Assembly (NCBI GenBank): GCA_017528825.1
Contig: JAFXOI010000031.1
Location: 26,033-90,032 of the forward strand
Direction: 5' to 3'
Origin: Elusimicrobiaceae bacterium
Lineage (GTDB): Bacteria > Elusimicrobiota > Elusimicrobia > Elusimicrobiales > Elusimicrobiaceae
Length of the DNA stretch: 64,000 nt
Part shown: positions 1-64,000 of the stretch, piece after piece
How positions within the stretch are numbered: position 1 is the stretch's first letter
Layout: every line of letters starts with the position of its first letter
Notes under the pieces: generated by a model
What the model was told of the DNA's origin: nothing
The model's input: the letters and a program-made list of their open reading frames with translations, nothing else
Databases searched by the model: none
Made by a program: the position numbers and the translations under genes

Positions 1-1
1 T

Positions 2-2578
2 GCTCAAAAGGATAAATTAATTGCCGTTTGCCAAGAACGAGCCCTTCAAGCCAACCGGCTTTCTACCGCGTTTTTAGAAAAGGGTAAAAAACCGCGGGCC
101 GTGGAAAATGCTTTGCAGCAAGCCCAGCGTCGTTTCGAACAGGCGGTGGTATGGTTGCAGAGCGGGCAATTACCTGCCGCAGAGGAAGAAACTATTTCCA
201 TAGGTTCGTCTGTTCCCAAAGGGTGGGATGTTTCTTCTATAGAGGAAGCCAAAGCCTTGTGTCGTTTTGCAGAGCAGGCAGATCCTTGTGTACAGAGCTT
301 GATTTTGAAAGTACACCGATTGTTAGAAGGCCTAGTTGCGCGCGTGAAACAACGTTATGAAGCGGAAGGTATTTTAAGTTTTGATGATTTGATTGTTAAG
401 ACGCGCAATTTACTACGGACTAATTTACTGGTACGCCGTCTGTTGCAAGAAAAATACGATGCTTTTTATATTGATGAATTCCAAGATACCGATCCGGTAC
501 AAGGAGAAATCCTATTATTTTTAGCCGAGCAAAAAGGGAACGGGGCTACTAGTTGGCAACAGGTACAGCTCCAACCCGGTAAATTATGCGTAGTGGGAGA
601 CCCGAAACAATCTATTTATCGTTTCCGTGGGGCGGATATTACGGCTTATGAATTGTTTACCGATTTGATTTTAAGACAAGGCGGGCAGAAAGCCTATTTG
701 CGTCAAAATTTCCGCAGCGAGCCGGATATTATTTCCCTAACCAATCAGGTTTGTTCTACCGTGATGAAAGAGAAACCGGCTTTTCAACCTGCGTATGAAC
801 CTATTTTTACCGCCAAGCCCTTTAAGCAACCGGCTGTAGAAATTACCTTCATCCAAGAGGGAGAAGGACAAGCGGATGATTATCGTCATAATCAAGCCCA
901 ATGGGTGGCAAGTTGGATTGAACAGCACGTAGGAAAAGATGTGCTGGCTAACGGGCAGAAACTGGTCTATAAAGATATCGCTATTTTATCGCGTGCCGGG
1001 ACTACTTTAGGCCCCTATACCGAGGCTTTACGCCGCCGCGGAATTCCTTTCCTAGTAGAAGAGGATCCGGATTTTTACACGCGCCAAGAAATTGCGGATT
1101 TGTTAAATTTGTTACGTGTACTGGAAGACCCGCAGAATAAAATTGCTTTAGCCGGAGTGATGCGTAGCCCGCTGGGAGCACTCACGGATGAAGAGTTATA
1201 CCAGGCGGCCCAACGCAAAGAGTTAGACTTTAGGGTTCCCTCTCAATTTCCAAAACTGGAACGTTTATTTGCGCAATTACGTTATTTATCTGCACAAAAA
1301 GGTCGCATGCCGCTACATCAGTTCTTACAATGGATCGTGCAAGAAACCGGTTTGCGTGAGATATGTGCCTATGCTTATGAGGGAGCTAACAGCATAGAAC
1401 ACATCATGCGTTTAGTGTCTTTGGCGCAAGGTTATGCCTTGCAAAATCCGGTCAGCTTGGGGCAATTTTTGGCGCGGGTAGATGATCTGATTACACAAGA
1501 GTTAAACCGTCTCACTTCTGCAAGCGGGGAGGCAGCCAGCCAAGCGGTCAATGTAATGAGTATCCATAAATCGAAAGGATTGGAATTTCCGGTGGTGATT
1601 TGGGTGGATTTATCCAAGCGGCAAACGCATACGGCCGCTACTCAAGATACTCATTTATATTCGTGGCGTTATAATATACACGGACTAAGAGTAGGCAAGT
1701 ACGCGGATTTGAATTTAGTTTGGTTGGAAGAAGAACAACGGGAACACAGCCGTTGTGAAGAGGTACGTGTTCTGTATGTAGCTTTAACGCGTGCGCGTGA
1801 GAAATTGGTGTTGGTGGGGAATGATTTTGGGGAAACGGGCACGGTAATGGGAGCACTGAAACAAGCCGGTATCCGTCAGGAAAATACAGAAATAAACATA
1901 CCGATACAATGCAATATCGTGCCCTATGTATCACCGGAAAATTTCATTTATCAACATCAAGTGGCAAAGTCTGCTCGGGTGGAACTTGGCGATTTGGAAA
2001 AATGGAAAGAAGCGTATAGTAAGCGGCAAGCGGCTTACGAGCAACACCAACAAAATACGAAATCTTTGTCTCCCTCTAAGCGCACGGAGCATGCGGATAT
2101 TTCCGACGCGCAAGCGATGCGGTTGGGCAGTGTGGTGCATACTGCCTTGCAACGCTTTGGGCAATATCCGCAAGAAACTGCGCAACAGCTCTTGCAGGCC
2201 ACACTTTCTGCTGCCGAGCCGGATTTATACGAACGAGCCCTTGCTGTACTAAATTCATTTTGGCAAAGTGAGGCTTTTGAGCAGTTGCGGCAATTAACCC
2301 CCTTGGGAACGGAATTGCCTTTCTCACTGGATACTGAGCATGGCGTAGTGAGCGGGATGATTGATTTTTTGGGGCAAGATAAATCGGGCACCGTGTGGGT
2401 GCTGGATTATAAAACCGATGAAGTAACCCCCGGGCAAGAGCACATCGCCGCACAAAAATACTGGCCGCAACTGGAAGTGTACCTGCAGGCGGCCCGGCGG
2501 CTCTATCCGCAAAAGACCGTAAAAGGAGCCATTGTGTTTATACGCGGTGGCGTATGGGTGGAGTACCCAGGGAAATAA
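2..2578 (+). CDS. addA: UvrD/AddA-type helicase-nuclease, 5' truncated by window edge
   Basis: Frame is open from base 2. Helicase motifs YIDEFQDT, VGDPKQSIYRFRGAD, NFRS, SIHKSKGLEF and LYVALTRARE, plus a C-terminal PD-(D/E)xK nuclease (GMIDFL...LDYKT). Confidence 0.85.
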   Translation, partial: AQKDKLIAVCQERALQANRLSTAFLEKGKKPRAVENALQQAQRRFEQAVVWLQSGQLPAAEEETISIGSSVPKGWDVSSIEEAKALCRFAEQADPCVQSLILKVHRLLEGLVARVKQRYEAEGILSFDDLIVKTRNLLRTNLLVRRLLQEKYDAFYIDEFQDTDPVQGEILLFLAEQKGNGATSWQQVQLQPGKLCVVGDPKQSIYRFRGADITAYELFTDLILRQGGQKAYLRQNFRSEPDIISLTNQVCSTVMKEKPAFQPAYEPIFTAKPFKQPAVEITFIQEGEGQADDYRHNQAQWVASWIEQHVGKDVLANGQKLVYKDIAILSRAGTTLGPYTEALRRRGIPFLVEEDPDFYTRQEIADLLNLLRVLEDPQNKIALAGVMRSPLGALTDEELYQAAQRKELDFRVPSQFPKLERLFAQLRYLSAQKGRMPLHQFLQWIVQETGLREICAYAYEGANSIEHIMRLVSLAQGYALQNPVSLGQFLARVDDLITQELNRLTSASGEAASQAVNVMSIHKSKGLEFPVVIWVDLSKRQTHTAATQDTHLYSWRYNIHGLRVGKYADLNLVWLEEEQREHSRCEEVRVLYVALTRAREKLVLVGNDFGETGTVMGALKQAGIRQENTEINIPIQCNIVPYVSPENFIYQHQVAKSARVELGDLEKWKEAYSKRQAAYEQHQQNTKSLSPSKRTEHADISDAQAMRLGSVVHTALQRFGQYPQETAQQLLQATLSAAEPDLYERALAVLNSFWQSEAFEQLRQLTPLGTELPFSLDTEHGVVSGMIDFLGQDKSGTVWVLDYKTDEVTPGQEHIAAQKYWPQLEVYLQAARRLYPQKTVKGAIVFIRGGVWVEYPGK

Positions 2579-2610
2579 TTGCTAAAATTTAAAGAGTATT
2601 AGGAGGATAT

Positions 2611-2913
2611 ATGTTTGATAAGTTAGGACAATTAAAAGATTTATGGCAGCTGAAAAATCAGATGCAGGAAATTAAAAAGAGACTGGACAATATGGTTGTC
2701 AAAGTGTCCAGCCCCAATCACGTGTTTGAAATTACCATTTCCGGCTCTCAGGAAGTCAAGGAAGTGACGGTAGATGCCACGTACAAAAATTTTTCCGAAG
2801 TTCAATTAGGCGAAGAATTGAAAACTGCCATCAATAAAGCCGTGCGTGATAGCCAAGCCTTGGCGGCGCAAGCCATGGGCGGGGCCATGGGCATGGAACT
2901 GCCGAAAGCATAA
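2611..2913 (+). CDS. ybaB: YbaB/EbfC nucleoid-associated protein
   Basis: 100 aa with N-terminal coiled coil (QMQEIKKRL), V.I.GSQEVKEV and AINKA pattern. SD aggagg upstream. Confidence 0.8.
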   Translation: MFDKLGQLKDLWQLKNQMQEIKKRLDNMVVKVSSPNHVFEITISGSQEVKEVTVDATYKNFSEVQLGEELKTAINKAVRDSQALAAQAMGGAMGMELPKA

Positions 2914-2979
2914 TATAGCAGATACCCACGCAGTAGAAAATAGTTTCGTAGCGGAGAAGGGAATTTAGCAAGGGAAGGT

Positions 2980-3894
2980 GTGACGTTGCAAATAGGATCC
3001 TTGGAAATTGACCGGATAGGATTAGGCACTTGGGCATTGGGTGGCGGAAAGGATTGGGGAGAAACTCTTGCCGATCAAGCCTATGCCACTGTGTCCGCCG
3101 CGATAGACAGAGGCATTGTTTTAATAGATACCGCCCCCGTTTACGGAGCGGGCACATCCGAAGAAATCATAGGCCGCGCGATCTCCTCTTGCCGCCAGCG
3201 TGTGGCGTTAGCCACCAAATGCGGCATTTGCTTGCGTGAGGGGCGTCCCGATCACGATTTGCGGCCCCAACGTATTTTGCAGGAATGTGAAAATTCCCTG
3301 CGGCGATTGCAGACCGATTATATTGATCTATATCAAATCCACTGGCCGGACCCGAAAGTACCGTTAACGGAAGCGGTCGGTACATTAACACGCCTACAAG
3401 AACAGGGAAAAATCCGGGCAATCGGGCTTTGTAATGTATCTGCTGAACAAGTAAAACAAGCCAGCGAAGTAGCCCCTATTACAAGCGTGCAGAGCCGGCT
3501 TTCTTTGCTGGATCAAAAGACTCTTTCTTTGGCGGCGTTTTGCCAACAACGGGGGATTTATTTTTGGGCTTATGGCGTGTTGGGGGGAGGCATTTTGACA
3601 GGTAAATATACCCAAATGCCTAACTTGCGCCGTTGTGATGCGCGGCGGTATTTTTATCCGCATTATTTTGGGGAAGGATTTCACGCGGCTATGTCCGTGA
3701 CGCAACGTGTGAAAACGGTGGCGCAACAAAGACAAGTACCCCCTAGTGCGGTAGCTTTGGCGTGGACACTGGCCCAGCCGGGCGTGAGAGGAGTGCTGGC
3801 CGGTGCCCGTACGAGTGCTCAAGTGACGGAAAATATACAGGCCTTGTCTTTACAGTTAAGTGCCCAAGAGCAGGAGTTCTTACGTGGAAAGTGA
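2980..3894 (+). CDS. Aldo/keto reductase
   Basis: IGLGTWALGG, IDTAPVYG, LATKCG, SLRRLQTDYIDLYQIHWPD, GKIRAIGLCN. Confidence 0.93.
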   Translation: MTLQIGSLEIDRIGLGTWALGGGKDWGETLADQAYATVSAAIDRGIVLIDTAPVYGAGTSEEIIGRAISSCRQRVALATKCGICLREGRPDHDLRPQRILQECENSLRRLQTDYIDLYQIHWPDPKVPLTEAVGTLTRLQEQGKIRAIGLCNVSAEQVKQASEVAPITSVQSRLSLLDQKTLSLAAFCQQRGIYFWAYGVLGGGILTGKYTQMPNLRRCDARRYFYPHYFGEGFHAAMSVTQRVKTVAQQRQVPPSAVALAWTLAQPGVRGVLAGARTSAQVTENIQALSLQLSAQEQEFLRGK

Positions 3895-5179
3895 AACACA
3901 TATTAGCGAATATTTGCAACTGATTTTACCTGCTTTAGGTGTTAATAAACAGCGGGAATTGGGGCGTTTGTTATACGAGATTAACAAACGAGATGCCTTG
4001 CCGTTGGCTGAGATATTACCTGCAGAAAAAAATTTAACTTTTGAACGCGCCAAAAACATACTATTACAAAAACGCTATCCGCTTTCCTATAAGACCGCTG
4101 CGAAAAACGCATTTTATTTGCCTAAATTGGAGTTTGACCCGGCCCAGCGGGCGGATTTGTCTGGGCGCCCTTTTTCTCCCAAGCAAATATACATAGAAGC
4201 CGCGGTGCAAGACAGCCCGTTGGCGCTTCGTGCCCGCCACATGTTTCCGCAGGCACAAGTGGAAATTTTACATGAAAAAAAGACAGTGGGCCAACCTTGC
4301 TTTTCTCGTCGTACAGAAACGCTTCTTATTCATCAGGAAAAATATGATTTCGTAAAGCCCTGTCCGTGCTCGCAAGGAAATGCGGGGTGTGGGTATAATT
4401 TGATTAATTTGGGATTTGGGTGCCGGTTTGAATGTGAATATTGTTTTTTACAGCAGTATCAAAATTTGCATGCTATTTTGTTGCCGGCCAATATAAACGA
4501 TTTTTTGGCAAAAATAGATCAAACCACTTGGCGCAAAGGACTTTTTGAACGACCGCGTATCGGTAGCGGAGAATTTACAGACTCATTAGTATTTGACGAA
4601 TTGACCCAATACACACAAGATATAGTGCCCTTTTTTCGGGCACGGCCGCATTTGCAATTTGAATTCAAAACCAAAAGCACTTGTATTGAAGGATTATTGC
4701 GGGCGGGCGGAGCTGAAAATGTGGTGGTGGGTTGGTCTGTAAATGCCCCGCAATTTATTGAAAATGTGGAACATTTAACGCCGGATTTAACCGCCCGTTT
4801 GCAGGCCGCTGCACAGGTGGCTCGTGCGGGATATCGTTTAGGTTTTCACTTTGATCCGGTGGTACCGTTTGAAGGATGGCAAACCGCCTACACCCAAGCG
4901 GCCGAGCAAATTGCCCGGTCGGTCCCGTTAGACAAGGTGGCATGGATCAGCGTGGGGATGTTGCGCTTTTCCCGCGAACTGAAAAAAGCGGTGGAAAATC
5001 GTTTCCCGGAAAATACGATTTTAGACGGTGAATTTTTATTAGATTTTGACGGAAAAATGCGTTATCCTGCCGTTTTAAGGCGAGAAGTATATGGTTATTT
5101 TGTGCCGCTTTTGCGCCGCCTTTTCCCTCACACGCAAGTCTATGTATGTATGGAAGCCCCTGAATTCTCCTTACACTAA
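3884..5179 (+). CDS. splB: Spore photoproduct lyase-family radical SAM protein
   Basis: CxxxCxxC (GCRFECEYCFLQ), GSGEFTDSL, FEFKTKS, WSVN, GFHFDP. GTG 3884 follows SD caggag; ORF track starts at 3860. Confidence 0.75.
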   Translation: MESETHISEYLQLILPALGVNKQRELGRLLYEINKRDALPLAEILPAEKNLTFERAKNILLQKRYPLSYKTAAKNAFYLPKLEFDPAQRADLSGRPFSPKQIYIEAAVQDSPLALRARHMFPQAQVEILHEKKTVGQPCFSRRTETLLIHQEKYDFVKPCPCSQGNAGCGYNLINLGFGCRFECEYCFLQQYQNLHAILLPANINDFLAKIDQTTWRKGLFERPRIGSGEFTDSLVFDELTQYTQDIVPFFRARPHLQFEFKTKSTCIEGLLRAGGAENVVVGWSVNAPQFIENVEHLTPDLTARLQAAAQVARAGYRLGFHFDPVVPFEGWQTAYTQAAEQIARSVPLDKVAWISVGMLRFSRELKKAVENRFPENTILDGEFLLDFDGKMRYPAVLRREVYGYFVPLLRRLFPHTQVYVCMEAPEFSLH

Positions 5180-5245
5180 CAAGATAACAAGTACTCTATT
5201 CTACATTTGGCATTTCCTACTTATGCTAAGAACAAATCGGCTTTA

Positions 5246-5347
5246 GAAGCGTAGTAAAAAAGAGACTGGAAACGGAGTAGTCTGTTTGATATGTATGAGC
5301 GAAAGGCGAGTTTATCAAACAGCGTTTGCAGTCTCTTTTTTTGCTTC
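5246..5347. other. Long imperfect inverted repeat (about 100 nt stem-loop), possible terminator or small RNA
   Basis: GAAGC/GCTTC, AAAAAAGAGACTG(5256-68)/CAGTCTCTTTTTT(5329-41), AAACG/CGTTT and CTGTTTGATA/TATCAAACAG stems. Confidence 0.7.
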
Positions 5348-5367
5348 TTTGCCGAGAGTCTTTTTGG

Positions 5368-5395
5368 ATACTTTTTCTTCGGAAAGAAAAAGTAT
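5368..5395. other. Perfect 12-bp hairpin upstream of pilin promoter
   Basis: ATACTTTTTCTT-cgga-AAGAAAAAGTAT. Confidence 0.7.
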
Positions 5396-5407
5396 TATAA
5401 AAAACAC

Positions 5408-5436
5408 TTGACATCGTTTTTTTTTTTTAGTATCAT
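5408..5436 (+). promoter_or_regulatory. Sigma70 promoter of pilin gene with T12 tract in spacer
   Basis: TTGACA 5408-13, 17-nt spacer containing T12 (5417-28), TATCAT 5431-36. SD AAAGGAGGT 5451-59. Confidence 0.85.
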
Positions 5437-5462
5437 TTAAAAAAATTATTAAAGGAGGTCGT

Positions 5463-5978
5463 ATGAAAAAAGGTTTTACCTTGATTGAGTTATTGGTGGT
5501 TGTTTTAATTATAGGCATTTTATCGGCCATTGCAATTCCCCAATATCAAGTATCGGTAGAAAAAACAAAAGCGGCCAATTTGCTCTCTTTGCTTGCTTCT
5601 GTCGCTCAGGCAGAAGAAGTGTATTATTTAGCGAATGGAAAATACACGGATCAAATGCACGATTTGGATGTACAAGTGGATTATGTACGTAATGAAAATA
5701 AATACGGTGGAGTAGTATATCAGCTACCAGAAGGGCATTGGTTCATGCTTGATTTTCATGCCTCTGTGGTGCGTGGGGGGACAGATTATGTACAGATAAA
5801 TCGTTACTTGAATTATTCTCCTCAAGAGAAAAAAGTAGTTTGTTATGCGTTAACAGGAACAATTGGAGAACCAGCGTGTAAAAGTTTGGGGGTTAAAAAT
5901 TGGACTGGAAGTCAAGGATGTGGAATGACTGGTACCGTTTTGGGAGAGAAAACTTGTCGGTATGGTAATATAGAGTAA
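5463..5978 (+). CDS. Type IV (PilE/PilA-like) prepilin
   Basis: Class III signal MKKG|FTLIELLVVVLIIGILSAIAIPQY and four C-terminal Cys. Confidence 0.92.
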   Translation: MKKGFTLIELLVVVLIIGILSAIAIPQYQVSVEKTKAANLLSLLASVAQAEEVYYLANGKYTDQMHDLDVQVDYVRNENKYGGVVYQLPEGHWFMLDFHASVVRGGTDYVQINRYLNYSPQEKKVVCYALTGTIGEPACKSLGVKNWTGSQGCGMTGTVLGEKTCRYGNIE

Positions 5979-6046
5979 AATGATATAAAATCGGTAGGGA
6001 GCAAAACTCCCTGTCCGAACGCGCGCATATTTAGTAGAATAGTACT

Positions 6047-6682
6047 ATGGAGTTGTTTCTCATTATACCGATTTTGTTTTTCTCCATTGTGCTACATGAA
6101 TTTGCGCATGGATATGTGGCCTACCGGATGGGTGATGATACCGCTTATCTGAGGGGTCGTTTAACGTTAAATCCGCTCAAACACATTGATTTGATCGGCA
6201 CGCTCTTGGTGCCGGCGATATGCTATGTTTCGGGTCTTCCTATGTTTGGCTGGGCCAAACCGGTGCCGGTCAATGCGCAACGTCTTCCTTTTCCGCGCCA
6301 AAGTATGGGCAAAGTGGGGCTGGCAGGTCCCACCGCTAATTTACTACTGGCGGTAGTGTTTGCTTTTTTGGCAAAACTCACTTTGGTAAGCGGCGTCCTT
6401 TCGGCACAAGGCACCGTGCAAACCGTACAGATTTTATTTTACGGCATACAAATCAACATTTTGTTGGCGGTATTTAATTTAATGCCGATTCCACCGTTAG
6501 ACGGAGGACATATTTTGGCGGCTTTGTTACCGTTGGACAAGGCATTGAAATACGCCCATTTTTTCGGCCGATACGGTATGTATATCGTGTTGGGGCTTAT
6601 TATAACGGGGATTTTTAAGTATATTATTTATCCGCCCATGTTTGTGATTGTGCGGGTGATTGGTAAAATTTTTGGACTGTGA
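6047..6682 (+). CDS. Site-2 protease (peptidase M50)
   Basis: HEFAH zinc motif, TLNPLKHID, AGPTAN, FNLMPIPPLDGG. Confidence 0.93.
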   Translation: MELFLIIPILFFSIVLHEFAHGYVAYRMGDDTAYLRGRLTLNPLKHIDLIGTLLVPAICYVSGLPMFGWAKPVPVNAQRLPFPRQSMGKVGLAGPTANLLLAVVFAFLAKLTLVSGVLSAQGTVQTVQILFYGIQINILLAVFNLMPIPPLDGGHILAALLPLDKALKYAHFFGRYGMYIVLGLIITGIFKYIIYPPMFVIVRVIGKIFGL

Positions 6683-6688
6683 GGATTT

Positions 6689-7747
6689 ATGGGACAGGAA
6701 ATTATTGTTTCGGGAATGCGTCCGACAGGGAAATTACACTTAGGTAATTTTCACGGAGCACTTAAAAACTTTGTGGCGTTGCAAGAAAAATACAACTGTT
6801 TTTTCTTCGTGGCAGATTTGCATGCTTTGACCACTTCTTACAAACAAACCGAGAATTTAGCGGCCAATAGTGAGCAAATGCTCATTGACTGGTTGTCTGC
6901 CGGAGTGGATCCGAAAAAATGCCATATTTTTATTCAATCCGATGTGCCGGAAGTCAGCGAGCTTAATACGCTACTGGGTATGATTACACCGGTGGGGTGG
7001 CTACTGCGTAACCCGACCTATAAAGACCAAGTCAATGAGTTACTAGCCCGAAAATATGCCGGTCAATTACAGGGAGACGAAAATACACCGCTGGCGGAGC
7101 GGGTAAAGGGGCTAGCAGATGAAGATATTTCGGTCTATGGATTTTTGGGCTATCCGGTCTTGATGGCTACGGACATTCTCATTCACAAAGCGGCTTTTGT
7201 GCCGGTGGGAAAAGATCAGACCGCTCATTTGGAAATTGCGCGGGATTTGGTACGGCGCTTTCATGAAATTTACGGCGTGGAGGATGTATTTATCGAGCCA
7301 AAACCACTTTATACGGCGGTGGCATCAGTGCCGGGGCTAGACGGACATAAAATGTCTAAGTCTTATAATAACACCATTGATTTGGGAGAAGATTTGGAAA
7401 GTGTGCGCAAGAAAGTAATGTCTATGTTTACCGATCCTACTAAAAAACGCGCCAATGATCCGGCTAATCCCGACAATTGTGTCGTGTATGCATTTCATAA
7501 AATTTACAATCCCAATGCCGCTAAACGTTGTGAAGAATGTAAGGCCGGCGCACTGGGATGTGTGGCCTGCAAAAAAGAACTGTTTGCGCTGATGGAGCCG
7601 CAGCTCAAAGAATTCTTAGACCGCCGGAAAATGTTTGAACAGGATAAAGGACAGCTGGCCCAGATTCTTAAACAAGGAACCGAAGCGGCTCGCGCCTCGG
7701 CGGCGGTTACGTTAAAAGAAGTGAAACGGGCCATGAAATTGAAATAG
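6689..7747 (+). CDS. trpS: Tryptophan--tRNA ligase
   Basis: SGMRPTGKLHLGN (HIGH), YPVLMATDIL, VPVGKDQ, KMSKS. Confidence 0.96.
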   Translation: MGQEIIVSGMRPTGKLHLGNFHGALKNFVALQEKYNCFFFVADLHALTTSYKQTENLAANSEQMLIDWLSAGVDPKKCHIFIQSDVPEVSELNTLLGMITPVGWLLRNPTYKDQVNELLARKYAGQLQGDENTPLAERVKGLADEDISVYGFLGYPVLMATDILIHKAAFVPVGKDQTAHLEIARDLVRRFHEIYGVEDVFIEPKPLYTAVASVPGLDGHKMSKSYNNTIDLGEDLESVRKKVMSMFTDPTKKRANDPANPDNCVVYAFHKIYNPNAAKRCEECKAGALGCVACKKELFALMEPQLKEFLDRRKMFEQDKGQLAQILKQGTEAARASAAVTLKEVKRAMKLK

Positions 7748-7750
7748 TAT

Positions 7751-8512
7751 ATGATTAGTCAAAAACCGATTAACGTTCATATCAACATTTTTGAAGGTCC
7801 TATGGACCTGCTCCTGCATCTGATTAAAAAAGATAACTTAGATGTAGCGGAGGTGAACGTATCGGAAATTACGAAGCAGTATTTGGAATATCTCAATGTG
7901 ATGAAGGAGTTGAACTTAGAAATTGCAGGCGATTTTTTGGTAATGGCCAGCACGCTTATGCAAATTAAGGCCAAGAGTTTGCTCCCTTCTCAAGTGCCCA
8001 CCGGAGAAAATGAAGGACCGGATCCGGCCAAAGAATTAATCGCTAAGTTGCTGGAGTATCAAAAATATAAAGAAGCCGGCAAATTCTTAGACGAGAAACT
8101 GGAAGAAAATAAAGATAATTTTTACAAGTCGGCACCCATCTTTGACAACGGCGAAAAGGTGCTCAATATCCAATTGTTTGATTTGTTGTCCGCGGTCAAA
8201 AGAGCTTTTGACCGTTTGGATGAACGCAAACGTATTGAACTGCTTAAAATAGAAGAGTTTCCCATTGAAAATAAGATGGAAAAAGTGGTGGGAATGCTCA
8301 AGAAAAGAAAATGGATTTTGCTAGATGATATTTTTGTAGGGGAAACGAAAAAGCGCGGTATTATTACGTGCTTTATGGCGGTGCTGGAGCTGATGAAAAT
8401 TAAGAAATTACTGGCCCGCCAAGATGAGCACGACGGTCAAATCCGTATTTATCTAAACCCCGATAATCAAGAAAAAGATTTCCGCGAACTGATGCATGGA
8501 GACGCGGCCTAA
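7751..8512 (+). CDS. scpA: Segregation/condensation protein A
   Basis: FEGPMDLLLHLIKK, DFLVMASTLMQIKAKSLLP, FMAVLELMK. Confidence 0.95.
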   Translation: MISQKPINVHINIFEGPMDLLLHLIKKDNLDVAEVNVSEITKQYLEYLNVMKELNLEIAGDFLVMASTLMQIKAKSLLPSQVPTGENEGPDPAKELIAKLLEYQKYKEAGKFLDEKLEENKDNFYKSAPIFDNGEKVLNIQLFDLLSAVKRAFDRLDERKRIELLKIEEFPIENKMEKVVGMLKKRKWILLDDIFVGETKKRGIITCFMAVLELMKIKKLLARQDEHDGQIRIYLNPDNQEKDFRELMHGDAA

Positions 8513-8522
8513 CGGAGCTTAT

Positions 8523-9398
8523 ATGTCAGAACAAGATACCCCTGAAACGGTACAAATTTCAACCCCCGCACAACCGGTTGTAAGTGTGGCAGAAAATAAT
8601 ACACAACCGGAAGAATTGTTGCAAACGGAAGAGGCGAAACAAATTATTGAAAATTTATTGTTCATTACAGACCGCCCGCTAAAACCGGCCCGTATTGCCG
8701 AAGTGGTGGAAAACGTGAACGCTAAACGCGTGCTTGAAATTATTCAACAACTTGCCAAAGAATATGAAGACACCGGCCGTTCTATCCGTATTTTGGAAAT
8801 CGGCGGGGGCTATCAAATGTGCACGAAACCCGAATACGGTCGTTGGGTGCGGCGGCTGTATAATGAAAAAATGACCACTCGTTTGTCTAATGCGGCGTTA
8901 GAGACTTTAGCGATTATTGCCTATAAACAACCGGTCACGCGCGCTGAAATGGAAATGATTCGCGGGGTAGATGTGGCCGCTCCGTTGGATAAATTATTAG
9001 AACGAGGGCTTGTGCGTGTTCTAGGCAAACGCGACACAATCGGTCGTCCTATGGTATATGGCACGACGGACGAATTTTTGCGTGTGTTTGGACTCAATAA
9101 AATTTCAGAATTGCCGGACCTGCAAGTGTTTGCCGCCAAACAACTACAGGAAAAGCAAGAAGATTTACCGTTTGATGAAAAACTGCCGCCACTGGCAGAG
9201 CCGGCTATTTTGACTGAGGAAAACACCACCGGTGATGCAGCAGATGCTTTTTTCAGACGTCCCAAAGATATGTTTGAAGATTTACCCGCTGACACAACTA
9301 CGGAACAACAAACAGAGGCAGTATCGTCAGAAACGCAATCATCTTCTCAACCGGAACCGGTAACACCCGAAACGAACAAACAGGAGGAATCCGTATGA
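8523..9398 (+). CDS. scpB: Segregation/condensation protein B with acidic tail
   Basis: LSNAALETLAIIAYKQPVTRAE, GRPMVYGTTDEFL. ATG 8523 follows SD. Confidence 0.95.
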   Translation: MSEQDTPETVQISTPAQPVVSVAENNTQPEELLQTEEAKQIIENLLFITDRPLKPARIAEVVENVNAKRVLEIIQQLAKEYEDTGRSIRILEIGGGYQMCTKPEYGRWVRRLYNEKMTTRLSNAALETLAIIAYKQPVTRAEMEMIRGVDVAAPLDKLLERGLVRVLGKRDTIGRPMVYGTTDEFLRVFGLNKISELPDLQVFAAKQLQEKQEDLPFDEKLPPLAEPAILTEENTTGDAADAFFRRPKDMFEDLPADTTTEQQTEAVSSETQSSSQPEPVTPETNKQEESV

Positions 9399-10846
9399 AT
9401 ATCGTATTAGCTGCAAGCGAGGCAGTCCCATTTTGTAAAACAGGGGGACTGGCTGACGTAGTAGGGGCTTTAAGCCAACAAATAGCAGGCCGGAAAGGCA
9501 ATAAAGTGCTATTATTTTTACCGCATTACCGCAATATACGACAGATTTCTTCTCTTAAAGTCGTACCGGGTACTTATCTGATTCCTATCGGCGGCAAGAT
9601 TGAGCAAGTGTCACTTTCTTATGTGAACTGGGGCAAAGTATTGGTGTTCTTTGTAGGAAATCGCAAATATTTTGATCGCCCCGAGTATTATCACACCAAA
9701 ACAGGGGAATACCGCGATAATGACGAACGGTTTATTTTCTTCTCCCGTGCGGTGTTGGAAGGCTGTAAATTTATTGGTTTCCGTCCGGATATCATTCATT
9801 GTCATGATTGGCAAACCGGTTTAATCCCGGCTTACTTGAAAACCGTGTACAAATTAGACGCCTTTTTCACTCGTACCCGCAGTTTGTTTACCGTACACAA
9901 TATGGCCTACCAAGGGCACTACGGATACAGTAGTTTTGAAAAAGCAGGATTCCATCCGGTGGATTTTGTACCCAGTAAATTTGAATATTACGGCGGTATT
10001 AGTTTCTTAAAAAGCGGTTTAGTATTTGCCGATAATCTCAACACCGTCAGCCCCACCTACGCTAAAGAAGTGCAGACAGATCCCGCCAAGGGTTTTGGTT
10101 TGGAAGGGGTATTAAAATCCCGCCGGAAAAATTTTTACGGCCTTGTTAATGGGATTGATACGGACGTGTGGGACCCGGAAGTAGATCCGTTTTTACCCAT
10201 GGGATATGATGCGGCCAGTTTTACTCAAAACAAACCGTTTTCCAAACAACAACTCCAACAAACAGTTGGTTTAGAAGAAAATGCTAAAAAACCGCTGGTA
10301 GGGATTGTGTCCCGTTTAGATTATCAGAAGGGACTCGATCTTGCATTGCCGTTGTTGGATAAATATCACGGCAAAGTGCAATTTGTGGTGCTGGGTTGTG
10401 GGGATGCTCGCCTGGAAAAACAATACAGTACCCTGGCCAAACAATATCCCTCTGACATAGCTTATGTGGGTCGTTTGGACGAAAAATTGGCGCACCAAAT
10501 TTATGCCGGGGCGGATTTGTTTTTAATGCCTTCTCGATTTGAACCGTGCGGTTTATCCCAACTGATTGCCATGAAGTATGGCACCTTGCCTTTAGTAAGC
10601 AAAGTGGGGGGACTGGCCGATACGGTTATCGGATACAAAGACGGCTCGGACAATGCAGCAGCGACCGGGTTTTTCTTAGGCAGTGTCAGTGAGGCGGCGT
10701 TAACGGCCACCCTGGATAAGGCCTTGCAAGTTTATGCCGATAAAAAAATATGGAACAAGCTCGTGAAAAACGCGATGCTTAAAGATAATTCTTGGGATAA
10801 ATCAGCTCAAGATTATTTGGATTTGTACAAAAAGACGGCGGTGTAA
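9395..10846 (+). CDS. glgA: Glycogen synthase
   Basis: KTGGLADV, IHCHDWQT, PSRFEPCGLSQL. Confidence 0.95.
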   Translation: MNIVLAASEAVPFCKTGGLADVVGALSQQIAGRKGNKVLLFLPHYRNIRQISSLKVVPGTYLIPIGGKIEQVSLSYVNWGKVLVFFVGNRKYFDRPEYYHTKTGEYRDNDERFIFFSRAVLEGCKFIGFRPDIIHCHDWQTGLIPAYLKTVYKLDAFFTRTRSLFTVHNMAYQGHYGYSSFEKAGFHPVDFVPSKFEYYGGISFLKSGLVFADNLNTVSPTYAKEVQTDPAKGFGLEGVLKSRRKNFYGLVNGIDTDVWDPEVDPFLPMGYDAASFTQNKPFSKQQLQQTVGLEENAKKPLVGIVSRLDYQKGLDLALPLLDKYHGKVQFVVLGCGDARLEKQYSTLAKQYPSDIAYVGRLDEKLAHQIYAGADLFLMPSRFEPCGLSQLIAMKYGTLPLVSKVGGLADTVIGYKDGSDNAAATGFFLGSVSEAALTATLDKALQVYADKKIWNKLVKNAMLKDNSWDKSAQDYLDLYKKTAV

Positions 10847-10849
10847 CGC

Positions 10850-12217
10850 GTGAAGAAATTAGGACTTACGGTTGTACTTTGTTTGTTGGTGATGGTTGGA
10901 TGTACCAAACCGGCTAAAAATGCGGTGTGGATTATTGCCGATGGTATGGGACCGGGCACCATGGGTTTGTTTATGGAAGGAGTGCGCAATACACAACTAG
11001 ACCGCTACCCCGATCAACGGTCTACGCTGGAGAAGTTTATTGATGCGTCGGTGACGGGCATGTATTTTGACAATACCCATGATACGGTAGTTACCGATTC
11101 TGCGTGTGCAGCTACTCAAATGGCCTGCGGAGCATTGTCCCGACCGGATTATATCGGATTAGACCATCGCCTCCAACCCTTGGAGACTATTTTGGAGGAA
11201 GCCTATAAGCAAGGTAAGTCGGTAGGAGTGATCTCGGATGCTTATGTGGCCGATGCCACGCCGGCCGGCTTTTTGGCGCATACGGGTAGTCGTAAAAATA
11301 AGAATGAGATTGCGCGGCAACTGGTAGCCAGCAAAGCCCAAATTATTTTGGGTGGCGGGAAAAAATACTTTGAGCGACAAGAGAACAAAGATTTATTACA
11401 ACAGGCCGCACAGCAAGGTTGGACAGTAGTAACCGATAAAAATGCTTTGGCTGGGGTAAAAGAAGGGCGTATATTGGGGCTGTTTAGCGATGAGGGAATG
11501 CCTTTTTACGGGGATATGGACGAGCACCCGCAAACACCCACTTTGCTGGAAATGACGAAGAAGGCCATAGAAATTTTAAGCCAGAATAAGAAAGGATTTG
11601 TATTAATGGTGGAAGCCGGTAAGGTGGATTGGTCCTTGCATGATAATGAAATGGGCCCTACTTTGTGGGAAATGATTAATTTGGATGAGACGTTGTCTTT
11701 TGTTTGGAATTTTGCAAAGAAAACAGCTGATACGCTGGTTTATCTGAATGCTGATCATGAGACCGGCGTGCCCGGATTTCACTACCGCCACTTGGATGCG
11801 GATACTATGAAATATAAAACTGCCCAAGGAGAAAAACTTTATGGCGGCAATACGGACTATGTTAATTATCCGTATTTTCAAAATCTGTTTGCGCATAAAC
11901 ACTTGTTGTACTATGTATATCCGGAGTTTAAAAAATTACCCATTGAGCAACAGACGGCTGACAAATTGCAGGAAATGGTTAATCAAGCGATGGGCGGAGA
12001 GGTAAATCTGCAATTGAACGGACAAGTTCCGTCGTACGATGACTTGATTTTGAAAATGAATCAGGCACAGGGATTAACATGGGCCACTAAAAATCATTCG
12101 TCGGGTATGTTGTTGGGCATTGCTTATGGACCGGGGGCGGATTTGTTTCATGGCGTGTACCACAATACAGATTTGAAAGGAAAATTTGAACAAGCACTTG
12201 GTTTTACGGCTAAGTAA
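10850..12217 (+). CDS. Alkaline phosphatase family lipoprotein
   Basis: Lipobox LVMVGC, IADGMG, VTDSACAAT (Ser nucleophile), MVEAGKVDWSLH, ADHETG. Confidence 0.88.
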   Translation: MKKLGLTVVLCLLVMVGCTKPAKNAVWIIADGMGPGTMGLFMEGVRNTQLDRYPDQRSTLEKFIDASVTGMYFDNTHDTVVTDSACAATQMACGALSRPDYIGLDHRLQPLETILEEAYKQGKSVGVISDAYVADATPAGFLAHTGSRKNKNEIARQLVASKAQIILGGGKKYFERQENKDLLQQAAQQGWTVVTDKNALAGVKEGRILGLFSDEGMPFYGDMDEHPQTPTLLEMTKKAIEILSQNKKGFVLMVEAGKVDWSLHDNEMGPTLWEMINLDETLSFVWNFAKKTADTLVYLNADHETGVPGFHYRHLDADTMKYKTAQGEKLYGGNTDYVNYPYFQNLFAHKHLLYYVYPEFKKLPIEQQTADKLQEMVNQAMGGEVNLQLNGQVPSYDDLILKMNQAQGLTWATKNHSSGMLLGIAYGPGADLFHGVYHNTDLKGKFEQALGFTAK

Positions 12218-12226
12218 GGAAGATAT

Positions 12227-13009
12227 ATGGAAGATTTTTTACAGGAACAACCTAAAAAACAAAATCGTGCTCCGGCACCGCATAGCCACCGCCGTCTATT
12301 TGTGCTGGTGTTGGCAATAGCGCTATTATGGCAGGTGATTAGTTTTATGCAGTTGCAATTGCAACAGTATCACCAAAATTTACTCCAAGATTTCAAAGTT
12401 CTCTTAACGGTATCTGCATCGGTGGATAATGATACTTTAACCACTTTAGGGGAAAGCCTAAGCGCAAAAGAGGATATTACCGCCGTACGCTTGTTTTCGC
12501 CGCAGGATGGGCTAGCTGCTTTGCAGGCCAAAAACCCACGTTTAACAGCCGCGCTGGTGGCTTTGGGACGAGAACAAATGCCGGCCTATTTTGAGCTCCA
12601 GTTAACTCATCCGGCTATCAATAATATACGTCCGTTTGTGCAAAATATAGCGGCAGAATATCCGCAGTTATCCGTGAAGTATTCACCCGAGCAAGCGGAT
12701 ATGATTTTTTATAGTGGTGTCTGTTTGCGCACCTTGCAATTGGCGGCTGTTTTTGTACTCGTATTATTTGTGATTTTTATGTTTTTGGTGGAAGCGTATC
12801 CGTCGCGGGGTAAAGTTCGCACGGCGGCAGATGTATTATATGCGGTGTTGGCAGGCGGTCTTTCTTTAGGATTGATTGCCTTACTGGTATATCCGACCGG
12901 ACTGTTAATGCCGGCGATACAACACTTTACCTCTATGGAAAGGCAGGCGGTTTTGCTGGTATTTTGTGCTTTGATGGGTTGGACAATCGGAAAATGGCAA
13001 AAATTTTAA
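12227..13009 (+). CDS. ftsX: FtsX-like permease
   Basis: TM, then about 110-aa extracytoplasmic domain (RLFSPQDGLAALQ...MPAYFEL), then 3 TM. Lies directly upstream of an EnvC-like gene. Confidence 0.65.
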   Translation: MEDFLQEQPKKQNRAPAPHSHRRLFVLVLAIALLWQVISFMQLQLQQYHQNLLQDFKVLLTVSASVDNDTLTTLGESLSAKEDITAVRLFSPQDGLAALQAKNPRLTAALVALGREQMPAYFELQLTHPAINNIRPFVQNIAAEYPQLSVKYSPEQADMIFYSGVCLRTLQLAAVFVLVLFVIFMFLVEAYPSRGKVRTAADVLYAVLAGGLSLGLIALLVYPTGLLMPAIQHFTSMERQAVLLVFCALMGWTIGKWQKF

Positions 13010-14184
13010 TGATTCTTTTATGTGGCGTTGGTTTACTCCCCGCAGTGTATGCACTGGACGGGGAAACGGCGCATAAACAAGAATTGGAACGATTGAAAAA
13101 ACAGGCAGCGGAAAAACAAGAAGAATTAAAAAAATATCGCGAACAGGAAAAAGCCATTTCCCAAGAAATTTCAGTTTTGGAAAGCCGTAAAGCAGAGGCA
13201 ATTCGGCAGAAAAATAAACTGCAGTCGGATATTAATTACGTGGAGCAAACTATTTTGTCCACCGAAGAAAAACGAGCCGCACTCGAGCGCAGTATGCCTA
13301 TGTGGAACTATGTGTTAGTCGAAGAGATCCGTGATTTTTATTTAGCTCCTCAGTGTAGCGTATGCCCTGGCGGAACGCATTTGGAAGAGGAAGTGTTTGT
13401 AGAACGGGCTCTGCTGCATAAGGCTGCTTTTGCAGTTTCATTGCAAGATGAAAATAAAGCGGCGAAACAAAAAATTTATGACTTTGAGAAACGAAATCAA
13501 CAATTGATGGCGGAAAGTTCGCAGATTCAACAAAAACAACGAGTCATTAGTACAAATTTCTTAAAGAAACAACAAGATTTAACTTTGACTAAGAAGAAGG
13601 CCCAAGCAATTCGTGATGAAATTAACGAGTTAAATAAATCAGCCCGGGCACTGGATGATTTGTTGGCCCGCTTTGAACGACAGCGCAAAGAAGCGGCCAA
13701 GAAAAAAGCCAAAGCGGAATCCACCGCCTCCAAAACGACGTCGGCAAAACAAACTTCAATTGCCAAAATTGATGTACCGGCACATTCGTTGCCGTGGCCG
13801 GTGCAAGGCAAAGTGTTAAGCAAATTCGGTAAGGAATATCGGCAAGATTTAAATACATGGATTTTCCGGGACGGAATTAAAATTGCGGCGCGTGCCGGAG
13901 AAAACGTGAAATGTGTAGAGGCCGGCGATGTGATTTATGCCGGACCCTTCCGCTCATACGGAAATGTAGTCATTGTAGACCACGGAAAGGGGTTCTTTAG
14001 TATTTACGGATTTTTACACACCATTCAAGCCGCGGTGGGTGATAAGCTAACCCGTGGCGGTGTGTTGGGAACGGCGGGGCGTGATACGCAACAAAGTTCC
14101 GGTACAGGACAGTATGCTGTTTATTTTGAGACGCGTCAAGGTACTACTGCGGTAGATCCGTTAGATTGGTTGAAACCGCTTTAG
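12994..14184 (+). CDS. envC: EnvC-like coiled-coil/M23 murein hydrolase activator
   Basis: Signal peptide, long coiled coil, LPWPVQG, and a degenerate M23 domain (GNVVIVDHG, YFETRQG). Confidence 0.85.
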   Translation: MAKILMILLCGVGLLPAVYALDGETAHKQELERLKKQAAEKQEELKKYREQEKAISQEISVLESRKAEAIRQKNKLQSDINYVEQTILSTEEKRAALERSMPMWNYVLVEEIRDFYLAPQCSVCPGGTHLEEEVFVERALLHKAAFAVSLQDENKAAKQKIYDFEKRNQQLMAESSQIQQKQRVISTNFLKKQQDLTLTKKKAQAIRDEINELNKSARALDDLLARFERQRKEAAKKKAKAESTASKTTSAKQTSIAKIDVPAHSLPWPVQGKVLSKFGKEYRQDLNTWIFRDGIKIAARAGENVKCVEAGDVIYAGPFRSYGNVVIVDHGKGFFSIYGFLHTIQAAVGDKLTRGGVLGTAGRDTQQSSGTGQYAVYFETRQGTTAVDPLDWLKPL

Positions 14185-14211
14185 GTAAGAAAGATTTGTG
14201 GAGGAAAACAA

Positions 14212-15582
14212 ATGAATTCAACATATAAAACAAAACTGGTAGCATGGGCTACGATTATCTTTTTTGTAGGAACTTTATTTCCCTATGCATACGGAGCGGT
14301 GGACCGCGGCTTGAAACAGTTGCGTACCTTCGTTAACGTATTGGAATATGTAAAAGAAAATTATGTGGAACCCACCGATACGGATACACTGGTATCGGGT
14401 GCTATTAAAGGACTAGTAGAAGAGTTAGACGATTTCTCTCAGTATTTGGAGCCGAAGGATTATAAAACCTTGAAAAATGATACACGGGGAGATTTCGGCG
14501 GTTTGGGAATTCGCTTGGGAAAACAGGACGGATTTATTACGGTACTTAGTCCCATGCCCAACACGCCTGCCTTCAAAGCCGGTGTAATGCCCGGAGACCG
14601 TATTCTGTTCGTAGATGATCGCGATGTAACCTCTATGAATTTGGATGAAGCGGTGGAATTAATGCGCGGTCCGGTAGGCAGTAAAGTGAAAATTACCATG
14701 AGCCGGAAAGATGAAAAAACAGGAGAATATGTCAATTTGCCTGATTTTCATTTCAAACGTGAAAAAATCGTGCCGGAAGTGGTCCACCATCGTATGTTGC
14801 CGGATCAAATTGGCTACATTTATTTGGTAGATTTTTCGGGTCATAGTACGGAAGCAGTAAAAAAAGCGTTACAAGACCTGTCTAAGAAAGGGATGAAAGG
14901 CCTTGTATTAGATTTGCGCTTTAATCCGGGCGGCCTGTTAAACGGAGCGGCTGATTTGGCTAAGTTGTTCATGGGAGATAATCAAATGATTGTCTACACG
15001 CAAGGCCGTAAGCCGGAGTTTTACCAAGAGTATAAAACGGATGCTAAGGCAGATTATCCGGATATTCCGCTAGTGGTGCTAATCAATCAGGGTTCTGCCA
15101 GTGCCAGCGAAATTGTGTCCGGTGCTTTGCAGGATAATGACCGTGCGGTGATTGTGGGACAACGCAGTTTCGGCAAAGCCAGCGTTCAGCAGGTTATGCC
15201 TCTTGACGGGGGAGCAGCCTTAAAATTAACCATCGCCAGATATTACACACCCAAAGGACGGCTAATTCAGCGGGATTACCGGGACAAGAGCAAGGCGGAA
15301 GAGGGGGGCATATTCCCCGATGTGGAAGTGAAGGTGGATCCTAAACAGGAAGTCAAAATTTTATCTCAGTATAATCAGGTTGTGTATACTCCGGGTAAGG
15401 AAATGCCGGTTTTGAAATTAACTGAAAAAGATCCGGTTTTAGAGAAAGCAGTGGAAGTATTAAAGGAAGGTACGGATAAAATTATTGCTCAAAAGGCCGA
15501 ATTGGAAAAAGCCGCTCGTGAAAAAGCAGAACAAGAAGCCGCCGTTGTTGCGCAGGAAAAAACGAGTCAGGGTAAAAAGTAA
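14212..15582 (+). CDS. ctpA: Carboxyl-terminal processing protease (S41, PDZ)
   Basis: FGGLGI PDZ, LDLRFNPGG, SASASEIVSGALQD, GKASVQ. Confidence 0.93.
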   Translation: MNSTYKTKLVAWATIIFFVGTLFPYAYGAVDRGLKQLRTFVNVLEYVKENYVEPTDTDTLVSGAIKGLVEELDDFSQYLEPKDYKTLKNDTRGDFGGLGIRLGKQDGFITVLSPMPNTPAFKAGVMPGDRILFVDDRDVTSMNLDEAVELMRGPVGSKVKITMSRKDEKTGEYVNLPDFHFKREKIVPEVVHHRMLPDQIGYIYLVDFSGHSTEAVKKALQDLSKKGMKGLVLDLRFNPGGLLNGAADLAKLFMGDNQMIVYTQGRKPEFYQEYKTDAKADYPDIPLVVLINQGSASASEIVSGALQDNDRAVIVGQRSFGKASVQQVMPLDGGAALKLTIARYYTPKGRLIQRDYRDKSKAEEGGIFPDVEVKVDPKQEVKILSQYNQVVYTPGKEMPVLKLTEKDPVLEKAVEVLKEGTDKIIAQKAELEKAAREKAEQEAAVVAQEKTSQGKK

Positions 15583-15591
15583 GAAGAAAAT

Positions 15592-16620
15592 ATGTTGAAA
15601 AAAGATTTCACCATTTTGGGAATAGAAAGCACGTGTGATGAAACCTCAGCCGCCTTGTTGGTCGGGGGCAAGAAGCTGTTGTCAAACGTGATTTATTCCC
15701 AGATAGAAGAACATAAAAAATATCACGGAGTAGTGCCGGAGTTAGCCAGCCGTGCTCACGCGGCTAAAATTGCTTCTGTGGTAACACAAGCATTAGGTAC
15801 TCACCGTCCCGATGCCAATGCGTTTGCACATGGCCCCGGATTGCCCGGCGGACTGATGGTAGGGCGTGTAGCAGCGGAAACTTTAGCCCAGTTTTATCAG
15901 GTGCCTTTGATAGGAGTGAATCATTTAGAAGGACATTTGTTTGCGTGCGAATTTGAAAACAATGAGGTGAAACATCCTCTCAACTTTCCGTTAATTGCAC
16001 TCATCGTATCGGGAGGGCATACGGAACTGTGGTATGTATCCGGGTACGGAAAATATAAAGTGCTCGGGCGCACGCGAGATGATGCCGCGGGAGAGGCGTT
16101 TGACAAAGTAGCTAAGTTACTGGGCTTGCCTTATCCGGGCGGGCCGCAGGTGTCGGCTCAGGCTTTGCAAGGCAGGCGCGATGCTATTGCTTTTCCGCGT
16201 CCGCTTTTGCCGGGTACGTGGGAATTTTCTTTTAGCGGTATTAAAACCTCTGTCAGCTATTATTTACGGGACCATCAAACTGTTTCTGTTGCAGATGTAT
16301 GCGCCAGCTTTGAACAAGCAATTTGTGAAACCTTAGTTAGAAAAACGATGTTAGCGGTTCAAAAATATAAAGTAAAATACATAGCAGTAGGCGGCGGAGT
16401 AGCCGCTAACAGTTTGCTGCGCCAATTATTGGAAGAAGCGGGTAAAGCACGCGGGGTAGAAGTGCGTTTTGTTCCGCGGAAAATGTCGTCTGACAACGCG
16501 GCCATGATTGCCTTGGCGGCGTGGCGGAGGCTGGAGCATGCAGGGGAACATGCCTTGCAAACCAAATGGCCTGTGCAAATTAACCCAAATTTGAAAGTAA
16601 AGAACTGGGGGAATAAATGA
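15592..16620 (+). CDS. tsaD: tRNA N6-adenosine threonylcarbamoyltransferase
   Basis: GIESTCDETS, GVVPELASRAH, NHLEGH, VSGGHT, DDAAGEAFDK, DNAAMIA. Confidence 0.96.
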   Translation: MLKKDFTILGIESTCDETSAALLVGGKKLLSNVIYSQIEEHKKYHGVVPELASRAHAAKIASVVTQALGTHRPDANAFAHGPGLPGGLMVGRVAAETLAQFYQVPLIGVNHLEGHLFACEFENNEVKHPLNFPLIALIVSGGHTELWYVSGYGKYKVLGRTRDDAAGEAFDKVAKLLGLPYPGGPQVSAQALQGRRDAIAFPRPLLPGTWEFSFSGIKTSVSYYLRDHQTVSVADVCASFEQAICETLVRKTMLAVQKYKVKYIAVGGGVAANSLLRQLLEEAGKARGVEVRFVPRKMSSDNAAMIALAAWRRLEHAGEHALQTKWPVQINPNLKVKNWGNK

Positions 16621-17822
16621 TTTTATGGGTCATGCCGGACACCGGCTCACGTTCTAAAACAGATTACCAACAACTTGCCCAACGATTTTGTAAGGAGCAT
16701 CCGGGGGCGGAATTGTCGGTACAGGTTATTACGCGCAACATTTTGTGGAAAAAAATTTTCATGCTCAAATATCCCACCGCTCAGGAAGTGGTGCCGGATG
16801 TGGTGCAAATTCCGCATTATTGGACTGCTTTACTAAGCCGCGCCGGTGTGGCGGAAAATTTGTCGCAATTGGCTCCGGAACTTTCTTTGGCGCCGTGTTT
16901 AGCACCGCTACGCGGGCATTGTTATAAACCGGGCACAAAGGATATGTACTCGTATCCTTGGTGGTTTGATATGAGCGCTTTGCATTTCCGTACGGACCAT
17001 TTGCGGCAGGTGAGCTCTCATCCGGAGGAAGAACTGGCCACATGGGAAGGACTTTTGGATATTTGTGCACGTCTGCAAGAAAAATTTCAGCAAACAGAAG
17101 GGTATTATCCTATGCAAAACAGCGACTGGCGCGGTTCGCTTTCTACGCGCAGTGCGCTGATGGAAATCTGGGGACGTGGAGCTGACTTGTTAACGGAAGA
17201 TCTCAAAGATACACAAATTAATACGCCGGCTTTTGCGCAAGGAGTTAAAGATTATATTACGCTGGCACTCAAAGACTACATGCCCATTTTGCGCGAGCGT
17301 GGCAGTTTGGGAACGATGCTTACCGGTAAGGCCAGCTTATTGATGTCGCGCAAACAAGGGGTATCAAGTTTTGAAGGACAACGGGAAGTACCCGTGCAAA
17401 CGGTGCCGGTGCCGCGCACAGGTGCGGAACCGCAGGCCTATTTATCGGGGATGAATTTAATGATTAACCGCGCCGGAAAAGATAAGACGACAGCGCTGGC
17501 CTTTATTAAGTGGTGTGCACGTCCGGACAATCAGGTATCCTACGCTACCACCTTGGAAGCATTTCCAACTGTGGAAGAAAGTTTTGAACAATTAATTTTC
17601 TCTTCATCTCAGCGTTTGCAAACCTATTCCGGTATATTGGCTACTGCTCGCACGCTGCCTAATTTAACCCTTACCGGTACGATTATTGAAATTTTGAATA
17701 AAGTATTTGCGGTGAACGCAACGCAGATTGTAGAGGGGCGTTTTACGCAGGCAGGACTGGACCGCGATTTGGAACAGGCAGCCAAAGAAGTGCAGTATCT
17801 GCTTTCTTTATATGAGGAATAA
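16617..17822 (+). CDS. Family-1 (sugar-type) solute-binding-fold protein lacking a signal peptide
   Basis: W..P..., FCKEHPG.EL, PDVVQI, YSYPW, NLMI...KDKTTALAFIKW pattern. No hydrophobic N-terminus or lipobox; start overlaps the tsaD stop (ATGA). Confidence 0.7.
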   Translation: MILWVMPDTGSRSKTDYQQLAQRFCKEHPGAELSVQVITRNILWKKIFMLKYPTAQEVVPDVVQIPHYWTALLSRAGVAENLSQLAPELSLAPCLAPLRGHCYKPGTKDMYSYPWWFDMSALHFRTDHLRQVSSHPEEELATWEGLLDICARLQEKFQQTEGYYPMQNSDWRGSLSTRSALMEIWGRGADLLTEDLKDTQINTPAFAQGVKDYITLALKDYMPILRERGSLGTMLTGKASLLMSRKQGVSSFEGQREVPVQTVPVPRTGAEPQAYLSGMNLMINRAGKDKTTALAFIKWCARPDNQVSYATTLEAFPTVEESFEQLIFSSSQRLQTYSGILATARTLPNLTLTGTIIEILNKVFAVNATQIVEGRFTQAGLDRDLEQAAKEVQYLLSLYEE

Positions 17823-17824
17823 TT

Positions 17825-19342
17825 ATGTTTGATAAGCAAGCCTATACCTTGTTTAAATTTGGCAAAAAAATTAATCAATCCGCTCAAAACAAACGAGAAC
17901 TACTCGATTGCGCCTTGCCTGCCTTGCGGGAATTATTCCGCTTGGACCGCGTATACTTTTTTGACTGGCAGCAAGAGCGGGCTCTATTATCTTTGCGCAT
18001 GATGTGCAAAAAAGAATATTGCATGGATATGCAGGAAGATATTTCTGTGTTGGGCGAGCCGGAATTTTTGAAAGAGTTGTTGCGCGACGGCATTGCAGAT
18101 TCTACGGATTTGAATTATCCGGCTGTGTATGTACTACTTCGTTGGAAACGTCCTACTATGACGCTGGAAGGAGAAGAAATTAAAAATACGATTAAAACCC
18201 GTTTGGGCGTTTTGCGTTTGGAGCGTTTCCGTAAAACCCGTGTTTTCACCGAAGCAGAAAAGAAACTGATTAAAGGAGTGGCGGCTGAAATTTCACGCAA
18301 TCTCACGCATACGGAAGGGGACCAGGCCAAAAACCAACGCTTAAACATTGCCACGGCACTCAATGATTTGGCCACCGTATTTGCTTCTTCTTTACGTTTA
18401 ACGGACGGACTGGGTCTTATTTTGCAAGGGGTGCAAAAATACTTTCGTTTTGACCGTGTACGTTTGTACCAAACCAATTATGACGGCACCAAAATTAAAT
18501 CTATTTTGGGAGTAGATATTTCCGGACAGGTGGAACGCCAAGAAGGCGAGAGCCTGCCTGCGGAAGAGCGCGCTTTGTTACAGGAAATGTTTGAGGCGGG
18601 CGAATCCTACCGTTTGGTGCACAACGTGGTCTATATTCCTTTGCAAGTACAGCGTAACAAAGTGGGTTTTTTAACCTTTGATAATTTGCTTTCTCGCCGA
18701 CGTATTGACTATTTGGACTTCGTCTCCTTAAAACAATTTTCTACCCAAATTGCCTTGGCCATAGACAATGCAGCCCTGTTTGAACGGGTGCAAGAATTGT
18801 CCAATTATGACGAGCTGACCAAACTGCCGGTGCGGCGTTTCTTTGCGGAAAAATTAAGTGATGAAATGGCTCGTTCCAAGCGGTTTGATTTAATTATGTC
18901 TATCATTGTATTGGATATTGATTTATTTAAGCAAATCAATGATACGTATGGACATCAGATTGGGGACTGGGCACTCAAACAGGTCAGCCAAGTTTTACGT
19001 ACCAGCCTGCGGCAAACCGATGTTCCGTGCCGTTACGGTGGGGACGAAATGGTGATTATGTTGCCGCGCACCAATGGGGACGAGGCCAAAATTATTACCA
19101 AACGCCTGAAAGATAAAATTAACAATATAGCTATTCCCAGCCGCTATACGGACGGCCAACGGGTTACGTTAAGTATTAGTCAAGGGGTTTCTTCTTTTCC
19201 TCAAGACGGACAGACTGCGGAAGAATTGTTTGATAAAGCCGATAAAGCCTTGTACTGGGTGAAGAACGGGCGGCGCGGCACGTTTGCAATATACCGCGAA
19301 ATAGCGGATGATTTGCCGCAAGCGGAACCGGAAAAGAAGTAA
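17825..19342 (+). CDS. Soluble GAF-GAF-GGDEF diguanylate cyclase
   Basis: YDELTKL, LDIDLFKQINDTYGH, RQTD I-site and RYGGDEM, ADKALY. GAF-like segments (FDRVRLY, QIALAIDNA). No TM. Confidence 0.9.
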   Translation: MFDKQAYTLFKFGKKINQSAQNKRELLDCALPALRELFRLDRVYFFDWQQERALLSLRMMCKKEYCMDMQEDISVLGEPEFLKELLRDGIADSTDLNYPAVYVLLRWKRPTMTLEGEEIKNTIKTRLGVLRLERFRKTRVFTEAEKKLIKGVAAEISRNLTHTEGDQAKNQRLNIATALNDLATVFASSLRLTDGLGLILQGVQKYFRFDRVRLYQTNYDGTKIKSILGVDISGQVERQEGESLPAEERALLQEMFEAGESYRLVHNVVYIPLQVQRNKVGFLTFDNLLSRRRIDYLDFVSLKQFSTQIALAIDNAALFERVQELSNYDELTKLPVRRFFAEKLSDEMARSKRFDLIMSIIVLDIDLFKQINDTYGHQIGDWALKQVSQVLRTSLRQTDVPCRYGGDEMVIMLPRTNGDEAKIITKRLKDKINNIAIPSRYTDGQRVTLSISQGVSSFPQDGQTAEELFDKADKALYWVKNGRRGTFAIYREIADDLPQAEPEKK

Positions 19343-19470
19343 ATAGTTGTCATTTCCGAAGGCAGAAATCGGGGATGAGGGTGTTTTGTACAGGGAGTTT
19401 CGTACGCGCACACGCGAAAAAAATTTGACAAGCAAAGAAAAAGTTGTAAAAATGTATATGATATAGTCCG

Positions 19471-19499
19471 CACACTTTGATATAATGTATCAAGGTGTG
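19471..19499 (+). promoter_or_regulatory. Extended -10 promoter centred in a 12-bp inverted repeat
   Basis: CACACTTTGATA-taatg-TATCAAGGTGTG (one mismatch). TGaTATAAT at 19478-86. A TTGACA also lies at 19425-30. Confidence 0.65.
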
Positions 19500-19570
19500 G
19501 TTGTCTGTACGCAGACGCGCGTAAGTAGTGCGCAAGGTCATCCTGAAAGATGATGGGTCAGGATTTCCAC
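19497..19570 (+). ncRNA. Candidate structured 5' leader (multi-hairpin junction)
   Basis: GTGG/CCAC encloses GTCTG-TACG-CAGAC, GCGCGT-AAGTA-GTGCGC, and TCATC-CTGAAA-GATGA (alternative pairing ATCCTGA/TCAGGAT). Confidence 0.4.
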
Positions 19571-19631
19571 GTTAGAAAATACGGATTTTGTAAATTATAA
19601 GACGGATATATAAGAGGATTACTTAAACCAT

Positions 19632-22600
19632 ATGACAAAACATTTTTGGAAAACTTTGTGTAGCAAGGCGGCCATTGCGGCAGTCTTGCCGTTGTTGTTT
19701 GTGGTAGTGCCGCAATGTGTGCACGCCCAATCGGCCGAAATTCGTTCTGCCGGTGTATATTATATTGACGGCCTAAGTGACATCAACAGTGTATATTGTA
19801 ACTGGGGTGCCGACAATATTTCCAATGCCGGGCAAGCGGCGTACAAGAGCGGTATCGTGGATGTGGCGGCTCATCAAACTGCTGATCCGTGGGATACCTC
19901 GGCCCTTATTGAGTATGATCAACCTTATCCGGCTCCCAATCAGCCCAACAATTATCCCAACCATTGTTTGGCGTTATGCTTTGATGTGTATTGTACCAAT
20001 AAACCCAACGGCGCTACAACTTACTCTATTTCTTTCCCGTTGCAAACCATTCAATTTGAAATTGCCAAATACAATAATTCCAAAGATATCGGTTCTTCCG
20101 AAACTAACCCGGCTGTGCGCACCATTATGGAAAGTATTATTGACAATAATATTTTGGTGGGTGGCGCTACGGGGCCTATGCCCGATACGGATTTATCTAA
20201 GTACATGTGTGCCGCCTATTCGTGCGTAGGTTCTGCAGCCACCTTTGGTGCGACTCAAAGTTGTCCTAACCCTCAATACGAATGTATTGAAAAGTCTGCT
20301 CTTTCTTCTAGCGATATGGGGCCGAACTGTCAAAATCCTCCTTCGGACATTATTAAAAAAGTTACTCATTGCTGTCGTTCATTAAATACGACTGCTTCTA
20401 CCTATGACTATCCTGCGATAACTACTAGGGACGCACAAGATAGTTTTGTCCCCGGGAAAAAAGAAACCGGTGGAGTAGAATATATAGAATGTGGAAATAG
20501 TGTATTGGGTTGTAAAGATGATGGAAGCGGTTGTATTAATGGCCGCGAGACTCCTTGTATTCAACGTTCCATGGGTACCGGTAAAGGATACAATGACCCA
20601 ATCCGCTTCTGCACATCTTGGGACGGTTCATATGAAATTTTAGGCGAATTTGGAAAAACCAACGGGCAATTTGGTTTCCGCGCCAATGTGAAAACCAATT
20701 ATCCCGGTGATAACATCGCTGTAGAAGAAATCGCCATTGACGATACCTTCATTTACCCCAGCGATAACCAATATCCTATTCAGGTAGACGTGACCAACGT
20801 GCACACCGTACGCAGTACGGCTACGGTGGTGGGTTCTATTACGTCTGTCATGGCTACACCTTACACGGTAACCTACCGCCTCAGTAAAGATGCGGATGTC
20901 AGTATCCAGGTATTTGATGCTTCTCATGCGGTGCCGTATACGCAGTCTGACTGGAATCCCAGCGCTACCATGGTAGATGCTATTTCTTACAATGATTCCA
21001 CCAACATCCTGCTTACTCAGCCCGTGCGCCACTTAGTGGATTGGCAGCCGCGCTTAGGCGAAGGGATGAAAGGCTCTGATAAAGACGTGATTTTGCAAGA
21101 GTCCGAAAGCTGGGACGGTCGCGATGACTCCGGCCGCTTATTGCCTGCCAATAACTATTTGATTTCTATCCAAGCCAAGACCCAAGACGAATGGCCGGGC
21201 ACGGATTTCTCCCGTGCGGTTACCCGCCAGCTCAGCTTGGATCCGTTAAAACTAACCGATATTGTGGTGCAAGGGCTCAACAAACAGTCTACCGCCTACG
21301 CCCGTGTCAATTATGTTCCGACGGAAGCATCCACGGTGTACTTTGAAGTATATACGCCGGGCACCACCTTTGCCAGTGAATATACGCGCGGCTTTGAACC
21401 GACCGGTTCTCGCCCGGTAATTGCGAATGGTACCGGTTCCTTGGTCTATTCCAATCACCAACAGCGCAATCGCGGGCTGAGCTACCCCGATAAATGGGAT
21501 GGTTTGTGCCATGTGGCAACCGGTTGTGACTTGGCTTATCCGCGCGGAAAGAAACTACCCTTTACCGGAGACGTGTGGAATGGCACAGCAACTCTCTGTA
21601 CGGACCCGATTTCCGCAGGCGGAAACGCAGGTACAGTATCCGGTCAGAATTGTGTGATCACTTCCCAAGAAGGCGCACCGATGCCGGATGGAGACTATGT
21701 ATATGTACTCTGGGCAGAAGTGCCGTACACGGATCACTATTTTAACGCAGCGGCCTGTTATGGACCGGGTACCCCGCAGTCTGCCGGATGTACCGGAACG
21801 ATTAACTGCAGCGGTAACAACGGTGCCTATACTTGTACTACCACCGTACGCGGAACCACTAATACCTGTTCTACAGCCGGTACCGCGGGTAGCAATGCTG
21901 CAGCTTGTACCGGTGCCTTTACCGGTGTAAAGACCCAACGTTACTATACCGGACACTTGCCTATTGAACGCGGTGTGGTAGATATTACTATTCAACCCGT
22001 TAGCTACGCCACTATCGGTTCCAGCCCGACGGCGTATGGCTTAGATCCGTTTATCTTTAAGTACTCTATTGCCCGTGAAGCTACCGTGAATGCGTATGTC
22101 AAAAATACGGCCGGTGTAAAGGTGAAAACCCTTACCAACGAAGGCGGTAACACCAATGTGGCCCAACAGATGAACACATTAACTTGGGACGGACGCGATG
22201 ATAATGGGCGTATGGTCAGTGCCGGCACCTATATGTTTGTGGTGGAAACCTCGGACCCCATGTTCCCGCAAAGTGTCAAAACCCAAGCGGCTTCTATCTT
22301 CCCGGTGGACTTGTATAGAGTTACGAATGTCTCTACAACGGATGTCTATGGAGACAGCGCGGCTAAAGCAACCATAAGTTATATGCTTTCTAAGGCCATG
22401 AATGTACAGATCAACATATATAATAAGGATGTAGTGGTACCTGTACAAAACACGACAGCCGGTGCACAACAGATTACGCAGGAAACAACCACGGCCAATG
22501 TGCTGGGGTTGCCTGAACTGCCGGGCTTGACCAGTACGGCGGTTCCTGCTACGGTTATCGGCGCAACTTTAGTGGCAGGGGACAGCGTAGGCTCTACCTA

Positions 22601-24608
22601 CTATGTATATACGACCCCGGTGGTAACAGGTAGTACCTATTATTATTACCGTGCTTTGAAATATGTTTCCGCAGTTACTGCCACTACTGAAAACTATGAA
22701 GTTCAGGAAGTGGTGCGCGTGGACGGGACTACTGCCCCGTGGCCGCCGCGCGTCTGCGACAGACAAACCGATGCGGCTTACTTTACAGGCGGATATGTAG
22801 ATCCGACCAAGTTCCCGCAGTGTATTTATGTCAATGACACCAACTTTACCAATTATCCGGCTAACCCCAAAGCAGCCGAGTATAACTATACCGAAGGCGC
22901 CCGCCAAACCTTGGATGTGCGCTTACAGCCGGTAAAAACTTTCAACCGCTCTGCCTTGAAGGCCGGAGACGGCGTAGTGAATATGGAAGAATGGGATGCT
23001 CAATACTTCTATAACCCGACGCCGGTATCTGTGGCCGATGGCGGCAAAAATACATTAGCTGCGGTACAAGCGTGTAAAAATCAAACCGATATTACCAAAT
23101 GTCCGTATGAAATGATTCCGGACGGTACTTATCCGTTGTATATTGCGGCTCGTACCCAAGAGCCGGTGGACGTCTATTACAACCAAACAACAGCCATTCC
23201 GTTCCGCACCGCGGCTGAGGTACTCCCGCAAACCGGTCTGTATGCTACAGATAAACCGGTATACCGGATTAATATCTCTCGTGGGCCGGTGTACTTTATT
23301 GACGGCACGGTGGCGGTGTATCCCAATGCTCCGCAGTTGTACAACGTGTCTTCCGGTCCTATTTTCGTGCCGCCGTATGAGATTAACTTCTCTATTTCCC
23401 GTGCGGCTACGGTGGAAGTAGCTGTGGTGGCCTTGCAAGACGGTTTGTGCACCACCACACGCGATACAGGGTCCTCTTACTCGCGCTTGCCCTACAACAA
23501 TAAGGCAGGGGATGTGTGTAAATTCTTAAGCACCATGACTATTCCCAATACCGCTAACTTTGACCCAAACATTGTTCGTAAGCTGTATTGGGACGGTACC
23601 GATAATAACGGCAAGTATGTCAAGAACGGTAACTATGAAATCCGCTTGACGGCCAAAAACTATCCGGATGAAGGATTGTATCAGCCCACGGTCAAACAGC
23701 TGACCTTGAACGTAGATTTGCTCAAGGTGTATGACTTGCCGGAATCGGAAGCCTACTCTATTAATAAGCGTGGTATAGACATGAAAGTGTCTTACCAGAT
23801 TTCCGTGCCGATGAAAGTGGCCATCCAGATCTTTAAGCCGGGTACCACCATTTACGACTATACAAAAGGTACCTTGCGTGACCCGTCCACCGGACAGGAA
23901 GTAACCGATATCCGCGATGTGCTGGTCAGATCCATTGTGGGTATCCGCCCATCTACCACCTTGATTGAAGAGGTGTGGGATGGTACGGACTATGCCCAAC
24001 AGGGTGTGCCGGACGGTACCTATCCGTTACGCTTTGTAACGGCGTTGAATGGCGCAGATATTGACTCTGTTACCGGAGAAGTGTTGGCCGGTAGCGATGC
24101 GGCCGGTTCCACCGATTATAAGATAAATTACGTGGCTGATACGTATCAGTACGTGAACTTGCATCATGCTACAGTGGCTATCGGTGACGGGGAGTTCGTC
24201 TGCGAAGACTGGGAGAAAACGGTATTCTTCTATCCCAACCCGTTCAAAACAGCCACCGGTACATTAGAAATTACTAAGTTACCAGTGCCCGGTAAAATGT
24301 CTATTAAGATGTATAACTTGGCCGGTGACTTGGTGCGCGAAGGCGGATACACTTGTGTGGATGCTCAAAATATGTCTGTGACAATGGGTAGCTCTCTACA
24401 AGTCAGTCCGGATAATAATGTCAGCAGTACCACTTATACGGGTGGTATGCCGTCCCTGCGTAATGCGGCCCTGCGCTGCTTCTGGGACAAAACCAACGAC
24501 CATGGTAAACGTGTGGCCCGCGGGGTATACTTCGGACTAGTGGATTTCCGTGCTCAAAACGGCAGACAACACTGCCAAAAGGTAGTGAAGATTTTAATTC
24601 CGAGATAA
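19632..24608 (+). CDS. 1658-aa secreted protein with repeated FlgD-like Ig modules, Cys-rich inserts and T9SS-type-A-like C-terminal domain
   Basis: Signal peptide ending AQS. Repeated WDG motifs (e.g. WDGRDDSGRLLPANNY, WDGRDDNGRMVSAGTY, WDGTDNNGKYVKNGNY). C-terminus FYPNPF...MYNLAGDLVR...ARGVYFGLV...KVVKILIPR. Confidence 0.75.
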   Translation: MTKHFWKTLCSKAAIAAVLPLLFVVVPQCVHAQSAEIRSAGVYYIDGLSDINSVYCNWGADNISNAGQAAYKSGIVDVAAHQTADPWDTSALIEYDQPYPAPNQPNNYPNHCLALCFDVYCTNKPNGATTYSISFPLQTIQFEIAKYNNSKDIGSSETNPAVRTIMESIIDNNILVGGATGPMPDTDLSKYMCAAYSCVGSAATFGATQSCPNPQYECIEKSALSSSDMGPNCQNPPSDIIKKVTHCCRSLNTTASTYDYPAITTRDAQDSFVPGKKETGGVEYIECGNSVLGCKDDGSGCINGRETPCIQRSMGTGKGYNDPIRFCTSWDGSYEILGEFGKTNGQFGFRANVKTNYPGDNIAVEEIAIDDTFIYPSDNQYPIQVDVTNVHTVRSTATVVGSITSVMATPYTVTYRLSKDADVSIQVFDASHAVPYTQSDWNPSATMVDAISYNDSTNILLTQPVRHLVDWQPRLGEGMKGSDKDVILQESESWDGRDDSGRLLPANNYLISIQAKTQDEWPGTDFSRAVTRQLSLDPLKLTDIVVQGLNKQSTAYARVNYVPTEASTVYFEVYTPGTTFASEYTRGFEPTGSRPVIANGTGSLVYSNHQQRNRGLSYPDKWDGLCHVATGCDLAYPRGKKLPFTGDVWNGTATLCTDPISAGGNAGTVSGQNCVITSQEGAPMPDGDYVYVLWAEVPYTDHYFNAAACYGPGTPQSAGCTGTINCSGNNGAYTCTTTVRGTTNTCSTAGTAGSNAAACTGAFTGVKTQRYYTGHLPIERGVVDITIQPVSYATIGSSPTAYGLDPFIFKYSIAREATVNAYVKNTAGVKVKTLTNEGGNTNVAQQMNTLTWDGRDDNGRMVSAGTYMFVVETSDPMFPQSVKTQAASIFPVDLYRVTNVSTTDVYGDSAAKATISYMLSKAMNVQINIYNKDVVVPVQNTTAGAQQITQETTTANVLGLPELPGLTSTAVPATVIGATLVAGDSVGSTYYVYTTPVVTGSTYYYYRALKYVSAVTATTENYEVQEVVRVDGTTAPWPPRVCDRQTDAAYFTGGYVDPTKFPQCIYVNDTNFTNYPANPKAAEYNYTEGARQTLDVRLQPVKTFNRSALKAGDGVVNMEEWDAQYFYNPTPVSVADGGKNTLAAVQACKNQTDITKCPYEMIPDGTYPLYIAARTQEPVDVYYNQTTAIPFRTAAEVLPQTGLYATDKPVYRINISRGPVYFIDGTVAVYPNAPQLYNVSSGPIFVPPYEINFSISRAATVEVAVVALQDGLCTTTRDTGSSYSRLPYNNKAGDVCKFLSTMTIPNTANFDPNIVRKLYWDGTDNNGKYVKNGNYEIRLTAKNYPDEGLYQPTVKQLTLNVDLLKVYDLPESEAYSINKRGIDMKVSYQISVPMKVAIQIFKPGTTIYDYTKGTLRDPSTGQEVTDIRDVLVRSIVGIRPSTTLIEEVWDGTDYAQQGVPDGTYPLRFVTALNGADIDSVTGEVLAGSDAAGSTDYKINYVADTYQYVNLHHATVAIGDGEFVCEDWEKTVFFYPNPFKTATGTLEITKLPVPGKMSIKMYNLAGDLVREGGYTCVDAQNMSVTMGSSLQVSPDNNVSSTTYTGGMPSLRNAALRCFWDKTNDHGKRVARGVYFGLVDFRAQNGRQHCQKVVKILIPR

Positions 24609-24627
24609 GTGTAGGAAATAACAAACT

Positions 24628-25590
24628 ATGAAAAATAAAGTTTTAATTGCTTGTTTTGCTCTCGCCTTGGCAGCTCCGGCTGCTTGGGCTGACTCGTATG
24701 CAGATGCCGGTACTAGTGCTAGCGCATTCTTGAAGATTGATGCGGGATCTCCGCGTGCGCAAGCCTTAGGTAACGCGTATGTGTCTATTGCAGAAGGACC
24801 GGAGGCCTTGTTTTGGAACCCGGCCGGTGCCGCTTCCGCTACCACGCGGGAGTTAGCTTTTGCTTATCAAGATTATTTGCAAGGTTATAAGGCACGCACC
24901 TTAGCGTATTTGCAACCTATGGGCAAAACGATTATCGGTGTAACATTCAACTACATGGATATGGACGGCTTTGATTACCGCGATGAATACGGTTATCAAC
25001 AACCTACTGTAGGTAAACCGGTACAGAACTTTGTGGGTAGTTTGTCATTGGCCCGCGGATTTTTCAACCAAGGATTACAACTGGGCGCTACCGCTAAGTA
25101 CATCAATGAAAAATTGGATACCTACCGCTACACCAACGTCGGTTTTGATGTGGGGGCTAAAGGGCGTCCGTGGCATTGGTTAGGTTTAGGTGGTGCCATT
25201 ATTAACATCGGTGACAAAAAAGAAATGCCGCGCGGTTGGCGTGTGGGTGCCGATATTGATACGAAGTATTGGACCATTTCCGGTGAATATATGAAATACC
25301 GCGACGATCAGGGCCGCTACGGGGTTGGTTTAGAAGTACATATTCCGGAAGATTTATTGCAAGTGGCTCGGTTTGATTTGCGCGTAGGTTATTACGATCG
25401 TGAAAGCACCGGTTACAGCGAAAGCAAAAATTTGAAGAGTTTAGGACTTGATAGTACCTCTAAAGTTTCCTTCGGGTTTGGTATTTATAGCTCTGAATTA
25501 TTTGGCTATGGTGCCAGCATTGATTACGCAGTTACCCCGTTTGGGGCTTTAGGTACTTCGCAACAAATTGCGGTATCGGTGCAATTTTAG
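24628..25590 (+). CDS. PorV/PorQ-family (FadL-like) outer-membrane beta-barrel
   Basis: Signal peptide, AFLKIDAGSPRAQALGNAY and ALFWNPAG plug motif, alternating beta-strands, terminal Phe (AVSVQF). Confidence 0.8.
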   Translation: MKNKVLIACFALALAAPAAWADSYADAGTSASAFLKIDAGSPRAQALGNAYVSIAEGPEALFWNPAGAASATTRELAFAYQDYLQGYKARTLAYLQPMGKTIIGVTFNYMDMDGFDYRDEYGYQQPTVGKPVQNFVGSLSLARGFFNQGLQLGATAKYINEKLDTYRYTNVGFDVGAKGRPWHWLGLGGAIINIGDKKEMPRGWRVGADIDTKYWTISGEYMKYRDDQGRYGVGLEVHIPEDLLQVARFDLRVGYYDRESTGYSESKNLKSLGLDSTSKVSFGFGIYSSELFGYGASIDYAVTPFGALGTSQQIAVSVQF

Positions 25591-25639
25591 TATCGCATAG
25601 GAAGCGGTGCTTGAGTTGTTGCGACGGAAGGTGTACAAT

Positions 25640-25834
25640 ATGAATACGATGCACAAAGTAAAAAGCCTGGTCGTAAACAAAAAAGGGCAAACGGCTGTGG
25701 AATATATTATTACAGCTTTTTCGCTTTTTGGGGCTTTCTTAGCGTTTTATGCTTTGTATTCTAATATGGTTCCGCAACAGTTCGACCAAGGAGCCAAAGT
25801 CATTTTGTCAGTATATGACACAAGTAGTAATTAA
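25640..25834 (+). CDS. Flp/TadE-like pilin
   Basis: KKG|QTAVEY followed by a hydrophobic helix. ATG 25640 follows ggaagg; ORF track starts at 25607. Confidence 0.8.
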   Translation: MNTMHKVKSLVVNKKGQTAVEYIITAFSLFGAFLAFYALYSNMVPQQFDQGAKVILSVYDTSSN

Positions 25835-25857
25835 TTTGTTAAATTAGGGAGGAATCC

Positions 25858-26079
25858 ATGAAGTTTATTATCGCCATGCAAAATAAGTTGAATGCTGCCA
25901 AAGCGGCTGCCATCAACAGCTTAAAAAAACAAGAAGGCCAGAACACCATCGAATACATCATTATGTTAGGTGTAGTAGTAGGTATTGCCCTGCTCGTTGG
26001 TACGTTGGTTAAAAACATGATGCCGGAAGTCTTTGAGAACATCAAAGCCAAAATTTTGGGCGGCGTCAACCAAGACTAG
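25858..26079 (+). CDS. flp: Flp (type IVc) pilin, probable major subunit
   Basis: KKQEG|QNTIEYIIMLGVVVGIALLVG, short mature part (about 46 aa), strong SD agggagg. Confidence 0.88.
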   Translation: MKFIIAMQNKLNAAKAAAINSLKKQEGQNTIEYIIMLGVVVGIALLVGTLVKNMMPEVFENIKAKILGGVNQD

Positions 26080-26096
26080 TAAGTATTGAAGGAACA

Positions 26097-26585
26097 ATGA
26101 CAATTTTTCATAGGAGGCATGAGGGGCAGGTAACGGTAGAATTGATGCTCATTCTGCCGGTGCTAATGTTGATGATATTCTTTATCCTAGAATATGGCAA
26201 CATTGCCTATCATACCATTATTGCTAACCATGCTTCCTATGAATTTGCCCGAATCGGCGCTTTAACAGGGGCTAAAAAGCCTAGCGGTAAAGCCAGTACC
26301 GGGCCGATGGTAACAAAGATTAACGCGGCCAAGCAAAAGGTGTTTGGCGCGGATGCATCCCGCATTTCGGTGAAAGTTAAATTGCAAAACACCGGTGTGG
26401 ACCCGATGTATAAAAAACATCGGCATGAAGATGTAATCGTAACGGTGGTATATCCGGTGCGGTTAGCGTTTCCGGGGACTAGTTGGTTACTCGCCAGCGA
26501 GCCGAAACGCAACGGTGTACGCAAAATAGAAGCTACTACGCGTATGCCGGTAGAAAAATTATATGCCGGCTCGGATCCTAAGTGA
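26097..26585 (+). CDS. tadE: TadE/TadF-like pseudopilin
   Basis: HEG|QVTVELMLILPVLMLMIFFILEYG, ASYEFARIGA, V.VTV.YPV. Confidence 0.85.
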   Translation: MTIFHRRHEGQVTVELMLILPVLMLMIFFILEYGNIAYHTIIANHASYEFARIGALTGAKKPSGKASTGPMVTKINAAKQKVFGADASRISVKVKLQNTGVDPMYKKHRHEDVIVTVVYPVRLAFPGTSWLLASEPKRNGVRKIEATTRMPVEKLYAGSDPK

Positions 26586-26644
26586 TCTGTGGTAGAATTT
26601 GTTTAAATTATAATAAGAATTGGAATAACAAGTAAGGAGAAACA

Positions 26645-27397
26645 ATGAAAAAAGGAATTATGCTTCCGTTGCTGTTAGCATTCTTAGCAGCTTTGGTTTA
26701 TTGGATGATTGTACACAATGCTGAAAAAAAATTGAATGCTTCTAAGACAGTCAAAACTGTTTTGGTGCCTGTGCGCGATATTAAAGAGCGCGAAGTAATT
26801 AAGCGTGACTACTTGAAACGCATTCAAGTGCCTGCTGCCTATGTGCAAAAAGACGCTTTTACTTATACAACCGATGCAGATTTTGCCAAAATAGACAATG
26901 CCATTGCACGGATTCAAATCCCGAAAGGAAACCAGATTTCCAAATATGCCGTTACCTCGCTTTCTCCCGAGGCCGGTTTGTCCAGTAAAATTCCGGTTCA
27001 GATGAGAGGTTTTGTCATGGTGGTCGATAGCAACGTAGCTAGCATGATTAAACCCGACGATAACGTGGACATCTTGCTCACGTTTGAGGCCCTGATGAAA
27101 ACAGGGGCTCGGCAGAAAGTAACCGTAACGCTACTTCAGAACGTAAAAGTGTTAGGTGTAGGTTCTGACTTGGGACAAGGATTGGATGCCAAAGCGGCCG
27201 CCGCCTTGCGTAACCAAGAGGAAGACGCTTCCGCGTATACAGATACGAGCGCGTTGAGCTTGGCTCTGTCTCCGCGTGATGCACAATACTTAGCCTTGGC
27301 TAAGGAAGAAGGAACGTTATCCGTCATCTTACGTTCTCACGGAGATGTGACGAACTACTTGATGGAAATTGCCACCTTTGAGAAATTATTTTCATAA
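26645..27397 (+). CDS. cpaB: Flp pilus assembly protein CpaB/RcpC
   Basis: N-terminal TM, SAF domain (VLVPVRDIKERE), IKPDDNVDIL, LLQNVKVLGVG, LALSPRDAQYLALA. Confidence 0.9.
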   Translation: MKKGIMLPLLLAFLAALVYWMIVHNAEKKLNASKTVKTVLVPVRDIKEREVIKRDYLKRIQVPAAYVQKDAFTYTTDADFAKIDNAIARIQIPKGNQISKYAVTSLSPEAGLSSKIPVQMRGFVMVVDSNVASMIKPDDNVDILLTFEALMKTGARQKVTVTLLQNVKVLGVGSDLGQGLDAKAAAALRNQEEDASAYTDTSALSLALSPRDAQYLALAKEEGTLSVILRSHGDVTNYLMEIATFEKLFS

Positions 27398-27415
27398 ACA
27401 GGAATAATATAAACT

Positions 27416-28150
27416 ATGAAATTTACTTCTAAACTGACTTTATGGATATTGCTACTGGTGTTAGCTTGCCCTGCCGCATTTGCTAAGAAAACGCATTTGG
27501 TGGCTGTAAGTGCCGACGTGGTAGAAATCGGCGGTACGATGACTTCGGCCAAAGGGTTTGAATGGAACCAAATCTTTGACTTTGAAGAAGCCAACATCCC
27601 GGGTATTTTATCTTTGGGTGAATTTGCCCGTAAGACAGCGGTCATTACCCGTTTACGTTTATCCGAAACGGAAGGGCGGGCGCAGATTTTGTCCAACCCG
27701 AAAATTGTGACCAGTTCCGGTAACAGCGCCAAAATTACGGTAGGTGGTAAAGTGCCTATACCGGTGGTAAATAACCAAGGGGTAGGTTCCCAGTTGGAAG
27801 AATATGGTATCTTGCTAAACGTATTACCTACCATTATTCCGGAAAGAGGGAATATTATTGACTTGCAGGTACAGTTGTCTGTATCTTCAGTAGACTATTC
27901 TCGTACGGTATCCGTCGGTACCGCTACGGCTCCTTCTTTCACCAACCGTGACGTGGAAACCCATGTGGAACTCAATAGCGGGGAAACCTTGGTGATTGGC
28001 GGTTTGAAGAGCAGCTACCGCAACGTTAGTGAAACCCGCGTGCCATTTCTGGGACGCCTTCCGTTAATCGGTTTGTTGTTTAAGTATAAAGACGTAACGG
28101 AAGAACAACGCTCTCTATTCTTGTTTATTACCGTGGAAGTGGTGGAATAA
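27416..28150 (+). CDS. cpaC: Minimal secretin (CpaC/RcpA-like, secretin domain only)
   Basis: Signal peptide followed directly by GRAQILSNPKI...GGKVPIP...YGILLNVLP...LNSGETLVIGGL...VPFLGRLPLIGLLF. Confidence 0.88.
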   Translation: MKFTSKLTLWILLLVLACPAAFAKKTHLVAVSADVVEIGGTMTSAKGFEWNQIFDFEEANIPGILSLGEFARKTAVITRLRLSETEGRAQILSNPKIVTSSGNSAKITVGGKVPIPVVNNQGVGSQLEEYGILLNVLPTIIPERGNIIDLQVQLSVSSVDYSRTVSVGTATAPSFTNRDVETHVELNSGETLVIGGLKSSYRNVSETRVPFLGRLPLIGLLFKYKDVTEEQRSLFLFITVEVVE

Positions 28151-28155
28151 TAATT

Positions 28156-30450
28156 ATGGCAGAAGAACAATTAGAAAACCCGAAAAGCGAAGCAAAAATT
28201 ATCGCATTAAGCTCTCCCAAAGAAGGCGCAGGGAAAACAACCCTGACGCTCAATTTGGCGCTTGGTTGGGCCGGTATTCAAAAGAGACCGGTGTTAATTG
28301 TTCCTCTCGATCCTTTAGCCCGTCAAGAGCATAGCTTTTATTTGGATATTAAAAAGCCGGTCAGCGTGGCTGATATTTTGCGCACGCTCGGCAATGCCAA
28401 CATCGCCGTAGTGGGCGGGTTGTTACGCGGTAAAATTTCCATGTCTCAATGGGGGGTGGGGGTGTTGCCTTTGGGAAATACGCGTGCCCAAATTGCCTCT
28501 ATCAGTCCTAAAATTTTAATTCCCATTCTGTCACGCTTATCGCAAACGTTTGATATTTTCTTGGATGTGGATTCTTCTTTCCCGATGCAGGCGTTTGCTT
28601 TTGATATTGCAGATAAGATTTTTTGGGTGTCCAATGCTACACGTACGCATCTGAACTCCACCGTGCAGTTGTTTAATGATTACAAAGAACAGCGCTATCC
28701 TATGGAACGGGTAAGTGTCATTTGTAACCAGTACGACATGCCGGGATCTATCCCTTACGAAGAAGTGGAAAAGTTTTATAACTCCTTAGGCCGCGGTATT
28801 GATGTATTTTTACCTTGGGATGAGGGGATTATGACCACTTCCAATCAGAAAGGGGTGGAAATTATTTCAAATCCGCAGTCTGAGTGGATTAAGGGCTTGC
28901 GTTTAGTATTGGCTAAAATCCGTGATTTAACGCCCGCACCTAAAGATTGGCACGCTTCTGTATCAGATGAAGAATTTACGCAAGCAGCCAAAGAAATTTG
29001 GGCTCCCATTATGGCAGGCGGAGTGGGAGTTGGAGCTGGGCCGGAAAGCCATATTGCAGTGGAAGAAGAAGGAGAAGCCGGCAAAACGAAACTATCTTTC
29101 TGGGATGATTTGAAACAAAAAATCCACAAAGAAGTAGTCCGCACGCTGGAAGTGGAACGTATTGTGATTAGTGATGAAAGTTCCGCCAGTGCACAAACCC
29201 GCAAACGGGTGGCGGCTATTGTGGACGACATTTTGCAAAAGCAGCCCAATTTGCAGTTCTCCCGCGATCAACGTACTCGCTTTGCTTCTGAATTGTTAGA
29301 TGAAATTTTGGGGTTAGGGCCCTTGGAAACCTTGATGCGCGATGCCAGCGTTACCGAAATCATGGTCAACGCCTTTGACAAGATTTTTATCGAGCAAAAA
29401 GGTAAGTTGACCTTAACCAAATACAAATTTAGAAATAACGAACAAGTGGTGCAGGTAATCAAGCGTATTGTATCTCCGTTAGGACGTCGTATTGACGAAT
29501 CCGTACCACTCGTAGACGCCCGTTTGAAAGACGGTTCCCGTGTCAACGCTATTATTGCGCCGTTGGCGGTGTCCGGACCTACCTTGACGATTCGTCGTTT
29601 CTCGCAAAAACCTTTCGGACCGGAAGATTATTTCCGCTTTGGTACGATTAGTCCGGAATGTATGGAATTTTTACAGAAATGCGTAAAAATTCGTAAAAAC
29701 ATTATTGTGTGCGGTGGTACCGGTACCGGTAAAACTACATTCTTGAACGCGCTTTCCGGTTATATTGCCAATGATGAACGTATCATTACGGTAGAAGATA
29801 CGGCCGAGCTTCGTTTGCAACAGCCACACTGGGTATCGTTGGAAAGCCGTCCGCCCAACGTGGAAGGAAAAGGTGCTATTACCATTCAAGATTTAGTTAA
29901 GAACTGCTTGCGTATGCGTCCGGACCGTATTGTAGTAGGGGAGTGCCGCGGTGCAGAAGCACTGGACATGTTACAGGCCATGAACACCGGTCACGAAGGT
30001 TCTCTGACCACTATTCACGCCAATACCCCGCGTGACGGACTATCTCGTTTGGAAGCCATGTGTATGCAGGCCAGCGGAGATTTACCCATTTTTGCTATTC
30101 GCGAAATGATTTCGTCAGCCGTAAATATGATTGTACAGCTGTCTCGTTTTTCGGACGGCTCCAGAAAGGTAACCTACATCACGGAAATGCACGGACAAAA
30201 AGACGGGATGATTCAATCTACCGACTTGTTCCGCTATGTGCAGACCGGAGTAGATGAGAATGGTAAAGTGCAGGGGATGTTCGCCCCGACAGGCAATTTG
30301 CCTACTTTCTACAATGATTTTAAGGCAAAAGGGGTACCGGTGCCGGAAGATGTGTTCTTGAAAGGGGCTATTAAGTTTGACGAAGATGATAACCCCATCT
30401 TGCCGCAATCCGAACAAACCCCACCGCCACCGCCGGGAGTACACGGATAA
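28156..30450 (+). CDS. cpaF: CpaE/TadZ (ParA-like) fused to CpaF/TadA assembly ATPase
   Basis: N-terminal [10 protein letters not shown]-terminal [41 protein letters not shown]. Confidence 0.92.
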
Positions 30451-30454
30451 ACCC

Positions 30455-32080
30455 ATGAAGAAGATAGGATGGCTGATTAGTTTGTTGATACTGGTGTTGG
30501 GAGTGTTAGCTCCGCGGCCGGTGTCTGCGCGCGCTTTGGACCAAAATGACAAACGCAAAATAGAGTGTGCGATGTTTAAGATGTATGCGCTGAGTAACTA
30601 TTTTAACGTCGACATGCCAGCCGATCAAAAACAATATAAGTATCCACAATCCTGTGGAAAAAATCTAGCCGGAAAAACTATTAAGATGCCTGATTGGTTT
30701 CCTAAAGAATTGGAAGCCATGGACAAATTAAAAGTGGTCTACATCCAAGGGGAAGGAACCTTGAGTGAAGCGACTCTTTGGTACCGTACTTTTGCTAACG
30801 TATATGCTTTCTTAGACCGGGCCAACAATGCTTTGGATCCCAGTCAACCGGTAGTTCTGGAACAGCTTTCTCGCGGTTATGTAAGCAACAGAATTAAATT
30901 GGTTTCTAACTTAGACCGTTTAAATAAAGAACTGGTACGTGGTCAAGAAGTGTACAGCATGAAAGATAGTATGCAGGGACGCGGCCGGTCTATGTTGGCC
31001 ACCTTGGAATTTATGAACCGTGAGTTTTATAGCACGATTGAGTCTTTTACCAGTCCTGCTGCTCAAAAGGAGAATAAATACCGCCAATCTGTGATGGCTG
31101 TGGTTACACTGGCTAATCAACTGTGGAGCGAGTTCCGTGCGGCTCCGTTGCCGGCCAATCCGCCGGATGCCAAGATTTATCAAACTACCGATGGTGAACG
31201 CTTATTTAGCACCTTGCTAATGCTTTTGGGTGCTTTCCTCATTGGTTACGCGGTTTATCTATTGATGGAAGCCAAGAGCGATGAAATTAATCGTGGTTGG
31301 GCCCAGTACCGTGAAAAGAGTATGATTTGGGCCGAAGATTTCAACCGTCAATTTTTGACCATTGATGTAAAGTATATTGTATTTGGAACGTTGGCTGTCT
31401 TTGCGTTGATGGGGTTATTGATGGGAATATCTATGGGTGGTTTTGGCGGAGTATTGATATTTATTCTATTTGTGATAGTGGGTGCTTATGCCGGAATCCG
31501 TATGCCCAAAGTAGTGTTGGATAAACTTAAAAAGAGCCGCGGGGTCAAGATTAATGGCCAGCTGATGGATGCCTTAATTTTGCTATCCAACTCTTTGCGC
31601 TCCGGTATGGATATTGTGCAGGGGTTTGAGTTGGTGTCACACGATATGCGTCCGCAGATTGCCGATGAATTTGGCCTGGTGATTAAGAATTATCAATTAG
31701 GTACGCCGTTTGAAAAGGCCTTGGAAGGCCTGGACGAACGGGTGGAAAGCCGTATGCTTTCTTATACGATTAAAGCCATTATCATTCAACGACAGGTGGG
31801 TGGAAACTTGACGGTTATTTTCTCACGCTTGGTGGAAAATATTCGTGAAGAAAGTAAGTTGGAAGAAAAATTGGAAGCTATGACTGCCCAACAAAAAATT
31901 CAGTCCATTGTGGTCAGTATTATGCCGGTCATTATGCTAGGGGTTATGTTCTTGTTCCGCCCCGATGAGATGATTGGCTTTTACACCACTCCTGTAGGCA
32001 TTTTTGTGCTGTTCTTCTGCTTTGTGTGGATTATGATTGGTATGAAACTCATCCAAAAATTGGGCGAGGTGAGGGTATAA
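30455..32080 (+). CDS. tadB: TadB-like platform protein with N-terminal exported domain
   Basis: Signal peptide MKKIGW...VSA, about 230-aa soluble domain, then TMs and the T2SSF domain QLMDALILLSNSLRSG...QRQVGGNL. Confidence 0.85.
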   Translation: MKKIGWLISLLILVLGVLAPRPVSARALDQNDKRKIECAMFKMYALSNYFNVDMPADQKQYKYPQSCGKNLAGKTIKMPDWFPKELEAMDKLKVVYIQGEGTLSEATLWYRTFANVYAFLDRANNALDPSQPVVLEQLSRGYVSNRIKLVSNLDRLNKELVRGQEVYSMKDSMQGRGRSMLATLEFMNREFYSTIESFTSPAAQKENKYRQSVMAVVTLANQLWSEFRAAPLPANPPDAKIYQTTDGERLFSTLLMLLGAFLIGYAVYLLMEAKSDEINRGWAQYREKSMIWAEDFNRQFLTIDVKYIVFGTLAVFALMGLLMGISMGGFGGVLIFILFVIVGAYAGIRMPKVVLDKLKKSRGVKINGQLMDALILLSNSLRSGMDIVQGFELVSHDMRPQIADEFGLVIKNYQLGTPFEKALEGLDERVESRMLSYTIKAIIIQRQVGGNLTVIFSRLVENIREESKLEEKLEAMTAQQKIQSIVVSIMPVIMLGVMFLFRPDEMIGFYTTPVGIFVLFFCFVWIMIGMKLIQKLGEVRV

Positions 32081-32082
32081 GT

Positions 32083-32967
32083 ATGGACATGTTATCACTA
32101 ATTCTCAATCTCATTTTACTGTTTGGAGCCGTGTCTTTATTTTTTGCGGTGCTGGCCATTTTCGCCCCAAAAGAGGAAGGCGGTCAGATTGTAGACGTCG
32201 CTGCCCAACGTTTTAAGTCTTCTTCCAGTTTTGCCAGTTTGCAACCCGAAACTAAGTTTTGGGACCGGGTTGCTGTATTCTGCTTAAATACCTTCCATCT
32301 GGAAAAACCGTTGGAAGAAATTCATATGCAGTTAGGTAGCCCGGACTATCCGCAACCGGTGAATATTCTGTATTGGAAAGTAGCCTGTGCGATTGGGGTG
32401 CCGCTGGCCATCATGATTATGTTCCAAACCGTTTTTGGAATACTTTTTGTACCGGTAGGTTTTTATTTGCCGGATATGATGTTGAAAAGTAAGATCCAAA
32501 AACGACAAGCCGAAATTTTGGGGAACTTTTCTACTACCGTAGATTTGGCCGCTCTGATTATTGAATCTGGTTTGGATTACTTAACCGCTTTTGAACGTAT
32601 TATCAGTATTGCAAAGGTGAAGACGGTATTGGAAGAAGAACTGGAAAAAACCCTCAATGAAATTAAGTTGGGTTATTCCCGCCGTGAAGCGTTGGAACGC
32701 TTTGCAAACCGTACCGGCGTACAGGAAGTGCGCTCTTTGGTCGGCTTGATTATTCAATCCGATGAGTTGGGTACCAGTTTGGTGGATTTGTTGCGTAACT
32801 TCTCCTCCGATTTGCGAAGTCGTCGTATGAGCCGTGCCGAAAAACTGGCCGCACAGGCTTCTACAAAAATGTTGTTTCCGTTATTTGTATTTATTTTCCC
32901 GACAATCTTTATTCTGATTTTGTCGCCGATGATTAAAGGTCTGTTGTCGCAAGGATTAAGTTTTTAA
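32083..32967 (+). CDS. tadC: TadC platform protein
   Basis: DLAALIIESGLD, LIIQSDELGTSL, AEKLAAQASTKMLFPLFVFIFP. Confidence 0.9.
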   Translation: MDMLSLILNLILLFGAVSLFFAVLAIFAPKEEGGQIVDVAAQRFKSSSSFASLQPETKFWDRVAVFCLNTFHLEKPLEEIHMQLGSPDYPQPVNILYWKVACAIGVPLAIMIMFQTVFGILFVPVGFYLPDMMLKSKIQKRQAEILGNFSTTVDLAALIIESGLDYLTAFERIISIAKVKTVLEEELEKTLNEIKLGYSRREALERFANRTGVQEVRSLVGLIIQSDELGTSLVDLLRNFSSDLRSRRMSRAEKLAAQASTKMLFPLFVFIFPTIFILILSPMIKGLLSQGLSF

Positions 32968-32977
32968 GAGGATATTT

Positions 32978-34363
32978 ATGAAAAAATCTTTATTATTTTT
33001 ATGTATCTTGTCTGTTTCTCTTACCTCAGCGGCGGCTCCGTTCCGCCAGCCCAATCCCATTCGTCAACACGGAAAAGAAGAGGGGATGATGTTGGACTTG
33101 AATAAAATTACGCTGGGTACGCTCAATGATGTGGAAGAAAAGAAACAATATCTTTCCACCGTACAACTGGAGAAACAGCGTATCCAAAACTACATGTTGC
33201 ATCAGGTGTATGAAGATGCTTATACCCTGTACCGCCGCGGGGATTATCAACGGGCACAGGAAATGGCGCAAACCATTTTGAGTATTGACCCCAATTATAC
33301 GCAGGCCTCTACGCTAGCCAAACAAGCCGGTAATATGGGGGCCTATGGTACGACTTCGGAAGCCGAAGTTATCGATGCTAAATTTCAGGAAGCCAACCGG
33401 ATGTATGATTCCGGGCGCTTGGTAGAAGCTAATGAAAAATTAGATGAGATTTTAACCCTGCAACCGCACAATTCAAAAGCATTATCTTGGAAACATCGTA
33501 TCGATCGTGATATTGCCCAAGAATATGCCCGTCGCGGTAATGTGGCCTACGACAAAAAAGATTACAAAGAAGCGTTGGATAATTGGTATAACGCTTTGCT
33601 CATTCGTAAAGATGATCCGAATTTAGTCAATAAAATTGCCCAAACGGAAAATCAATTGCGCCAACAACAAGTAAAAGATGCCATGGAAAAAGCAATGGAT
33701 TACTACAACAAAGGGCAATACTTGGAATCTTACTCTACTTTTGAACGGATTACTAAAATCCAACCCGGAGATCAACGGGTACAGAAATACATGAGCCAGT
33801 TAAAAGACGAGATTGCCACCAGTTATTACGATGCTGGAAATAAGTCTTATGGAATGCAAAAATATGACAGCGCAGTCACCTACTATACCAATGCTAAAAA
33901 GTGGGGGGCTGATGCTAATCAAATGGACCAGTTGATCAAACGCGCTCGCAATGCCAAAGAGAATGCCTTGCGCCGCAAACAAGAAGCCGCCGCTAAAGCT
34001 GCGGAAGACGCGAAAAAGAAGATAGAGGAAGAGGCTAAAGGACCGGAGGAGGAAGAACCGATTGAAACCGTGCCGGTGGAAGGTAATACCGGCGGTTTAA
34101 CACCGCTTACTCCGGGAACAGCTCCTTCTTTGGGTCCGGATAGTAATACAACCACAGACGGCATTGGCGGAGCGACTGGCCGCGTGTCGGAAGAAGCCAG
34201 AGAAGCCTCTAAACAGAAATATCTGGAAGGGTTGGATGCATTTAACCAAGACGACTACGAACGGGCACGCCAAGCCTGGATTGTGGCCAAAAGGTTGGAC
34301 CCAGGCAATACAGATGCTGATTCCGGTTTGCGTAAAGTGGAAGAATTAATCGGCATTCGCTAA
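32978..34363 (+). CDS. Exported multi-TPR protein (TadD/CpaO-like position)
   Basis: Signal peptide, many TPR units (AYTLYRRGDYQRA, ILSIDPNY), Pro/Gly/Thr linker, final TPR. Confidence 0.75.
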   Translation: MKKSLLFLCILSVSLTSAAAPFRQPNPIRQHGKEEGMMLDLNKITLGTLNDVEEKKQYLSTVQLEKQRIQNYMLHQVYEDAYTLYRRGDYQRAQEMAQTILSIDPNYTQASTLAKQAGNMGAYGTTSEAEVIDAKFQEANRMYDSGRLVEANEKLDEILTLQPHNSKALSWKHRIDRDIAQEYARRGNVAYDKKDYKEALDNWYNALLIRKDDPNLVNKIAQTENQLRQQQVKDAMEKAMDYYNKGQYLESYSTFERITKIQPGDQRVQKYMSQLKDEIATSYYDAGNKSYGMQKYDSAVTYYTNAKKWGADANQMDQLIKRARNAKENALRRKQEAAAKAAEDAKKKIEEEAKGPEEEEPIETVPVEGNTGGLTPLTPGTAPSLGPDSNTTTDGIGGATGRVSEEAREASKQKYLEGLDAFNQDDYERARQAWIVAKRLDPGNTDADSGLRKVEELIGIR

Positions 34364-34375
34364 GCAGGAGAGAAT

Positions 34376-35488
34376 ATGAAACTGACATCTAAGTGGACCT
34401 TGTGGTTTGTATTGGTATCGTTGTATGCTGCCATTATCGGCGGTCTGTTTTATTATAACTTGTTCAAATTTGTGTTTGACAAAAAACTGCAAAATGAAAT
34501 GGTGGAAATGGTACGTTTCCGCGCGCCCCTTTTGGTGCAAAGTTTGGCGGCTCGTCCTCGTAGTGAAGCCACGTTCCGTGAAGCAGAGCTGATGAAAGAA
34601 TGGAAACGCAACGATGACCGCATTAAAACGTTGGTGTATTTGAATGACGATGGATCCATTCGCTGGCATGAAAATACGCAATTTGTCAAAATGTCTTATT
34701 CAGACTATAACAATGAAGTGGTATTTGACACCCCTGTTGTCCCGCAGGCTATTCGGGAACGGACCCCTAAGGCGATTATGTTTGACGAGGGGGATTATTA
34801 TGATATGGCTATTCCGCTAATGGCCAAAGATGCGGTGGCAGGCGTCGTTAACCTTACTGTTTCCCGGGCCAGTGCCAAAGCACTAATCCGCCAATCTATG
34901 GTGCGTTATGCGGTGGGAGCATTTATCATGATCCTGCTTATCGGCGGTGTGTTGTACCTGTTCTTGTTGCTCAAAATTATCCGTCCTTTGGAGGCTTTGA
35001 AAGACGGAGTGGATGCTGTCTCTTTGAACCGGCTGGACCTAATTTATCCGGAACGTTCGGATGAAATTGGCAGTGTGGCGGCAGCTATTACATCGTTACT
35101 GGCCAGAATTAAAGAAGAAATGAAAGGCTTAGAGAATGTTGAAATCATGTCTCTGGAAAAGGAGCAAAAATGGTGGAAAACTATTTTGGCAGTTACGGTG
35201 CCGCGCGGATCGAGAGCTTTAGTCGTCGACGAAAACAATAACATTTTATATACCAATTTCGAAATGAATCTAAAGAAAACGGGTACCATCCATTTGTTAG
35301 ATGTTTTTGACGGGCGTCAACAGAGTATTATTCAAGTGGTAGGAGAAGCCATGGAACATCCGGGCAAAGTATTGCGCGGCAAGGTGGAGAACCAAAATGT
35401 TCCGTGTATTGTTAAAGCGGTTCAACTACCCGATGATGCCGGCAAAAACCGGATTGTACTTGTGCTGGAACCGGAAAAAACTTTATAA
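34376..35488 (+). CDS. Membrane sensor-like protein (TM-periplasmic-TM-HAMP-PAS-like), no kinase domain
   Basis: Two TMs, HAMP (RPLEALKDG...RSDEIGSVA), C-terminal ALVVDENNNILYTN. No H-box. Confidence 0.7.
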   Translation: MKLTSKWTLWFVLVSLYAAIIGGLFYYNLFKFVFDKKLQNEMVEMVRFRAPLLVQSLAARPRSEATFREAELMKEWKRNDDRIKTLVYLNDDGSIRWHENTQFVKMSYSDYNNEVVFDTPVVPQAIRERTPKAIMFDEGDYYDMAIPLMAKDAVAGVVNLTVSRASAKALIRQSMVRYAVGAFIMILLIGGVLYLFLLLKIIRPLEALKDGVDAVSLNRLDLIYPERSDEIGSVAAAITSLLARIKEEMKGLENVEIMSLEKEQKWWKTILAVTVPRGSRALVVDENNNILYTNFEMNLKKTGTIHLLDVFDGRQQSIIQVVGEAMEHPGKVLRGKVENQNVPCIVKAVQLPDDAGKNRIVLVLEPEKTL

Positions 35489-35523
35489 TAAAAAAAGGGG
35501 CTTATCCCTTGGGAGAATATACA

Positions 35524-35796
35524 ATGAAAGTAGCAATTAAAAAGATAGGTGTATTAGATGTGATCTTTTCCGTATTTCCCGTGGCTGTGTTTATAGTCAT
35601 GTTGATTAACGGTATTATGGGACTGTTCAGCCCGGATATGTCCTTTAATCTGGCTTTCTTGGTGAACATGATTATGCAAGCCATTTTGAATACGTTGTTG
35701 TTCTTGGTATTCACGGTAGTATTTTTGTGGGTATACAATTTACTCAGTGGAATCGGCATTCGTGCAGTATCCATTGAATTAGAAGATAAGGAATAA
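35524..35796 (+). CDS. Small two-TM membrane protein of unknown function
   Basis: Two hydrophobic helices in a 90-aa ORF, in operon context. Confidence 0.65.
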   Translation: MKVAIKKIGVLDVIFSVFPVAVFIVMLINGIMGLFSPDMSFNLAFLVNMIMQAILNTLLFLVFTVVFLWVYNLLSGIGIRAVSIELEDKE

Positions 35797-35807
35797 GAGG
35801 AGATTGA

Positions 35808-36764
35808 ATGAAAAGACTTATTATTTTTGTAGTAGCCTGTGTGTTGGCTTCTTCCGTCTATGCAGCCGACAAAGCGGCTAAAAGCAGTAAAAATGCTAAA
35901 GCCACTTCTAAACAACCGATTGAATTTACCGTCATCGAAGCAGAAGAGTATGCTTCCGGTAAACAAGATCCCCGTGTCACCAACGGATTGGCCACCTTTT
36001 TAGAAGGGGTGCCGCAAGTGACGGCGATGTCTGTAGTAACTGCTAAACAAGACCCGGCATTGGCTAACTTGGATTATAGTTTCTTGCCGCTTTATTTAGT
36101 AAAGAAAACACCGAAATTGCAAAAGAAATTAGAGCAGCAAATTGCGGCCGGTTACGTACAACAAAATGATACGTATCTGATTTTCCCGCGCTTAACTCGC
36201 ACCGGTGTTTATACAGATAAAACAGCGAACCCGGGCGTATTGGAAATTTTTGTAATGTCTCAGTGCCCGTATGGAGCTATGGCGGAAAATATGGTTATCC
36301 AAGCCAAAAAAGAAGGCAAATTCCCGTTGGATAAAACGGTCAAATTGCGTTACATTGTTAACTACAACGAGCAGACCGGAGAATTCCAAAGCTTGCATGG
36401 CACGGCCGAATGGGAAGAAGACGTTCGCCAATTGTTGATTGCCAAATACTATCCCGCCAAACTATGGAAATATTTGGAAATTCGTAACAAAGATTATCGT
36501 TCCAGCCGTTGGGATAAAGCCATGGAAGAAGCCGGTATCAGCGTGAGCAAAATTACCAAGAAATTTGATAAAGAAGGCATAGAATTGCTCAAAGCCGAGG
36601 CGGCCTATGGCAAAGAATATAATATCAATGCATCTCCGACATTCTTGTGGGAAGGCAAAGAAATATTGGACTTTGGCAGCGTAGCACAAAAACCCGGATT
36701 TGAGTTTCTAAATCCGGCGCGTACGCAGCCCAATGCACCCGCCGCACCCACCGGTAGTTGCTAA
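35808..36764 (+). CDS. Exported thioredoxin/DsbA-fold protein with CPYG motif
   Basis: Signal peptide, LEIFVMSQCPYG, cis-Pro loop NASPTF, C-terminal ...PTGSC. Confidence 0.7.
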   Translation: MKRLIIFVVACVLASSVYAADKAAKSSKNAKATSKQPIEFTVIEAEEYASGKQDPRVTNGLATFLEGVPQVTAMSVVTAKQDPALANLDYSFLPLYLVKKTPKLQKKLEQQIAAGYVQQNDTYLIFPRLTRTGVYTDKTANPGVLEIFVMSQCPYGAMAENMVIQAKKEGKFPLDKTVKLRYIVNYNEQTGEFQSLHGTAEWEEDVRQLLIAKYYPAKLWKYLEIRNKDYRSSRWDKAMEEAGISVSKITKKFDKEGIELLKAEAAYGKEYNINASPTFLWEGKEILDFGSVAQKPGFEFLNPARTQPNAPAAPTGSC

Positions 36765-36784
36765 GTTGTTTTTCAACCAAATAG

Positions 36785-36820
36785 ATTGGGGGCTTAAGAG
36801 CAATCTGAGCCCCCAATTTT
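36785..36820 (+). terminator. Rho-independent terminator-like hairpin
   Basis: ATTGGGGGCT...AGA-GCAA-TCT...AGCCCCCAAT then TTT. Confidence 0.6.
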
Positions 36821-36832
36821 AAAGGTGTTGTT

Positions 36833-38722
36833 ATGGTGAAGGGAAAGCAAACAGGCAGTTTATTTCGTAAAGCGGTAATTGCACTTAGTTTTGTGACAAT
36901 CGTGCCTATTTTGCTGATTGGATGGTATGTGTTGCGCATTAACAATAAGTTGTTGCAAAGTGAAATTTTAGATAAGCAACGCACCATGGCCCACCGGATT
37001 TCCTTTTTAATTTCCGAGTCCGTCAGCCGGCAATCTCAATTTATTTCTATCTTTAGCGATTTACATTCCGTACTGTCAGACCATTTAACTTCCATTGACC
37101 AAGAGGATTTGGAGTATTTACGCAAGCGCAACCCGGACATTGTGCATTTACTGATTTTAGACCGTCGCGGAAATCAATTATTTCACTCGGGAACCTCGGG
37201 ACATTTCTTAAATTACAAGGCAGAACTTGCCCCTATTTTGAAGACGTGTATTCAAGAAGGGCAGGAATATGTGGGTTCTATCCAGCGTCATAACGGGCAT
37301 ATGTATGTGCTCATGGCATATCCGTTACAAGCCGCTAATTCCTCCCGCAACGGTCAGGTATTGGTGGCAGAGATTGATTTGGAAGGATTGGGAAAGGCAC
37401 TGGAAAAAATATATTCCGATAATATGCAAGTGGCTGTTTTAACAGATGAAGGGGAATTGATTTCTTATTCCGGCGTATCAGGAGGACTGGTATCAGATGA
37501 AGAATTGCCGCTTCTTTCTCAACTACAGGCGATGAAACAGGCCTTAGAGGAGAAAAGCGACGGTCGTGTACATCTTCAAACAGGGGGAAATTGGTTAGCC
37601 AGTCAGACACCGGTGTCTGGACTAAATTGGACGGTTTTAGTCTATCAACCCGATCATACCGTTTGGACATTGCTACTGGAAAGCACCGTTCATTCCGTGT
37701 GGAATCTGGTGGTCATTTTGTTGGCGGTGGCGGTGTTTGTAGTAGGCGTAACCTATGTGGTGTTAAGACCCATCGTTCAGCCGGTACAACGCTTGCAGGA
37801 AGCAGCTGTTAAACTGGAACAAGAAGAAGATTATATTCCCACAGAAGCAGATTTAATTATTCCGAATAATGAAATTGGAGAGTTGGCTCGTGTATTTTTA
37901 CAAATGACGGTCGTATTGCAAGTGCGCAAAAATGCTTTGCTTTCTGCCCAAAAAGAATTGTCCGCCATGAATAAAGCTTTGGAACAGCGGGTAGAACAAC
38001 GTACCGTAGAATTGCACAAAGCCACCAGCGAATTAGTGAAGGCGGAACGGTTGGCAGCCATTGGTCAGATGGCTTCCATTATCAGCCACGAGATTCGCAA
38101 TCCGTTGGCGGTAATCAGCAATGCCACCCGCTTAATCAAAATTATTCAACCGCCCACGGATCCAAAACTGATCAAACAGTTTTCTATTATTGAAGCGGAA
38201 ATTCGCCAAGCTAATAGTATTATCAATGAGGTCTTGGGGTTTGCCCGCAGCCGTGATATGATTTTGAGTACGGTTGATTTGAATAGCTATCTGCATGACT
38301 TGCTGGTTTCTTTCCCCTGGCCGGCTCATGTGCGTTTACAAGAAGAGCTTGACCCGGAAAGCGTACGATTAAAAGTGGACAGTGAAGAAATAAAACAAGC
38401 CTTGCGCAATATCTTGGCCAATGCGTGTGAAGCTATGCAAGAAGGCGGCCGTTTAACGGTGGGGACCCAAGTAGGAAAACAGGTTGTTTGTATTTATATA
38501 GGCGATGAAGGACCGGGCGTTCCGGAAGAGTTGAAGGAGAAGATATTTTCTCCGTTCTTTACCACTAAGGCCCGCGGTACAGGGTTGGGGTTAGCCGTAG
38601 TGCGCAAAGCAGTCACGCGGCATAAAGGTAAATTATTTGTGCATAATTTACCCGACAAAGGAGCCATTTTTGAAATTTATTTACGAATTTATAAGAAGCA
38701 GGGAGATACTCGCTATGGATAA
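36833..38722 (+). CDS. Membrane sensor histidine kinase (Cache-like, HAMP, HisKA, HATPase)
   Basis: Two TMs, HAMP, SHEIRNPL, NILANACEAM, DEGPG, FFTTKARGTGLGL. Confidence 0.93.
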   Translation: MVKGKQTGSLFRKAVIALSFVTIVPILLIGWYVLRINNKLLQSEILDKQRTMAHRISFLISESVSRQSQFISIFSDLHSVLSDHLTSIDQEDLEYLRKRNPDIVHLLILDRRGNQLFHSGTSGHFLNYKAELAPILKTCIQEGQEYVGSIQRHNGHMYVLMAYPLQAANSSRNGQVLVAEIDLEGLGKALEKIYSDNMQVAVLTDEGELISYSGVSGGLVSDEELPLLSQLQAMKQALEEKSDGRVHLQTGGNWLASQTPVSGLNWTVLVYQPDHTVWTLLLESTVHSVWNLVVILLAVAVFVVGVTYVVLRPIVQPVQRLQEAAVKLEQEEDYIPTEADLIIPNNEIGELARVFLQMTVVLQVRKNALLSAQKELSAMNKALEQRVEQRTVELHKATSELVKAERLAAIGQMASIISHEIRNPLAVISNATRLIKIIQPPTDPKLIKQFSIIEAEIRQANSIINEVLGFARSRDMILSTVDLNSYLHDLLVSFPWPAHVRLQEELDPESVRLKVDSEEIKQALRNILANACEAMQEGGRLTVGTQVGKQVVCIYIGDEGPGVPEELKEKIFSPFFTTKARGTGLGLAVVRKAVTRHKGKLFVHNLPDKGAIFEIYLRIYKKQGDTRYG

Positions 38723-39836
38723 ACAGGTCAAAATTTTAGTAGTTGATGATGATAATAATTTGCGGGAAACCTTAGCTGATTTGCTGGAAATAGAAGGCTA
38801 TAAAGTCTATCAAGCCGGCAATGGGCAGGAGTGCGTTGATTTAATTTCCTCAGAATTTTTTAATTTGATTTTGATGGATTATAACTTACCGGATGAAACC
38901 GGATTAGATTTAATTCGCAAAATCCGCGGGTTTAACCAAGAGACTCAGATTGTAATGATTACCGCCTATGCCTCTCTCAATTCCATCATGGAAGCAATGA
39001 AGGAATCAGTCTATGATTTTTTGATCAAGCCGGTCGATTTTGATTATTTAAAACGTACGATTAATCGTGCCTTGGATAAATACTTTTTGGAACAGAGCAA
39101 CAAAGACTTATTGGCTCAATTAAAGGCGCGCAATGCAGATTTGGATCGTTTGAACAATATGAAATCCAAATTCTTTTCTATCGTGTCTCACGATTTGTCC
39201 AACTCTTTGATGACCTTAAAAATGAGTTTTGATATGCTCAAAAAACGTCTAAATCCCGACGAAGACCAAGCCAAAAAAATGTCCTACATGGATGAATCGT
39301 TGGGGCAGATTGAACATTTAATCAAAGATTTAGTGGACTGGGCGGCTATTGAAAAAGGTAAACTGCGTATTGAAAAAACTAATTTTGAATTAACGTCCAG
39401 TTTGAAGAAAACAGCAGAGATTTTTAAGGACAAAGCCAGTAAACGTTCCATCACGGTCACCTTTGAAAGTGTGGGAGAAATGAATGTGTTTGCCGACGAA
39501 AAACGCATTCGCCAAGTGATTTCCAACATTCTGGAAAATGCGGTGCGTCATACGCCTGATGGCGGACAGATTGCCGTAACCGTAAGCAAACTGGATGAAA
39601 AAAATGCTAAAGTGTCGATAAAGGATTCCGGGGATGGTATTGATCCGGAAAAGGCGCCGGAGTTGTTTACCAGTTTCATGCAACTGGGAGATAAAAGCCG
39701 GGTAGGTCGTTTAGGACTGGGTCTGTCGATTGCCAAGGATATTATTGTCAATCACGGCGGTCGAATTTGGGCGCAGAGTGATGGGTTGGGCTTGGGGGCC
39801 ACCTTCAATTTTACGTTGCCCATCAGCGGACTATAA
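38715..39836 (+). CDS. Hybrid receiver-histidine kinase (REC-HisKA-HATPase)
   Basis: ILVVDDD, LILMD, SHDLSNSL, NILENAVRHT, DSGDGI, GLGLSIAK. ATG 38715. Confidence 0.92.
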   Translation: MDKQVKILVVDDDNNLRETLADLLEIEGYKVYQAGNGQECVDLISSEFFNLILMDYNLPDETGLDLIRKIRGFNQETQIVMITAYASLNSIMEAMKESVYDFLIKPVDFDYLKRTINRALDKYFLEQSNKDLLAQLKARNADLDRLNNMKSKFFSIVSHDLSNSLMTLKMSFDMLKKRLNPDEDQAKKMSYMDESLGQIEHLIKDLVDWAAIEKGKLRIEKTNFELTSSLKKTAEIFKDKASKRSITVTFESVGEMNVFADEKRIRQVISNILENAVRHTPDGGQIAVTVSKLDEKNAKVSIKDSGDGIDPEKAPELFTSFMQLGDKSRVGRLGLGLSIAKDIIVNHGGRIWAQSDGLGLGATFNFTLPISGL

Positions 39837-39868
39837 GCTAGGTGAATTTTGAACGGGAGCAAAATAAT

Positions 39869-40555
39869 ATGACCACGAAAAAGAAAAAAGTGAAAGTGTT
39901 AATCGCAGATGATCAAACTTTATTTCGCGAAGGAATCCGAGATGTATTGAATTCCGAAAAATGGATAGAGGTCATTGGAGAAGCTGCTGACGGATTGGAA
40001 GTGGTAGCGCAAGCCAAAAAACTTAAACCAGATGTAGTGCTCATGGATATTAAGCTGCCTAAACTGGACGGCATTGCCGCTACGCGTAAAATTCGTGAAG
40101 CAGTGCCGGAAGTGAACGTACTCATGCTTTCGTCCTTTGAAGATGAGGCGCACGTATTGGATGCTATTCAAGCCGGAGCCAATGGATATTTGTCTAAAAT
40201 GTTGCCGGCAGCCGAACTTGTTAACGCGATCAAAACATTTACCACAGAAGGATTGATGATTCCGCAACAGTTGATGGGTAAGTTACTTAGCGGACTGCGC
40301 AATATGGGGCCCGGCAATGCTCCCAGTCAGGCCACTTTGACCAAGACGGAAATTAAGGTCATGGATTTGTTAGGAAAAGGGCTGAGTAATAAAGAGTTAG
40401 CCAAAGCACTTGATTGCAGTGTGAAAACGATTAAAAATCATCTCAATAGTGCTTTTCATAAATTGGGAGTCAGTAGCCGTACGGAAGCAGTCGTGAAGGC
40501 TATTGAAAAAGGACTTATTTCCTCAGAAGGAAATACATTCCCGGACGAGGAGTAG
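39869..40555 (+). CDS. NarL/LuxR-family response regulator
   Basis: VLIADD, VLMDIKLP, LTKTE...GLSNKELA...SVKTIKNHL. Confidence 0.94.
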   Translation: MTTKKKKVKVLIADDQTLFREGIRDVLNSEKWIEVIGEAADGLEVVAQAKKLKPDVVLMDIKLPKLDGIAATRKIREAVPEVNVLMLSSFEDEAHVLDAIQAGANGYLSKMLPAAELVNAIKTFTTEGLMIPQQLMGKLLSGLRNMGPGNAPSQATLTKTEIKVMDLLGKGLSNKELAKALDCSVKTIKNHLNSAFHKLGVSSRTEAVVKAIEKGLISSEGNTFPDEE

Positions 40556-40558
40556 ACG

Positions 40559-40744
40559 TTGTTTATGCGCCGAATAAAAGCATTGCTGCGCCTGGCGCGT
40601 AGAAGTCGCCGCGGCCAAGCTACCATCGAATATGTGCTGATGCTTAGCAGCATATTGGTAATCTTGTCGGCTTTTATTTCGGCTTTTCACAAAGATATTG
40701 TGAAATGGTTTTTTATGTTTATCGGGCAATTATTGGCCAAATGA
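40559..40744 (+). CDS. Flp-like minor pilin
   Basis: RRG|QATIEY followed by a hydrophobic helix. Confidence 0.82.
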   Translation: MFMRRIKALLRLARRSRRGQATIEYVLMLSSILVILSAFISAFHKDIVKWFFMFIGQLLAK

Positions 40745-41865
40745 AAACATTTTTACGTACCTGTCAGCACACCCTGCATAGCCGGCAAGCACAAATTTTG
40801 TTGCCGGCAGTAATGTTGGCGCCTATTTTCATTTTGGTTATTTACTTGTTATTTGAAACCTCCAAACTATCCATGACTAAGGTGCGCCAGCAATTCGCCT
40901 TGGACAATGCCGCCTATGCCCAGATGTCTACTGCCAGCACTTACTTAAATGCAACTGCGATGGTGAACGGGATTCCCTACCGCGTTATGCGAACGATGAG
41001 CCAAACGCTCAAACCAAAAAAAACTTCTGAGTTGAAAGGTAATTTTACTGTGTTTGATGTGTTTTACCGCGCAGGCGCATTTCTGTCTATTGGACCTAAC
41101 CATGCCGACCAAGCCATTTCAAACCCGATCCCGGCTGCTGCATCTACTAACTGGGATTTTCAGTATTACGGTGATAAGCGGAAAAACTGGATAAAGGAAG
41201 AACCTTCCGATGCCAACGAAGATATGGAAGAGAAAAAAGATGATGGTGGCAAATACTTAGTTTTAGCGGATAAAGAAATAGTCGACAATTATTTCTTTAC
41301 TTCTACCAACGGCGCCTTGGATAGGGTTAAAGATTATATAGTTATTTTTATTCGTACAGGTTCTATTTATGCTTCCCAGAATTATGCATACAAGGATACC
41401 ATTAAAAAGAGCCGTATGTTTCGCGAAGCAATCTTTCTAAACACGAAGGATTGTCGTAAATCAGAGTGCGGCCAGCAAGGGGCGGCTGTTCTAGACCGTT
41501 TTGAACTAAACACAGTTCCGTTTGAAATTGAAAGAGGCCGCTTTTATTTAACAGCAGACTATGTAGGGTCTACGGCCCATTCCGGTGCATATCCGCTTGA
41601 TTTGGATTTCAATAAAATTATTAAAACGAAATTATTTCAATTTGGCTATTTGGATGCCTCCAGCCGTTCCCGTTTGAAACAACTGGCCAGAGGCATCACG
41701 TTGAAACAAAAATATGTAGTGCCGGAGAACCGTTTTAATATCAATATCACTGCCCGCTACAAACCGTACGTAAAAAATACGGTATCGGTGACATGTCCAC
41801 GCAGCGGCAATAACTGCGTATGGCCCAATCCGTTGCCTAAATACAGTGTGAAGGTGGGCGTATGA
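40741..41865 (+). CDS. tadG: TadG-like pseudopilin
   Basis: RQA|QILLPAVMLAP hydrophobic start, RQQFALDNAAYA (Tad domain pattern), four Cys. Confidence 0.7.
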   Translation: MKTFLRTCQHTLHSRQAQILLPAVMLAPIFILVIYLLFETSKLSMTKVRQQFALDNAAYAQMSTASTYLNATAMVNGIPYRVMRTMSQTLKPKKTSELKGNFTVFDVFYRAGAFLSIGPNHADQAISNPIPAAASTNWDFQYYGDKRKNWIKEEPSDANEDMEEKKDDGGKYLVLADKEIVDNYFFTSTNGALDRVKDYIVIFIRTGSIYASQNYAYKDTIKKSRMFREAIFLNTKDCRKSECGQQGAAVLDRFELNTVPFEIERGRFYLTADYVGSTAHSGAYPLDLDFNKIIKTKLFQFGYLDASSRSRLKQLARGITLKQKYVVPENRFNINITARYKPYVKNTVSVTCPRSGNNCVWPNPLPKYSVKVGV

Positions 41866-42392
41866 GAAAATATAATTTTTCCCGCCACGGTCAAGCCACA
41901 ACCGAAACGGTTCTTCTGTTGCCGGTGATGGTTATTTTTATTCTATTTATTATCAAAATTTTTGGCCTCTTAGTTTTGACCCAAAAGATGGAAATTGCTG
42001 GTTTTTATGCGGCCCGTCGCTATCAGTTGCAGAGCCATACGGCGGATGTTTTAACTCGTTGGGACCGCCGTTTCTTACAAAAAGATATTAAAAAGAAAGT
42101 AGAAGAGTACCTTGGTTTTAATAACCCGGGGATGGTGCGTTTTTTGAGTTTGAAGAGCTTGAAATTGGATATCAATACCAAGGGTACTTGGACAAAGGTA
42201 ACTATGACCGTTTCCACGCGGCCGCCGCAAATTAAGTTTTTGTGTAATTACGATAAGTTGCAAATTTGCGAAAATGATATTTCCTGTTTGCACGGATATG
42301 CTTTCCTGTGCGAAACGGGGGGGCAAATCCAAATCATCAAATACGTCAGTCCTAATGAGCGGCCCTTGCCGTTTGTGCGACCGGAATCGTAG
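41862..42392 (+). CDS. tadE: TadE-like pseudopilin
   Basis: RHG|QATTETVLLLPV, AGFYAARR. Confidence 0.8.
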   Translation: MRKYNFSRHGQATTETVLLLPVMVIFILFIIKIFGLLVLTQKMEIAGFYAARRYQLQSHTADVLTRWDRRFLQKDIKKKVEEYLGFNNPGMVRFLSLKSLKLDINTKGTWTKVTMTVSTRPPQIKFLCNYDKLQICENDISCLHGYAFLCETGGQIQIIKYVSPNERPLPFVRPES

Positions 42393-42452
42393 TAAGAATT
42401 TGTAAAAGATTTCTCGGTTTATCGAGTGATTTGGCAAGTATTAAAAAAACGC

Positions 42453-42481
42453 TTGACAAACCGAAAAAATCAGTTTATACT
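42453..42481 (+). promoter_or_regulatory. Consensus sigma70 promoter of the cargo-array unit
   Basis: TTGACA 42453-58, 17 nt, TATACT 42476-81. Confidence 0.8.
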
Positions 42482-42578
42482 ATAGTAGAAATAGATGTAT
42501 CAGTAAACTCTGTGTTTGAGCGCGGGACATCCCCGCGGGTCAGCAAGAGTGAATTTTTATATTATGGCGAGGTGGAAT

Positions 42579-44216
42579 ATGTTAAAACTGTTCCAGAAAA
42601 AATCGAAGGTGAAGGAAGGTAAACAAACCCAAGCCGATGCCAACGCGCAGACTCAGCAAAAAAAGAAAGAAGCGCCGTTGGCCGCGTTTGGCAAAACATG
42701 GAAGAAATTAAATTCCATGGACCGCAAACAGGCCTATACATGGGGCGCTGTGATACTGGTAGGGGTCATCGGGCTACTGATTTTAGCTTCGGCAGCCTCT
42801 GGTGAGAAAGATGATTTTTCGGATTTTGAAACCCGCGGTTATGACTTGGCAAACATGCCCTTTTCTTCCGATGAAGCGGAGCAATACCTGTTAGCTTCTA
42901 AATATCCGGATATGGAAGAGGGTAATAAAGGGATGGGTCTCTATAGTGCAGAAGAAAAAGAGGCCCGCCAAGAGGAAGATGCAGAGCAAGCCGAACTGGA
43001 TACGTCTGCCTCGTCTTCAGCTTCCGAATATGTGCCGGGGCGCTATTATGGCGGTGGCGGTAGCGGACGCGGCACAGGTGCGCGCACGCAAGTAGGCAGT
43101 TTGGGCAGCGCCAGCATAAAAGGGGCTAGTGGGTCCGGCTTGAGCAGCAAATTCGGCCCGAGCGGAGATTTTTCTAATTTCCGCAGTCAAAATAAAGGTA
43201 GTGACAGAGCACCCGGTCGCCTCCACGGTGGTGATGCCCGCACGGCATTACGACAAACAGCCATGGCCAGCCGGGCAGCTGCTGGGCTGAAAAACGACAA
43301 AATGTTAAATGCCAAAAAAGCTTTGATGGGTGGCAATGTAGAAGGTAGTAAAGCTTTTATGGATGATAGCGGTGCTGTTAACTTAGGCGAAGCCGCCGGT
43401 TTGGATTTAGACACCAATGCTCCTACCAGCAGCGCCGACCTTAGTGGCTTAGATCAAGGATTGAATGATGCCAAAGATAAGGGACAAAAGGACGGAAGCG
43501 ATAACGATGATGAGAAAAATGAGTGGGAAGAATTCGCAATAGAATTCTTGAAAAAGGCAATAGATTTCGGTTTGCAGTTAGCAGAAGGTGCGGTACAGGA
43601 TGCCATTAAAGTGCATCAACAGCAGGTGGCTAACTATCAGGTGGATTTAGCCAATGCGCAGATGGAAGGAAAATTGGATCCTCCTCCGACAAAGCTTAGT
43701 GATGGATCGTCTCTGACAGCAGATATGCTTGGAAATGGGGATGCTAATGTGCAAGCTGGGTTGAAAGGAGCAGGTTGGAGCGTGGCCGAAGGACAAGGGT
43801 TCAGCAATACTTCTGATTCACAGACTTGGACATCAAGTGATGGGCAGACTGTGACTGTCAACAGAACCCCTAAAAAGGATAACGACGGGAACGTGATACC
43901 TGGAGCGTATGATTATTCCTATGCAGATGGGCAAAAAGCTCCCACGGTAACCAAGAAACAGGCCAATGCGTATAATAAATCTGCGCTAAAAACGTACAAT
44001 AACAGTGATCCTGTGAAGAAGTTCAAAAAGCAAAGTTTTGCGCAAACAAAATCGGACTATTACGGTAATACGTCAAGGACAAGTACTTTAGGAACTTCCT
44101 CCGGACAAAATGTAACGTATAACGGTGTGTCGTATTGGGGACGCGTTGGCAAAGATGGTAAATTCCATATAGATGGTGGTGGTACCCTGGATACATGGGA
44201 CGGTAAAGGGCAGTAA
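42579..44216 (+). CDS. Gly/Ser-rich single-TM protein of unknown function (array protein A)
   Basis: ATG 42579 after SD gaggtgg. Basic N-tail, TM (YTWGAVILVGVIGLLILA), low-complexity linker, helical region, Thr/Asp/Gly-rich C-domain. Confidence 0.75.
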   Translation: MLKLFQKKSKVKEGKQTQADANAQTQQKKKEAPLAAFGKTWKKLNSMDRKQAYTWGAVILVGVIGLLILASAASGEKDDFSDFETRGYDLANMPFSSDEAEQYLLASKYPDMEEGNKGMGLYSAEEKEARQEEDAEQAELDTSASSSASEYVPGRYYGGGGSGRGTGARTQVGSLGSASIKGASGSGLSSKFGPSGDFSNFRSQNKGSDRAPGRLHGGDARTALRQTAMASRAAAGLKNDKMLNAKKALMGGNVEGSKAFMDDSGAVNLGEAAGLDLDTNAPTSSADLSGLDQGLNDAKDKGQKDGSDNDDEKNEWEEFAIEFLKKAIDFGLQLAEGAVQDAIKVHQQQVANYQVDLANAQMEGKLDPPPTKLSDGSSLTADMLGNGDANVQAGLKGAGWSVAEGQGFSNTSDSQTWTSSDGQTVTVNRTPKKDNDGNVIPGAYDYSYADGQKAPTVTKKQANAYNKSALKTYNNSDPVKKFKKQSFAQTKSDYYGNTSRTSTLGTSSGQNVTYNGVSYWGRVGKDGKFHIDGGGTLDTWDGKGQ

Positions 44217-44244
44217 TTAATTTTATTTGTAAGGAGCGTAAATT

Positions 44245-45681
44245 ATGAAAATCATAAATTGGATTAAAAATCGCAGCGGTAAATTCGCTCTTTCTACAGC
44301 GCAAGCTATAGGGACGGCCGCAGTGGTAGGCGTGGCAGGTATCGCCGCGTGGCAAATGTTGTCTTCTTCGGGTCCTAATCAGGATACGGCATTTTCCTCT
44401 CAAGACCCGGACGTAGTCTATGTGGCCGGCGGGGCCGGTGGCTCCTACAGCGGCGTTGGATATGGCGAAGGCGGAGAATTGCAAAGCCATATTAATGTAT
44501 CCAAATCCTCCAGCCAACGGCTCATGGAAAGAGATTTTGAACAGGAAAAATTGCGTGGACAAAACCCATCTTCCAGCCAAATGGAGCGGGATGAACAAGC
44601 CATTTCTGCCCATAAAATGAACGGGGCTAGCGAAGGCTTAGGCGTGGGTGTCGGCGCACAAGAAATGGGTAGCGGCACAATGGAAGGCGGAAACAGCCAA
44701 GTGCAAGATCAAATTGCCGCTATTAGTGCCCTGGCTAACCAAAAGAAAGAAGAAGCTGAAGCGGCAGCTGCAGCGGCCGGTGCGGAAGGCGGAGATGTAG
44801 TAGCGGCAGCCGCTAAAGCAGCCGGTTTGAATAAAAGCGGTGGCAAATATGACATGGCTTCCGGCATAGCCCGTAGCGGTAACAGTTATAGCACGAACGC
44901 TTTTGGCGGTTCCACCAGAATAGCCGAAAAAGGCGGGCGCATTAGCCCTAGCGCTGAAACCGATCGTTTAGCTATGGGAAGATCCGGCCAAATGCAAGGT
45001 CCCAATAATGCCAATTTTGGCGGTTATCATGGTAAAGTAGGCAATGACTTGGGCTCTATGGCCAAATATGCCTCTGATGCAAGAAGCAAAAAAATGGCCG
45101 TGAACCAAATGGCTTCTGATCTATATATGTCCGGTGCACAACAAAGCGGCGGTATTAAAGTAGCCAACGATGGCAGTCTAGGATTAGGCGGTGGTGAATC
45201 ATTGGATCTTTTGGACGATGCCGTGCGTGCGCTGGGTATTACAGGCGAAGGTATAGGTGGGGAAACTTATGGACAGGCAAAGCAACGATTGCTTGACGGT
45301 ATATATGACTTACGTACAAAACTAGCGGGTTTAGCTTCTATTCCGTTGATTGGGCCGCTTTTTGCACTCATTCCCTATTTAAATTATCTGAAACAGGTAA
45401 AAGAGTTTAAAGAGAGTTGGGGGGCTAGTGTGATGGAAACTGAAAATACGCAAGGCTCTTTGGCAGATCATCTCAAAAACTGTGCTGACCAAATGTATGG
45501 GTTATCGTGGATGAGTACTGCAATGAGTGTGTTTGGTGTAGTGGGGTTTGTAGCTGGTTTGGAAGGGTCTGTAGTCGGCGTAATAGGTAGTTACAATGCA
45601 TACGCAGCTCAATATTGGCCCGAAGCTGCCGAAGAAGAGGGAGAGGAGAATCCGGATCCGACCAAAGAGAAGAATAAATAA
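44245..45681 (+). CDS. Gly/Ala/Ser-rich protein with prepilin-like leader and hydrophobic C-terminus (array protein B)
   Basis: MKIINWIKNRSG + hydrophobic segment. C-terminal LAGLASIPLIGPLFALIPYL and MSTAMSVFGVVGFVAGL. SD aaggag. Confidence 0.75.
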   Translation: MKIINWIKNRSGKFALSTAQAIGTAAVVGVAGIAAWQMLSSSGPNQDTAFSSQDPDVVYVAGGAGGSYSGVGYGEGGELQSHINVSKSSSQRLMERDFEQEKLRGQNPSSSQMERDEQAISAHKMNGASEGLGVGVGAQEMGSGTMEGGNSQVQDQIAAISALANQKKEEAEAAAAAAGAEGGDVVAAAAKAAGLNKSGGKYDMASGIARSGNSYSTNAFGGSTRIAEKGGRISPSAETDRLAMGRSGQMQGPNNANFGGYHGKVGNDLGSMAKYASDARSKKMAVNQMASDLYMSGAQQSGGIKVANDGSLGLGGGESLDLLDDAVRALGITGEGIGGETYGQAKQRLLDGIYDLRTKLAGLASIPLIGPLFALIPYLNYLKQVKEFKESWGASVMETENTQGSLADHLKNCADQMYGLSWMSTAMSVFGVVGFVAGLEGSVVGVIGSYNAYAAQYWPEAAEEEGEENPDPTKEKNK

Positions 45682-45691
45682 GGAGGAATTT

Positions 45692-47299
45692 ATGAATATA
45701 CTAAAACTACTAAAAAATTGTACAGGTGCTATACGGCCGGCGGGGATTGCCGCGTTGTGTATGACGGGTACAATGGCGTTTATTGGTATTTCCAATTATA
45801 TGTCATCTTCTCCGGCTGCTCAAGAAAAAAAGGTACGTGCTATGGCAGATCTGATGCGTGAGAATCCGTCGGCTGTTCCGAGTATGAATTTTGCCTTTGA
45901 CAAGAATCAATTCGCTTCTGCGGAAGAAAAAGCCAGAATGGAAGGCCAAATGGCTGATAAAGTGTTTGGCGCTGGGGATCAAGCTGCTGAAGCAATAGAA
46001 GGATTGAATTTAGCGTCTAACGGTGCAATCGAAGGTATTGGCAATATTCAAGGTTCTGCCTTGGGAGCTGGAGAGGACAGCTTTGGCTTAAATACGGATA
46101 AGGGTGCCGAAAGTACCGGCGGTAGTGTCCGTGGGGCTGCCCAAAGAGGCAGTACGGACGGCATGGATGAAGCCGTTGCGGGCCAAGCGAAAAAAGAAGT
46201 CAAACAATTGCAGAAAGCATCTGTCAACACTAAAGGCGGCAGTAATTTAGGTAGCGGGACAGGTTCTCTCAGCGGTGCAAATAGCTCCGCAGCAGGACGT
46301 TCCGTAGGCCAAGAAAGAGCGAGCCGCATTAATCCCAGTGCTCGGGGTGCAGGGTCTATTACCGGGGCGATGGGTGACGGTACTACGGGACTGATTGCCA
46401 GCGGTGCCCAATATCGCGGCATGCACAGTACCTCCTATAAAGGCAATAACCGGTTCTCTTCTTCTCACAGCGGACAACAAATGGGAAAAGAACTAAACAG
46501 TTTGAAACAAATTGCACAAGATTCTGCTAAGATTGCCGATTCAATAGGCAAATCTGCTAACGAGGGAAGCCGTGCATTTTGGGGCAATAAATCTTTATCG
46601 GCAGTGATGGATGTAGATGGTTATCAGACAGGAGTAGGTGGTGGTGAGCTGCCGAGTGCTGAATTCCATAAGCAGCCATCTATTGATAATCTCGATACGG
46701 AAATGGATAAGCAGAAGAAGTTGGAAGCCGAACGGGAGGAGGCTCGTAGAAACCTAAAAACTCAGCTTATCTCTCTGCTTTTTGCCGCCCTGGGAGCCGC
46801 GATAGGTATTGCTGCTCTTAAAAAACTGGGTCCGTGGGGAATAGCAGGTGCTGCGATTCTCTTAGCTGGAATATGTGCATGGTCTATTGCTTTTATCGTA
46901 CAGGCCGGCAGATATATGAGCAAGTTCGGTTCTGACGGAATTAGTATTGCAAGTATCGTAGTGGGTGTCTTGTGTATAGCGGCAGTTGTTATCGCTTTTG
47001 CGGTCGGTGATTTCGGATCGCAAGCGAGCGCAGCCGAGGGAGAATCGTCAGCAGCTCTTGGAGAATCTGCTGCAGAAGCCGGCGCGGAAGCCGGTGCAGA
47101 AGCCGGTGCCGCGGCAGCTGGAGAAGCCGGTGCCACTGCGGCTAGTGGAGCAAGTGCTGGAACAAGCGCAATGGCGGCATTGGGAGGAGGAACTTCTGTA
47201 CTTATGGGTGGAAAAGAAGCTGTTGAGGGTATTATCAACTCAGCGGATCCCAATTTAGCTACTGGTGACGGTTCGGGTTCAGGTGGCGGTAAAAAATAA
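45692..47299 (+). CDS. Gly/Ala/Ser-rich protein with prepilin-like leader, coiled coil and three hydrophobic helices (array protein C)
   Basis: ATG 45692 after aggagg. MNILKLLKNCTG + hydrophobic segment, KQKKLEAEREEARR, then three long apolar helices. Confidence 0.75.
   Translation: MNILKLLKNCTGAIRPAGIAALCMTGTMAFIGISNYMSSSPAAQEKKVRAMADLMRENPSAVPSMNFAFDKNQFASAEEKARMEGQMADKVFGAGDQAAEAIEGLNLASNGAIEGIGNIQGSALGAGEDSFGLNTDKGAESTGGSVRGAAQRGSTDGMDEAVAGQAKKEVKQLQKASVNTKGGSNLGSGTGSLSGANSSAAGRSVGQERASRINPSARGAGSITGAMGDGTTGLIASGAQYRGMHSTSYKGNNRFSSSHSGQQMGKELNSLKQIAQDSAKIADSIGKSANEGSRAFWGNKSLSAVMDVDGYQTGVGGGELPSAEFHKQPSIDNLDTEMDKQKKLEAEREEARRNLKTQLISLLFAALGAAIGIAALKKLGPWGIAGAAILLAGICAWSIAFIVQAGRYMSKFGSDGISIASIVVGVLCIAAVVIAFAVGDFGSQASAAEGESSAALGESAAEAGAEAGAEAGAAAAGEAGATAASGASAGTSAMAALGGGTSVLMGGKEAVEGIINSADPNLATGDGSGSGGGKK
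47072..47131 (+). repeat. 12-bp in-frame tandem repeat (AEAG)
   Basis: gcagaagccggc / gcggaagccggt / gcagaagccggt, plus ggagaagccggt at 47120. Confidence 0.75.
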
Positions 47300-47311
47300 T
47301 AAGGTCCACTT

Positions 47312-47623
47312 ATGGCAAAAATAGATATGGTATTGAAAAAGGTGTTTAATGTAACGGTGTTGGTGTGTCTTTTCATAACAGGATTGTTGTTATCAGTGTA
47401 TTTTGCATACCAACAACGGCAGGCGGAGCGGGAGCTGATTTATCTCAAGGCGCGGGAACTGGTTAAGCAAGAACAACAGGACCGCTTACGAGATTATCAA
47501 AAACGCTTACAACAGCGCCGTCTGACCCAAGAGTATAACAAAGGCCGCGTGGTAAATATGAACCAACCAACCCAACCGGCCCAATCGGCTGCCCCGGCAG
47601 ATACGGCAGCAGCCCAGAAATAG
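47312..47623 (+). CDS. Small TM + coiled-coil protein
   Basis: 103 aa, one TM, then a Gln/Arg-rich helix. Confidence 0.7.
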   Translation: MAKIDMVLKKVFNVTVLVCLFITGLLLSVYFAYQQRQAERELIYLKARELVKQEQQDRLRDYQKRLQQRRLTQEYNKGRVVNMNQPTQPAQSAAPADTAAAQK

Positions 47624-47632
47624 GAGTTTAGC

Positions 47633-49096
47633 ATGAAACAGGAAAAGACAAGTTCTTCGTCGGTTGTACCGTCGCTTAACCCTGCTCAGGGACAGCACCG
47701 TCCGGCCGCGATGAACCCATACAAAAAGTGGGGAATAATCGGGGGACTTGTTTTTTTCCTGTTTTTGATTATATTTGTAATACCGGCAGGTAGTTGGCCG
47801 GGATTGCGTAAGGTAGTTAGCACGTTGGAAGAGGCGCCGCAAGCCCAGTCTTGGAGTGTAGGTCGTATCCTATGGACGTGGGCCCGCGCAGGGTTTCCGT
47901 TTCAATCGCAAGAAGCCCAGCAGTTATCGCTCTTTGACAGAAAGCAGTCAGTTGCGCAGACAACCGGAACTAAATCGGGACTGATTGATTTGGCCGCGGT
48001 GAATGTTTCTCGGCGCGCGCGCGGGTTGCGCGCGGATGGGATAGCAGGCGCGTACGAAGCAGAAGAAGGCGACGATAGAGCCGCTCTCTCCCGCCCTGTC
48101 GGGGACTGGAGTGACGAAGCAAAAGCGTCGGCCGAAAAATCCGCCAAAGCGGTGGATGTCTACTTGGGTACGGATGCAGATTTGCTGGCACGGGCGGATT
48201 CTTCCGCCGGTCAGGGTTCGGCCGATACGGCACAGATGCGTGCTCGTTCGGTTGTTGCCGGTACGGTAAGTTCCGATATGCTGGCCAGTGTGGCTGATAG
48301 CATGTCCGCTTCCACGGACGCGGCGTTGAGGCGAGCTTTGGCCGCTGCCGCCACAGCCTCTGCCAATACTAGTATCCGTAGCGGTACGGATTTGAGCCAA
48401 AAAGCCCAACAGGATTTAGCGCAAGTATTCGTGCTCACTAACATCGCCGAAAAAGCGCCGGAAGGGTTTAAGAACCAATTGGTTACCGCCGGATACATGG
48501 CGGGCACTGTATCTGCAGAAGCCTATGAAGCGGTCAGCGCGCCCAGTGTGTCTTTGCGCGGGGCAGAAAAGGTGGCTCCTTCAGCACAGACCGGAAAGAC
48601 CGAGGAACAATGCCAGCAACAGGCCAAGCAGACCAATGAGCAATTGGCCCCGGTGCTAGAGCGTTCCCGTGAGCTCATCCGCCACATTCGTCAGGGGGTA
48701 CCGCAAGGGTGCGGGGCGGAACTGAGTAACTGGAAAAGCAGTTTGATTCAAGTGCGTGAGCAATGCCAAACGGTCAAAAAACTATTTTTATCTATGAGAG
48801 ATGCCTGCGGCATGAACGTACCTAAGGAGGGCAGTTGCGAAACGGTTTATTTGGATGCGTATGCGGGCGAGTTGTCTGAGAAATGTGAAGCTCTGTCAAC
48901 GGCAAAAGCGCAAGTGCCGGTAGATAAGAGCCAAGTATCAGAGCTAACCGCGCAAATTAATACACTGGCGCAGACGTTTGATCAGATGCAGCTGGATAAT
49001 TCGTTTAACTTGCGGGTAGACGGTGTGTTAGGGACGAATGACTTTTTCCCACAGACCGATAACACCCAATGGTTGACGCAAGAAAAAGCCCAATAG
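47633..49096 (+). CDS. Ala-rich single-TM protein with six-Cys helical C-domain (array protein E)
   Basis: TM WGIIGGLVFFLFLIIFVIP. Cys in EEQC, PQGC, REQC, RDAC, EGSC, SEKC. SD aggag. Confidence 0.72.
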   Translation: MKQEKTSSSSVVPSLNPAQGQHRPAAMNPYKKWGIIGGLVFFLFLIIFVIPAGSWPGLRKVVSTLEEAPQAQSWSVGRILWTWARAGFPFQSQEAQQLSLFDRKQSVAQTTGTKSGLIDLAAVNVSRRARGLRADGIAGAYEAEEGDDRAALSRPVGDWSDEAKASAEKSAKAVDVYLGTDADLLARADSSAGQGSADTAQMRARSVVAGTVSSDMLASVADSMSASTDAALRRALAAAATASANTSIRSGTDLSQKAQQDLAQVFVLTNIAEKAPEGFKNQLVTAGYMAGTVSAEAYEAVSAPSVSLRGAEKVAPSAQTGKTEEQCQQQAKQTNEQLAPVLERSRELIRHIRQGVPQGCGAELSNWKSSLIQVREQCQTVKKLFLSMRDACGMNVPKEGSCETVYLDAYAGELSEKCEALSTAKAQVPVDKSQVSELTAQINTLAQTFDQMQLDNSFNLRVDGVLGTNDFFPQTDNTQWLTQEKAQ

Positions 49097-49126
49097 GCCT
49101 ATTTTGAAAAAGGGCCCAAAAAGTGG

Positions 49127-49155
49127 TTGACATTTTGAAATAATAATTCTTTAAT
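49127..49155 (+). promoter_or_regulatory. Sigma70-like promoter of the 1335-aa gene
   Basis: TTGACA 49127-32, 17 nt, TTTAAT 49150-55. Confidence 0.6.
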
Positions 49156-49263
49156 GGTAGTAGTAGGATTTGTAGTGTAGTAATCGGTCTTAGCGGGCCC
49201 GAGCGGTCGCTAAGGCCTAGCAGTACACCCCCAGTTGTGGGGGAAAACTAAAAGGAGAAAGTT

Positions 49264-52200
49264 ATGGCTGAAAATAAGAAGGATTCTTTCACCTTTAGCG
49301 ATAAGATTAAAAACAGCAAGCCTGCAGTTAATCCGTTCGCTAAGAAAGGTGCTTCTAAAATCGGCAATAATGGCAAGCCCAAACAGACCTTGTTTGAACG
49401 GTCTCGTCGTGATGCGCCCTTTATGGTAGCGGCGGCGGCGGCTTTGCTGATGTTGCCCTTTTTGTACAAATACAGCGGTAACGTCAATGATGACGTCATT
49501 GTACCGCCAGGGTCAGAAGATTCTATTTTTGATCCGGAACGCTTTGGGTTCTCTCCCAGCAACGAAGATCCCACCGGCCAGATTGCACAATTGGCGGGTC
49601 GTGATCCGCTGAGCCTGATTAAAGGCTGGGGCAACCCGGAAGAAGAGCAAGAAGCGGCAGAACCGGAATACGAATCCAGAGATGCGTTTGACCGGGATTA
49701 TACTCCGGCTCCGCGTCCGGATACGCCCAACTATCGGCAGACTGCTCCGGTAGCCACCCGTGCGGCTTTCCAAAGAACACCTACCAAGATTAAAGACTTG
49801 AGCGGTGCTTCTTTGAACTTGCGCGGTGGCGGCGGTGTGGGCAGCCGTTTTGGTGGTGCTCAATTAAAAGCTGCTGCCAGACAAAGCTCTGCCAGCGCTC
49901 CGAGAAGAGGAGCTCAAGCTCGCTCTTTAACTCCGTTGCGTTCAGCGGCTAATCCGTCTCGTTCTTACTTTGGTCAAGGCGGTGCGGCACAAGCTCGTGC
50001 ATCTCGTGATGCGTTGAGTAAAGCTAACGCAGCAGAAGCCTTACGCGACGCTATGTTTGCCCCGGTGAAAAACGAACGTGTGGGCGGACTGGCCGATGGT
50101 TTCTTTGCTTCGGGCGGTGGTCCGGGCAAAATTGACCGCAACATGAACTTCAAAGGTATGGAGCCGTGGTGGTGGGACATGATGAAACAACAAGAAATGG
50201 AGAGATGGAAATGGAACTATTTCTTGTGGAGAAAAGGCTTAGTAGAGCCGCTCATCGCCGCGTTAGCTCAAGTATTGGCTAAAATCGGTACGAACCTTAC
50301 TTGCTGTATCGTAATGGGTAACTCCGATTGTGATGCAGATACTTTTGTCGGTTCCAATGGAACGGGTAGTAAAGCTCCTGAATGTTGCGGAGTCAACGAA
50401 GAAAGATTCCGTGCTCAATTCCCCGCAATTTCTGCACTGTATCCAGACGATTTTAAAGCCGCTTGTGATGCTGCACGTAAAGGTGATAAAGGGAAACAAG
50501 ATTGTCCTAGCGGTTGGAAAGCCGGTCATAATTATGGCACCAAGATGAACGGTTTCCAAACCCGTTGGAAATGTTTGGGTGGTGTTGTGCATGGCTCTGG
50601 AGCTACGGAACTGCGTGACCGCTATAACTGCGAAGCTATCAATACTACGCAGAACTTTGAATTACAAGCCACCGGTCAAGCAGCTAAATGGAAAAACCAT
50701 TACCACGTGGTGGTAGTAGATAATTATGTGCCGTTCCCGGTAGGAGATGATAAATCTCACTATCTGTGCACCAGCATGGAAATGCCGGGTGCCAACTCAC
50801 AGAATCGTATCGCTCTGCAAAACGTGAATGGCCATTCCGAAGATCACAATGCCGGAAGACATACCAGTAGCGGACAAAAATATACGTATAAGGATAAAGA
50901 CGGCAAAACCGTTGATGCTCATACTACTGACATCGTGCGCGACAACATCAACGATGGTTGTGTAATCTATGTGGCCAAAGGCGATAATTTCAGATGGCCG
51001 ACGTTCAAATCTGAAACGATTGGACTGTTAAATGAAATGATTCCCGAAGACGCGGGTATTTCCGGTGAGGAAGCCTTTGCCCAATTGCGTTTACGTTTCA
51101 TTGAAGGCTATGCCATGAAACAAACCTTGGCAAGAAAATGGGAAAAAGCTAAAGGAAAACGTGTTCGCTCTAAGAGTGGCGGTACGCATCGCACGAATGT
51201 ATACAAAAAAGTCAGCGATGGTATGATTGACCAGTCCATCCTGCCTGTATCGTATGCGGACTTTGAAAGTTTCTACGTCTTGCACCGCAGCAGCGCTAAA
51301 CCGAGCGAGTCTCAAGCTCCTTATAGTGATCAGAAAAAACGCAAGTTTGCTGATACATATCAAGGAGTGGACAACTCTACTCGTACGTCTTTAGCAGATG
51401 ACGGTAAAGCAACTGCTATTCGCTCTGAGCAATGTGAGTTCAATAGCTTCCGTATTACGGCTAGAGAAATTGAGTATGTGGAGAAAGAGGGAACCGGAGA
51501 AAGCCAGTTGAGCATTGCTGCCAACCTGACCTTTGATCCGTTGCGCTATCCTAAACGGGAAGATTTGGTGGTGACGTTGACCATCAAAGGCGCTGACGGC
51601 AAGACCGTCATTGATAACCACACGCTCACGGATGCGGAGAAACTCACTTGGCAAGATGGTAATAGTTTTATTAAGTTAGAAAATGAGAAACCGGTGCGTG
51701 ATTATTTCAAAAATATTCCGGCCGGAGAGAAGAGATCTATCACGGCTTACTGGACGGCTACCGATCCTAAGACAAAGAAAGAGTCTAAAGATCAGACGTC
51801 GTATGGTTCTGAAAAGCCGATGATCCCGATAAAAACGAAGTCGCCTTGCGAGGAAGGACAGACTCTTTGGGAAGGCGAAGTGGACAAGGATGGTTGTCCC
51901 TTGTACAAAAAATGCGTTGATAACAAGTGGAGTACGGAGAAAGCAAAAGATCCGAACTGCCCTAATAACATCAAGAAATGTACTCCGGGAGACACTAAAA
52001 CCATTCCGAGTGCTGTTGAAGGGTGTGATGCGACCATCACCTGTGACGAACATGGTGAATGGGGCGGTAGCGTGACCGTGGACCCCGAATGTCTATCCAA
52101 CAAGATCAAAAACAAAATCAAAGGTGGGGCTAAGCAGTCATGTACGGAAGATGTGACCGTTACCAGCGGAGAATGTGTGTATGTGATTCCCTGCGAAAAT

Positions 52201-53271
52201 GGTCAATATAATCCCGAAGCGGCCAACTTGACAAATCCGGAATGTTTGAATAGCTTTAGCTCAGACATTGGTTTGTACTCTTTAGCAGGGCACATCATGG
52301 AAGTGCCTACAGTGTTGGAGAATCATGCTAAGAGTGCAGATGCAGGCTTTACTTTTGCCCCTGCACAAGGACCTATGTACTATACTCAGCAGCCTAAGCA
52401 TGATCAGGATGCCACCGCACTGAGCGGTAGAGCGGTTGACAACAGAAGCTCTGATAGCGCCAGAGAGTTTGTCAATGAGGTGTTATCAGAAGTGAATGAT
52501 CGGTTGAAATCGCAGAAAGCGGGATACGCCTTCGTGACATTGAAAGCAGGTGAGGCTCCTAGAATTCCGCAGTTTGTGGATGCTATGCTCCTTGCGAAGA
52601 ACACACTAGGTCGAACGAGTGTTCCCAAAGCTGCTGTGTGTACGATGGCTCGCGGGGTTGGGTTGTCTTCTTACGATCCGGTCAAAGTCAAACAGGATCT
52701 AAGCAATGAATTCGGCTCTTTCGCTATCTACACCGGTCTGTCTTCTGCCTATGTGCCGCGCCAAGATGTTGAAGAAATAGTGGACGGCGTAAAACAGACC
52801 AGAACTAACCAGCGGTTTGACACAGCACCTTATCAGGCCAATAGTTATATGAAGAGAGGGCTTCAAGGTATAACTAAGAGTGGTGTCCAAAGCCCTGTTC
52901 CTGATGATAAGGGTATAGAAGGCGCGATGGTGAATGGAAGATTCCCCTTAGCGGCATTACTGGAGGACGTGCAGTTTAGTAATGACTTAAAGAATCCCTT
53001 GAAAGGCCATTGGTGGGATGATATGTCTAAACCAGAAGTTTCTCAGAAAGTATATGATGAATATGATAACAAGATCGGAAGCATATTATTCCATGATACT
53101 GGCCGATGTAATTTATACGGAAGCCAAGAAATGAGTATTCAAGATGCCTTGAATTATATCGGCAAAGTGCTTGAGTTAGGCTTGGATTATAAACCGCTCT
53201 CCAAGAAGGACTCGAAGCCTGGAAAGACAAAAGTGCATAGTACTACTGGGCACGGAGGCAAGAACGGTTAA
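49264..53271 (+). CDS. 1335-aa single-TM protein with Gly-rich linker, Trp-rich helix and Cys-rich repeats (array protein F)
   Basis: TM PFMVAAAAALLMLPFLY, PWWWDMMK...WKWNYFLW, three C-x-C-x-C-x-PxC repeats at 51847-52245. SD aaggag. Confidence 0.78.
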   Translation: MAENKKDSFTFSDKIKNSKPAVNPFAKKGASKIGNNGKPKQTLFERSRRDAPFMVAAAAALLMLPFLYKYSGNVNDDVIVPPGSEDSIFDPERFGFSPSNEDPTGQIAQLAGRDPLSLIKGWGNPEEEQEAAEPEYESRDAFDRDYTPAPRPDTPNYRQTAPVATRAAFQRTPTKIKDLSGASLNLRGGGGVGSRFGGAQLKAAARQSSASAPRRGAQARSLTPLRSAANPSRSYFGQGGAAQARASRDALSKANAAEALRDAMFAPVKNERVGGLADGFFASGGGPGKIDRNMNFKGMEPWWWDMMKQQEMERWKWNYFLWRKGLVEPLIAALAQVLAKIGTNLTCCIVMGNSDCDADTFVGSNGTGSKAPECCGVNEERFRAQFPAISALYPDDFKAACDAARKGDKGKQDCPSGWKAGHNYGTKMNGFQTRWKCLGGVVHGSGATELRDRYNCEAINTTQNFELQATGQAAKWKNHYHVVVVDNYVPFPVGDDKSHYLCTSMEMPGANSQNRIALQNVNGHSEDHNAGRHTSSGQKYTYKDKDGKTVDAHTTDIVRDNINDGCVIYVAKGDNFRWPTFKSETIGLLNEMIPEDAGISGEEAFAQLRLRFIEGYAMKQTLARKWEKAKGKRVRSKSGGTHRTNVYKKVSDGMIDQSILPVSYADFESFYVLHRSSAKPSESQAPYSDQKKRKFADTYQGVDNSTRTSLADDGKATAIRSEQCEFNSFRITAREIEYVEKEGTGESQLSIAANLTFDPLRYPKREDLVVTLTIKGADGKTVIDNHTLTDAEKLTWQDGNSFIKLENEKPVRDYFKNIPAGEKRSITAYWTATDPKTKKESKDQTSYGSEKPMIPIKTKSPCEEGQTLWEGEVDKDGCPLYKKCVDNKWSTEKAKDPNCPNNIKKCTPGDTKTIPSAVEGCDATITCDEHGEWGGSVTVDPECLSNKIKNKIKGGAKQSCTEDVTVTSGECVYVIPCENGQYNPEAANLTNPECLNSFSSDIGLYSLAGHIMEVPTVLENHAKSADAGFTFAPAQGPMYYTQQPKHDQDATALSGRAVDNRSSDSAREFVNEVLSEVNDRLKSQKAGYAFVTLKAGEAPRIPQFVDAMLLAKNTLGRTSVPKAAVCTMARGVGLSSYDPVKVKQDLSNEFGSFAIYTGLSSAYVPRQDVEEIVDGVKQTRTNQRFDTAPYQANSYMKRGLQGITKSGVQSPVPDDKGIEGAMVNGRFPLAALLEDVQFSNDLKNPLKGHWWDDMSKPEVSQKVYDEYDNKIGSILFHDTGRCNLYGSQEMSIQDALNYIGKVLELGLDYKPLSKKDSKPGKTKVHSTTGHGGKNG

Positions 53272-53311
53272 CAAAGCGCTCAGATAACAAATACCAATAA
53301 GCGTATTTATC

Positions 53312-53349
53312 CCGCCCCGGTAGAAATACCGGGGCGGCTTTTTGTGTTT
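53312..53349 (+). terminator. Rho-independent terminator ending the array
   Basis: CCGCCCCGGTA-GAAA-TACCGGGGCGG then CTTTTTGTGTTTT. Confidence 0.88.
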
Positions 53350-53436
53350 TGGCTCCTCTGAGTGTTCTGTCGGCAATCTCCTGCTTATCCTTTTTTCCCG
53401 TTCGTTCCTTCCGTCAATTATTGCTACAATATACAT

Positions 53437-55119
53437 ATGTCTATTAGGAAAAATACCCTATTTGTCTTGTTTAGCGCTCTGCTGTGGGCCGCCGCCGTGC
53501 CCGCGTGGGCATTTTTCCCGTTTGACTTCGGTAAAAAAGAAATCAAAACCGACTATTCCCAAACCGTTTGGGACCGTATTATGTTAGATCAGTCCGTTTC
53601 CGATATGCGGCGCGGGATGGGGGAAATGTCTTTGGCCAGTTATCAGGCGGCGGCTAATTCATTTGCCAAAGCAATTATTAAAAACCCAAACGATGCGCTG
53701 CCGCATTTCTTGTACGGTGCTTCTTTGTATTGGAGCGGAAAGGTGGATGATGCTATGAGCGAGTACCGCGAGGGCTTGCGCTTAGAGCCGCGCGATGCCA
53801 TGGGGTATCAGCTGATGGGTATTGCCTGGGGGTGGAAAGGGGATATTGCTCAAGCTCAGGAAAATTTCTTAAAAGCCACCCAATTAAACCCGCTTAAAGC
53901 AGACAGCCACATGAATTTGGGTTCTACCTATGCCGCTCAGCATGAGTGGGAAAAGGCATTGGATGAGTATCGCCGCGCCGTGGAACTGATGCCGCGTGAG
54001 CCTTTGTATCATTATCAGTTGGGCACTTTGTATGACTTTATGGGCAGAGACAGCCAGGCCGAAGAATCTTATCACAAGGCCTTGAAGTATTTTTCCCGTT
54101 ATGAAGATGCACAGCTGGCACTGGCGGCTCTGTACGAAAAACAAGACCACACCGAAGAAGCGTTGAAGTATTACAAAAAAGCAGTGAAAACCAAACCCGG
54201 AGATTTTGTGGCACGCCTGCGATACGGTTATTTGCTCACGCGTCTGGGGCGACGCGAAGAAGCGCGGGCCGTATTAGAGGAGGCATTTTCTATTGCTCCA
54301 TTTAAGTCAGACGGGCTGGCTCTTAATGCCGTGTACCGCGCTAGCGGACAGAACGCCGACGATTTCCAAAAACAAATTGATCAGTTTAAGCAGAATTTGC
54401 TCAAAGTGCCGGCCGGAAAAGATATTAATGTGCAAGTAAATTTGGATTATCAGCCGTTAGCTACCCCCGCCGCTTCCGGCGATAAAAACAGTAAATTTGC
54501 AGAGGCCTATCAAAGTTTGCGTGCCTCCTCCGCTGTGGCAGACGGTGCAACCCCCATGTCTTTCCAGCGCAGTTTTGTATTAAACGCCACCGATGAAAAC
54601 ACCCGCGCCTCGCAAGTGGAAAATTTTACGCAAGAGCTTACCCGCGCGGCCACCATGGGGGGAGATAAATATCAAGTAAGTATGACCTTGCAAGGGCGCA
54701 CGATGGATTATACGTCCCCGTCTGCTTTGACCCAAAACCGCACGGTGGCCCCCAAAGCGGTGTATGACCCGCGCATTGTGGGAAATGATATGGGACTATG
54801 GGTCATGGGCAAAACATGGATACGGTATGTGGAAGATATTGCGGCTGACTTGCAGGAAGAAAAAATGAACGGCGCGGAATATTCCATTTTACAGGGACTG
54901 GCGGCCCTGCTTGCCGGACAAGCCGGAGCGGCACGGGATATTTTTGCCGAGGCGGCCTCGCAAAATTCGAAGGATGTTTTGCCCTTATTAGGCCTAGGTA
55001 CGGCGGCGGTTATTGCGGCAGACGACGAGCAAGCCGCGGCGTATTACCGGCAAGTGCTCTCTTTGCAACCTCATCATAAAGTGGCCACGCGCAATCTGAA
55101 AATTTTGGAGAATCAATGA
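53437..55119 (+). CDS. Exported tetratricopeptide repeat protein
   Basis: Signal peptide MSIRKN...PAWA and many TPRs (NPLKADSHMNLG, PREPLYHYQLG). ATG 53437. Confidence 0.85.
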   Translation: MSIRKNTLFVLFSALLWAAAVPAWAFFPFDFGKKEIKTDYSQTVWDRIMLDQSVSDMRRGMGEMSLASYQAAANSFAKAIIKNPNDALPHFLYGASLYWSGKVDDAMSEYREGLRLEPRDAMGYQLMGIAWGWKGDIAQAQENFLKATQLNPLKADSHMNLGSTYAAQHEWEKALDEYRRAVELMPREPLYHYQLGTLYDFMGRDSQAEESYHKALKYFSRYEDAQLALAALYEKQDHTEEALKYYKKAVKTKPGDFVARLRYGYLLTRLGRREEARAVLEEAFSIAPFKSDGLALNAVYRASGQNADDFQKQIDQFKQNLLKVPAGKDINVQVNLDYQPLATPAASGDKNSKFAEAYQSLRASSAVADGATPMSFQRSFVLNATDENTRASQVENFTQELTRAATMGGDKYQVSMTLQGRTMDYTSPSALTQNRTVAPKAVYDPRIVGNDMGLWVMGKTWIRYVEDIAADLQEEKMNGAEYSILQGLAALLAGQAGAARDIFAEAASQNSKDVLPLLGLGTAAVIAADDEQAAAYYRQVLSLQPHHKVATRNLKILENQ

Positions 55120-55877
55120 AAAAATACGGGCAACATTTTTTAGTAAATGCGCGTATTATTGACGGTATTATTCAAGCAGTACCGGCAGGGGTGGCAGATG
55201 TGCTGGAAATCGGGCCGGGGCGAGGAGCTTTGACCGAGAAACTGCTTGAAAAGAATTTCCCTTGTTTTACGGCGGTGGAAATTGACCCCGAAATGGAAAG
55301 CTATCTGCAAGCACATTTTCCGCAACTCGCAGGCCGATTGGTGCGGGCGGATTTTATGCGTTTTGATTTGCAACAATTGCCTGCGCGGCCCACTTGGGTG
55401 GTGAGTAATTTGCCCTACATAGATGCGGCGGATATTTTGGACAAAGTGCTATCTTGGGAGCATTTTGCGGGAGCTGTTTTTATGTTTCAGAAGGAACAGG
55501 CAGACCGCATTTTGGCACGTGCCGGCCAAACAGGGTACGGCCCCTTATCTATTTTGACTCAAGTGCGCAGTAAGCCTGCTTTACTGCTCAAGGTGGGAAA
55601 GGCTTGTTTTAATCCGCCTCCGAAGGTAGAAAGCGCAGTACTGACTTTTGAAAAAACAGATTGGCAAGTACCTCCGCAGCAATATGCACGCTTTGCTCGC
55701 TTGATAAAAGCGGCCTTTCAACACCGGCGTAAAACTTTATTTAATTCCTTGTCTTTGTGTGGGTATGATAAAGAGAAAGTGCAAGGTGCTTTGACGCAAA
55801 GCCAACTACCCGCCACTGTGCGCGCTCAAGACGTGCCGCTGGAACATTTTTTATCTCTGTTTACTTTTCTAAAGTAA
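55116..55877 (+). CDS. rsmA: 16S rRNA dimethyladenosine transferase
   Basis: KKYGQHFL, LEIGPGRG, VSNLPY, FNPPPKVES. Confidence 0.94.
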   Translation: MKKYGQHFLVNARIIDGIIQAVPAGVADVLEIGPGRGALTEKLLEKNFPCFTAVEIDPEMESYLQAHFPQLAGRLVRADFMRFDLQQLPARPTWVVSNLPYIDAADILDKVLSWEHFAGAVFMFQKEQADRILARAGQTGYGPLSILTQVRSKPALLLKVGKACFNPPPKVESAVLTFEKTDWQVPPQQYARFARLIKAAFQHRRKTLFNSLSLCGYDKEKVQGALTQSQLPATVRAQDVPLEHFLSLFTFLK

Positions 55878-56835
55878 CCAGTCCTGCTTTAATTTCGAAA
55901 ATCTGTTGGAAAGGATCAAACGGTTTGACCTCAGATAAATTCAATTTTTGCGCGGCAACGTTCAAGAGAGTTTGTATCTCTTTTTCTTGCGGAGTATAGT
56001 AATGTCCGCTGTCCAGCATGGCTTCCAAGGGCACCAGTCCCACCAGTTCACATCCCGTAGCTTGCAATCCCATTTGAGTTGCGTATCGTTGACAGGTTTG
56101 ATAAACCAAGTGTAATGGAGTTTGACGAAAATCTACAATGTTGCAGGATACTTGCGCCCGTTTGAAATTTTCCATGTACCATCCGATTGCTTTTACGCCG
56201 GGCAACCCACCGTTACTTTCGCGAATGCGGGCGGCTATTTTTTGCGCCGCTTGGACATCACGGGTGTTCAGATTGATATTAAACGCAATTAAAAAATTAC
56301 GCGCTCCAATGATACAGGCTCCTGTTTTTTGTACATGTGCATTAATTTCTTGCGGGCCGAAATCAGGCGGTAAGGTGCGTAATTTTTTAGGTAAATTTTC
56401 GTATTGGCCGCTACGGATAAAAGCTAAATTTTTTCGTTCTTCTTGGCGGGCGGCCGCTTCATATAAATAAACCGGAATTTGTAATTCTTGGCCGACGCGG
56501 TGCGCCAATTGCCGGGCCAGTTGGGCCGTTTGTTTGAGCGAAATATCTTTGATGGGAATCAGCGGGCATACATCCACCGCGCCTATGCGCGGATGTGTTC
56601 CGTGTTGCATGCGCATGTCCAGTAGTTGTGTGGTTTTGTCAATAAATCCAAACAATGCTTCCAATAAAGCAGCAGGCTCTGCTACCAGCGTGTAAACGGT
56701 GCGATTGGCGGAGGGATTACTGTCTATATGTAACAGTTGCACGGCGCGACAGGTGCGCCAATACGCGGCCAGTGTTTGTAGCACGGCTGTATTTTTCCCT
56801 TCCGATATGTTTGGCACAGCTTCTATCAGCGGCAT
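55861..56835 (-). CDS. ftcD: Glutamate formimidoyltransferase (FTCD transferase domain)
   Basis: EAVPNISEG, NRTVYT, GTHPRIGAVDVCP, GARNFLIAFNINL, QVSCN, ELVGLVP. Confidence 0.9.
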   Translation of the reverse strand: MPLIEAVPNISEGKNTAVLQTLAAYWRTCRAVQLLHIDSNPSANRTVYTLVAEPAALLEALFGFIDKTTQLLDMRMQHGTHPRIGAVDVCPLIPIKDISLKQTAQLARQLAHRVGQELQIPVYLYEAAARQEERKNLAFIRSGQYENLPKKLRTLPPDFGPQEINAHVQKTGACIIGARNFLIAFNINLNTRDVQAAQKIAARIRESNGGLPGVKAIGWYMENFKRAQVSCNIVDFRQTPLHLVYQTCQRYATQMGLQATGCELVGLVPLEAMLDSGHYYTPQEKEIQTLLNVAAQKLNLSEVKPFDPFQQIFEIKAGLVTLEK

Positions 56836-56958
56836 ATTTGTATTATATACAAATTGAGCCGTAAAAAAATATGCTAAAAATAATAAGTTATGCTATAATA
56901 AATATAGATATCTATTAAGTTTAGATATCTGATATCAAAAAAGGAAGTAAAAAGTAAA

Positions 56959-57162
56959 ATGGCAAATGGAAAAGTAAAATGGTTTAACGACCAAAAAGGT
57001 TATGGTTTCATCACGCCCGAAGATGGTTCTAAAGATCTCTTTGTGCACTATCAAGAAATTCAGGGCGATGGTTTCAAAACCTTGGCAGAAGGCCAGGAAG
57101 TAGAATTCGAAATCGTTGAATCCGAAAAAGGCCCGAAAGCCGTGAAAGTCGTTAAAAAATAA
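56959..57162 (+). CDS. csp: Cold-shock protein
   Basis: [26 protein letters not shown]. Confidence 0.96.
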
Positions 57163-57187
57163 ATTTTTATTTTTTAGACTTTTCAAG

Positions 57188-57213
57188 ACCCGCTCCCCAG
57201 GGGCGGGTTTTTT
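57188..57213 (+). terminator. Rho-independent terminator after csp
   Basis: ACCCGC...GCGGGT followed by a T-run. Confidence 0.75.
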
Positions 57214-57226
57214 AGTGGAGTAGAAA

Positions 57227-58597
57227 ATGTCTGTCAGTAAAAAAGTGCCACCAGCTTCTATAAAAGAATTGTGGCTTTTGTCTTATCCTTTAATTATTAC
57301 CATGGCTGCCCAAGTAATCATGCAGTTTGTGGACCGCATGTTTTTGTCTTGGTATAGTCACGAGGCTTTGGCCGCGTGCGTTCCGGCCGGCATTTTGGCT
57401 TTGACATTTGCCTCTTTATTTATGGGGCTGGCCAGTTACACAGGTGTTTTTATTTCTCAATATCAGGCACGCAAAAAATTTGCTTCCGTAAGCGTTTCTT
57501 TGTGGCAAGGTATTTTGTTAGCGGGGTTATCTGCCATTGTGTTGGCGGCATTAACTCCGGTGGGAAATTGGTTAATCCGTGGGTTTAAGCACGGGGCGAT
57601 GATAACCCCATTAGAAATTACCTATTTTTCGATTTTGAATTTATTTGGCGGATTTGCTGTGGTGAACAATGCACTGGCCAGTTTTTTCAGCGGACGAGGG
57701 AAAACAAAAATCTCGATGTGGGTCACTTTAAGTGGAAATCTATTGAATATTTTGTTGGACTATGTACTGATTTTTGGCAAATTTGGCTTTCCGGCTATGG
57801 GAGTGGGCGGAGCAGCCTGGGCGACGGTATGGAGCTGTGTATTTATGACGCTGTTGTTTGGAGTATTAATTTTCGCGGGCCGGACGGGCAAAACTTATAA
57901 GCTGGGCAAATTGGCCGGATTTTATAAACCGGTTTTTTCCAGACTTTTGCGTTACGGGGTGCCCAACGGCTTTGGTTTTTTAATGGATGTGATGTCTTTT
58001 ACCTTATTTACGTTTATGATTGGAAATATCGATGTGATTTCTCTGCAGGCCAGTAATATTATTATGTCTTTACAACCGGTGGTATTTATGGTTATTTTAG
58101 GATTAGGAATCGGAATTCAAATTTTGGTGAGTAAATATCAAGGATTAAATAAACCGGAATTAAGCATACAGGTTGTGAAAAATGCCTGCAAAATCGGCTA
58201 TAGTTACGCCGCAACCGTAGGATTGTTATTTTTCTGTTTTTCCTCTTTCTTTGTAGGGCTTTTTATTACGCCGCAATCTTCCAATGCCGCAGAGATTGTG
58301 GCCAAAGCATTACCGCTGATGAAACTAATCAGCGCGTTTGTGCTCATGGATGCTACCTATTTGATTTTCGCAGAGGCTTTGCGCGGAGCCGGAGATACGC
58401 GCTTTTATATGCTGGTGATGCTGACGTGTGCATGGGGGTTGTTAATCCCCGGGACATGGGTGCTGGTGTACGTGTGGCACAGTAGTGTATTTGCGGTGTG
58501 GAGTTGGCTTACTTTCTATGCGGGACTCACGGCAATACTCATGCTGGCACGTTTCCTGCAAGGCAAGTGGAAACATATTCGTATTACCGGCCAATAG
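57227..58597 (+). CDS. MATE family efflux transporter
   Basis: About 12 TMs, LSYPLI, FFSGRGKT, LNILLDYVLIFG, GVGGAAWAT, ALRGAGDT. Confidence 0.92.
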   Translation: MSVSKKVPPASIKELWLLSYPLIITMAAQVIMQFVDRMFLSWYSHEALAACVPAGILALTFASLFMGLASYTGVFISQYQARKKFASVSVSLWQGILLAGLSAIVLAALTPVGNWLIRGFKHGAMITPLEITYFSILNLFGGFAVVNNALASFFSGRGKTKISMWVTLSGNLLNILLDYVLIFGKFGFPAMGVGGAAWATVWSCVFMTLLFGVLIFAGRTGKTYKLGKLAGFYKPVFSRLLRYGVPNGFGFLMDVMSFTLFTFMIGNIDVISLQASNIIMSLQPVVFMVILGLGIGIQILVSKYQGLNKPELSIQVVKNACKIGYSYAATVGLLFFCFSSFFVGLFITPQSSNAAEIVAKALPLMKLISAFVLMDATYLIFAEALRGAGDTRFYMLVMLTCAWGLLIPGTWVLVYVWHSSVFAVWSWLTFYAGLTAILMLARFLQGKWKHIRITGQ

Positions 58598-58704
58598 AAT
58601 TAATTGTCTTAATTAAATTATAAAAAATCCTTTTCAGGGGCGTGCTATTTATGCTAAAATAATCAGGAAGGCGTTTTTGCCCCTACTTTTTTAGAGGAAG
58701 AAAT

Positions 58705-59061
58705 ATGAAAGAAAAAATACATCCGAAATATGATTTTGTTGAAGCGGTCTGCGCGTGCGGCAACAAATTTATGACGCGTTCTACCGTCAAAACCTTAAAA
58801 TTAGATATTTGCGCAGCCTGCCACCCGTTTTTTACCGGTAAGCAGAAATTGTTAGATACGGAAGGTATGGTAGAGAAATTTAATAAACGCTTTGCTTCTA
58901 CGTCCGGCAAAACCGTAACTCGCAAGCCGAAAACGGAAGTCAAAGCAAAAGCCAAATTAGCTAACAAGGCTGTCATGAAAAAAGCCGCTGCTGCTAAAAA
59001 AGCCCCCAAGGCTGTAGCTCCGGCGAAAAAAGCCCCAAAAGCTGAAAAAGCTGCTAAATAG
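58705..59061 (+). CDS. rpmE: 50S ribosomal protein L31 (Zn-binding type) with Lys/Ala-rich tail
   Basis: [33 protein letters not shown], then an AK-rich extension. Confidence 0.95.
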
Positions 59062-59073
59062 CAACGAAATTTG

Positions 59074-59109
59074 AAAAAACAGACTCTCATTTCGGGGGTC
59101 TGTTTTTTT
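59074..59109 (+). terminator. Terminator-like hairpin after rpmE
   Basis: AAAAAACAGACTCT...GGGGTCTGTTTTTTT. Confidence 0.7.
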
Positions 59110-59132
59110 ATTACAGTCCACGAGGATAATAT

Positions 59133-60191
59133 ATGGATACCGCTAAGTATTTAGAAGAATATAACACATTGGAAAAAGAGCTGATGAGCGGCAATTTATC
59201 ACCTAAAGAACTCATGGAAAAATCCAAACGCCATGCATTCTTAAAACCCATTGTTGAAAAAGAAAATGAAATCAATACGGTACTTTCCAGCATAGAAGGA
59301 GACCGCGAAATTATCAAAGACGGGTCCGATAAAGAAATGGCCGCGCTGGCTGCAGAAGAATTGGCCGAACTGGAAGCTAAATTGCCGGTTTTGCAACAAG
59401 AATTGCGCGTTCTTGTTATTCCGCCAGACCCTAATGACAGCAAAAGTATTTATTTAGAAATCCGTCCCGGTGCGGGAGGTGAGGAATCGGCTTTGTTTGC
59501 CGCGGAATTATTGCGCGTGTATCAACATTTTGCCGATGCCAAGGGTTGGAAAACCGAGCTGCTGGAATATACCCCGACCGGTTTGAAAGGATGTAAATAC
59601 GTCAGCATGTTTATCAAGGGGGAAGGGGCCTACTCGTGGCTACGTGATGAAGCCGGCACACACCGTGTACAACGCGTGCCCGATACGGAAACCTCCGGCC
59701 GCGTGCATACCTCTACCGTAACGGTAGCCATTATGCCGGAAGCGGAAGATATTGATATTGAAATTAAGCCGGAAGATTTGGAACTGGAGACCTGCCGCAG
59801 TGGCGGAGCGGGCGGACAGAACGTTAACAAAGTAGAAACCGCGGTGCGTATTATCCACAAACCTACCGGAGTGGTGGTTTCGTGTCGTGAGGAGCGCAGC
59901 CAAGGCAAAAACCGCGAGAAAGCGATGGCTATGCTCAAGGCCAAACTCTATCAGATAGAAGAAGAAAAGCGTAATAAAGAAATTTACGACGCGCGCAAAA
60001 GCCAAGTGGGCACCGGTGACCGCAGTGAAAAAATACGCACCTATAACTTTCCGCAAAGCCGCGTGACCGATCACCGCGTTGATAAAAACTACCATAATTT
60101 GGCTGAAATTATGGAAGGAAATATTACTGAAATTTTGGAAGATTTGCGCAAGTTGCGTGTAGAAGAAAAATTGAAAAATTTACAATTATAG
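59133..60191 (+). CDS. prfA: Peptide chain release factor 1
   Basis: PxT ([14 protein letters not shown]), [22 protein letters not shown]. Confidence 0.96.
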
Positions 60192-60208
60192 TATTGTACA
60201 ATGTGTGT

Positions 60209-61183
60209 ATGAAGCAAATCCCCAACGTGCACGAATTAAAAAATATTTTGGTCTGCCGCGGCGAAGGATCCCTCGGGGATGCTATTGTGTCTTCGTGTTG
60301 TTACCGGGAAATTAAAAAGGCCAATCCGCACATTAAAATTACGGTAGCGTGTTTTGGCCCGTCCTATCCTTATTTTCAATATAATGCTTACGTAGATGAA
60401 GTGATTAAACTGCCGGTGCGCACCTTAATACGTCCCAATCAACGATGGATCTCTTTAATAGGGGCCGCTCTTAAATTACGTCGGAAACATTTTGATTTAG
60501 TATTAGATAGTTCGCGTAAAAAGTTTTGGAATTGGCGCCTGTTCAAATGGATTACAGGGGGGGATAAAGTGCTGGATTGTTTTACCAGTCCCGTGCAACC
60601 TTTTGGTGCCTTTGCCGAACACGCCAGCCAGCACGAGCAAGCCATCCTAAAATTACTTGGAATTGAGCATCCGGATGCCTCCTATGATTTGCCTGTTCCG
60701 CCGCAGACTCAATCTCAGGTAGATAGTTGGCTAACCGGTACTCATATTCAATCGTATATTTTGCTTAATCCGTCCGGTTCCATATCGGCGCGGCGTTTTT
60801 CCAAAGAAACTTTACATACCTTGGTAAAATCGTTAACAGAGTTAAACCGCCCTTTTGTAGTGCCGACTGTACCCGCCCAGCGGGCAATGTGGGTGGAAAT
60901 TTTTGCTGATTTGCCACAAGTGCACGTCAAGCAAACAGCGGATATTTTTGAATTATTCGAGCTGGTACGGCGGGCAGAATTGGTAGTTACGCCCGATACT
61001 TCCGTTGTGCATTTGGCGGCAGGATATCATCGCCCTACGCTGGGGGTTTACAATCGTTTCTCCAAATATAATGCCCCTCTCAACCCCAAAGCCGTGATTG
61101 TGCGTACCGCTCCCGAAACGGTGAATAAGTTTTCGTTGGAACAATTACAGCAAGCTGTGGAGCAAGTGAAAAAAATGTTATGA
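60209..61183 (+). CDS. Glycosyltransferase family 9 (heptosyltransferase-like)
   Basis: GSLGDAI, LRRKHFDLVLD, LLNPSGS, VVTPDTSVVHLAAG. Confidence 0.85.
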   Translation: MKQIPNVHELKNILVCRGEGSLGDAIVSSCCYREIKKANPHIKITVACFGPSYPYFQYNAYVDEVIKLPVRTLIRPNQRWISLIGAALKLRRKHFDLVLDSSRKKFWNWRLFKWITGGDKVLDCFTSPVQPFGAFAEHASQHEQAILKLLGIEHPDASYDLPVPPQTQSQVDSWLTGTHIQSYILLNPSGSISARRFSKETLHTLVKSLTELNRPFVVPTVPAQRAMWVEIFADLPQVHVKQTADIFELFELVRRAELVVTPDTSVVHLAAGYHRPTLGVYNRFSKYNAPLNPKAVIVRTAPETVNKFSLEQLQQAVEQVKKML

Positions 61184-62022
61184 GCCATACCCGCGCTGCC
61201 TTACTACAAAGAGCTATTTCTCAACTGACACAAGCCGGCACACCGCAACCACAGGCGGAAGCAGAATTTTTATTGGCGGCGGCTCAGCATACCACACGTA
61301 CACGCGTATTGGCTTTTAGCCAGCAAGAAGTTACTGCTACAGAAGCCGAAACATTTTGGCATTTTATTGAACAGAAGGAAAAGGGGGTTCCGGTTGCTTA
61401 TATTACGGGAGAAGCTGATTTTGGCGGTTTGTTATTGCGTAGCGACCCGCGTGCCTTAGCCCCCAGACCGGAAACGGAAGAATTGGCTCAGTATTGTGCC
61501 GGTTTATTTGAAAAGGGGGCAGACCCCGCCATTTTGGATTTGTGTACGGGCAGTGGTTGCATTGCTTTATATTTAGCGGCTAAATTACCGCAGGCACAAG
61601 TAACGGGGGTAGATCTGTCCGCAGAAGCCTTGCAACTGGCATCGGAAAATGCCCGTTTGACTAAGTTGCAAGAAAGAGTAATCTGGTTACAAAGTGATTT
61701 GTTTGAACAGGTCAGCGGACGTTTTGATTTAATTGTTTCCAATCCGCCGTATATTGCCAGCGACGAAATTGCGCAATTATCCGCCGAAGTTAAGCAGGAA
61801 CCGCGGATGGCCTTAGACGGTGGAGAGGATGGATTGGATATGATCCGGCGAATAATCAGTTTAGCGCCCGATTATCTAAATGCACGCGGTACATTAGCTT
61901 TGGAAATCGGCGCCGGACAGGCAGATAAGGTATGTGCTTTATTTGACGGTAAACGTTGGGATGGTGGTGTGAAAAAAGATTTTGCAGGTATCGAGCGTTT
62001 TGTATTTGCGCGACTTAGATAA
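61180..62022 (+). CDS. prmC: Release factor glutamine methyltransferase
   Basis: PVAYITG, LAPRPETE, LDLCTGSGCIA, VSNPPY, GGEDGLD. Confidence 0.95.
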   Translation: MSHTRAALLQRAISQLTQAGTPQPQAEAEFLLAAAQHTTRTRVLAFSQQEVTATEAETFWHFIEQKEKGVPVAYITGEADFGGLLLRSDPRALAPRPETEELAQYCAGLFEKGADPAILDLCTGSGCIALYLAAKLPQAQVTGVDLSAEALQLASENARLTKLQERVIWLQSDLFEQVSGRFDLIVSNPPYIASDEIAQLSAEVKQEPRMALDGGEDGLDMIRRIISLAPDYLNARGTLALEIGAGQADKVCALFDGKRWDGGVKKDFAGIERFVFARLR

Positions 62023-62034
62023 TAGGAGAAAACT

Positions 62035-63306
62035 ATGGATCGATTTTTAGTAGAAGGCGGAACAAAATTAATGGGAACAGTACAAATTAGCGGATCTAAA
62101 AATGCGTGTTTGCCTATTTTGATGGCTTCGTTACTTACCGATGATCCTTTTGTGCTACACCGCGTTCCGAACCTGCGTGATGTGCGCACGACTCTTAAAA
62201 TTTTAACAGCGCTTGGCAAAAGTGTATCTTATGAAAAAGGCACGGTAACGATTACAGCTAGTGGGCCTTTGAAAAATACCCTCCCTTATGAGTTGGTCAA
62301 GCAAATGCGGGCCAGTTTTTGGGTGGCGGGGCCCTTGCTGGCACGATTCAAAGCGGCCGAAATTCCTTTGCCGGGCGGTTGTGCCTTGGGGGCTCGACCG
62401 GTAGATATTCACTTGAAAGGATTTGAAAAATTAGGAGCGCACTGTACTACCGAACGCGGAAATGTGGTGCTGTCTGCTAAAGAATTGCATCCGGCACATA
62501 TTACTTTGCGTTTTCCCAGTGTGGGGGCTACGCAAAATTTGATGATGTGTGCGGCCTTGCTACCTGGCGAAACGATATTAGAAAACGTAGCCAAAGAACC
62601 GGAAATTGAAGACTTGGCGAGTGTGTTGCGTAAAATGGGAGCCAGCGTTGACAATGACGGTAAAGGGAGGCTGGTTATTGGCGGACAGGCCGTGTTGCAC
62701 GGAACAGAACACACGGTTGTGGCAGATCGTATTGAAAGCGGCAGTTACATGCTGGCTGCGGCCGCTACGCGAGGAGACGTGCGAGTAGAAGGATGTGTGC
62801 CCGAACACAATGCTATGCTGCTAGATTGTATGCAGGAAGCGGGTATTCCCTTGGAAATTGGACCGAATTTTGTGCATGTCAAACCGTATGATACGCCATT
62901 AAAACCGCTGCGTATTAAAACGGCCCCTTATCCAGGGTTTGCTACGGATTTGCAAGCCCCGTGGGTGGCTTTGATGACGTTAGCAGACGGAACTGCTGAA
63001 GTAGATGAAGATATTTTTGAAAACCGTTTTATGCACGCACCCGAACTTAATCGTATGGGAGCACAAATTCTAACGGAAAAAAGTATTGCCCGTATTACCG
63101 GTGTGAAACAATTGTCCGGGGCAAGGGTGATGTCTTCGGATTTGCGCGGCGGTTTTGCCCTGTTAATAGCGGGATTATGTGCACAAGGCACGACTGAAAT
63201 TGAACGCGTATATCATATTGACCGTGGCTACGAAAATCCGGAAGGTAAACTAAACGCTTTGGGAGCTCGTGTGAAACGGTACAACCCGGATAAAGATGAC
63301 TTTTAA
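62035..63306 (+). CDS. murA: UDP-N-acetylglucosamine 1-carboxyvinyltransferase
   Basis: SGSKNACLP, MRAS, PGGCALGARPVD, SVGATQN, YPGFATD, DLRGG, IDRGY. Confidence 0.97.
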   Translation: MDRFLVEGGTKLMGTVQISGSKNACLPILMASLLTDDPFVLHRVPNLRDVRTTLKILTALGKSVSYEKGTVTITASGPLKNTLPYELVKQMRASFWVAGPLLARFKAAEIPLPGGCALGARPVDIHLKGFEKLGAHCTTERGNVVLSAKELHPAHITLRFPSVGATQNLMMCAALLPGETILENVAKEPEIEDLASVLRKMGASVDNDGKGRLVIGGQAVLHGTEHTVVADRIESGSYMLAAAATRGDVRVEGCVPEHNAMLLDCMQEAGIPLEIGPNFVHVKPYDTPLKPLRIKTAPYPGFATDLQAPWVALMTLADGTAEVDEDIFENRFMHAPELNRMGAQILTEKSIARITGVKQLSGARVMSSDLRGGFALLIAGLCAQGTTEIERVYHIDRGYENPEGKLNALGARVKRYNPDKDDF

Positions 63307-64000
63307 CACTTTTTTTACAGACTTGTTCAACCGGATCGGGCCCGTTTATGGTGCGGGCCCGACCGCTTTTAAGCGTTTGCTGGAGCGTTTGGGAAATCCG
63401 CAAGAGCGTTATTCAATTATTCATGTGGCGGGCACCAACGGCAAAGGAAGTGTCTGCTATGCAACTGCACAAGTATTGCATTCTGCAGGGTACCGGACGG
63501 GTTTATTTATTTCTCCTCACTTACATAGCCCTACCGAGCGTATTCAAATCAATGGTCGGTGTATTTCTAAAAAAACTCTTATGAAACTTTGCCAACAAGT
63601 ATTGGCGGCGGAAGAAGAAAAATTGAATTTTTTTGAAATTTTAACGGCGGTGGCTTTTCTGTATTTTGCCGAGCAGAAAGCCGTTTATGTGGTGTTGGAA
63701 ACCGGATTAGGCGGGCGAAAAGATCCAACCAATATATGTCGGCCGGTAGTATGTGTGATTACTTCCATTGGACTGGATCATTGTGCTGTACTGGGAAATT
63801 CATTGGCACAAATCGCCCGTGAAAAAGCAGGCATTATCAAACGAAAAGTCCCCGTTTTTTGTTCGGTGCTTCCCGTACAAGCTGCGTTAGAAATTAGGCA
63901 AGCGGCTCAAAGAAAACAGGCCCCGTTGTCTGTCGTGCGTGTTGGGCAACCTTTTCGCTTGAAAGATATTTGTTGGCAGAAAGGACAGCTACGTTTGCAA
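63296..64000 (+). CDS. folC: Folylpolyglutamate synthase/dihydrofolate synthase, 3' truncated (absent from the ORF track)
   Basis: Frame open from ATG 63296 to the window end: LGNPQ, HVAGTNGKGS, SPHL, ETGLGGRKDPTN, SIGLDH, EKAGII. Confidence 0.93.
   Translation, partial: MTFNTFFTDLFNRIGPVYGAGPTAFKRLLERLGNPQERYSIIHVAGTNGKGSVCYATAQVLHSAGYRTGLFISPHLHSPTERIQINGRCISKKTLMKLCQQVLAAEEEKLNFFEILTAVAFLYFAEQKAVYVVLETGLGGRKDPTNICRPVVCVITSIGLDHCAVLGNSLAQIAREKAGIIKRKVPVFCSVLPVQAALEIRQAAQRKQAPLSVVRVGQPFRLKDICWQKGQLRLQ

Follow-up and report, generated by a model that had tools for sequence, protein, structure and literature searches.

We identified a predicted sigma-70-type promoter in which a run of twelve T residues (T12) forms the core of the spacer between the -35 and -10 boxes, directly in front of an orphan type IV pilin-like gene, within a 64,000-nucleotide stretch of DNA (hereafter the window) from a gut Elusimicrobiaceae MAG. 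The tract probably serves as an expression dial that is reset by slipped-strand mispairing, one such dial for each pilin paralogue, and graded tuning and ON/OFF switching are equally likely. We observed the promoter anatomy itself, the conservation of its layout over unrelated promoter sequences, its place in a multi-copy cassette, and length polymorphism of the tract on identical flanks. Within the species collection, the nearest public relative is a Candidatus Avelusimicrobium MAG, and its syntenic region shares 92.3% identity with the window.

The promoter region as read in the window is cacTTGACAtcgTTTTTTTTTTTTagTATCATttaaaaaaattattaaAGGAGGtcgtATG, which may also be written cacTTGACAtcg-T12-agTATCATttaaaaaaattattaaAGGAGGtcgtATG, and all of its elements lie on the forward strand. 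The -35 hexamer TTGACA (5408-5413) is followed by a 17-nt spacer, tcg-T12-ag (5414-5430), and by the -10 hexamer TATCAT (5431-5436). The T12 homopolymer itself, the putative hypermutable element, occupies 5417-5428; it was read directly, and length variants of it are known. Both hexamers were read directly and also recovered by a consensus scan of 4800-6300, in which this promoter, with 11 of 12 consensus positions, was the top promoter-like site and the only one on the forward strand 5' of the pilin gene. Promoter geometry predicts a transcription start site at 5443, 7 nt past the -10 box. A Shine-Dalgarno sequence, AGGAGG, was read directly at 5453-5458, and the gene begins at 5463. None of the RNA sequencing runs that we searched for the pilin gene region contained the gene.

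The gene (5463-5978, forward strand) encodes a protein of 171 aa with the N-terminus MKKG|FTLIELLVVVLIIGIL and a Cys-rich C-terminal domain. It has the features expected of a type IV pilin, including a short basic leader with a terminal Gly, Phe at +1 after the cleavage site (MKKG|F), Glu at +5 and a hydrophobic N-terminal helix. In addition, the protein matches the N_methyl family PF07963 with 32 bits (cut-off 21.2), and its N-terminus aligns with solved type IVa pilins (PilA and PilE structures). A preliminary description of this DNA, which had read TTGACA-tcg(T)12ag-TATCAT with a 17-nt spacer directly 5' of a type IV pilin, is thus borne out by the sequence, the consensus score and the PF07963 match. 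The gene is an orphan among housekeeping genes, with an SPL-like radical-SAM gene on one side and an M50 peptidase, TrpRS and ScpA/B on the other. We found more than 6,900 homologues of this pilin, nearly all of which carry the GFTLIELLVVVLIIGIL helix. At the syntenic site of a further relative (L004, 30-572), also located before the M50 peptidase, TrpRS and ScpA/B genes, the pilin is merely 56% identical to that of the window, with promoter remnants and a leader that are almost unchanged. This combination indicates a fast-evolving C-terminal domain joined to a homogenised cassette.

T12 is the only homopolymer of at least nine residues in the 64-kb window. An order-1 Markov model predicts 5.7 A/T runs of at least nine and 0.26 runs of at least twelve per 64 kb, against one observed run of at least nine. 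A single T12 is therefore not improbable by itself; long runs are depleted, and the sole one lies exactly within a promoter spacer. Chance is ruled out, since eight promoter sequence types have the same arrangement. The window also holds just two G/C runs of at least seven, at 60557-60563 (inside the ORF 60194-61183) and at 42317-42323, the latter being a short G7 run within the 3' portion of an ORF (41862-42392) for a Tad pilin-like protein.

DNA was fetched around six pilin homologues from many samples, and the eight promoter types that emerged share one layout 5' of orphan pilin-like genes: TTGAC(A/C/T), 0-5 nt, a pure tract of T9-T15, 1-2 nt, and TAnnnT. TTGAC abuts or closely precedes the tract in all eight types, and TAnnnT follows it by 1-2 nt in every one, yet the types are otherwise mutually unalignable in their flanks. 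Between the tract and the ATG there are anywhere from 34 to 86 nt, whereas the register of the tract to TTGAC and TAnnnT is fixed. Since the register is kept with the hexamers and not with the start codon, we argue that the hexamers are real -35 and -10 boxes, and the same pattern speaks against a role in the leader or in translation. In the type with the shortest tract, T9, five extra bases bring the spacer to 16 nt. Among the A/T runs of at least nine in the 349 kb fetched, a set in which many loci are one place sampled repeatedly, 40 of 43 are in the promoter-spacer position, and all are uninterrupted. These tracts, like T12 here, are thus uninterrupted repeats of a length capable of slippage, and on the predicted promoter they fall between the -35 and -10 boxes. 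The check proposed in the preliminary description, a search for similar architecture before other pilin genes, was therefore positive.

Of the eight distinct pilin loci that were examined first, six have the layout, and at least one further pilin class (MKQGFTLIELLIVMVIVGIL) is without it. Many of the spacers are 14-16 nt rather than 17 nt long, and those of some P0082 alleles are 11 nt, so a simple rule that 17 nt means ON does not fit every family. Several promoter types also carry a TGn extended -10 element (..TgaTAAACT). For the window allele itself, T12 gives the canonical 17-nt spacer, and the ON state that had been proposed for it is a fair prediction.

Tract length varies between samples at several of these loci, with a possible noise of about 1 nt from misassembly of homopolymers. 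At the P0041 locus (TTGACCcg-Tn-cgTACAAT), ten samples gave T11 three times, T12 four times, and T13, T14 and T15 once each. Six of these samples have no mismatches over 158 nt upstream and 578 nt downstream (736 nt), and in them the tract reads T11, T11, T11, T12, T13 and T14. The P0082 promoter (TTGACTc-Tn-gaTAAACT; nine samples) occurs with T12, with T11 and as TTGAC-T10, and the promoter of a neighbouring pilin (TTGACTcg-Tn-gaTACACT; two samples) with T11 and T12. In contrast, P0117 (TTGACTtgtta-T9-gaTAAAAT) showed T9 only in seven samples, and P0069 (TTGACTtg-T12-ggTACACT) T12 only in six samples, several of which come from one study.

At the window locus, T12 was found in the window, in an ENA contig (L003) and in an exact 81-nt Logan contig of run X2. 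T13 was found in run X5, where a 151-nt contig matches 5403-5552 with no mismatches and one extra T, so that T12 and T13 differ in length over a 150-nt exact match; X5 is a sample from another study and shares only 23% of k-mers. Run X1 holds a 44-nt T11 contig with exact flanks at a depth of 5.7 beside T12 at 9.24, figures that come from assembled contigs only and may include library stutter. The two depths sum to approximately that of the flanks (12.6-15.6), and X2, which holds the same strain as X1, lacks the T11 contig, indicating that T11 is not a fixed paralogue. Heterogeneity within one population is thus suggested by one small unitig pair in X1. The sister-species allele has T12 in the related MAG (L001) and T14 in run X10, and T12 is identical in two genomes with flanks that are merely 92% identical. 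Invariance among strains, which the preliminary description had named as the outcome that would count against it, was not what we found: the tract ranges over T11-T15 at P0041 and over T11, T12, T13 and T14 at the window locus and its orthologue. Its proposal of a phase-variation switch fares less uniformly, being favoured by the layout, the paralogues and the length differences between strains but not by P0117 and P0069, which are invariant over 6-7 samples.

We also found that the promoter belongs to a dispersed cassette. Copy number was gauged from the k-mer depth of assembled Logan contigs aligned to 4900-6100. Depth is 12.6-18 in the unique flanks and reaches 140-260 over 5351-5432. The cassette core, which comprises the palindrome described below, the promoter, the 5' leader and the conserved pilin N-terminus, spans approximately 5351-5514 on the forward strand at about 6-20 times the depth of the flanks. 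Run X2 contains about 6-11 genome-equivalents that share the palindrome, the -35 region and the -10 box with the leader, and run X1 contains 14-20 genome-equivalents that share parts of the cassette, a figure in which related strains may be included. The multiplicity of pilin paralogues that had been assumed for this promoter is therefore supported. Copies spanning the tract in X2 have T12 on contigs of 81 nt and 9,941 nt and T11 on a contig of 14,876 nt, and another copy has T12 with one base fewer 3' of the tract. In X2, a 2,399-nt contig also carries a copy with T8, exact flanks and a 13-nt spacer, while a degenerate copy in which T6 follows TTGCCAatta lies on a 45,336-nt contig; these two paralogous copies may be locked-low or decayed promoters.

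Long Logan contigs end at 5380 and restart at 5465, and the orthologue assemblies L004-L006 stop just 3' of the -10 box, a break in public assemblies that is the usual signature of a repeat. Since such cassettes break metagenome assemblies, pilin repertoires of MAGs are undercounted. A pattern scan of genome contigs returned two cassette copies only, both from one related MAG, as copies are probably collapsed or located at the ends of contigs. One of them (L001, TTGACAccg-T12-gTAGCAT) is the orthologue of the window's locus, and the other (L002, TTGACAtcg-T11-agTATCAT) is a paralogous copy at a contig end. Related cassettes are present, and the window's locus absent, in runs X6-X9, X11, X20, X23 and X24. 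A scan of JGI metagenomes for the palindrome together with TTGAC found none.

Comparison of the window (5429-5575) with its sister-species orthologue (L001, 6085-6245) reveals a mosaic. Identity is 99% in the intergenic cassette up to the last T, about 97% in the pilin body and 92% in the flanking genes, while the segment that begins at the -10 box and takes in the leader peptide and the N-terminal helix exists in a different version in each. The mosaic looks as if paralogous cassettes had undergone gene conversion, one breakpoint being the 3' end of the T tract.

Upstream of the promoter is a perfect 12-bp inverted repeat, ATACTTTTTCTT-cgga-AAGAAAAAGTAT (5368-5395, no strand assigned), which is unique in the window, where none is expected by chance. 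This AT-rich palindrome folds with -12.2 kcal/mol (z = -4.5), and it is conserved in both cassette copies of the related MAG and in the high-depth cassette copies. Its centre lies about 61.5 nt 5' of the predicted start site, and a position near -61.5 is that of a classic class I activator site. The palindrome is thus a candidate operator or activator site, as judged from its symmetry and position. In other cassette types, a GC-rich hairpin directly adjoins the -35 box instead, as in GGCCAGgctCTGGCC-TTGACT. Further upstream on the forward strand, a long nested hairpin followed by T7 (93 nt, 5253-5345) has a minimum free energy of -38.1 kcal/mol (z = -6.8). Its k-mer depth of 60-230, against 12.6 in the unique flanks, shows that it is repeated elsewhere in the metagenome. 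This hairpin probably acts as intrinsic terminator for the SPL-like radical-SAM gene upstream, and it is probably also a terminator module that travels with some cassettes; in the paralogous copy of the related MAG (L002), its place is taken by another, ordinary terminator. The T12 tract was itself considered as the U-tail of an intrinsic terminator and rejected, as a scan of 4800-6300 for a GC-rich hairpin 0-2 nt before a T run was empty, and the nearest hairpin, which is AT-rich, ends at 5395, 21 nt off. A known RNA family was likewise rejected, the Rfam scan of 4500-6500 giving sub-threshold chance matches only (snoR15 and MIR161).

Homopolymers of nine or more residues slip at high rates, and sigma-70 promoters have their highest activity at a spacing of 17 +/- 1 nt and lose it rapidly outside this range. 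The mechanism that we propose begins with T12 as the spacer of a sigma-70-type promoter, the hexamers of which are predicted to be active, within a dispersed cassette placed before stand-alone type IV pilin-like genes of Elusimicrobiaceae. Since the spacer consists of 9-15 T without interruption, slippage during replication would add or remove a T far more often than the flanks mutate. Each such change would move the -35 and -10 boxes closer together or further apart and, given the dependence of sigma-70 on spacer length, should alter transcription. T12, with its 17-nt spacer, is the predicted high state, T11 and T13 would be lower, and T8, with 13 nt, would be essentially off. Each paralogue would drift independently, leading to lineage-specific pilin repertoires, and switching may be fast enough to act within a population. 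Every pilin paralogue would thereby possess its own heritable, reversible and stochastic volume or on/off control.

More tentatively, and with less than even confidence in all of its elements jointly, we put forward genome-wide combinatorial surface variation by homogenised poly-T pilin cassettes in gut Elusimicrobiaceae. Some ten to dozens of orphan pilins scattered among housekeeping genes may each have one copy of a homogenised cassette, in which a palindromic operator near -61.5 precedes -35 and -10 boxes that are separated by a pure poly-T spacer. Gene conversion may keep the copies alike, with breakpoints at the T tract and at the conserved N-terminal helix, and the purity of the poly-T may be maintained by second-order selection for mutability. 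If this is true, each cell lineage would display its own pilin subset and dosage, a bet-hedge against IgA, phages and changing adhesion targets.

Several other explanations must be set against the slippage-driven dial. The tract might have a fixed structural role in a strong or regulated promoter, for example as rigid A-tract DNA or as a binding site for a nucleoid or regulatory protein, and be kept for its composition, with the length differences as a tolerated by-product of no regulatory role. It is pure T and most often twelve residues long across unrelated cassettes, two loci are invariant over 6-7 samples (P0117 at T9 and P0069 at T12), and the same length recurs in the two genomes that are 92% identical in their flanks, all of which would fit such an element. 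However, any change of length shifts the -35/-10 spacing, to which sigma-70 is sensitive, so T11-T15 cannot all be equivalent if this is a promoter, and alleles spanning 5 nt persist on identical backgrounds, which is unexpected under strict constraint. We regard a purely structural tract as unlikely, though it is the strongest of the competing explanations.

Considerably less probable is that the hexamers are not a promoter at all and that the tract is a U-rich leader element (for example a translation enhancer), a terminator tail, or the edge of a repeat or recombination unit. Hairpins do lie upstream, at 5368-5395 in the window and, as a GC hairpin adjoining TTGACT, in other families, and the breakpoint of the mosaic coincides with the 3' end of the tract. 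Nevertheless, the terminator scan found nothing, and the gap from hairpin to tract, 21 nt here and 7 nt in the P0082 type, is too long for an intrinsic terminator. The tract stands at fixed distances from TTGAC and TAnnnT but at 34-86 nt from the ATG, and the 34 nt from the tract to the ATG here leave no room for another downstream promoter. We would be most surprised if the tract and its apparent polymorphism proved to be a sequencing or assembly artefact. Illumina reads and assemblers are error-prone at runs of eleven or more, which lends this view some weight, as does a dip in depth at the T12 unitig in X2 (10.1 against 17). Yet separate assemblies and samples repeat T12, tract lengths of samples processed through the same assembly pipelines differ by up to 4 nt, which exceeds stutter, and the T9 and T12 loci are fully reproducible over 6-7 samples. 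The slipped-strand dial remains our preferred explanation.

Elusimicrobia are a deep-branching, almost uncultured phylum with dozens of pilin-like genes. The pilin promoter described here is most likely a promoter-spacer contingency locus of an already known kind, found in a new phylum and a new gene family and arranged as a multi-copy cassette. We found no description of a poly-T spacer design in the literature on Elusimicrobia pilins, phase variation and homopolymers. A mutational dial for each gene suggests that the pilins are variable surface structures under pressure from the host or from phages, and, if true, contingency-locus biology would extend from a few pathogens to a gut commensal phylum.

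The poly-A promoter tract of the vlp genes of Mycoplasma hyorhinis was reportedly described by Yogev in 1991 and by Citti and Wise in 1995. As in vlp, an A/T homopolymer separates the -35 and -10 boxes in the individual promoters of several paralogous surface-protein genes; there, slippage switches the genes independently to give combinatorial surfaces, and such switching is predicted here. Unlike vlp, which is one lipoprotein cluster, the genes here are type IV pilin-like, scattered among housekeeping genes, and belong to a diderm gut Elusimicrobia bacterium, and the tract is about T12 in a 16-17-nt spacer as opposed to about A17. The Vlp variable lipoprotein system is the subject of Rosengarten & Wise 1991 (PMC208157, as listed in PMC11868660).

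Homopolymer tracts in the promoter spacer are also found in Neisseria, in porA (poly-G) and in opc and fetA (poly-C). The resemblance lies in the homopolymer between the -35 and -10 boxes of a surface-protein gene, the length of which sets expression in Neisseria. The Neisseria loci, however, are single genes with G/C tracts in a pathogen, whereas a multi-copy homogenised cassette is found here. The Neisseria repertoire has been reviewed (PMC5953494; PMC5320596).

In Bordetella pertussis, fim2, fim3, fimX and fimN have a C-stretch in the promoter (PMC1891110; PMC10172299; Willems 1990, PMC551991, as cited in PMC1891110). Its length differs by strain, being 10-15 in fim2 and 13-18 in fim3, and alters transcript abundance in a graded manner (PMC1891110; PMC10172299). 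Both systems thus consist of paralogous pilus or fimbria subunit genes with a homopolymer of strain-variable length inside the promoter. In Bordetella the poly-C sets the distance from the BvgA activator site to the -10 box, whereas the poly-T here lies between canonical -35 and -10 boxes; by analogy, the palindrome near -61.5 could act in a role like that of the BvgA site.

A T-tract rheostat has been described for sabA of Helicobacter pylori, where tract length tunes adhesin transcription stepwise via slipped-strand mispairing (PMC4081817). Here, too, a poly-T tract is found at the promoter of a surface gene, and tuning is predicted. The sabA tract, however, adjoins the -35 box upstream and acts via DNA geometry, not via the -35/-10 spacing as proposed here. 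Closer to sabA than the window's promoter is the locus of P0063, a pilin-like protein of 241 aa encoded downstream of a T2SSE ATPase, which has A13 in one contig (L042, 3921-3933) and at least A12 in another (L043, 1-12). This A run is about 23 nt 5' of an extended -10 element, tTGcTATAAT, that is, at or upstream of the -35 position.

Follow-up and report, generated by a model that had tools for sequence, protein, structure and literature searches.

A Tad/Flp pilus gene cluster of Elusimicrobiota headed by a giant exported protein and a PorV/PorQ-family barrel

The window analysed here is a stretch of 64,000 nt from Elusimicrobiaceae bacterium GCA_017528825.1 (contig JAFXOI010000031.1, positions 26,033 to 90,032, forward strand), and the block under study occupies positions 19632-53271 of it. 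There are 26 ORFs in this block, all on the + strand, as are all features described below. A previous sequence-only reading had stressed that the block is co-oriented. This is correct for 26 of the 26 ORFs, but it is uninformative because all large ORFs of the whole window except one are on the + strand. GC skew is positive almost throughout the window. The gene content listed in that reading is mostly present, though the number and relatedness of the array proteins have to be corrected and the thiol oxidoreductase stands only in part.

The first gene encodes a giant exported protein of 1658 aa (19632-24608) with a signal-peptide-like N-terminus. A Cys-rich N-terminal region is followed by about five FlgD-Ig-like repeats (FlgD_ig profile, E 5.6e-20; WDG motifs at 494, 622, 852, 1320 and 1449) and by a diverged T9SS-type CTD (approximately residues 1527-1658), with the motifs YPNP...GVYFGLV...KVVKILI at the C-terminus. 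This CTD is below the cut-offs of TIGR04183 (21.2 bits vs 23) and PF18962 (18.1 bits vs 27). CTDs of the family match Por_Secre_tail and CHU_C, above threshold in the loci L093, L095 and L090. AF2 models the giant-protein CTD as a beta-sandwich, at a pLDDT of only 60, for which PorU (6ZA2, E 1.6e-4) is the top fold match in the PDB. After a spacing of 19 nt comes the gene for a 320-aa outer-membrane barrel with a signal peptide (24628-25590), a predicted member of the PorV/PorQ family. It matches NF033709 (E 1.8e-23) with 83.7 bits, just under the NCBIfam family cut-off of 90, and PorQ (E 3.6e-18), and is assignable to neither PorV nor PorQ in particular. The profile of the barrel family, which comprises 4670 representative clusters, matches PorV (6H3I_F) with E 1.9e-13. 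Thus, the giant CTD-bearing protein and the PorV-like barrel proposed earlier are both found. The 289-nt gap 5' of the giant gene contains two overlapping sigma-70-like promoter matches (19425-19486; 10/12 each, an extended -10 TG in both), which are consensus matches only. Directly upstream, outside the finding itself, lies a GAF-GGDEF diguanylate cyclase gene (17825-19342; Pfam GGDEF and GAF_3 matches on an identical gene). The same arrangement is found in L004, L139 and L142, and the enzyme is a possible c-di-GMP input.

The Tad genes follow, and all of the parts that had been recognised from the sequence are found. There are two Flp-type pilins. Flp pilin 1 (25640-25834; a 64-aa gene called on an identical contig) has the cleavage motif G/QTAVEY by direct reading, and Flp pilin 2 (25858-26079) has G/QNTIEY together with sub-threshold Flp1_like and Class_IIIsignal matches. 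They are followed by a TadE pseudopilin (26097-26585; PF07811, 45.7 bits vs cut-off 22.9), CpaB/RcpC (26645-27397; TIGR03177, 112 bits vs cut-off 71), a minimal secretin of 244 aa (27416-28150; PF00263, E 2.3e-41) and a 764-aa fusion of a ParA-like CpaE/TadZ with the CpaF/TadA ATPase (28156-30450; CbiA at 16-227, T2SSE at 386-665). The platform proteins are TadB (30455-32080; 541 aa, with T2SSF in the C-terminal half only and an N-terminal periplasmic extension of approximately 250 aa) and TadC (32083-32967; T2SSF, E 2.4e-15). An exported TPR protein (32978-34363; TPR_2 and TPR_1 matches) occupies the TadD position and is kept in all related loci. Tad parts of the clade are derived, namely the secretin (approximately 245 aa), the TadZ-TadA fusion ATPase and TadB with its extension. 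The secretin is a core that lacks the N0-N3 domains, and its best PDB match is the Tad secretin RcpA (8ODN, residues 210-370). Secretins are 240-284 aa in the clade vs 305-784 aa in other phyla, those of Omnitrophota in this comparison being 556-607 aa, and TadB is 514-541 aa vs 292 aa in L007. CpaE-CpaF-like fusions also occur in other phyla. The derived parts co-occur with the giant/barrel pair. Profile searches found no prepilin peptidase within the 64-kb window.

The next genes encode a HAMP protein with two transmembrane segments that lacks a kinase domain (34376-35488; HAMP, E 8.7e-5), which keeps its place 3' of the TPR gene in L007 and in both gut and environmental lineages, and a small protein with three transmembrane segments whose position is conserved (35509-35796). 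The proposed thiol oxidoreductase is an exported DsbA-like thioredoxin-fold protein (35808-36764) with the monothiol motif FVMSQCPYG. The motif FVMSQCP[YF]G is present in all 38 orthologues caught by a loose pattern search (33 CPYG, 5 CPFG), and an SPxF loop is present. However, there is a single active-site Cys and the DsbA matches are faint (profile E 0.025-0.4; Pfam DSBA, E 0.12), with none at standard thresholds. The proposed phosphorelay is found in full as a dCache-HAMP-HisKA-HATPase sensor kinase (36833-38722), a REC-HisKA-HATPase hybrid kinase (38715-39836) and a REC-LuxR (GerE) response regulator (39842-40555), all three by domain matches. The regulator is 87-89% identical in relatives.

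A second pilin group was also correctly predicted. It consists of Flp-type pilin 3 (40559-40744; cleavage motif G/QATIEY, Class_IIIsignal 25.4 bits vs cut-off 23.7), a TadG-like membrane-anchored protein (40741-41865; PF13400, E 0.023, sub-threshold, position conserved) and a second TadE-like pseudopilin (41862-42392; motif G/QATTE, PF07811 E 6.5e-4, 20.2 bits vs cut-off 22.9). A 171-nt gap with a promoter-like site (42453-42481; 11/12 matches, consensus match only) separates it from an array of six ORFs. Array proteins 1 (42564-44216; N-terminally anchored) and 2 (44245-45681) are G/A/S-rich and protein 3 (45692-47299) is A/G/S-rich. Protein 1 is conserved over its N-terminal ~320 aa but varies at the C-terminus, protein 2 has one N-terminal and two C-terminal transmembrane segments, and protein 3 has a C-terminal cluster of them. 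Protein 4 (47312-47623; 103 aa) has a transmembrane segment, a coiled coil and a weak FtsL-like match, and protein 5 (47633-49096) is N-terminally anchored with Cys in its C-terminal part. Protein 6 (49264-53271; 1335 aa) is conserved in its cytoplasmic tail of about 50 aa, in the transmembrane segment and over the proximal ~320 aa, the rest being a fast-evolving Cys-rich multidomain ectodomain. Its AF2 model (pLDDT 64) has no significant fold match in the PDB. The array had been described as five related low-complexity exported proteins, and this description fails. Between the six proteins BLASTP finds no relatedness (all E > 0.3), low complexity is confined to parts of them, and each starts with a cytoplasmic tail and then a single N-terminal transmembrane segment, not with an obvious cleavable signal. 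The array proteins evolve fast, and neither profile searches nor the fold search of protein 6 gave a functional hint. Array and second pilin set are syntenic in the four lineages that could be examined, all from Elusimicrobiaceae, the family within which the array was followed. The strong terminator expected at 53312 closes the block (53312-53345; stem 53312-53337, 11 pairs of which 9 are GC, then CTTTTTGTGT).

The gene order is conserved from both ends. When loci were gathered from metagenomes with a TadB profile (38-79% identity), the barrel gene was directly 5' of Flp in 40 of the 40 loci with upstream room, and a giant gene matching the CTD profile preceded it in all 38 with further room. 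The conserved order is giant-barrel-Flp-TadE-CpaB-secretin-ATPase, which is the same in L004, L005 and L006 (ATPase identity 86, 57 and 54%). From the barrel side the order is kept in eight lineages, down to 29% barrel identity. P0146, P0150, P0156 and P0313 (29-36% identity) have giant-barrel-Flp-Flp-TadE-CpaB-secretin-CpaEF, and those of them carrying a source name are from Elusimicrobiota. Operon junctions are tight or overlapping, many metagenome loci having overlapping or directly adjoining reading frames, and the coordinates of the giant and barrel genes overlap in L088 and L090. The synteny in these relatives strongly supports the earlier proposal that the PorV/CTD pair belongs with tad. 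Its premise that canonical tad loci lack such genes also holds, since none of about 76 tad loci of other phyla carries a barrel or CTD within 10 kb. Adjacency kept at 29% barrel and 54% ATPase identity is not easily accounted for unless co-expression is selected, though it may mean no more than co-regulation. In outgroup contexts the barrel adjoins a large protein in four of five cases, three of them with a CTD (L093, L095 and L090-type), and barrel/CTD-protein pairs in L093, L095 and L092 have no adjacent tad genes. Because distant barrels pair with CTD proteins apart from tad, the sequences indicate that the pair stands on its own as a module and was captured by tad. RNA contigs from ruminant gut samples show that the pilins are transcribed; they span Flp1-Flp2 and Flp2-TadE1 and partly cover the array, ATPase, barrel and giant genes, a coverage too thin to establish a single operon.

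The cluster shares with the Tad/Flp systems of Aggregatibacter (tad), Caulobacter (cpa) and Pseudomonas (rcp/tad) the Flp pilins with G/XXXXEY, TadE-like pseudopilins, CpaB/RcpC, the RcpA-type secretin core, the TadZ and TadA functions, the TadB/TadC platform and a TPR protein. It differs from them in the ~245-aa secretin, the TadZ-TadA fusion, the periplasmically extended TadB and the lack of a prepilin peptidase in the locus, in the giant CTD protein and PorV/PorQ barrel that head the operon, and in the embedded HAMP protein, DsbA-like protein, phosphorelay and array of anchored proteins. The Kil system of Myxococcus is a Tad-like apparatus for contact-dependent prey killing, and the likeness lies in the proposal that a Tad-derived machine acts on other cells. 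No toxin-like or lytic domains were detected in any locus protein by profile searches, and the earlier suggestions that the array proteins are effectors and that the system makes contact with other cells, or kills them in the manner of Kil, gain no support from the present results. A PorV/PorQ-family barrel encoded with a large T9SS-type-CTD protein is shared with Porphyromonas gingivalis, where PorU:PorV and PorZ:PorQ are 1:1 subcomplexes through which the barrels tether PorU and PorZ to the surface (PMC5562754). In contrast to that T9SS, SprA/Sov, PorK/L/M/N and the PorU sortase were not found within the 64-kb window, the cargo CTD is diverged with a Cys-containing insertion, the barrel is sub-cut-off and the phylum is not Bacteroidota. 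T9SS core genes were confined to Bacteroidetes among 2,484 surveyed genomes (PMC4793230). In Omnitrophota, giant genes adjoin a conserved T2SS/Tad-like cluster (West-Roberts et al., bioRxiv 10.1101/2023.11.21.568195). As here, a very large surface protein is encoded in conserved synteny with a cluster that includes rcpC, a secretin, small class-III-signal-peptide genes and an ATPase and platform of GspE/F type, and GGDEF and c-di-GMP parts are close by. There, however, the giant gene is 3' of the secretion cluster, neither a PorV-like barrel nor a T9SS-type CTD is reported, and the giant proteins are far larger, with many transmembrane regions. The Omnitrophota secretins compared above are also longer.

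The cluster is best explained as a lineage-specific variant of the Tad/Flp pilus, conserved across Elusimicrobiota, with the giant/barrel two-gene module built onto its front, and we judge this explanation, with the mechanism that follows, about as likely as not. Most likely, the system is an adhesion organelle in which the barrel keeps the giant protein at the cell surface. The giant Ig-repeat protein would be exported by Sec, and the barrel would bind its CTD, much as PorV retains PorU and PorQ retains PorZ in Bacteroidota. The pair would be made together with the Flp pilus and its remodelled machine, and pilus and giant protein would work jointly. An adhesive role is suggested by the Ig-like repeats and by Tad biology. 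Control could lie with the phosphorelay of the locus, perhaps joined by c-di-GMP from the GGDEF enzyme encoded upstream, and the DsbA-like protein may help to oxidise the exported parts, which have many cysteines. The operon appears to run on, in gut Elusimicrobiaceae, with the second pilin set and the six inner-membrane-anchored proteins, which are probably pilus-associated or envelope accessory or adhesive parts.

Export of the giant protein by the Tad machine is possible. In the fullest form of this idea, which we regard as rather unlikely, a T2SS-like Tad machine would use its Flp pseudopilus to drive the giant CTD protein out via the minimal secretin, the secretin would replace SprA, and the barrel would dock on it and collect the CTD, like PorV at the SprA translocon. 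The secretin is indeed the sole outer-membrane channel encoded in the locus, where no other translocon for a protein of 1658 aa was found, and giant/barrel pair and tad are invariably linked. Loss of the secretin N-domains and gain of a periplasmic part by TadB in just this clade suggest a remodelled envelope complex, and the lack of T9SS core genes in the window, their restriction to Bacteroidetes and the Omnitrophota neighbourhoods are consistent with such a route. However, the pairs with no adjacent Tad cluster, which presumably use another export route, weaken the idea of Tad as an obligate exporter. A secretin devoid of N-domains also has no periplasmic vestibule, which T2SS secretins use for cargo loading, and cargo-recruiting parts like GspC/L/M were not found in the locus.

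The conserved neighbourhood could also have other causes. That the giant/barrel pair is an independent surface module fixed 5' of tad, and the array a set of separate, unrelated envelope proteins, is in our view improbable. The autonomy of the pair elsewhere, the co-orientation of nearly every window gene, the promoter-like sites 5' of the array and its uninformative sequences would agree with this. Against it stand the deep conservation of the adjacency in gut and environmental lineages, which none of 40 loci breaks, and genes that overlap or nearly abut. In canonical tad loci, further outer-membrane factors are encoded beside the secretin (rcpB, tadD), and the barrel might likewise be mainly a structural partner of the truncated secretin, a pilotin or stabiliser of RcpB/TadD kind, with the giant protein attached secondarily. 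Minimal secretin and barrel co-occur throughout the clade, and the barrel of L004 has kept far more identity (75%) than its giant protein (50%). But the barrel gene always adjoins the CTD-protein gene and not that of the secretin, outgroup barrels pair with CTD proteins with no secretin nearby, and L007, whose secretin is short (283 aa), shows no barrel in the upstream 1.6 kb that is available. We consider this explanation very unlikely.

Tad systems in Elusimicrobia have already been noted by computation (PMC6668835). The combination of a giant protein, a PorV/PorQ-like barrel and a Tad cluster was previously undescribed, and it may represent a new route for the display or export of very large proteins.

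PorV/PorQ barrels and C-terminal domain (CTD) signals count as hallmarks of the Bacteroidota type IX secretion system (T9SS), and Tad pili count as self-contained adhesion machines. Elusimicrobiota are not known to have a T9SS. Judged from its gene content, the locus at 19632-53271 is a Tad system with a T9SS-like anchoring module, a giant CTD protein and a PorV/PorQ-like barrel. We scanned the 26 + strand ORFs of this block with Pfam and NCBIfam. The giant protein (19632-24608, + strand; 1658 aa) has a signal-peptide-like N-terminus, is rich in Cys over residues 1-330 and contains repeated FlgD-Ig-like units. In its CTD, the T9SS type-A hallmarks YPNP, GVYFGLV and KVVKILI are aligned across orthologues, and there is a Cys-containing insertion. 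The sequence-only reading had claimed a giant CTD-bearing protein, and this protein is indeed present with the hallmark motifs, though the CTD of the window scores below the model cut-offs (TIGR04183, 21.2 bits against 23; PF18962, 18.1 bits against 27, E 0.0033). The CTDs of related pairs score above threshold, at 31 bits in the distant loci L093 and L095 and at 27.3 bits (CHU_C) in the distant Elusimicrobiota locus L090. With the PorZ C-terminus model, likewise below threshold, the window CTD gives an E value of 1e-7, and a modest AF2 model of it (pLDDT 60) is a beta-sandwich whose best PDB fold match is PorU (E 1.6e-4). Sequence searches of the PDB with the giant protein and with the CTD profile found nothing, and a CTD homologue search gave only 20 matches, all of them fragments of orthologues. 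The CTD also carries three invariant cysteines.

The neighboring barrel (24628-25590, + strand) has 320 aa. It reaches 83.7 bits with the PorV/PorQ family model NF033709, below the 90-bit cut-off, and scores far below the cut-offs of the PorQ and PorV equivalog models. Its family profile matches PorV in the SprA-PorV structure (E 1.9e-13). At the profile level its homology to PorV is clear.

The Tad genes that had been claimed are unambiguous. The TadA/CpaF-type secretion ATPase matches T2SSE at residues 386-665 (E 2.7e-62), and its N-terminal domain is the TadZ/CpaE ParA-like protein (CbiA 31.1 bits, cut-off 25.4), a TadZ-TadA fusion that is seen in the clade and also occurs elsewhere. TadB and TadC match T2SSF (E 3e-16 and 2.4e-15), and RcpC/CpaB matches TIGR03177 (112 bits, cut-off 71). 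Three Flp and two TadE-like genes show the G/XXXXEY processing motif on direct reading, with TadE at 45.7 bits against 22.9 and Flp3 at 25.4 bits against 23.7 for Class_IIIsignal. The RcpA/CpaC secretin (27416-28150; Secretin E 2.3e-41) is reduced to a core domain of 244 aa, and among solved structures the Tad secretin RcpA is closest to it (8ODN, E 1.1e-22). In the clade, for which lengths were taken from the window and the compared loci L004-L006, L088, L090, L094 and L101-L174, the secretins have 240-284 aa, compared with 305-784 aa in about 30 tad loci of other phyla. At its N-terminus, TadB carries a periplasmic extension of some 250 aa (window 30455-31250) that is conserved in the clade (TadB 514-541 aa). 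This extension has a signal-like start, and no family match was found for it. A24-type prepilin peptidase (TadV/CpaA) gave no Pfam match among the locus ORFs and the flanking ORFs of at least 150 aa in the 64-kb window; its gene may lie in another part of the genome. Save for this peptidase, the predicted gene membership makes the locus a Tad system. Downstream, the TPR, HAMP membrane, small transmembrane and DsbA-like proteins and the kinases are conserved in gut and many environmental lineages. A related tad-TPR-HAMP cluster (L007, 677-2096) has an ATPase that is 44% identical, several tandem Flp-like genes and a TadB of 292 aa without the extension. No barrel is found in the 1.6 kb available upstream of it, up to the contig end.

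The association of the CTD/barrel pair with tad was approached from both sides. Species-representative genomes were searched with the ATPase, which gave 80 loci, saturated by universal CpaF motifs. Only three loci among them are named as Elusimicrobia/Elusimicrobiales, L007 coming in addition. In all three named loci (ATPase 86, 57 and 54% identical), the order giant-barrel-Flp-TadE-CpaB-secretin-ATPase-TadB-TadC is kept. By comparison with about 76 loci from other phyla, none of which has a barrel or CTD match within 10 kb of tad, the statement that canonical tad loci are without PorV/CTD genes holds. Scanning metagenomes with a TadB profile added 80 loci from gut and environmental samples (38-79% identity). 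Here the barrel is present wherever there is room upstream of the first Flp gene (40/40), and a giant gene matching the CTD profile is present wherever there is further upstream room (38/38). From the barrel side, an exhaustive search delineated a very large family of 4670 representative clusters at E <= 0.001. Its nearest members are 29-39% identical, and those with a source name are Elusimicrobiota. All four barrel homologues that were looked up (P0146, P0150, P0156 and P0313) stand in the same giant-barrel-tad order, often with overlapping gene junctions, beside giant proteins of 1063 to >4700 aa. The expected linkage of the pair to tad in related genomes is thus borne out, with the giant-barrel-Flp order held from the tad side and the barrel side.

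Two loci show variations on this arrangement. In L090 (13664-17613), the order is kept from the giant gene to the ATPase (giant-barrel-Flp-TadE-CpaB-secretin-ATPase), after which DUF3566 and BatD genes follow and TadB/TadC are missing. In the distant locus L005, a second CTD-profile-matching protein is found two genes upstream of the giant gene (3-1148 and 3070-6285), and so the barrel may serve more than one cargo there.

Pairs without tad also exist. The more distant barrels of L093 and L095 directly follow a CTD protein and are then followed by unrelated genes, while the distant barrel of L092 precedes a 5243-aa protein and that of L091 stands alone. In a neighbor-joining tree, whose deep branches are unsupported, the tad-linked barrels cluster and the unlinked ones lie outside. 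From the tad-linked order in the clade, considered with the tad-less distant pairs, we conclude that the CTD protein and the PorV/PorQ-like barrel are an autonomous two-gene module, which in one Elusimicrobiota clade was captured by tad and became a fixed part of the operon's front. In L093, from a related genome, the different CTD-protein/barrel pair (2722-8018, 10263-15401) lies beside the same housekeeping block of GGDEF, solute-binding protein, TsaD and CtpA genes as in the window, and cation-efflux genes follow it, not tad.

Of the parts of a T9SS, the locus has a candidate barrel and a candidate CTD cargo, both scoring below the model cut-offs. SprA/Sov, PorK/L/M/N and the PorU sortase are all absent among the proteins of the 64-kb window, and because these core parts are absent there, the locus is not a T9SS. 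It also differs from type II secretion, since the GspC/L/M assembly platform gave no Pfam/NCBIfam match and the secretin is without the N0-N3 domains of GspD. What, then, does the pair do? In P. gingivalis, PorV anchors PorU and PorQ anchors PorZ at the cell surface, each pair forming a 1:1 subcomplex (PMC5562754). The barrel-CTD adjacency recurs and fits this arrangement, so that surface anchoring of the giant protein is most likely. By analogy, the barrel would fasten the giant protein with its Ig repeats to the surface, and this protein and the Flp pilus would work together as a single adhesion organelle; we give this proposal as a whole about an even chance.

The existence of CTD/barrel pairs without tad, and the lack of cargo-loading parts, weigh against a role of the Tad machine in export, according to which the machine with its stripped-down secretin replaces the T9SS translocon and delivers the giant CTD protein to the barrel. 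The fast-evolving anchored proteins of the downstream array would then be further cargo or specificity factors. We regard such export, the stronger idea of the sequence-only reading, as the less likely proposal, even though the locus offers no other channel, the secretin and TadB are remodelled, T9SS has been reported only in Bacteroidetes (PMC4793230), and giant genes of Omnitrophota are analogously linked to T2SS/Tad-like loci (bioRxiv 10.1101/2023.11.21.568195). Computational work had already noted Tad systems in Elusimicrobia (PMC6668835), and our full-text literature searches found no report tying PorV/PorQ or CTD proteins to Tad or Elusimicrobia.

The remaining parts of the block were re-evaluated in the same way. 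The phosphorelay, the second pilin group and the terminator at 53312 were all confirmed. For the thiol oxidoreductase (35808-36764), what stood is a conserved FVMSQCP[YF]G motif with an SPxF loop, the CP[YF]G motif being present in 38/38 DsbA-like orthologues picked up by a loose pattern search. The family assignment fared less well, with no match at standard thresholds and only faint DsbA matches (E 0.025-0.4; Pfam E 0.12). Because the motif is CP[YF]G, the second Cys of CxxC is missing. This monothiol motif and a C-terminal Cys are kept in every orthologue examined. A link between these cysteines and the three invariant cysteines of the giant CTD is a guess.

The array (42564-53271, + strand) had been described as five related effector-like proteins. 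It has six ORFs, in each of which a cytoplasmic tail is followed by an N-terminal transmembrane anchor, and no mutual similarity is detectable among the six proteins, so the idea of five paralogues was rejected. Nor is the effector-like label supported. The array proteins matched no family, solved structure or fold, and relaxed Pfam scans gave nothing usable. With regard to a Kil-type predatory Tad system, which kills on contact with the help of associated factors, no lytic or toxin domain was detected in the locus proteins. A promoter-like site (11/12 matches) precedes the array. Three other Elusimicrobiaceae lineages keep the order and approximate lengths, with LuxR-Flp3-TadG-like-TadE2, six genes and then TPR-KsgA. 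Between Elusimicrobiaceae genome pairs, array proteins 2-6 are 24-58% identical, over partial lengths only, and in the same pairs LuxR is 87-89%, MatE 71-73% and KsgA 52-64% identical. In array proteins 1 and 6, the N-terminal parts (cytoplasmic tail, anchor and proximal region) are 50-81% conserved and the distal parts about 10-30%. The most fitting description of the array proteins is that of anchored proteins of the envelope or surface that evolve fast. In array protein 6 (49264-53271, + strand), hardly any change is seen among homologues in the tail (about 50 aa), the anchor and the proximal region (49264-50220), and the ectodomain is 10-30% conserved, which suggests a conserved cytoplasmic or membrane partner. 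A fold search with its AF2 model (pLDDT 64) gave nothing significant, and generic Ig-like sandwiches were all that appeared.

Short RNA contigs from bovine and sheep gut libraries match the giant, barrel, Flp1-Flp2-TadE1, secretin, ATPase and DsbA-like genes and array genes 1, 2, 5 and 6. Contigs recur most often in the Flp1-Flp2-TadE1 region, where single contigs span the gene junctions. These contigs are scattered, with a depth of only 2-8, and DNA carry-over is possible. The source is a gut member of Elusimicrobiaceae. Proteins identical to the PorV-like gene product are found on ruminant and other gut metagenome contigs, and of the named relatives, Candidatus Avelusimicrobium species are the closest.

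Both flanks are housekeeping, with CtpA, TsaD, a solute-binding protein and a GAF-GGDEF enzyme upstream and a TPR protein, KsgA, FTCD, MatE, RF-1 and others downstream. Since the + strand carries nearly all large ORFs of the 64-kb window, these flanks included, and GC skew is positive almost throughout, co-orientation was rejected as a sign of a single system. The GAF-GGDEF diguanylate cyclase gene (17825-19342) lies directly upstream of the giant gene. The same holds in L004, a close lineage (259-1755), and in L139 and L142, two distant lineages, and such a gene is absent upstream in L005, L088 and L094. Its position hints at c-di-GMP control. A separate type IV pilin gene (5463-5978; N_methyl motif, ComP_DUS-like) lies far upstream of the tad cluster, and in the relatives L085 and L086 additional N_methyl pilins and a Tlde1-domain gene occur downstream of MatE. 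A search of the window against Rfam gave neither a riboswitch nor any other RNA.

Throughout a phylum that is not known to have a T9SS, the pair and the Tad machine keep one and the same gene order. The CTD-barrel pair is thus portable and lives outside T9SS, as a putative surface-anchoring module. The locus also points to a remodelled Tad envelope complex, with a minimal secretin and an extended TadB, as a target for structural biologists, and if export of the giant protein by the Tad machine is true, this would be a new secretion route. In addition, the locus gives genetic access to the attachment of Elusimicrobiota from gut and groundwater, which have been little studied, to hosts, particles or other cells.

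What the first reader, a model, noticed from the sequence alone, without database searches (positions are those of the whole stretch)
19632..24608. Giant adhesin-like scaffold: about eight FlgD-Ig modules with Cys-rich loop insertions
Seen: W-D-(G/A/K) module cores at FCTSWDG, ESWDGRDD, DKWDGLC, LTWDGRDD, EEWDAQY, LYWDGTD, EVWDGTD and CFWDKTN, most followed by a (D/A/N)G(T/D/N/V)Y strand. Cys/Thr/Gly-rich inserts interrupt several modules (e.g. ACYGPGTPQSAGCTGTINCSGNNGAYTCTTTVRGTTNTC). Inference: a rigid Ig stalk presenting disulfide-knotted variable loops, analogous to an antibody-like adhesin.
Basis: partly seen in the sequence, partly recalled or inferred. Interest (0 to 1): 0.65.

Follow-up and report, generated by a model that had tools for sequence, protein, structure and literature searches.

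The report
Ig-repeat surface protein with hypervariable inserts
A 1658-residue exported protein of a gut Elusimicrobia bacterium is a chain of six FlgD-type Ig modules plus a type-IX-style tail, whose framework barely changes between species while a head segment and loop insertions change fast and recombine; it looks like a variable surface adhesin tied to an adhesion-pilus operon.

Summary
ORF 19632-24608 (+) encodes a 1658-aa protein with a signal peptide, and all eight W-D motifs and the Cys-rich stretch sit where stated (WD[GAK] 8 times; at most 4 in 20,000 shuffles).

Six modules (M2-M7) are FlgD_ig-type. M8 is a type-A-like T9SS C-terminal domain split by an insert. The first "module" (aa 321-399) and the N-terminal head (aa 33-320) show no FlgD_ig signal.

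The family is confined to Elusimicrobia. Environmental members are compact (about 1050 aa). Gut Elusimicrobiaceae carry about 510 extra residues at about 17 loop sites.

Across 65 species the cores keep fixed length, while inserts range from 3 to 236 aa. In 14 independent close pairs, dN/dS is 0.02-0.08 in cores and 0.10-0.53 in inserts, never above 1. Pairs with 97-100% identical cores have heads only 17-50% identical, and head and scaffold trees conflict (AU p 6e-5 and 5e-4), which indicates recombination.

I found no cassette, retroelement or within-strain variation.

The gene is always followed by a PorV/PorQ-like barrel and a Tad pilus operon.

Surface display and adhesion are inferred, not shown.

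The parts
19632..19727 (+). Sec-type signal peptide (aa 1-32, likely cleaved after VHA)
   Evidence: Hydrophobic N-terminus followed by A-x-A-like VHA|QS, read from the sequence. The equivalent ...AFAQTAE is conserved in orthologues. No predictor was run.
19728..20591 (+). N-terminal head (aa 33-320). It has a conserved Cys-bearing framework (aa 81-160) and a hypervariable segment (aa 161-320).
   Evidence: No Pfam hit. Only 92 matches in 1.84 billion representative proteins; those examined were FlgD_ig + CTD proteins of this family, apart from one insect cuticle protein. aa 221-300 are 6-18% identical with 39-69% gaps among 117 orthologues. The segment ranges from 22 to 218 aa and dN/dS reaches 0.53. 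It is 17-50% identical between pairs whose cores are 97-100% identical.
20592..20828 (+). M1c: conserved beta-rich unit with the first W-D-G (aa 321-399). FlgD_ig membership is not shown.
   Evidence: 75-87% identical, with no indels. No Pfam hit and hhalign probability below 1% against every other module. AF2 predicts strands.
20829..21251 (+). M2, a FlgD_ig module (aa 400-540), with a variable C-C' loop insert at aa 434-457 (nt 20931-21002)
   Evidence: FlgD_ig 23.1 bits. hhalign against M4 gives 95.3%, M6 86.5%, M7 87.2%. The insert ranges from 3 to 236 aa with up to 16 Cys in other species, and dN/dS is 0.51.
21252..21971 (+).
   Evidence: Both inserts are absent from 11 compact relatives, whose M3 is the best Pfam FlgD_ig stretch and maps to aa 601-698. 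With inserts excised, M3 against M5 gives hhalign 59-70%. AF2 pLDDT is 74-95 over aa 560-750, with strands inside the insert. Insert lengths range 22-94 and 4-59 aa, and dN/dS is 0.26-0.36.
21972..22313 (+). M4, the canonical insert-free FlgD_ig module (aa 781-894)
   Evidence: FlgD_ig 31.8 bits, profile positions 14-76 of 79, above the 27-bit cut-off. Length 113-116 aa in all 65 species and dN/dS 0.03. A weak sequence match links it to P. aeruginosa FlgD 3OSV.
22314..23279 (+). M5, a FlgD_ig module (aa 895-1216), expanded by inserts at aa 942-1102 (nt 22455-22937) and aa 1123-1193 (nt 22998-23210)
   Evidence: With inserts excised, hhalign against M7 gives 95.9% (E 6e-9) and against M2 94.3%. 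A compact relative's FlgD_ig stretch maps to aa 1121-1175. The insert folds confidently (pLDDT about 72-94) into long beta-hairpins. The aa 941-1040 part ranges from 12 to 191 aa.
23280..23726 (+). M6, a FlgD_ig module (aa 1217-1365), with a small 2-Cys loop at aa 1266-1308
   Evidence: FlgD_ig 24.5 bits. hhalign against M4 gives 95.2%. The two Cys are invariant.
23727..24191 (+). M7, a FlgD_ig module (aa 1366-1520)
   Evidence: FlgD_ig 19.3 bits. hhalign against M2 gives 87%, and against M5 core 95.9%. dN/dS is 0.04.
24192..24608 (+). M8, a C-terminal domain resembling a T9SS type A sorting domain (aa 1521-1658), split by a 30-49-aa insert, with 4 invariant Cys, followed by the stop codon
   Evidence: Por_Secre_tail matches the N half and CHU_C the C half. 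TIGR04183 scores 21.2 bits against a cut-off of 23, and the PorZ C-terminus matches at E 9.7e-8. The compact relative P0407 reaches 23.5 bits, at or above the cut-off. The motifs FFYPNPF, RGVYFGLV and KVVKILIPR are visible in the sequence.
24628..25590 (+). PorV/PorQ-family-like outer-membrane barrel, 19 nt downstream; the proposed docking partner
   Evidence: NF033709 scores 83.7 bits (cut-off 90) at E 1.8e-23 over aa 30-319 against profile 2-325 of 326. PorQ matches at E 3.6e-18. It is present directly downstream in 76 of 76 loci that reach that far, and in distant relatives at 37% identity.
25607..26079 (+). Two Flp-type pilin genes (25607/25640-25834 and 25858-26079)
   Evidence: G-x-x-x-x-EY motifs (KGQTAVEY, EGQNTIEY) are present in the translations. 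The genes are conserved in 75 loci. Flp1_like/Class_IIIsignal hits occur in relatives.
26097..30450 (+). Tad pilus machinery: TadE, RcpC/CpaB, a minimal 244-aa secretin, and a TadZ-CpaF fusion ATPase
   Evidence: Pfam hits for TadE, RcpC, Secretin, and CbiA + T2SSE. The gene order is the same in 72-74 loci.
17825..19342 (+). GAF-GGDEF diguanylate cyclase directly upstream; a possible c-di-GMP input
   Evidence: GGDEF at E 4.7e-44 and GAF_3. It is conserved upstream in 63 loci.

Best explanation
The gene encodes a Sec-exported cell-envelope protein of a gut Elusimicrobiaceae bacterium (Candidatus Avelusimicrobium-like).

Shown:
- It is a linear scaffold made of a head, one conserved beta unit, six FlgD_ig beta-sandwich modules, and a C-terminal domain of the T9SS type A kind.
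- The scaffold is under strong purifying selection and never changes length.
- The head segment aa 161-320 and loops C-C', E-F and F-G of M2, M3 and M5 accept insertions of up to 200 residues or more. These insertions evolve 2-6 times faster in dN/dS, turn over by indels, and for the head are exchanged between lineages by recombination.

Inferred:
- The tail docks non-covalently on the co-transcribed PorV/PorQ-like outer-membrane barrel, as PorZ docks on PorQ and PorU on PorV in Porphyromonas.
- The stalk therefore projects from the cell surface with the variable head and N-terminal inserts outermost.
- It acts together with the Tad/Flp pilus encoded immediately downstream, possibly under c-di-GMP control, as a lineage-specific adhesin or contact surface. 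Its exposed parts would diversify under pressure from host ligands, immunity or phages.

How the protein crosses the outer membrane is unknown.
For: Architecture:
- The whole protein scores FlgD_ig 71.6 bits, with per-module hits in M2, M4, M6 and M7.
- hhalign links M2, M4, M6 and M7 at 68-95% probability, and M5 core at 94-96%.
- FlgD_ig stretches of insert-free relatives map onto M3-M7, and CHU_C maps onto M8.
- AF2 models are all-beta. Foldseek returns Ig/FN3 arrays and weak FlgD hook-cap matches at probability 0.95-0.99.

Inserts:
- About 511 residues at about 17 sites are absent from compact relatives.
- Core lengths are fixed while inserts range 3-236 aa in 65 species.
- dN/dS is 0.02-0.08 in cores and 0.10-0.53 in inserts. 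The ratio is higher in inserts in all 14 independent pairs, with Fisher p from 3e-4 to 1e-30.
- Cores 97-100% identical go with heads 17-50% identical.
- Flanking genes are 92-98% identical in nucleotides, while the head is 62%.
- Head and scaffold trees conflict, with AU p 6.5e-5 and 4.7e-4.

Anchoring and context:
- The C-terminal domain carries CTD motifs and matches the PorZ C-terminus, and the neighbouring gene is PorV/PorQ-like.
- The order giant gene, barrel, flp, tad genes holds in every locus that reaches that far: 76 for the barrel and 72-75 for the flp and tad genes.
- The same order holds in distant environmental Elusimicrobia, including one with a different upstream context.
- The giant protein is the least conserved gene of the locus.
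- Published precedents exist for a CTD protein bound to a barrel: PorQ-PorZ (PMC10947112), and PorP-PG1035 and SprF-SprB (PMC9143113).
- Near-identical metatranscriptome contigs cover the giant gene, the barrel, flp2/tadE and the secretin.
Against: - Surface exposure, CTD-barrel binding, adhesion and a link to the pilus all rest on homology, gene order and evolutionary pattern. None was tested.
- The window protein's CTD and the barrel both score just below the curated NCBIfam cut-offs (21.2 against 23; 83.7 against 90).
- No T9SS translocon is known in this phylum and none is in the window, so no route across the outer membrane is established.
- Regional dN/dS never exceeds 1, so relaxed constraint on loops explains much of the pattern without positive selection.
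- Alignment error in indel-rich inserts inflates both dN and dS.
- AF2 confidence is moderate (mean pLDDT 74.8 and 64.0), and whole-model Foldseek hits are generic.
- RNA contigs can include contaminating DNA.
Confidence: 0.55

Rival explanations
1. The protein and its barrel are structural parts of the Elusimicrobia Tad pilus machine. They might form an outer-membrane or periplasmic assembly that makes up for the very short secretin, or a pilus-associated cap or tip, echoing FlgD's role as a hook-assembly cap. On this reading they are not an independent adhesin.
For: The two genes are always the first genes in front of flp-tadE-rcpC-secretin across gut and environmental Elusimicrobia. This holds even where the upstream context differs. 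The secretin is only 244 aa, with the Secretin domain filling aa 84-244. The FlgD_ig fold is used in a filament-cap scaffold, and weak Foldseek hits to 7eha and 3osv were found.
Against: Machine parts are normally among the most conserved genes of a locus. Here this is the fastest-evolving gene (45-86% identity, against 73-100% for the secretin and the ATPase). It shows lineage-specific insertions of hundreds of residues and recombining heads. Tandem paralogues with different heads on the same scaffold fit a ligand-facing protein better.
Confidence: 0.2
2. It is a non-adhesive surface coat or shield protein (S-layer-like, or a decoy). Its exposed loops simply drift or diversify to evade phages and host immunity, and it has no ligand-binding role.
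For: The architectural and evolutionary evidence is the same as for the best explanation. Foldseek lists S-layer proteins (7ptp, 9g93, 8cka) among many Ig arrays. No recognisable binding or catalytic domain is present.
Against: The conserved operon link with an adhesion pilus and a diguanylate cyclase points to attachment. The Foldseek matches to S-layer proteins are generic, with TM-scores of 0.1 or below. Abundance and lattice formation are unknown.
Confidence: 0.12
3. It is an ordinary type IX secretion cargo. It would be exported and processed by a complete T9SS encoded elsewhere in the genome.
For: It has a C-terminal domain with Por_Secre_tail/CHU_C similarity and a PorV-family neighbour.
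Against: The ORFs scanned with Pfam in the 64-kb window (18 of about 55) include no T9SS core component. The reviews and papers retrieved describe T9SS as confined to Bacteroidota or the FCB group (abstracts). The pair travels with tad genes, not with por or spr genes.
Confidence: 0.08

Closest known systems
PorZ-PorQ and PorU-PorV sub-complexes of the Porphyromonas gingivalis T9SS attachment complex (PMC10947112, PMC5562754, PMC8545088)
   Same: A surface protein with a retained type-A-like C-terminal Ig-like domain is paired with a PorV/PorQ-family 300-400-aa outer-membrane barrel. The window protein's tail matches the PorZ C-terminus and its neighbour matches PorQ and PorV_fam.
   Different: The phylum is different (Elusimicrobia). 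No T9SS core genes are nearby. The pair heads a Tad pilus operon. The client is a 1050-1900-aa FlgD_ig rod with variable inserts, not a beta-propeller protein or a sortase. Both HMM scores fall just under the curated cut-offs.
SprB-SprF and PG1035-PorP (type B CTD protein encoded next to its own PorP-like barrel; PMC9143113)
   Same: The logic is one cargo with one adjacent dedicated barrel, and the cargo is a very large repetitive surface adhesin.
   Different: Those are type B CTDs with PorP/SprF barrels and depend on the T9SS. Here the CTD is type-A-like and the barrel is PorV/PorQ-like.
FlgD hook-cap Ig-like domain (Pfam PF13860; PDB 3OSV, 7EHA)
   Same: It has the same domain family and the same W-D-G-x(9)-G-x-Y motif. 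Foldseek finds weak matches.
   Different: FlgD has one such domain and acts inside a flagellar export pathway. This protein has six in tandem plus a sorting tail, and it has a Sec signal peptide. JGI's name 'flagellar hook assembly protein FlgD' for relatives is a misannotation.
Bacterial Ig-repeat adhesins with variable tips (invasin/intimin, SiiE, Leptospira Lsa66 and Lig proteins)
   Same: It is a rod of tandem Ig-like domains carrying a distal variable part. SiiE is among the Foldseek hits. The FlgD_ig region of Lsa66 matches at E 6.5e-11.
   Different: It has no Big_1/2/3, invasin or RTX domains. The anchoring device is different. Variability is spread over loop insertions within modules as well as the tip.
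Tad/Flp (type IVc) pilus loci of Aggregatibacter, Caulobacter and Pseudomonas
   Same: The downstream genes flp, tadE, rcpC/cpaB, secretin, tadZ/cpaE-cpaF, tadB and tadC are the canonical set.
   Different: From my own knowledge, described tad loci do not begin with a giant Ig-repeat CTD protein and a PorV-like barrel. I found no paper describing this combination.

Membership tests
FlgD_ig domain family (Pfam PF13860) | The whole-protein score reaches the gathering threshold of 27 bits | tested here: met
   71.6 bits, E 5.6e-20, with 2 stretches passing
FlgD_ig domain family (Pfam PF13860) | Each of the eight claimed modules is individually recognisable as FlgD_ig | tested here: not met
   M4 scores 31.8 bits. 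M2 (23.1), M6 (24.5) and M7 (19.3) fall below the cut-off on their own. M1, M3 and M5 give no hit, and M8 hits Por_Secre_tail/CHU_C instead. M3 and M5 are rescued by orthology to Pfam-positive modules of compact relatives and by hhalign after the inserts are excised. M1c and the head are never rescued.
FlgD_ig domain family (Pfam PF13860) | A beta-sandwich fold superposable on FlgD | tested here: inconclusive
   AF2 predicts all-beta modules. Foldseek against 7eha and 3osv gives probability 0.95-0.99 but E 0.03-0.19 and TM (target) 0.32-0.47, using a multi-domain query.
T9SS type A C-terminal sorting domain (TIGR04183 / PF18962) | The HMM score reaches the curated cut-off, at the extreme C-terminus | tested here: inconclusive
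   For the window protein, TIGR04183 scores 21.2 against 23 and PF18962 scores 18 against 27, because an insert of about 35 aa splits the domain. The insert-free relative P0407 scores 23.5, at or above 23. Among the compact relatives, CHU_C scores 22-47 bits, with the best stretch at the C-terminus in most.
T9SS type A C-terminal sorting domain (TIGR04183 / PF18962) | The genome encodes the T9SS translocon and motor (SprA/Sov, PorK/L/M/N) and the sortase PorU | not testable with these tools
None of these was found among the window ORFs scanned.
T9SS type A C-terminal sorting domain (TIGR04183 / PF18962) | The CTD is cleaved and the cargo is linked to anionic LPS | not testable with these tools
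   This needs biochemistry.
PorV/PorQ family outer-membrane barrel (NCBIfam NF033709), for the neighbour at 24628-25590 | The score reaches the family cut-off of 90 bits over the full length | tested here: inconclusive
   83.7 bits at E 1.8e-23, aligned over aa 30-319 against profile 2-325 of 326. PorQ scores 65.7 bits and PorV 20.9 bits. A profile search against PDB sequences finds no PorV or PorQ chain.
Tad/Flp pilus operon (genomic membership of the gene) | Conserved co-linear placement, same strand and short gaps, with the flp, tadE, rcpC, secretin and ATPase genes | tested here: met
   The order is the same in every locus whose contig reaches that far (72-76 of 80), and in four distant Elusimicrobia loci. 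The gap to the barrel gene is 19 nt, and the only terminator-like match in the stretch from the giant gene's end to flp1 lies inside the barrel gene (24832-24853).
Actively diversified variable proteins (DGR targets, cassette or gene-conversion antigenic variation) | A template repeat, silent cassettes or a reverse transcriptase nearby, and variant alleles within one strain | tested here: not met
   The gene has no DNA repeat of 20 nt or more elsewhere in the 64-kb window, beyond two 20-nt chance matches within the gene itself. Contigs from two further studies differ at only 2 of 6301 positions, neither in an insert. Assembled contigs can hide rare variants.
Classical bacterial Ig-like adhesins (Big_1/2/3, invasin/intimin, RTX adhesins) | Big-type domains and the matching anchor or secretion signal | tested here: not met
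   No such Pfam family at E <= 0.01. The structural hits are generic.

The most novel reading that the evidence does not exclude
The tail and its PorV-like barrel form a self-contained surface-display device that works without a type IX secretion machine and is functionally wired to the Tad pilus. In gut Elusimicrobiaceae its client protein has become a natural loop-display scaffold. An invariant Ig rod would carry folded, often disulfide-rich insert domains and a swappable head, which are gained, lost and exchanged by recombination between lineages to retarget binding or escape immunity and phages.
Probability: 0.25. Interest if true: 0.75.

Novelty: new variant of a known kind. Interest (0 to 1): 0.55.

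Why it matters
Elusimicrobiaceae are widespread in the guts of ruminants, birds, horses, mice and people, yet almost nothing is known about how they attach there.

This protein is the fastest-evolving gene of a locus kept intact in more than 70 species. It combines an invariant Ig framework with recombining, insertion-tolerant loops, which makes it a prime candidate for the host- or partner-specific contact surface of these bacteria.

It also extends the 'sorting tail plus PorV-type barrel' pairing to a phylum where type IX secretion is not described, and ties that pairing to a Tad pilus.

The fixed insertion sites in a FlgD_ig sandwich form a natural map of loops that tolerate grafts of up to 200 residues or more. 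That map could guide protein-scaffold engineering.

Tried and rejected
- Catalytic or known binding domain in the head. Pfam and NCBIfam give nothing. The conserved 'NHC' is not kept in compact relatives, which have PNSC, so a catalytic His-Cys reading is dropped.
- Sequence search of the family profile against PDB. The only hit is a marginal FlgD match (E 0.26).
- Profile of the barrel against PDB. There is no PorV, PorQ or FadL hit.
- Whole-model Foldseek against PDB and BFVD. It returns only generic Ig/FN3/MG arrays at TM of 0.2 or below, and gives no information on the head.
- DGR or cassette mechanism. No repeats were found, and the allele is identical across studies.
- Riboswitch in the 289-nt leader. 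There is no Rfam match with E < 0.4. Promoter and terminator scans are at chance level.
- Homologues of the barrel. The best 120 listed are all Elusimicrobiaceae orthologues, which says nothing about distant pairs.
- Head data against the clade L037+L038+L076. The clade is not rejected (p 0.38), so the recombination evidence rests on the L048/L052/L053/L054 group and on the identity decoupling.
- Literature. I found no paper describing this protein family or the operon layout.
Full report
**1. What is at the coordinates**

ORF 19632-24608 (+) is open and gives a 1658-aa protein (P0001). It begins with a hydrophobic Sec-type leader ending in VHA|QS. This was read from the sequence; no predictor was run.

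They are far beyond chance. Nine of 18 Trp are followed by Asp (expected 1.14, P = 4.7e-7), and WD[GAK] occurs 8 times against a maximum of 4 in 20,000 shuffles.

The spacing from WDx to the next G-x-Y/F strand is 9 residues in five units and 11 in the first. It is 61 in M3 and 40 in M5, so those two modules are visibly interrupted.

The 38 Cys are unevenly placed:
- 16 in the head
- 10 in M3
- 4 in M5
- 2 in M6
- 4 in M8
- none in M2, M4 or M7
- the remaining 2 in the signal peptide

**2. How many modules are FlgD-Ig**

The whole protein scores 71.6 bits on Pfam FlgD_ig (cut-off 27) and also hits CHU_C. When the protein is cut into pieces:
- M4 is a full hit at 31.8 bits.
- M2 (23.1), M6 (24.5) and M7 (19.3) are partial hits.
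- M8 hits Por_Secre_tail in its N half and CHU_C in its C half.
- The head, M1, M3 and M5 hit nothing.

I built profiles of each module from 117 orthologues and compared them with hhalign. M2, M4, M6 and M7 are mutually related at 68-95% probability. I then excised the inserts, choosing them from the gap and conservation profile and the AF2 strands. M5 then matches M7 at 95.9% (E 6e-9) and M2 at 94.3%, and M3 matches M5 at 59-70%.

There is independent support from relatives that never had the inserts. In those proteins the best Pfam FlgD_ig stretches map onto M3 (aa 601-698), M4, M5 (aa 1121-1175), M6 and M7 of the window protein, and CHU_C maps onto M8.

M1c (aa 321-399) and the head match no module, at under 1% probability.

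So there are six FlgD_ig modules, one T9SS-type tail of related fold, one conserved beta unit of unknown kind, and a head.

**3. Structure**

AF2 on the two halves, with 68-sequence alignments, gives mean pLDDT 74.8 and 64.0 and pTM 0.51 and 0.39. Nearly everything is beta.

M3 is modelled with pLDDT 74-95, including both Cys-rich inserts, and there are strands inside the quoted stretch. The M5 insert of about 100-150 aa forms long hairpins at pLDDT about 72-94. The inserts therefore look like folded sub-domains, not floppy linkers.

Foldseek of whole halves returns generic Ig/FN3/MG arrays: SpyCEP and ScpA, alpha-2-macroglobulin and C3, SiiE, GbpA, and S-layers. For the C half it also returns weak FlgD hook-cap matches (7eha and 3osv, probability 0.95-0.99, E 0.03-0.19) and PorU. 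The viral library adds nothing.

**4. Who has it**

The protein has hundreds of orthologues. The 120 best listed are 51-86% identical and 1175-1818 aa long. The named ones are Elusimicrobiaceae or Candidatus Avelusimicrobium. A scan of species-representative genomes found 76 loci, all Elusimicrobiales apart from three obviously mis-binned contigs.

The head (aa 34-399) matches only 92 of 1.84 billion representative proteins. Eight were examined: seven are FlgD_ig proteins of this family, six of them with a CTD hit, and one (P0326) is an insect cuticle protein, a chance match.

Environmental Elusimicrobia from groundwater and sediment MAGs carry compact versions of 1030-1100 aa. NCBI labels them 'hypothetical protein' and JGI wrongly labels them 'flagellar hook assembly protein FlgD'.

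I aligned the window protein with 11 compact members. It is 35-37% identical over about 1045 positions and has about 511 extra residues at about 17 discrete sites. The main ones are aa 166-307, 434-457, 625-676, 699-764, 942-1102 and 1123-1193. The quoted Cys-rich stretch is thus a real, lineage-specific insertion into the F-G loop region of M3.

**5.

Yes.

*Conservation among 117 orthologues.* Core blocks are 70-93% identical to the window protein with no gaps. By contrast, aa 221-300, 441-460 and 721-760 are 6-18% identical with 39-74% gaps.

*Length across 65 species.* Using full-length genes extracted from the loci, cores have invariant length. Examples are M2_rest at 78/78/78, M3_ABC at 40/40/40 and M5_ABC at 46/46/46 (minimum/median/maximum). 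Inserts vary widely:
- M2 insert: 3-236 aa, with up to 16 Cys
- head segments: 16-193, 35-218 and 22-160 aa
- M3 inserts: 22-94 and 4-59 aa
- M5 insert: 12-191 aa

*dN/dS.* Nei-Gojobori estimates were summed over 14 phylogenetically independent close pairs. Cores give omega 0.02-0.08. Inserts give 0.10-0.53, with the highest values in head aa 221-300 (0.53), the M2 insert (0.51) and the M3 Cys insert (0.36). Every single pair shows omega higher in inserts by 2.3-5.9 fold, with Fisher p from 3e-4 to 1e-30.

No region exceeds 1, so positive selection is not demonstrated. Alignment error in indel-rich segments inflates both dN and dS.

**6. Variation on a short time-scale and recombination**

Several comparisons point the same way.

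- The closest full-length relative (L001) has flanking genes 92-98% identical in nucleotides. The head region 20094-20673 is only 62% identical. Synonymous divergence falls from about 0.5-0.8 at the 5' end to 0.03-0.3 at the 3' end.
- Pairs whose cores are 97-100% identical have head segments only 17-50% identical. Examples are L048/L052 (core 98.7% against head 50%), L037/L076 (98.8% against 38%) and L005/L006 (95% against 17%, with lengths of 117 and 251 aa).
- Such pairs also show isolated block replacements. One is a 20-aa two-Cys loop present or absent in otherwise identical sequence. Another is an M3 Cys insert of 62 against 35 aa.
- Different inserts differ in different pairs, mostly in the N-terminal half. 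The M6-M8 inserts are stable.
- Head and scaffold trees conflict. The scaffold clade L048+L052 (support 100/99) is rejected by the head data (AU p 6.5e-5). The head clade L052+L053+L054 (support 90/91) is rejected by the scaffold data (p 4.7e-4). These groups were chosen after I had seen the identity table, so the p-values are somewhat optimistic. A second candidate case was not significant.
- A metagenomic relative has two tandem paralogues, of 1498 and 1115 aa, each aligning to the window scaffold from M1c to the tail, but with about 550 against about 175 residues ahead of M1c.

**7. It is not an active diversity generator**

The gene has no repeat of 20 nt or more elsewhere in the window. 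Contigs from two further studies carry the same allele, with 2 differences in 6301 nt and none in an insert.

The variation is therefore allelic between lineages, not somatic or phase-like. One caveat is that assembled contigs drop rare variants.

**8. Genomic setting and likely mode of action**

Nineteen nucleotides downstream lies a 320-aa protein that aligns over its full length to NCBIfam PorV/PorQ family (83.7 bits, cut-off 90, E 1.8e-23) and to PorQ (E 3.6e-18). The giant protein's tail matches the C-terminus of PorZ (E 9.7e-8).

After the barrel come two Flp pilin genes, then TadE, RcpC, a 244-aa secretin and a TadZ-CpaF fusion. A GAF-GGDEF cyclase lies upstream.

This order is found in every locus whose contig reaches far enough, which is 72-76 of 80 loci. 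It is also found in distant environmental Elusimicrobia, where the barrel is 37% identical, and in one genome whose upstream context is unrelated.

The giant protein is the least conserved gene of the locus.

Bovine gut metatranscriptome contigs with 0-2 mismatches cover the giant gene, the barrel, flp2/tadE and the secretin. This is weak evidence of expression.

In Porphyromonas and Flavobacterium, proteins keeping a CTD are held on the cell surface by PorV-, PorQ- or PorP-type barrels (PMC10947112, PMC9143113, PMC5562754).

By analogy, I infer that the tail docks on the adjacent barrel, and that the rod projects outward with its variable head and N-terminal inserts distal. I also infer that it works with the Tad pilus in attachment. 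None of these steps is shown.

The route across the outer membrane is unknown. None of the window ORFs I scanned with Pfam is a T9SS core component.

**9. Comparison with what is known, and verdict**

The closest mechanistic analogues are PorZ-PorQ and PorU-PorV, and the cargo-next-to-its-barrel layout of SprB-SprF. The domain family is FlgD_ig. The overall design resembles Ig-rod adhesins with variable tips.

It differs in four ways:
- the phylum;
- the operon partner, which is a Tad pilus;
- the lack of a nearby T9SS;
- the way variability is delivered, by folded insertions grafted into fixed loops of the Ig modules plus a recombining head.

I found no publication describing the family.

Earlier AI notes of this scan report the same tail, barrel and Tad trio in other Elusimicrobia genomes. 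They agree with what I found independently, but they are not independent evidence.

What this report adds is the module census, the insertion map, the quantitative contrast between cores and inserts, and the evidence for head recombination.

I rate it a new variant of a known kind, of moderate to good interest.

Noticed in passing
window 27416-28150: The Tad secretin is only 244 aa, and the Pfam Secretin domain covers aa 84-244. That leaves no room for the usual periplasmic N-domains.
   Followed up: partly
window 28156-30450: A single 764-aa ORF joins a ParA/MinD-like (CbiA, TadZ/CpaE-type) N-terminal domain to a T2SSE (CpaF/TadA) ATPase. In environmental relatives (L082, L084) the ATPase gene is only 469-547 aa, so the fusion may be specific to the gut lineage.
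   Followed up: partly
L082 6513-9912; L083 6404-9867; L084 6870-9991: In these three environmental Elusimicrobia loci two extra genes sit between the GGDEF gene (or the unrelated upstream context) and the giant gene. One is a 441-484-aa protein that matches PorV_fam weakly in L082 only (28 bits) and not in L084. The other is a 548-581-aa coiled-coil protein. Both are absent from the gut lineage.
   Followed up: partly
L081 1051-8958: This locus has tandem paralogues of the giant protein (1498 and 1115 aa), each aligning to the window scaffold from M1c to the tail but with about 550 against about 175 residues ahead of M1c. P0342/P0344 and P0345/P0350 also look like paralogue pairs on one contig.
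   Followed up: partly
L010, L025, L037 (genome contigs): Contigs carrying this Elusimicrobiaceae locus are filed under Eggerthellaceae, Duodenibacillus and Muribaculaceae bins. This is most likely binning contamination in public MAGs.
   Followed up: no
P0273, P0361, P0364, P0372 and others: JGI annotates members of this family as 'flagellar hook assembly protein FlgD'. That is a domain-level misannotation of proteins of 1000 aa or more that carry a signal peptide.
   Followed up: no
window 19343-19631: The 289-nt leader ahead of the giant gene has no Rfam match (best E 0.41). It has two sigma-70-like sites (19425-19453 and 19458-19486) and a 13-bp hairpin at 19471-19499. Another reader flagged a possible regulatory RNA here.
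   Followed up: partly
window 42516-53271: Four large ORFs (566, 478, 567 and 487 aa) and a 1335-aa ORF have no Pfam hit at all.
   Followed up: no
Near-identical RNA contigs occur in bovine gut metatranscriptomes. The organism therefore appears to be a recurrent livestock-gut resident.
   Followed up: partly

Follow-up and report, generated by a model that had tools for sequence, protein, structure and literature searches.

A C-terminal-domain cargo gene and a PorV/PorQ-type barrel gene at the head of the Flp/Tad operon in Elusimicrobiota

C-terminal domain (CTD) signals and PorV-type carriers have so far been treated as parts of the type IX secretion (T9SS) machine of Bacteroidota. To our knowledge, CTD/PorV function depends in every characterised case on SprA and the GldLM motor. 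In the 64-kb stretch of Elusimicrobiaceae DNA analyzed here (the window), a gene for a giant protein ending in a CTD is followed by a gene for a PorV-like barrel and then by the genes of a Flp/Tad pilus system. The locus raises the question of how these two proteins work together, and by which route the giant protein would cross the outer membrane.

The gene pair and the Flp/Tad operon

In Elusimicrobiota the Flp/Tad operon opens with the cargo gene, and the barrel gene comes second (Table 1). The sequence-only reading had placed the start of the CTD at 24228, the end of its gene 19 nt before a PorV/FadL-like gene, and Flp pilin genes directly 3' of the latter. All of these positions were recovered, with FYPNP beginning at residue 1533 of the giant protein. 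No terminator was found in the 19-nt spacer between the giant gene and the barrel gene. The promoter matches upstream of the giant gene denote a candidate operon start; they are consensus matches only, their count is not above shuffled expectation, and promoter and terminator scans of the locus were no better than shuffles. Among sequencing runs, the locus was found only in gut DNA metagenomes and in no RNA runs.

The core Flp/Tad set is complete, comprising Flp pilin, TadE-type pseudopilin, RcpC/CpaB, secretin, TadA/CpaF ATPase, TadB and TadC. Further TadG/TadE-like genes are also present. The secretin is devoid of the N-domains for substrate handling, and the HAMP-like membrane protein at the 3' end shares 36% identity with its counterpart in locus L084. 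A prepilin peptidase (TadV/CpaA, A24-type) had no match among the window ORFs and may be encoded elsewhere.

Table 1. Features of the cargo, barrel and Flp/Tad genes, with positions in the window
Feature	Position	Strand	Remarks
Two overlapping sigma-70-like promoter matches (10/12)	19425..19486	+	candidate; within 290-nt gap 5' of giant gene
Giant cargo gene	19632..24608	+	1658 aa, stop TAA at 24606-24608
CTD, T9SS type-A class (by profile)	24201..24605	+	CEDWEKTVFFYPNP … ARGVYFGLVDF … CQKVVKILIPR
Spacer	24609..24627	+	19 nt, AGGAAA Shine-Dalgarno-like motif
PorV/PorQ-family outer-membrane barrel (predicted)	24628..25590	+	320 aa, ATG at 24628
Flp pilin 1	25640..25834	+	G|QTAVEY processing motif; alternative GTG start at 25607
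Flp pilin 2	25858..26079	+	G|QNTIEY
TadE-like pseudopilin	26097..26585	+	PF07811, 6.9e-12
CpaB/RcpC	26645..27397	+	TIGR03177, 112 bits
Minimal secretin	27416..28150	+	244 aa, secretin domain only, PF00263, 2.3e-41
TadZ-like ParA/MinD domain fused to CpaF/TadA ATPase	28156..30450	+	764 aa
TadB-like platform protein (T2SSF)	30455..32080	+	long N-terminal extension
TadC-like platform protein (T2SSF)	32083..32967	+	
TPR protein, signal peptide	32978..34363	+	candidate TadD-like component; syntenic in all lineages
Membrane protein, HAMP-like segment	34376..35488	+	conserved at cluster 3' end

Judging from profile comparisons, the window CTD is a real but divergent T9SS type-A-class CTD. Alone it scored below the cut-offs of the curated models, with 21.2 bits against TIGR04183 (cut-off 23, model positions 2-33 only) and 18 bits against PF18962 (cut-off 27); the alignment to these models is broken by an insert of about 45 aa, which the domain carries together with four conserved Cys. 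It aligned over the full length with the CTD of PorZ, and its score with the C-terminus of PorZ was 30.9 bits (E 1e-7). At family-level divergence, comparison of the CTD region and of the barrel profile with the PDB by sequence gave nothing useful, and profiles of distant members were needed; a protein search with the CTD profile returned 25 short fragments only. The profile of Elusimicrobiaceae CTDs matched a profile of CTDs from other phyla with an hhalign probability of 98.8% (E 5e-17). The latter in turn matched the CTDs of PorZ, PorU and the substrates 8glj_D and 8glk_D in the PDB, of which PorZ and PorU were best. These two CTDs are not cleaved off but remain bound, that of PorZ to PorQ and that of PorU to PorV (PMC10202324). 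Among 29 related CTDs, TIGR04183 matched 24 and the type-B model only three. The motifs present are the terminal position, the PNP start, G-x-Y and a Lys near the C-terminus, the last of which is near-invariant in CTDs (PMC10994853). Homology also links the CTD to the FlgD-Ig repeats inside the giant protein, so that part of the CTD signal is generic Ig-fold similarity. A full-length match to the CTD model, from the YPNP start to the K-x-x-K end, was found in the terminal domain only and not in the internal repeats.

In the barrel protein, a signal peptide (…AAWA|DS) and an N-terminal hatch-like segment accompany the 14 beta-strands. It reached 83.7 bits against NF033709, the NCBIfam model of the PorV/PorQ family (Pfam PF19572), with a cut-off of 90; PorQ gave it 65.7 bits and PorV only 20.9 bits. 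With an HMM of distant members, which bear the NCBI name 'PorV/PorQ family protein', its score was 249.6 bits (E 1e-75), and the profile of these members matched PorV of F. johnsoniae (6h3i_F) over the full length with E 1.6e-33. The AF2 model built from 115 sequences has 14 strands and an internal hatch and is of high confidence (pLDDT 90.5), whereas a shallow alignment had earlier given a poor pLDDT of 58.6. Foldseek of this model retrieved as its best two hits the PorV chains 8gl6_F and 6h3i_F, one of them in a substrate-bound complex, with E 5e-12, TM 0.65 and 17-18% identity; the folds of FadL, TodX and TbuX were also matched. Profiles and model both show the 320-aa protein as a predicted 14-strand PorV/PorQ-type outer-membrane barrel.

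The giant protein begins with a Sec signal peptide (…CVHA|QS) and a Cys-rich region, contains several FlgD-Ig-like repeats, and bears the CTD at its C-terminal end. Its orthologues range from 1512 to 1923 aa and are, like the barrel, labeled 'hypothetical protein' in RefSeq. In the comparison within Elusimicrobiaceae the passenger is the fastest-evolving region, with a median identity of 42% in the N-terminal part and 55% in the middle, and the CTD is the best conserved part, far better conserved than the internal repeats. Fast evolution is the single observation that suggests surface exposure of the cargo, and the protein is likely a major, fast-evolving surface adhesin of gut Elusimicrobiaceae. 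A role as a periplasmic structural piece of the Tad machine was also considered, and was rejected because no component of the machine evolves nearly as fast as the body of this protein.

Conservation and spread of the pair

The order cargo-barrel-Flp-Tad was found in all 80 Elusimicrobiaceae genomes retrieved, and the gap between cargo and barrel genes in orthologues is mostly 10-41 nt. The whole neighborhood of the locus is syntenic in this gut family. The same order is present in five deep Elusimicrobiota lineages, where the flanking genes differ, barrel identity goes down to 29%, and the cargo and barrel genes overlap by 4 nt. Since the attachment of the pair to the Tad genes is kept at such divergence and among different flanks, it points to functional coupling rather than accidental synteny. 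The median identities of the CTD (70%) and the barrel (77% over the 80 genomes) are close to that of TsaD (76%) and thus at housekeeping level. This pattern fits a constrained CTD-barrel interface under a variable, exposed passenger, and the gene pairing and joint conservation suggest that the CTD is bound by the barrel.

Pairs of this kind were also found among 80 environmental loci with PorV/Q-like barrels. A CTD gene lies directly upstream of the barrel in 49 of the 70 evaluable cases (70%), against about 11% expected from the density of CTD genes in these loci, and the adjacency is far beyond chance. The loci include one pair from another Elusimicrobia lineage (L087); candidate phyla related to the FCB group, Zixibacteria among them, supply many of the generic pairs, and a lectin/glycoamylase protein is one of the cargoes. 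A CTD protein followed by a PorV/Q-like barrel is a general and widespread two-gene module outside Bacteroidota. Tad genes, however, were present in only one of the 80 environmental loci, and the module therefore does not need Tad. The sequence-only reading had proposed a T9SS module rewired to Tad, with the secretin as exit. Its two-gene cargo/anchor unit holds as a widespread module, and so does the Tad linkage, which is conserved across Elusimicrobiota; the exit through the Tad secretin finds no support in these data. The operon linkage is explained equally well by co-regulation of two adhesion structures.

Proposed mechanism and routes across the outer membrane

With moderate confidence, we read the two proteins as cargo and cognate carrier or anchor, a unit that displays a giant adhesin co-regulated with the Tad pili. 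The giant protein and the barrel are both exported by Sec, as their signal peptides show. The type-A-class CTD, a C-terminal beta-sandwich, would then bind its dedicated barrel non-covalently and stay attached, and in this way the Ig-repeat adhesin, long and fast-evolving, would be kept at the cell surface. Such anchoring is proposed because analogous cases exist: PorV binds CTDs, PorQ retains the uncleaved CTD of PorZ, and PorP/SprF-like barrels anchor type-B CTD proteins. As the pair occupies the first two positions of the operon, the adhesin and the pili of Elusimicrobiota would be made together and may function as one adhesion apparatus.

T9SS machinery was searched for in the window. The SprA/Sov translocon and the PorK/L/M/N (GldK/L/M/N) motor and ring had no match among the window ORFs, in agreement with the sequence-only reading, and no C25 peptidase of a PorU sortase or attachment complex was found in the 64 kb. 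The PorU model matched only the CTD-like regions of the giant protein, and among the remaining ORFs of 120 aa or more none matched a T9SS family of Pfam or NCBIfam. The published TXSScan survey detected T9SS in no group but Bacteroidetes; the complete genome of Elusimicrobium minutum Pei191, a member of the same family, gave none. The survey called no Tad system in E. minutum either, so that its sensitivity in Elusimicrobiota is doubtful. A literature search gave nothing relevant on T9SS in Elusimicrobia or on PorV-like paralogues outside Bacteroidota.

As a full account of the locus, a T9SS translocon at another place in the genome, canonical or divergent (SprA/Sov with a GldKLMN-type motor), is unlikely, although it is the strongest of the alternatives; the barrel would then be a cargo-specific carrier, like PorP/SprF for type-B CTD proteins. 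The CTD is recognized inside SprA together with PorV loops in all studied systems (PMC10994853), the barrel and the CTD are true homologues of T9SS parts, and T9SS is plausible in the FCB-related phyla that contribute many of the pairs. Against this account count the lack of T9SS machinery hits in the 64 kb, the survey results for Bacteroidetes and E. minutum, and the papers searched, none of which links T9SS to Elusimicrobia; the survey carries the reservation that it called no Tad system either. Passage through the co-encoded Tad secretin, in which the cargo is pushed by the Flp/pseudopilus as in type II and afterwards captured by the barrel, seems still less likely. Its favor comes from the linkage kept in six Elusimicrobiota lineages at low barrel identity and with differing flanks, from the TadE-like pseudopilin and the further TadG/TadE-like genes, and from the same negative T9SS results in the window and E. 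minutum. The environmental loci, L087 being an example, carry the same module almost always apart from Tad genes, the secretin is minimal, and co-regulation accounts for the linkage as well. Moreover, we know of no Tad system that exports a non-pilin protein.

The strict one-to-one pairing of cargo and barrel genes across many phyla, the translational coupling of some pairs by the 4-nt overlap, and the occurrence of relatives with no detected T9SS would also conform to a two-partner-like system, in which the 14-strand barrel, perhaps with BAM, passes the cargo starting from the CTD and uses neither SprA nor Tad. TPR domains are fused to some members of the family, a feature reminiscent of Slam-type translocators. 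We consider this export by the barrel very unlikely: folded Ig domains would not fit through a 14-strand barrel of the FadL/PorV type whose lumen holds a hatch, the system has no evident energy source, and no PorV-family protein is known to act as a translocon. Hardly credible is the reading in which no specific partnership exists: the last domain would be one more FlgD-Ig repeat, the barrel would take up hydrophobic compounds as a FadL-like channel, and the adjacency would be inherited synteny. The sub-threshold TIGR04183 score, the resemblance of the CTD to the internal repeats, the matches to FadL, TodX and TbuX and the synteny within the gut family would all be compatible with it. But the adjacency is kept where the flanks change and recurs in unrelated phyla well above expectation, and the terminal domain differs from the repeats both in its full-length CTD-model match and in its conservation.

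For the outer-membrane step within the favored cargo and carrier/anchor unit, a translocon elsewhere is tentatively placed first; some other route is possible, if doubtful, the Tad secretin is unlikely, and the barrel acting autonomously is more unlikely again. A route common to all such pairs, either a translocon elsewhere or barrel/BAM-assisted passage, is more likely than the Tad secretin, because in other loci the module does without Tad genes. A bolder and unlikely proposal is that a type-A-class CTD with a dedicated PorV/PorQ-type barrel forms a self-standing display/secretion module that is independent of SprA/GldKLMN, both in Elusimicrobiota and in further candidate phyla. The Elusimicrobiota would have built it into the Tad operon, and passage across the outer membrane would be given by the Tad secretin with the pseudopilus or else by the barrel. 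If this were true, T9SS cargo recognition would predate the T9SS translocon or could be separated from it.

Comparison with known systems

Two points emerge: CTD/barrel gene pairs are common well beyond Bacteroidota, and one lineage of them is fixed at the head of the Tad pilus operon throughout Elusimicrobiota. If the genomes are truly without SprA and the GldLM motor, the T9SS carrier/anchor step can use another outer-membrane route. The finding bears on the evolution of T9SS and on surface building in little-studied phyla, and since Elusimicrobium minutum is cultivated, the model is open to direct testing.

The operon resembles the Flp/Tad systems of Aggregatibacter and Caulobacter in its Flp with G|XXXXEY, TadE, CpaB/RcpC, secretin, TadZ-like domain, CpaF, TadB, TadC and TPR protein. 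It differs from them in that genes for a CTD cargo and then a PorV-like barrel stand first, in its secretin of only 244 aa, in the TadZ-CpaF fusion, and in having no prepilin peptidase in the cluster. The barrel has its fold and family in common with PorV of Flavobacterium johnsoniae (PDB 6H3I, 8GL6). PorV, however, is a single general carrier that serves many cargoes and docks on SprA, whereas the window barrel appears dedicated to one; with 320 aa it also falls about 80 aa short of PorV (402 aa), and PorV residues ~255-320 are without counterpart in the profile of its family.

The adjacency of a large adhesin gene to its own barrel gene is shared with SprB-SprF, which combines a type-B CTD with a PorP/SprF-like barrel (Gorasia et al. 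2022, PMC9143113). The PorP/SprF-like barrel carries and anchors its adhesin through the CTD (PMC10994853, PMC10202324). The window CTD is by contrast assigned to the type-A class, its barrel belongs to the PorV/PorQ branch, and its host lies outside Bacteroidota.

The pair also resembles PorZ-PorQ and PorU-PorV of the Porphyromonas gingivalis T9SS attachment complex, in which an uncleaved type-A CTD protein is held on the surface by a 14-strand barrel of the PorV family; here the likeness is drawn from sequence and model. The CTD profile best matches PorZ and PorU, and the barrel scores best against PorQ. The genes porZ and porQ are not known to be neighbors, and their products act downstream of SprA/Sov in Bacteroidota, whereas the window pair is a gene couple inside a Tad operon, in a phylum with no T9SS detected. 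The cargoes are different too: PorZ is an A-LPS delivery protein, and the cargo in the window is a giant Ig-repeat protein.

Organization of the cargo/barrel locus

The host of the window is a gut member of the Elusimicrobiaceae near Candidatus Avelusimicrobium, and the genes surrounding the cargo/barrel pair are all encoded on the forward strand. The sequence-only reading had placed a T9SS type-A-like C-terminal domain (CTD) directly before a PorV-like gene, with Flp pilins next; the ORF coordinates bear this out, the barrel gene starting 19 nt past the cargo stop. The giant cargo protein carries several FlgD-Ig-like repeats ahead of the CTD; its N-terminal part is rich in Cys, and its signal peptide is of the classical Sec type. 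A terminator scan found no terminator-like sites between the cargo, barrel and Tad genes. Promoter matches of 10/12 on the forward strand are located only upstream of the giant gene, which is preceded by a gap of 290 nt, though their number is not above the shuffled expectation.

Coordinates of the genes discussed, in the window unless another locus is named
Feature	Position	Strand	Remarks
Type IV pilin gene	5463-5978	+	N-methylation motif, ComP_DUS-like domain
GAF-GGDEF diguanylate cyclase gene	17825-19342	+	directly 5' of the giant gene
Giant-protein (cargo) gene	19632-24608	+	4977-nt ORF, 1658 aa; stop 24606-24608
Barrel gene	24628-25590	+	320-aa ORF; AGGAAA in the spacer before it
First Flp pilin gene	25640-25834	+	G|XXXXEY motif
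Second Flp pilin gene	25858-26079	+	G|XXXXEY motif
TadE-like pseudopilin gene, then CpaB gene		+	3' of the Flp pilin genes
Secretin gene	27416-28150	+	244 aa
TadZ-CpaF fusion gene	28156-30450	+	764 aa
TadB, TadC, TPR protein and HAMP-like membrane protein genes		+	last genes of the Tad set, in that order
Two-component block	36833-40555		precedes the seven-ORF run
Seven consecutive ORFs	40705-53271	+	386, 176, 566, 478, 567, 487 and 1335 aa
Formiminotransferase gene	55861-56835		sole clear exception to the strand bias
Genes 5' of cargo, L084	3109-6458
Genes 5' of cargo, L086	1320-2660 and 4626-6443
Genes 5' of cargo, L172	3636-6754
Gene 5' of cargo, L170	3908-5647
CpaB-secretin fusion gene, L086	12014-13567		one protein of 517 aa

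The window secretin consists of a secretin domain without N-domains, and its signal peptide holds LVLAC, a possible lipobox. The fusion of a TadZ-like ParA/MinD domain to the CpaF ATPase ranges from 725 to 780 aa across all Elusimicrobiota lineages examined. The diguanylate cyclase gene, whose position is syntenic within the gut family and not in the deep lineages, may provide a c-di-GMP input into the adhesion operon. None of the seven ORFs behind the two-component block has a significant Pfam or NCBIfam match. At a relaxed threshold, the 386- and 176-aa ORFs display weak TadG-like (E 0.024) and TadE-like (E 6.5e-4) N-termini, and the remaining ones give one chance-level match only; on these N-termini, the Tad regulon may extend into this region. 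The type IV pilin, encoded far from the Tad cluster, indicates that there is another pilus or a competence system. Nearly all genes of the window lie on the forward strand, and all but a few 2-kb bins have a positive GC skew, as a single leading-strand replichore arm should show.

Homology of the barrel and the C-terminal domain

The barrel scores 83.7 bits against the NCBIfam PorV/PorQ family model (cut-off 90), 65.7 bits against PorQ and 20.9 bits against PorV. An exhaustive profile search retrieved 5822 cluster representatives of its family at E <= 0.001 and 1312 at E <= 1e-10. Where distant relatives are named by NCBI, they are called 'PorV/PorQ family protein' and come from Zixibacteria, Edwardsbacteria, Coatesbacteria, Elusimicrobiota and Bacteroidota. 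An HMM of 40 distant members, built without gut-family sequences, matches the window barrel with 249.6 bits (E 1e-75) and the Flavobacterium johnsoniae PorV (6h3i_F) over its full length with E 1.6e-33. The AlphaFold2 model (pLDDT 90.5, pTM 0.84, from a 115-sequence alignment) predicts a 14-stranded structure whose N-terminal segment is hatch-like. In a Foldseek search of the PDB with this model, the top two matches are PorV chains, 8gl6_F (E 5e-12, TM 0.65) and 6h3i_F, ranked above FadL, TbuX and TodX. The profile homology together with the predicted fold thus identifies the barrel as a genuine, compact member of the PorV/PorQ family. Some other PorV/Q-like members carry TPR repeats (P0297, P0302, P0310 and P0321; 371-378 aa), and others are lengthened to about 500 aa (P0342, P0352, P0354 and P0364).

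The CTD of the giant protein matches TIGR04183 with 21.2 bits (cut-off 23), covering the first 33 model positions only. This marginal score is due to about 45 inserted residues that separate the strands bearing the motifs IKMYNLAGDLV and WDKTN…GVYF; four Cys residues are conserved in the domain. Against the PorZ CTD it aligns end to end, with 30.9 bits for the whole protein and 28.1 bits for the isolated domain. The Elusimicrobiaceae CTD profile matches the barrel-adjoining CTDs of other phyla with 98.8% probability (E 5e-17), and 24 of 29 of the latter match TIGR04183. The profile of these other-phyla CTDs in turn finds the CTDs of PorZ (5m11, E 8.6e-12) and PorU (6za2, E 1.1e-11) in the PDB, as well as the substrate CTDs from the SprA-PorV complex structures (8glj_D and 8glk_D). 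The terminal domain alone matches the CTD model over its full length; for the internal FlgD-Ig repeats, the match is confined to the middle of the model. At the profile level, the homology of the CTD is clear.

Conservation of the pair and its linkage to Tad genes

A scan with one genome per species yielded 80 loci, all from Elusimicrobiaceae-type MAGs, whose barrels are 69-97% identical. All sufficiently long loci share one gene order, which runs from the giant gene through the whole Tad cluster. Median amino acid identity to the window is 42% for the N-terminal part of the giant protein, 55% for its middle, 70% for the CTD, 77% for the barrel, 76% for the housekeeping protein TsaD, 86% for the secretin and 87% for CpaF. 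Within the neighbourhood, the passenger thus evolves fastest, and the CTD and barrel are conserved at the housekeeping level, a pattern that would be expected of an exposed variable adhesin with a constrained docking interface. In RefSeq, the gut-family giant protein and barrel are both named 'hypothetical protein'. Some contigs with this locus (77-92% identity) are filed in records titled Eggerthellaceae, Duodenibacillus, Muribaculaceae and Spirochaetes (L005, L011, L030 and L033), probably through binning contamination or mislabelling.

Five deeper Elusimicrobiota lineages, L084, L086, L172, L170 and L171, have barrels with 42, 39, 35, 34 and 29% identity to that of the window, respectively, and all of them keep the cargo-barrel-Tad order. 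Their cargoes are large FlgD-Ig proteins (1063 to more than 4700 aa) with a full-length CTD at the C-terminus, and the barrel gene often overlaps the cargo gene by 4 nt. In all five, the barrel is followed by two small pilin genes, TadE, CpaB, a minimal secretin and the TadZ-CpaF fusion; CpaB and the secretin of L086 are fused. TadB is present where the contig reaches (L084, L170 and L172), with TadC and the TPR protein next in L084 and L172; in L171, the TadZ-CpaF fusion is succeeded by unrelated genes. The genes flanking the block vary by lineage; that the order persists regardless strongly supports, on comparative grounds, an association of the pair with the Tad genes in Elusimicrobiota that goes beyond family synteny. 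In the non-gut members, conserved genes lie 5' of the cargo gene, encoding in L084, L086 and L172 a protein of about 450 aa whose N-terminus bears a FadL/PorV-like signature and whose tail is helical, and a coiled-coil protein of about 550-615 aa, the only one found in L170. BLASTP at 1e-3 gave no homologues of these two proteins in the window.

The wider-family profile retrieved 80 environmental loci (712 kb) with 88 full-size barrels, of which 70 have enough upstream sequence. A same-strand CTD-ending ORF lies directly upstream in 49 of these 70, against about 11% expected from CTD-gene density, and directly downstream of 13 barrels; altogether 65 of 80 CTD-bearing ORFs touch a barrel. For example, the gene of a 1123-aa malectin/glycoamylase/F5_F8 protein on an Elusimicrobia contig overlaps its own barrel gene by 4 nt, and that of a 245-aa CTD protein on a Zixibacteria contig lies 7 nt upstream of its own. 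Only one of the 80 loci has any Tad homologue. Since the pairing occurs mostly at Tad-free loci, a CTD protein with its own PorV/Q-like barrel constitutes a general module, of which the Tad-linked Elusimicrobiota pair is one branch.

Secretion route and relation to known systems

In the 64-kb window, the remaining ORFs with a length of 120 aa or more gave no T9SS family match (Pfam, NCBIfam), in agreement with the sequence-only reading. The TXSScan survey detected T9SS in Bacteroidetes only (Abby et al. 2016), and Elusimicrobium minutum Pei191 is zero for every system in its supplementary file 2, including Tad and type IV pili. Because Tad too scored zero, the sensitivity of TXSScan in Elusimicrobia is uncertain, and standard models probably miss atypical machines of this phylum. 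No paper tying Elusimicrobia to T9SS was found in the literature searched. It had been proposed that the cargo may cross the outer membrane via the Tad secretin rather than SprA. The operon linkage across the phylum lends this route some support, but the module also occurs without Tad, and we regard it as a minority possibility.

The individual parts of the pair are of known kinds. As far as the literature and annotations were searched, the gene couple of a type-A-class CTD cargo and a PorV/Q-type barrel, its abundance outside Bacteroidota, and its fixation at the head of a Tad operon in a phylum without detected T9SS are undescribed. In the known systems, PorV grips type-A CTDs by surface loops inside SprA and then carries the cargo off, and type-B cargoes exit on other carriers, which afterwards anchor them (PMC10994853). 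PorU and PorZ retain uncleaved CTDs, which remain bound to PorV and PorQ, and cognate PorV-like barrels were proposed to shield the CTDs they handle (PMC10202324). Such cognate carrier/anchor logic fits the window pair best: the CTD would bind its own barrel and thereby tether a giant, presumably surface-exposed adhesin to the outer membrane, and this adhesin would be produced together with the Flp pili and may function with them.
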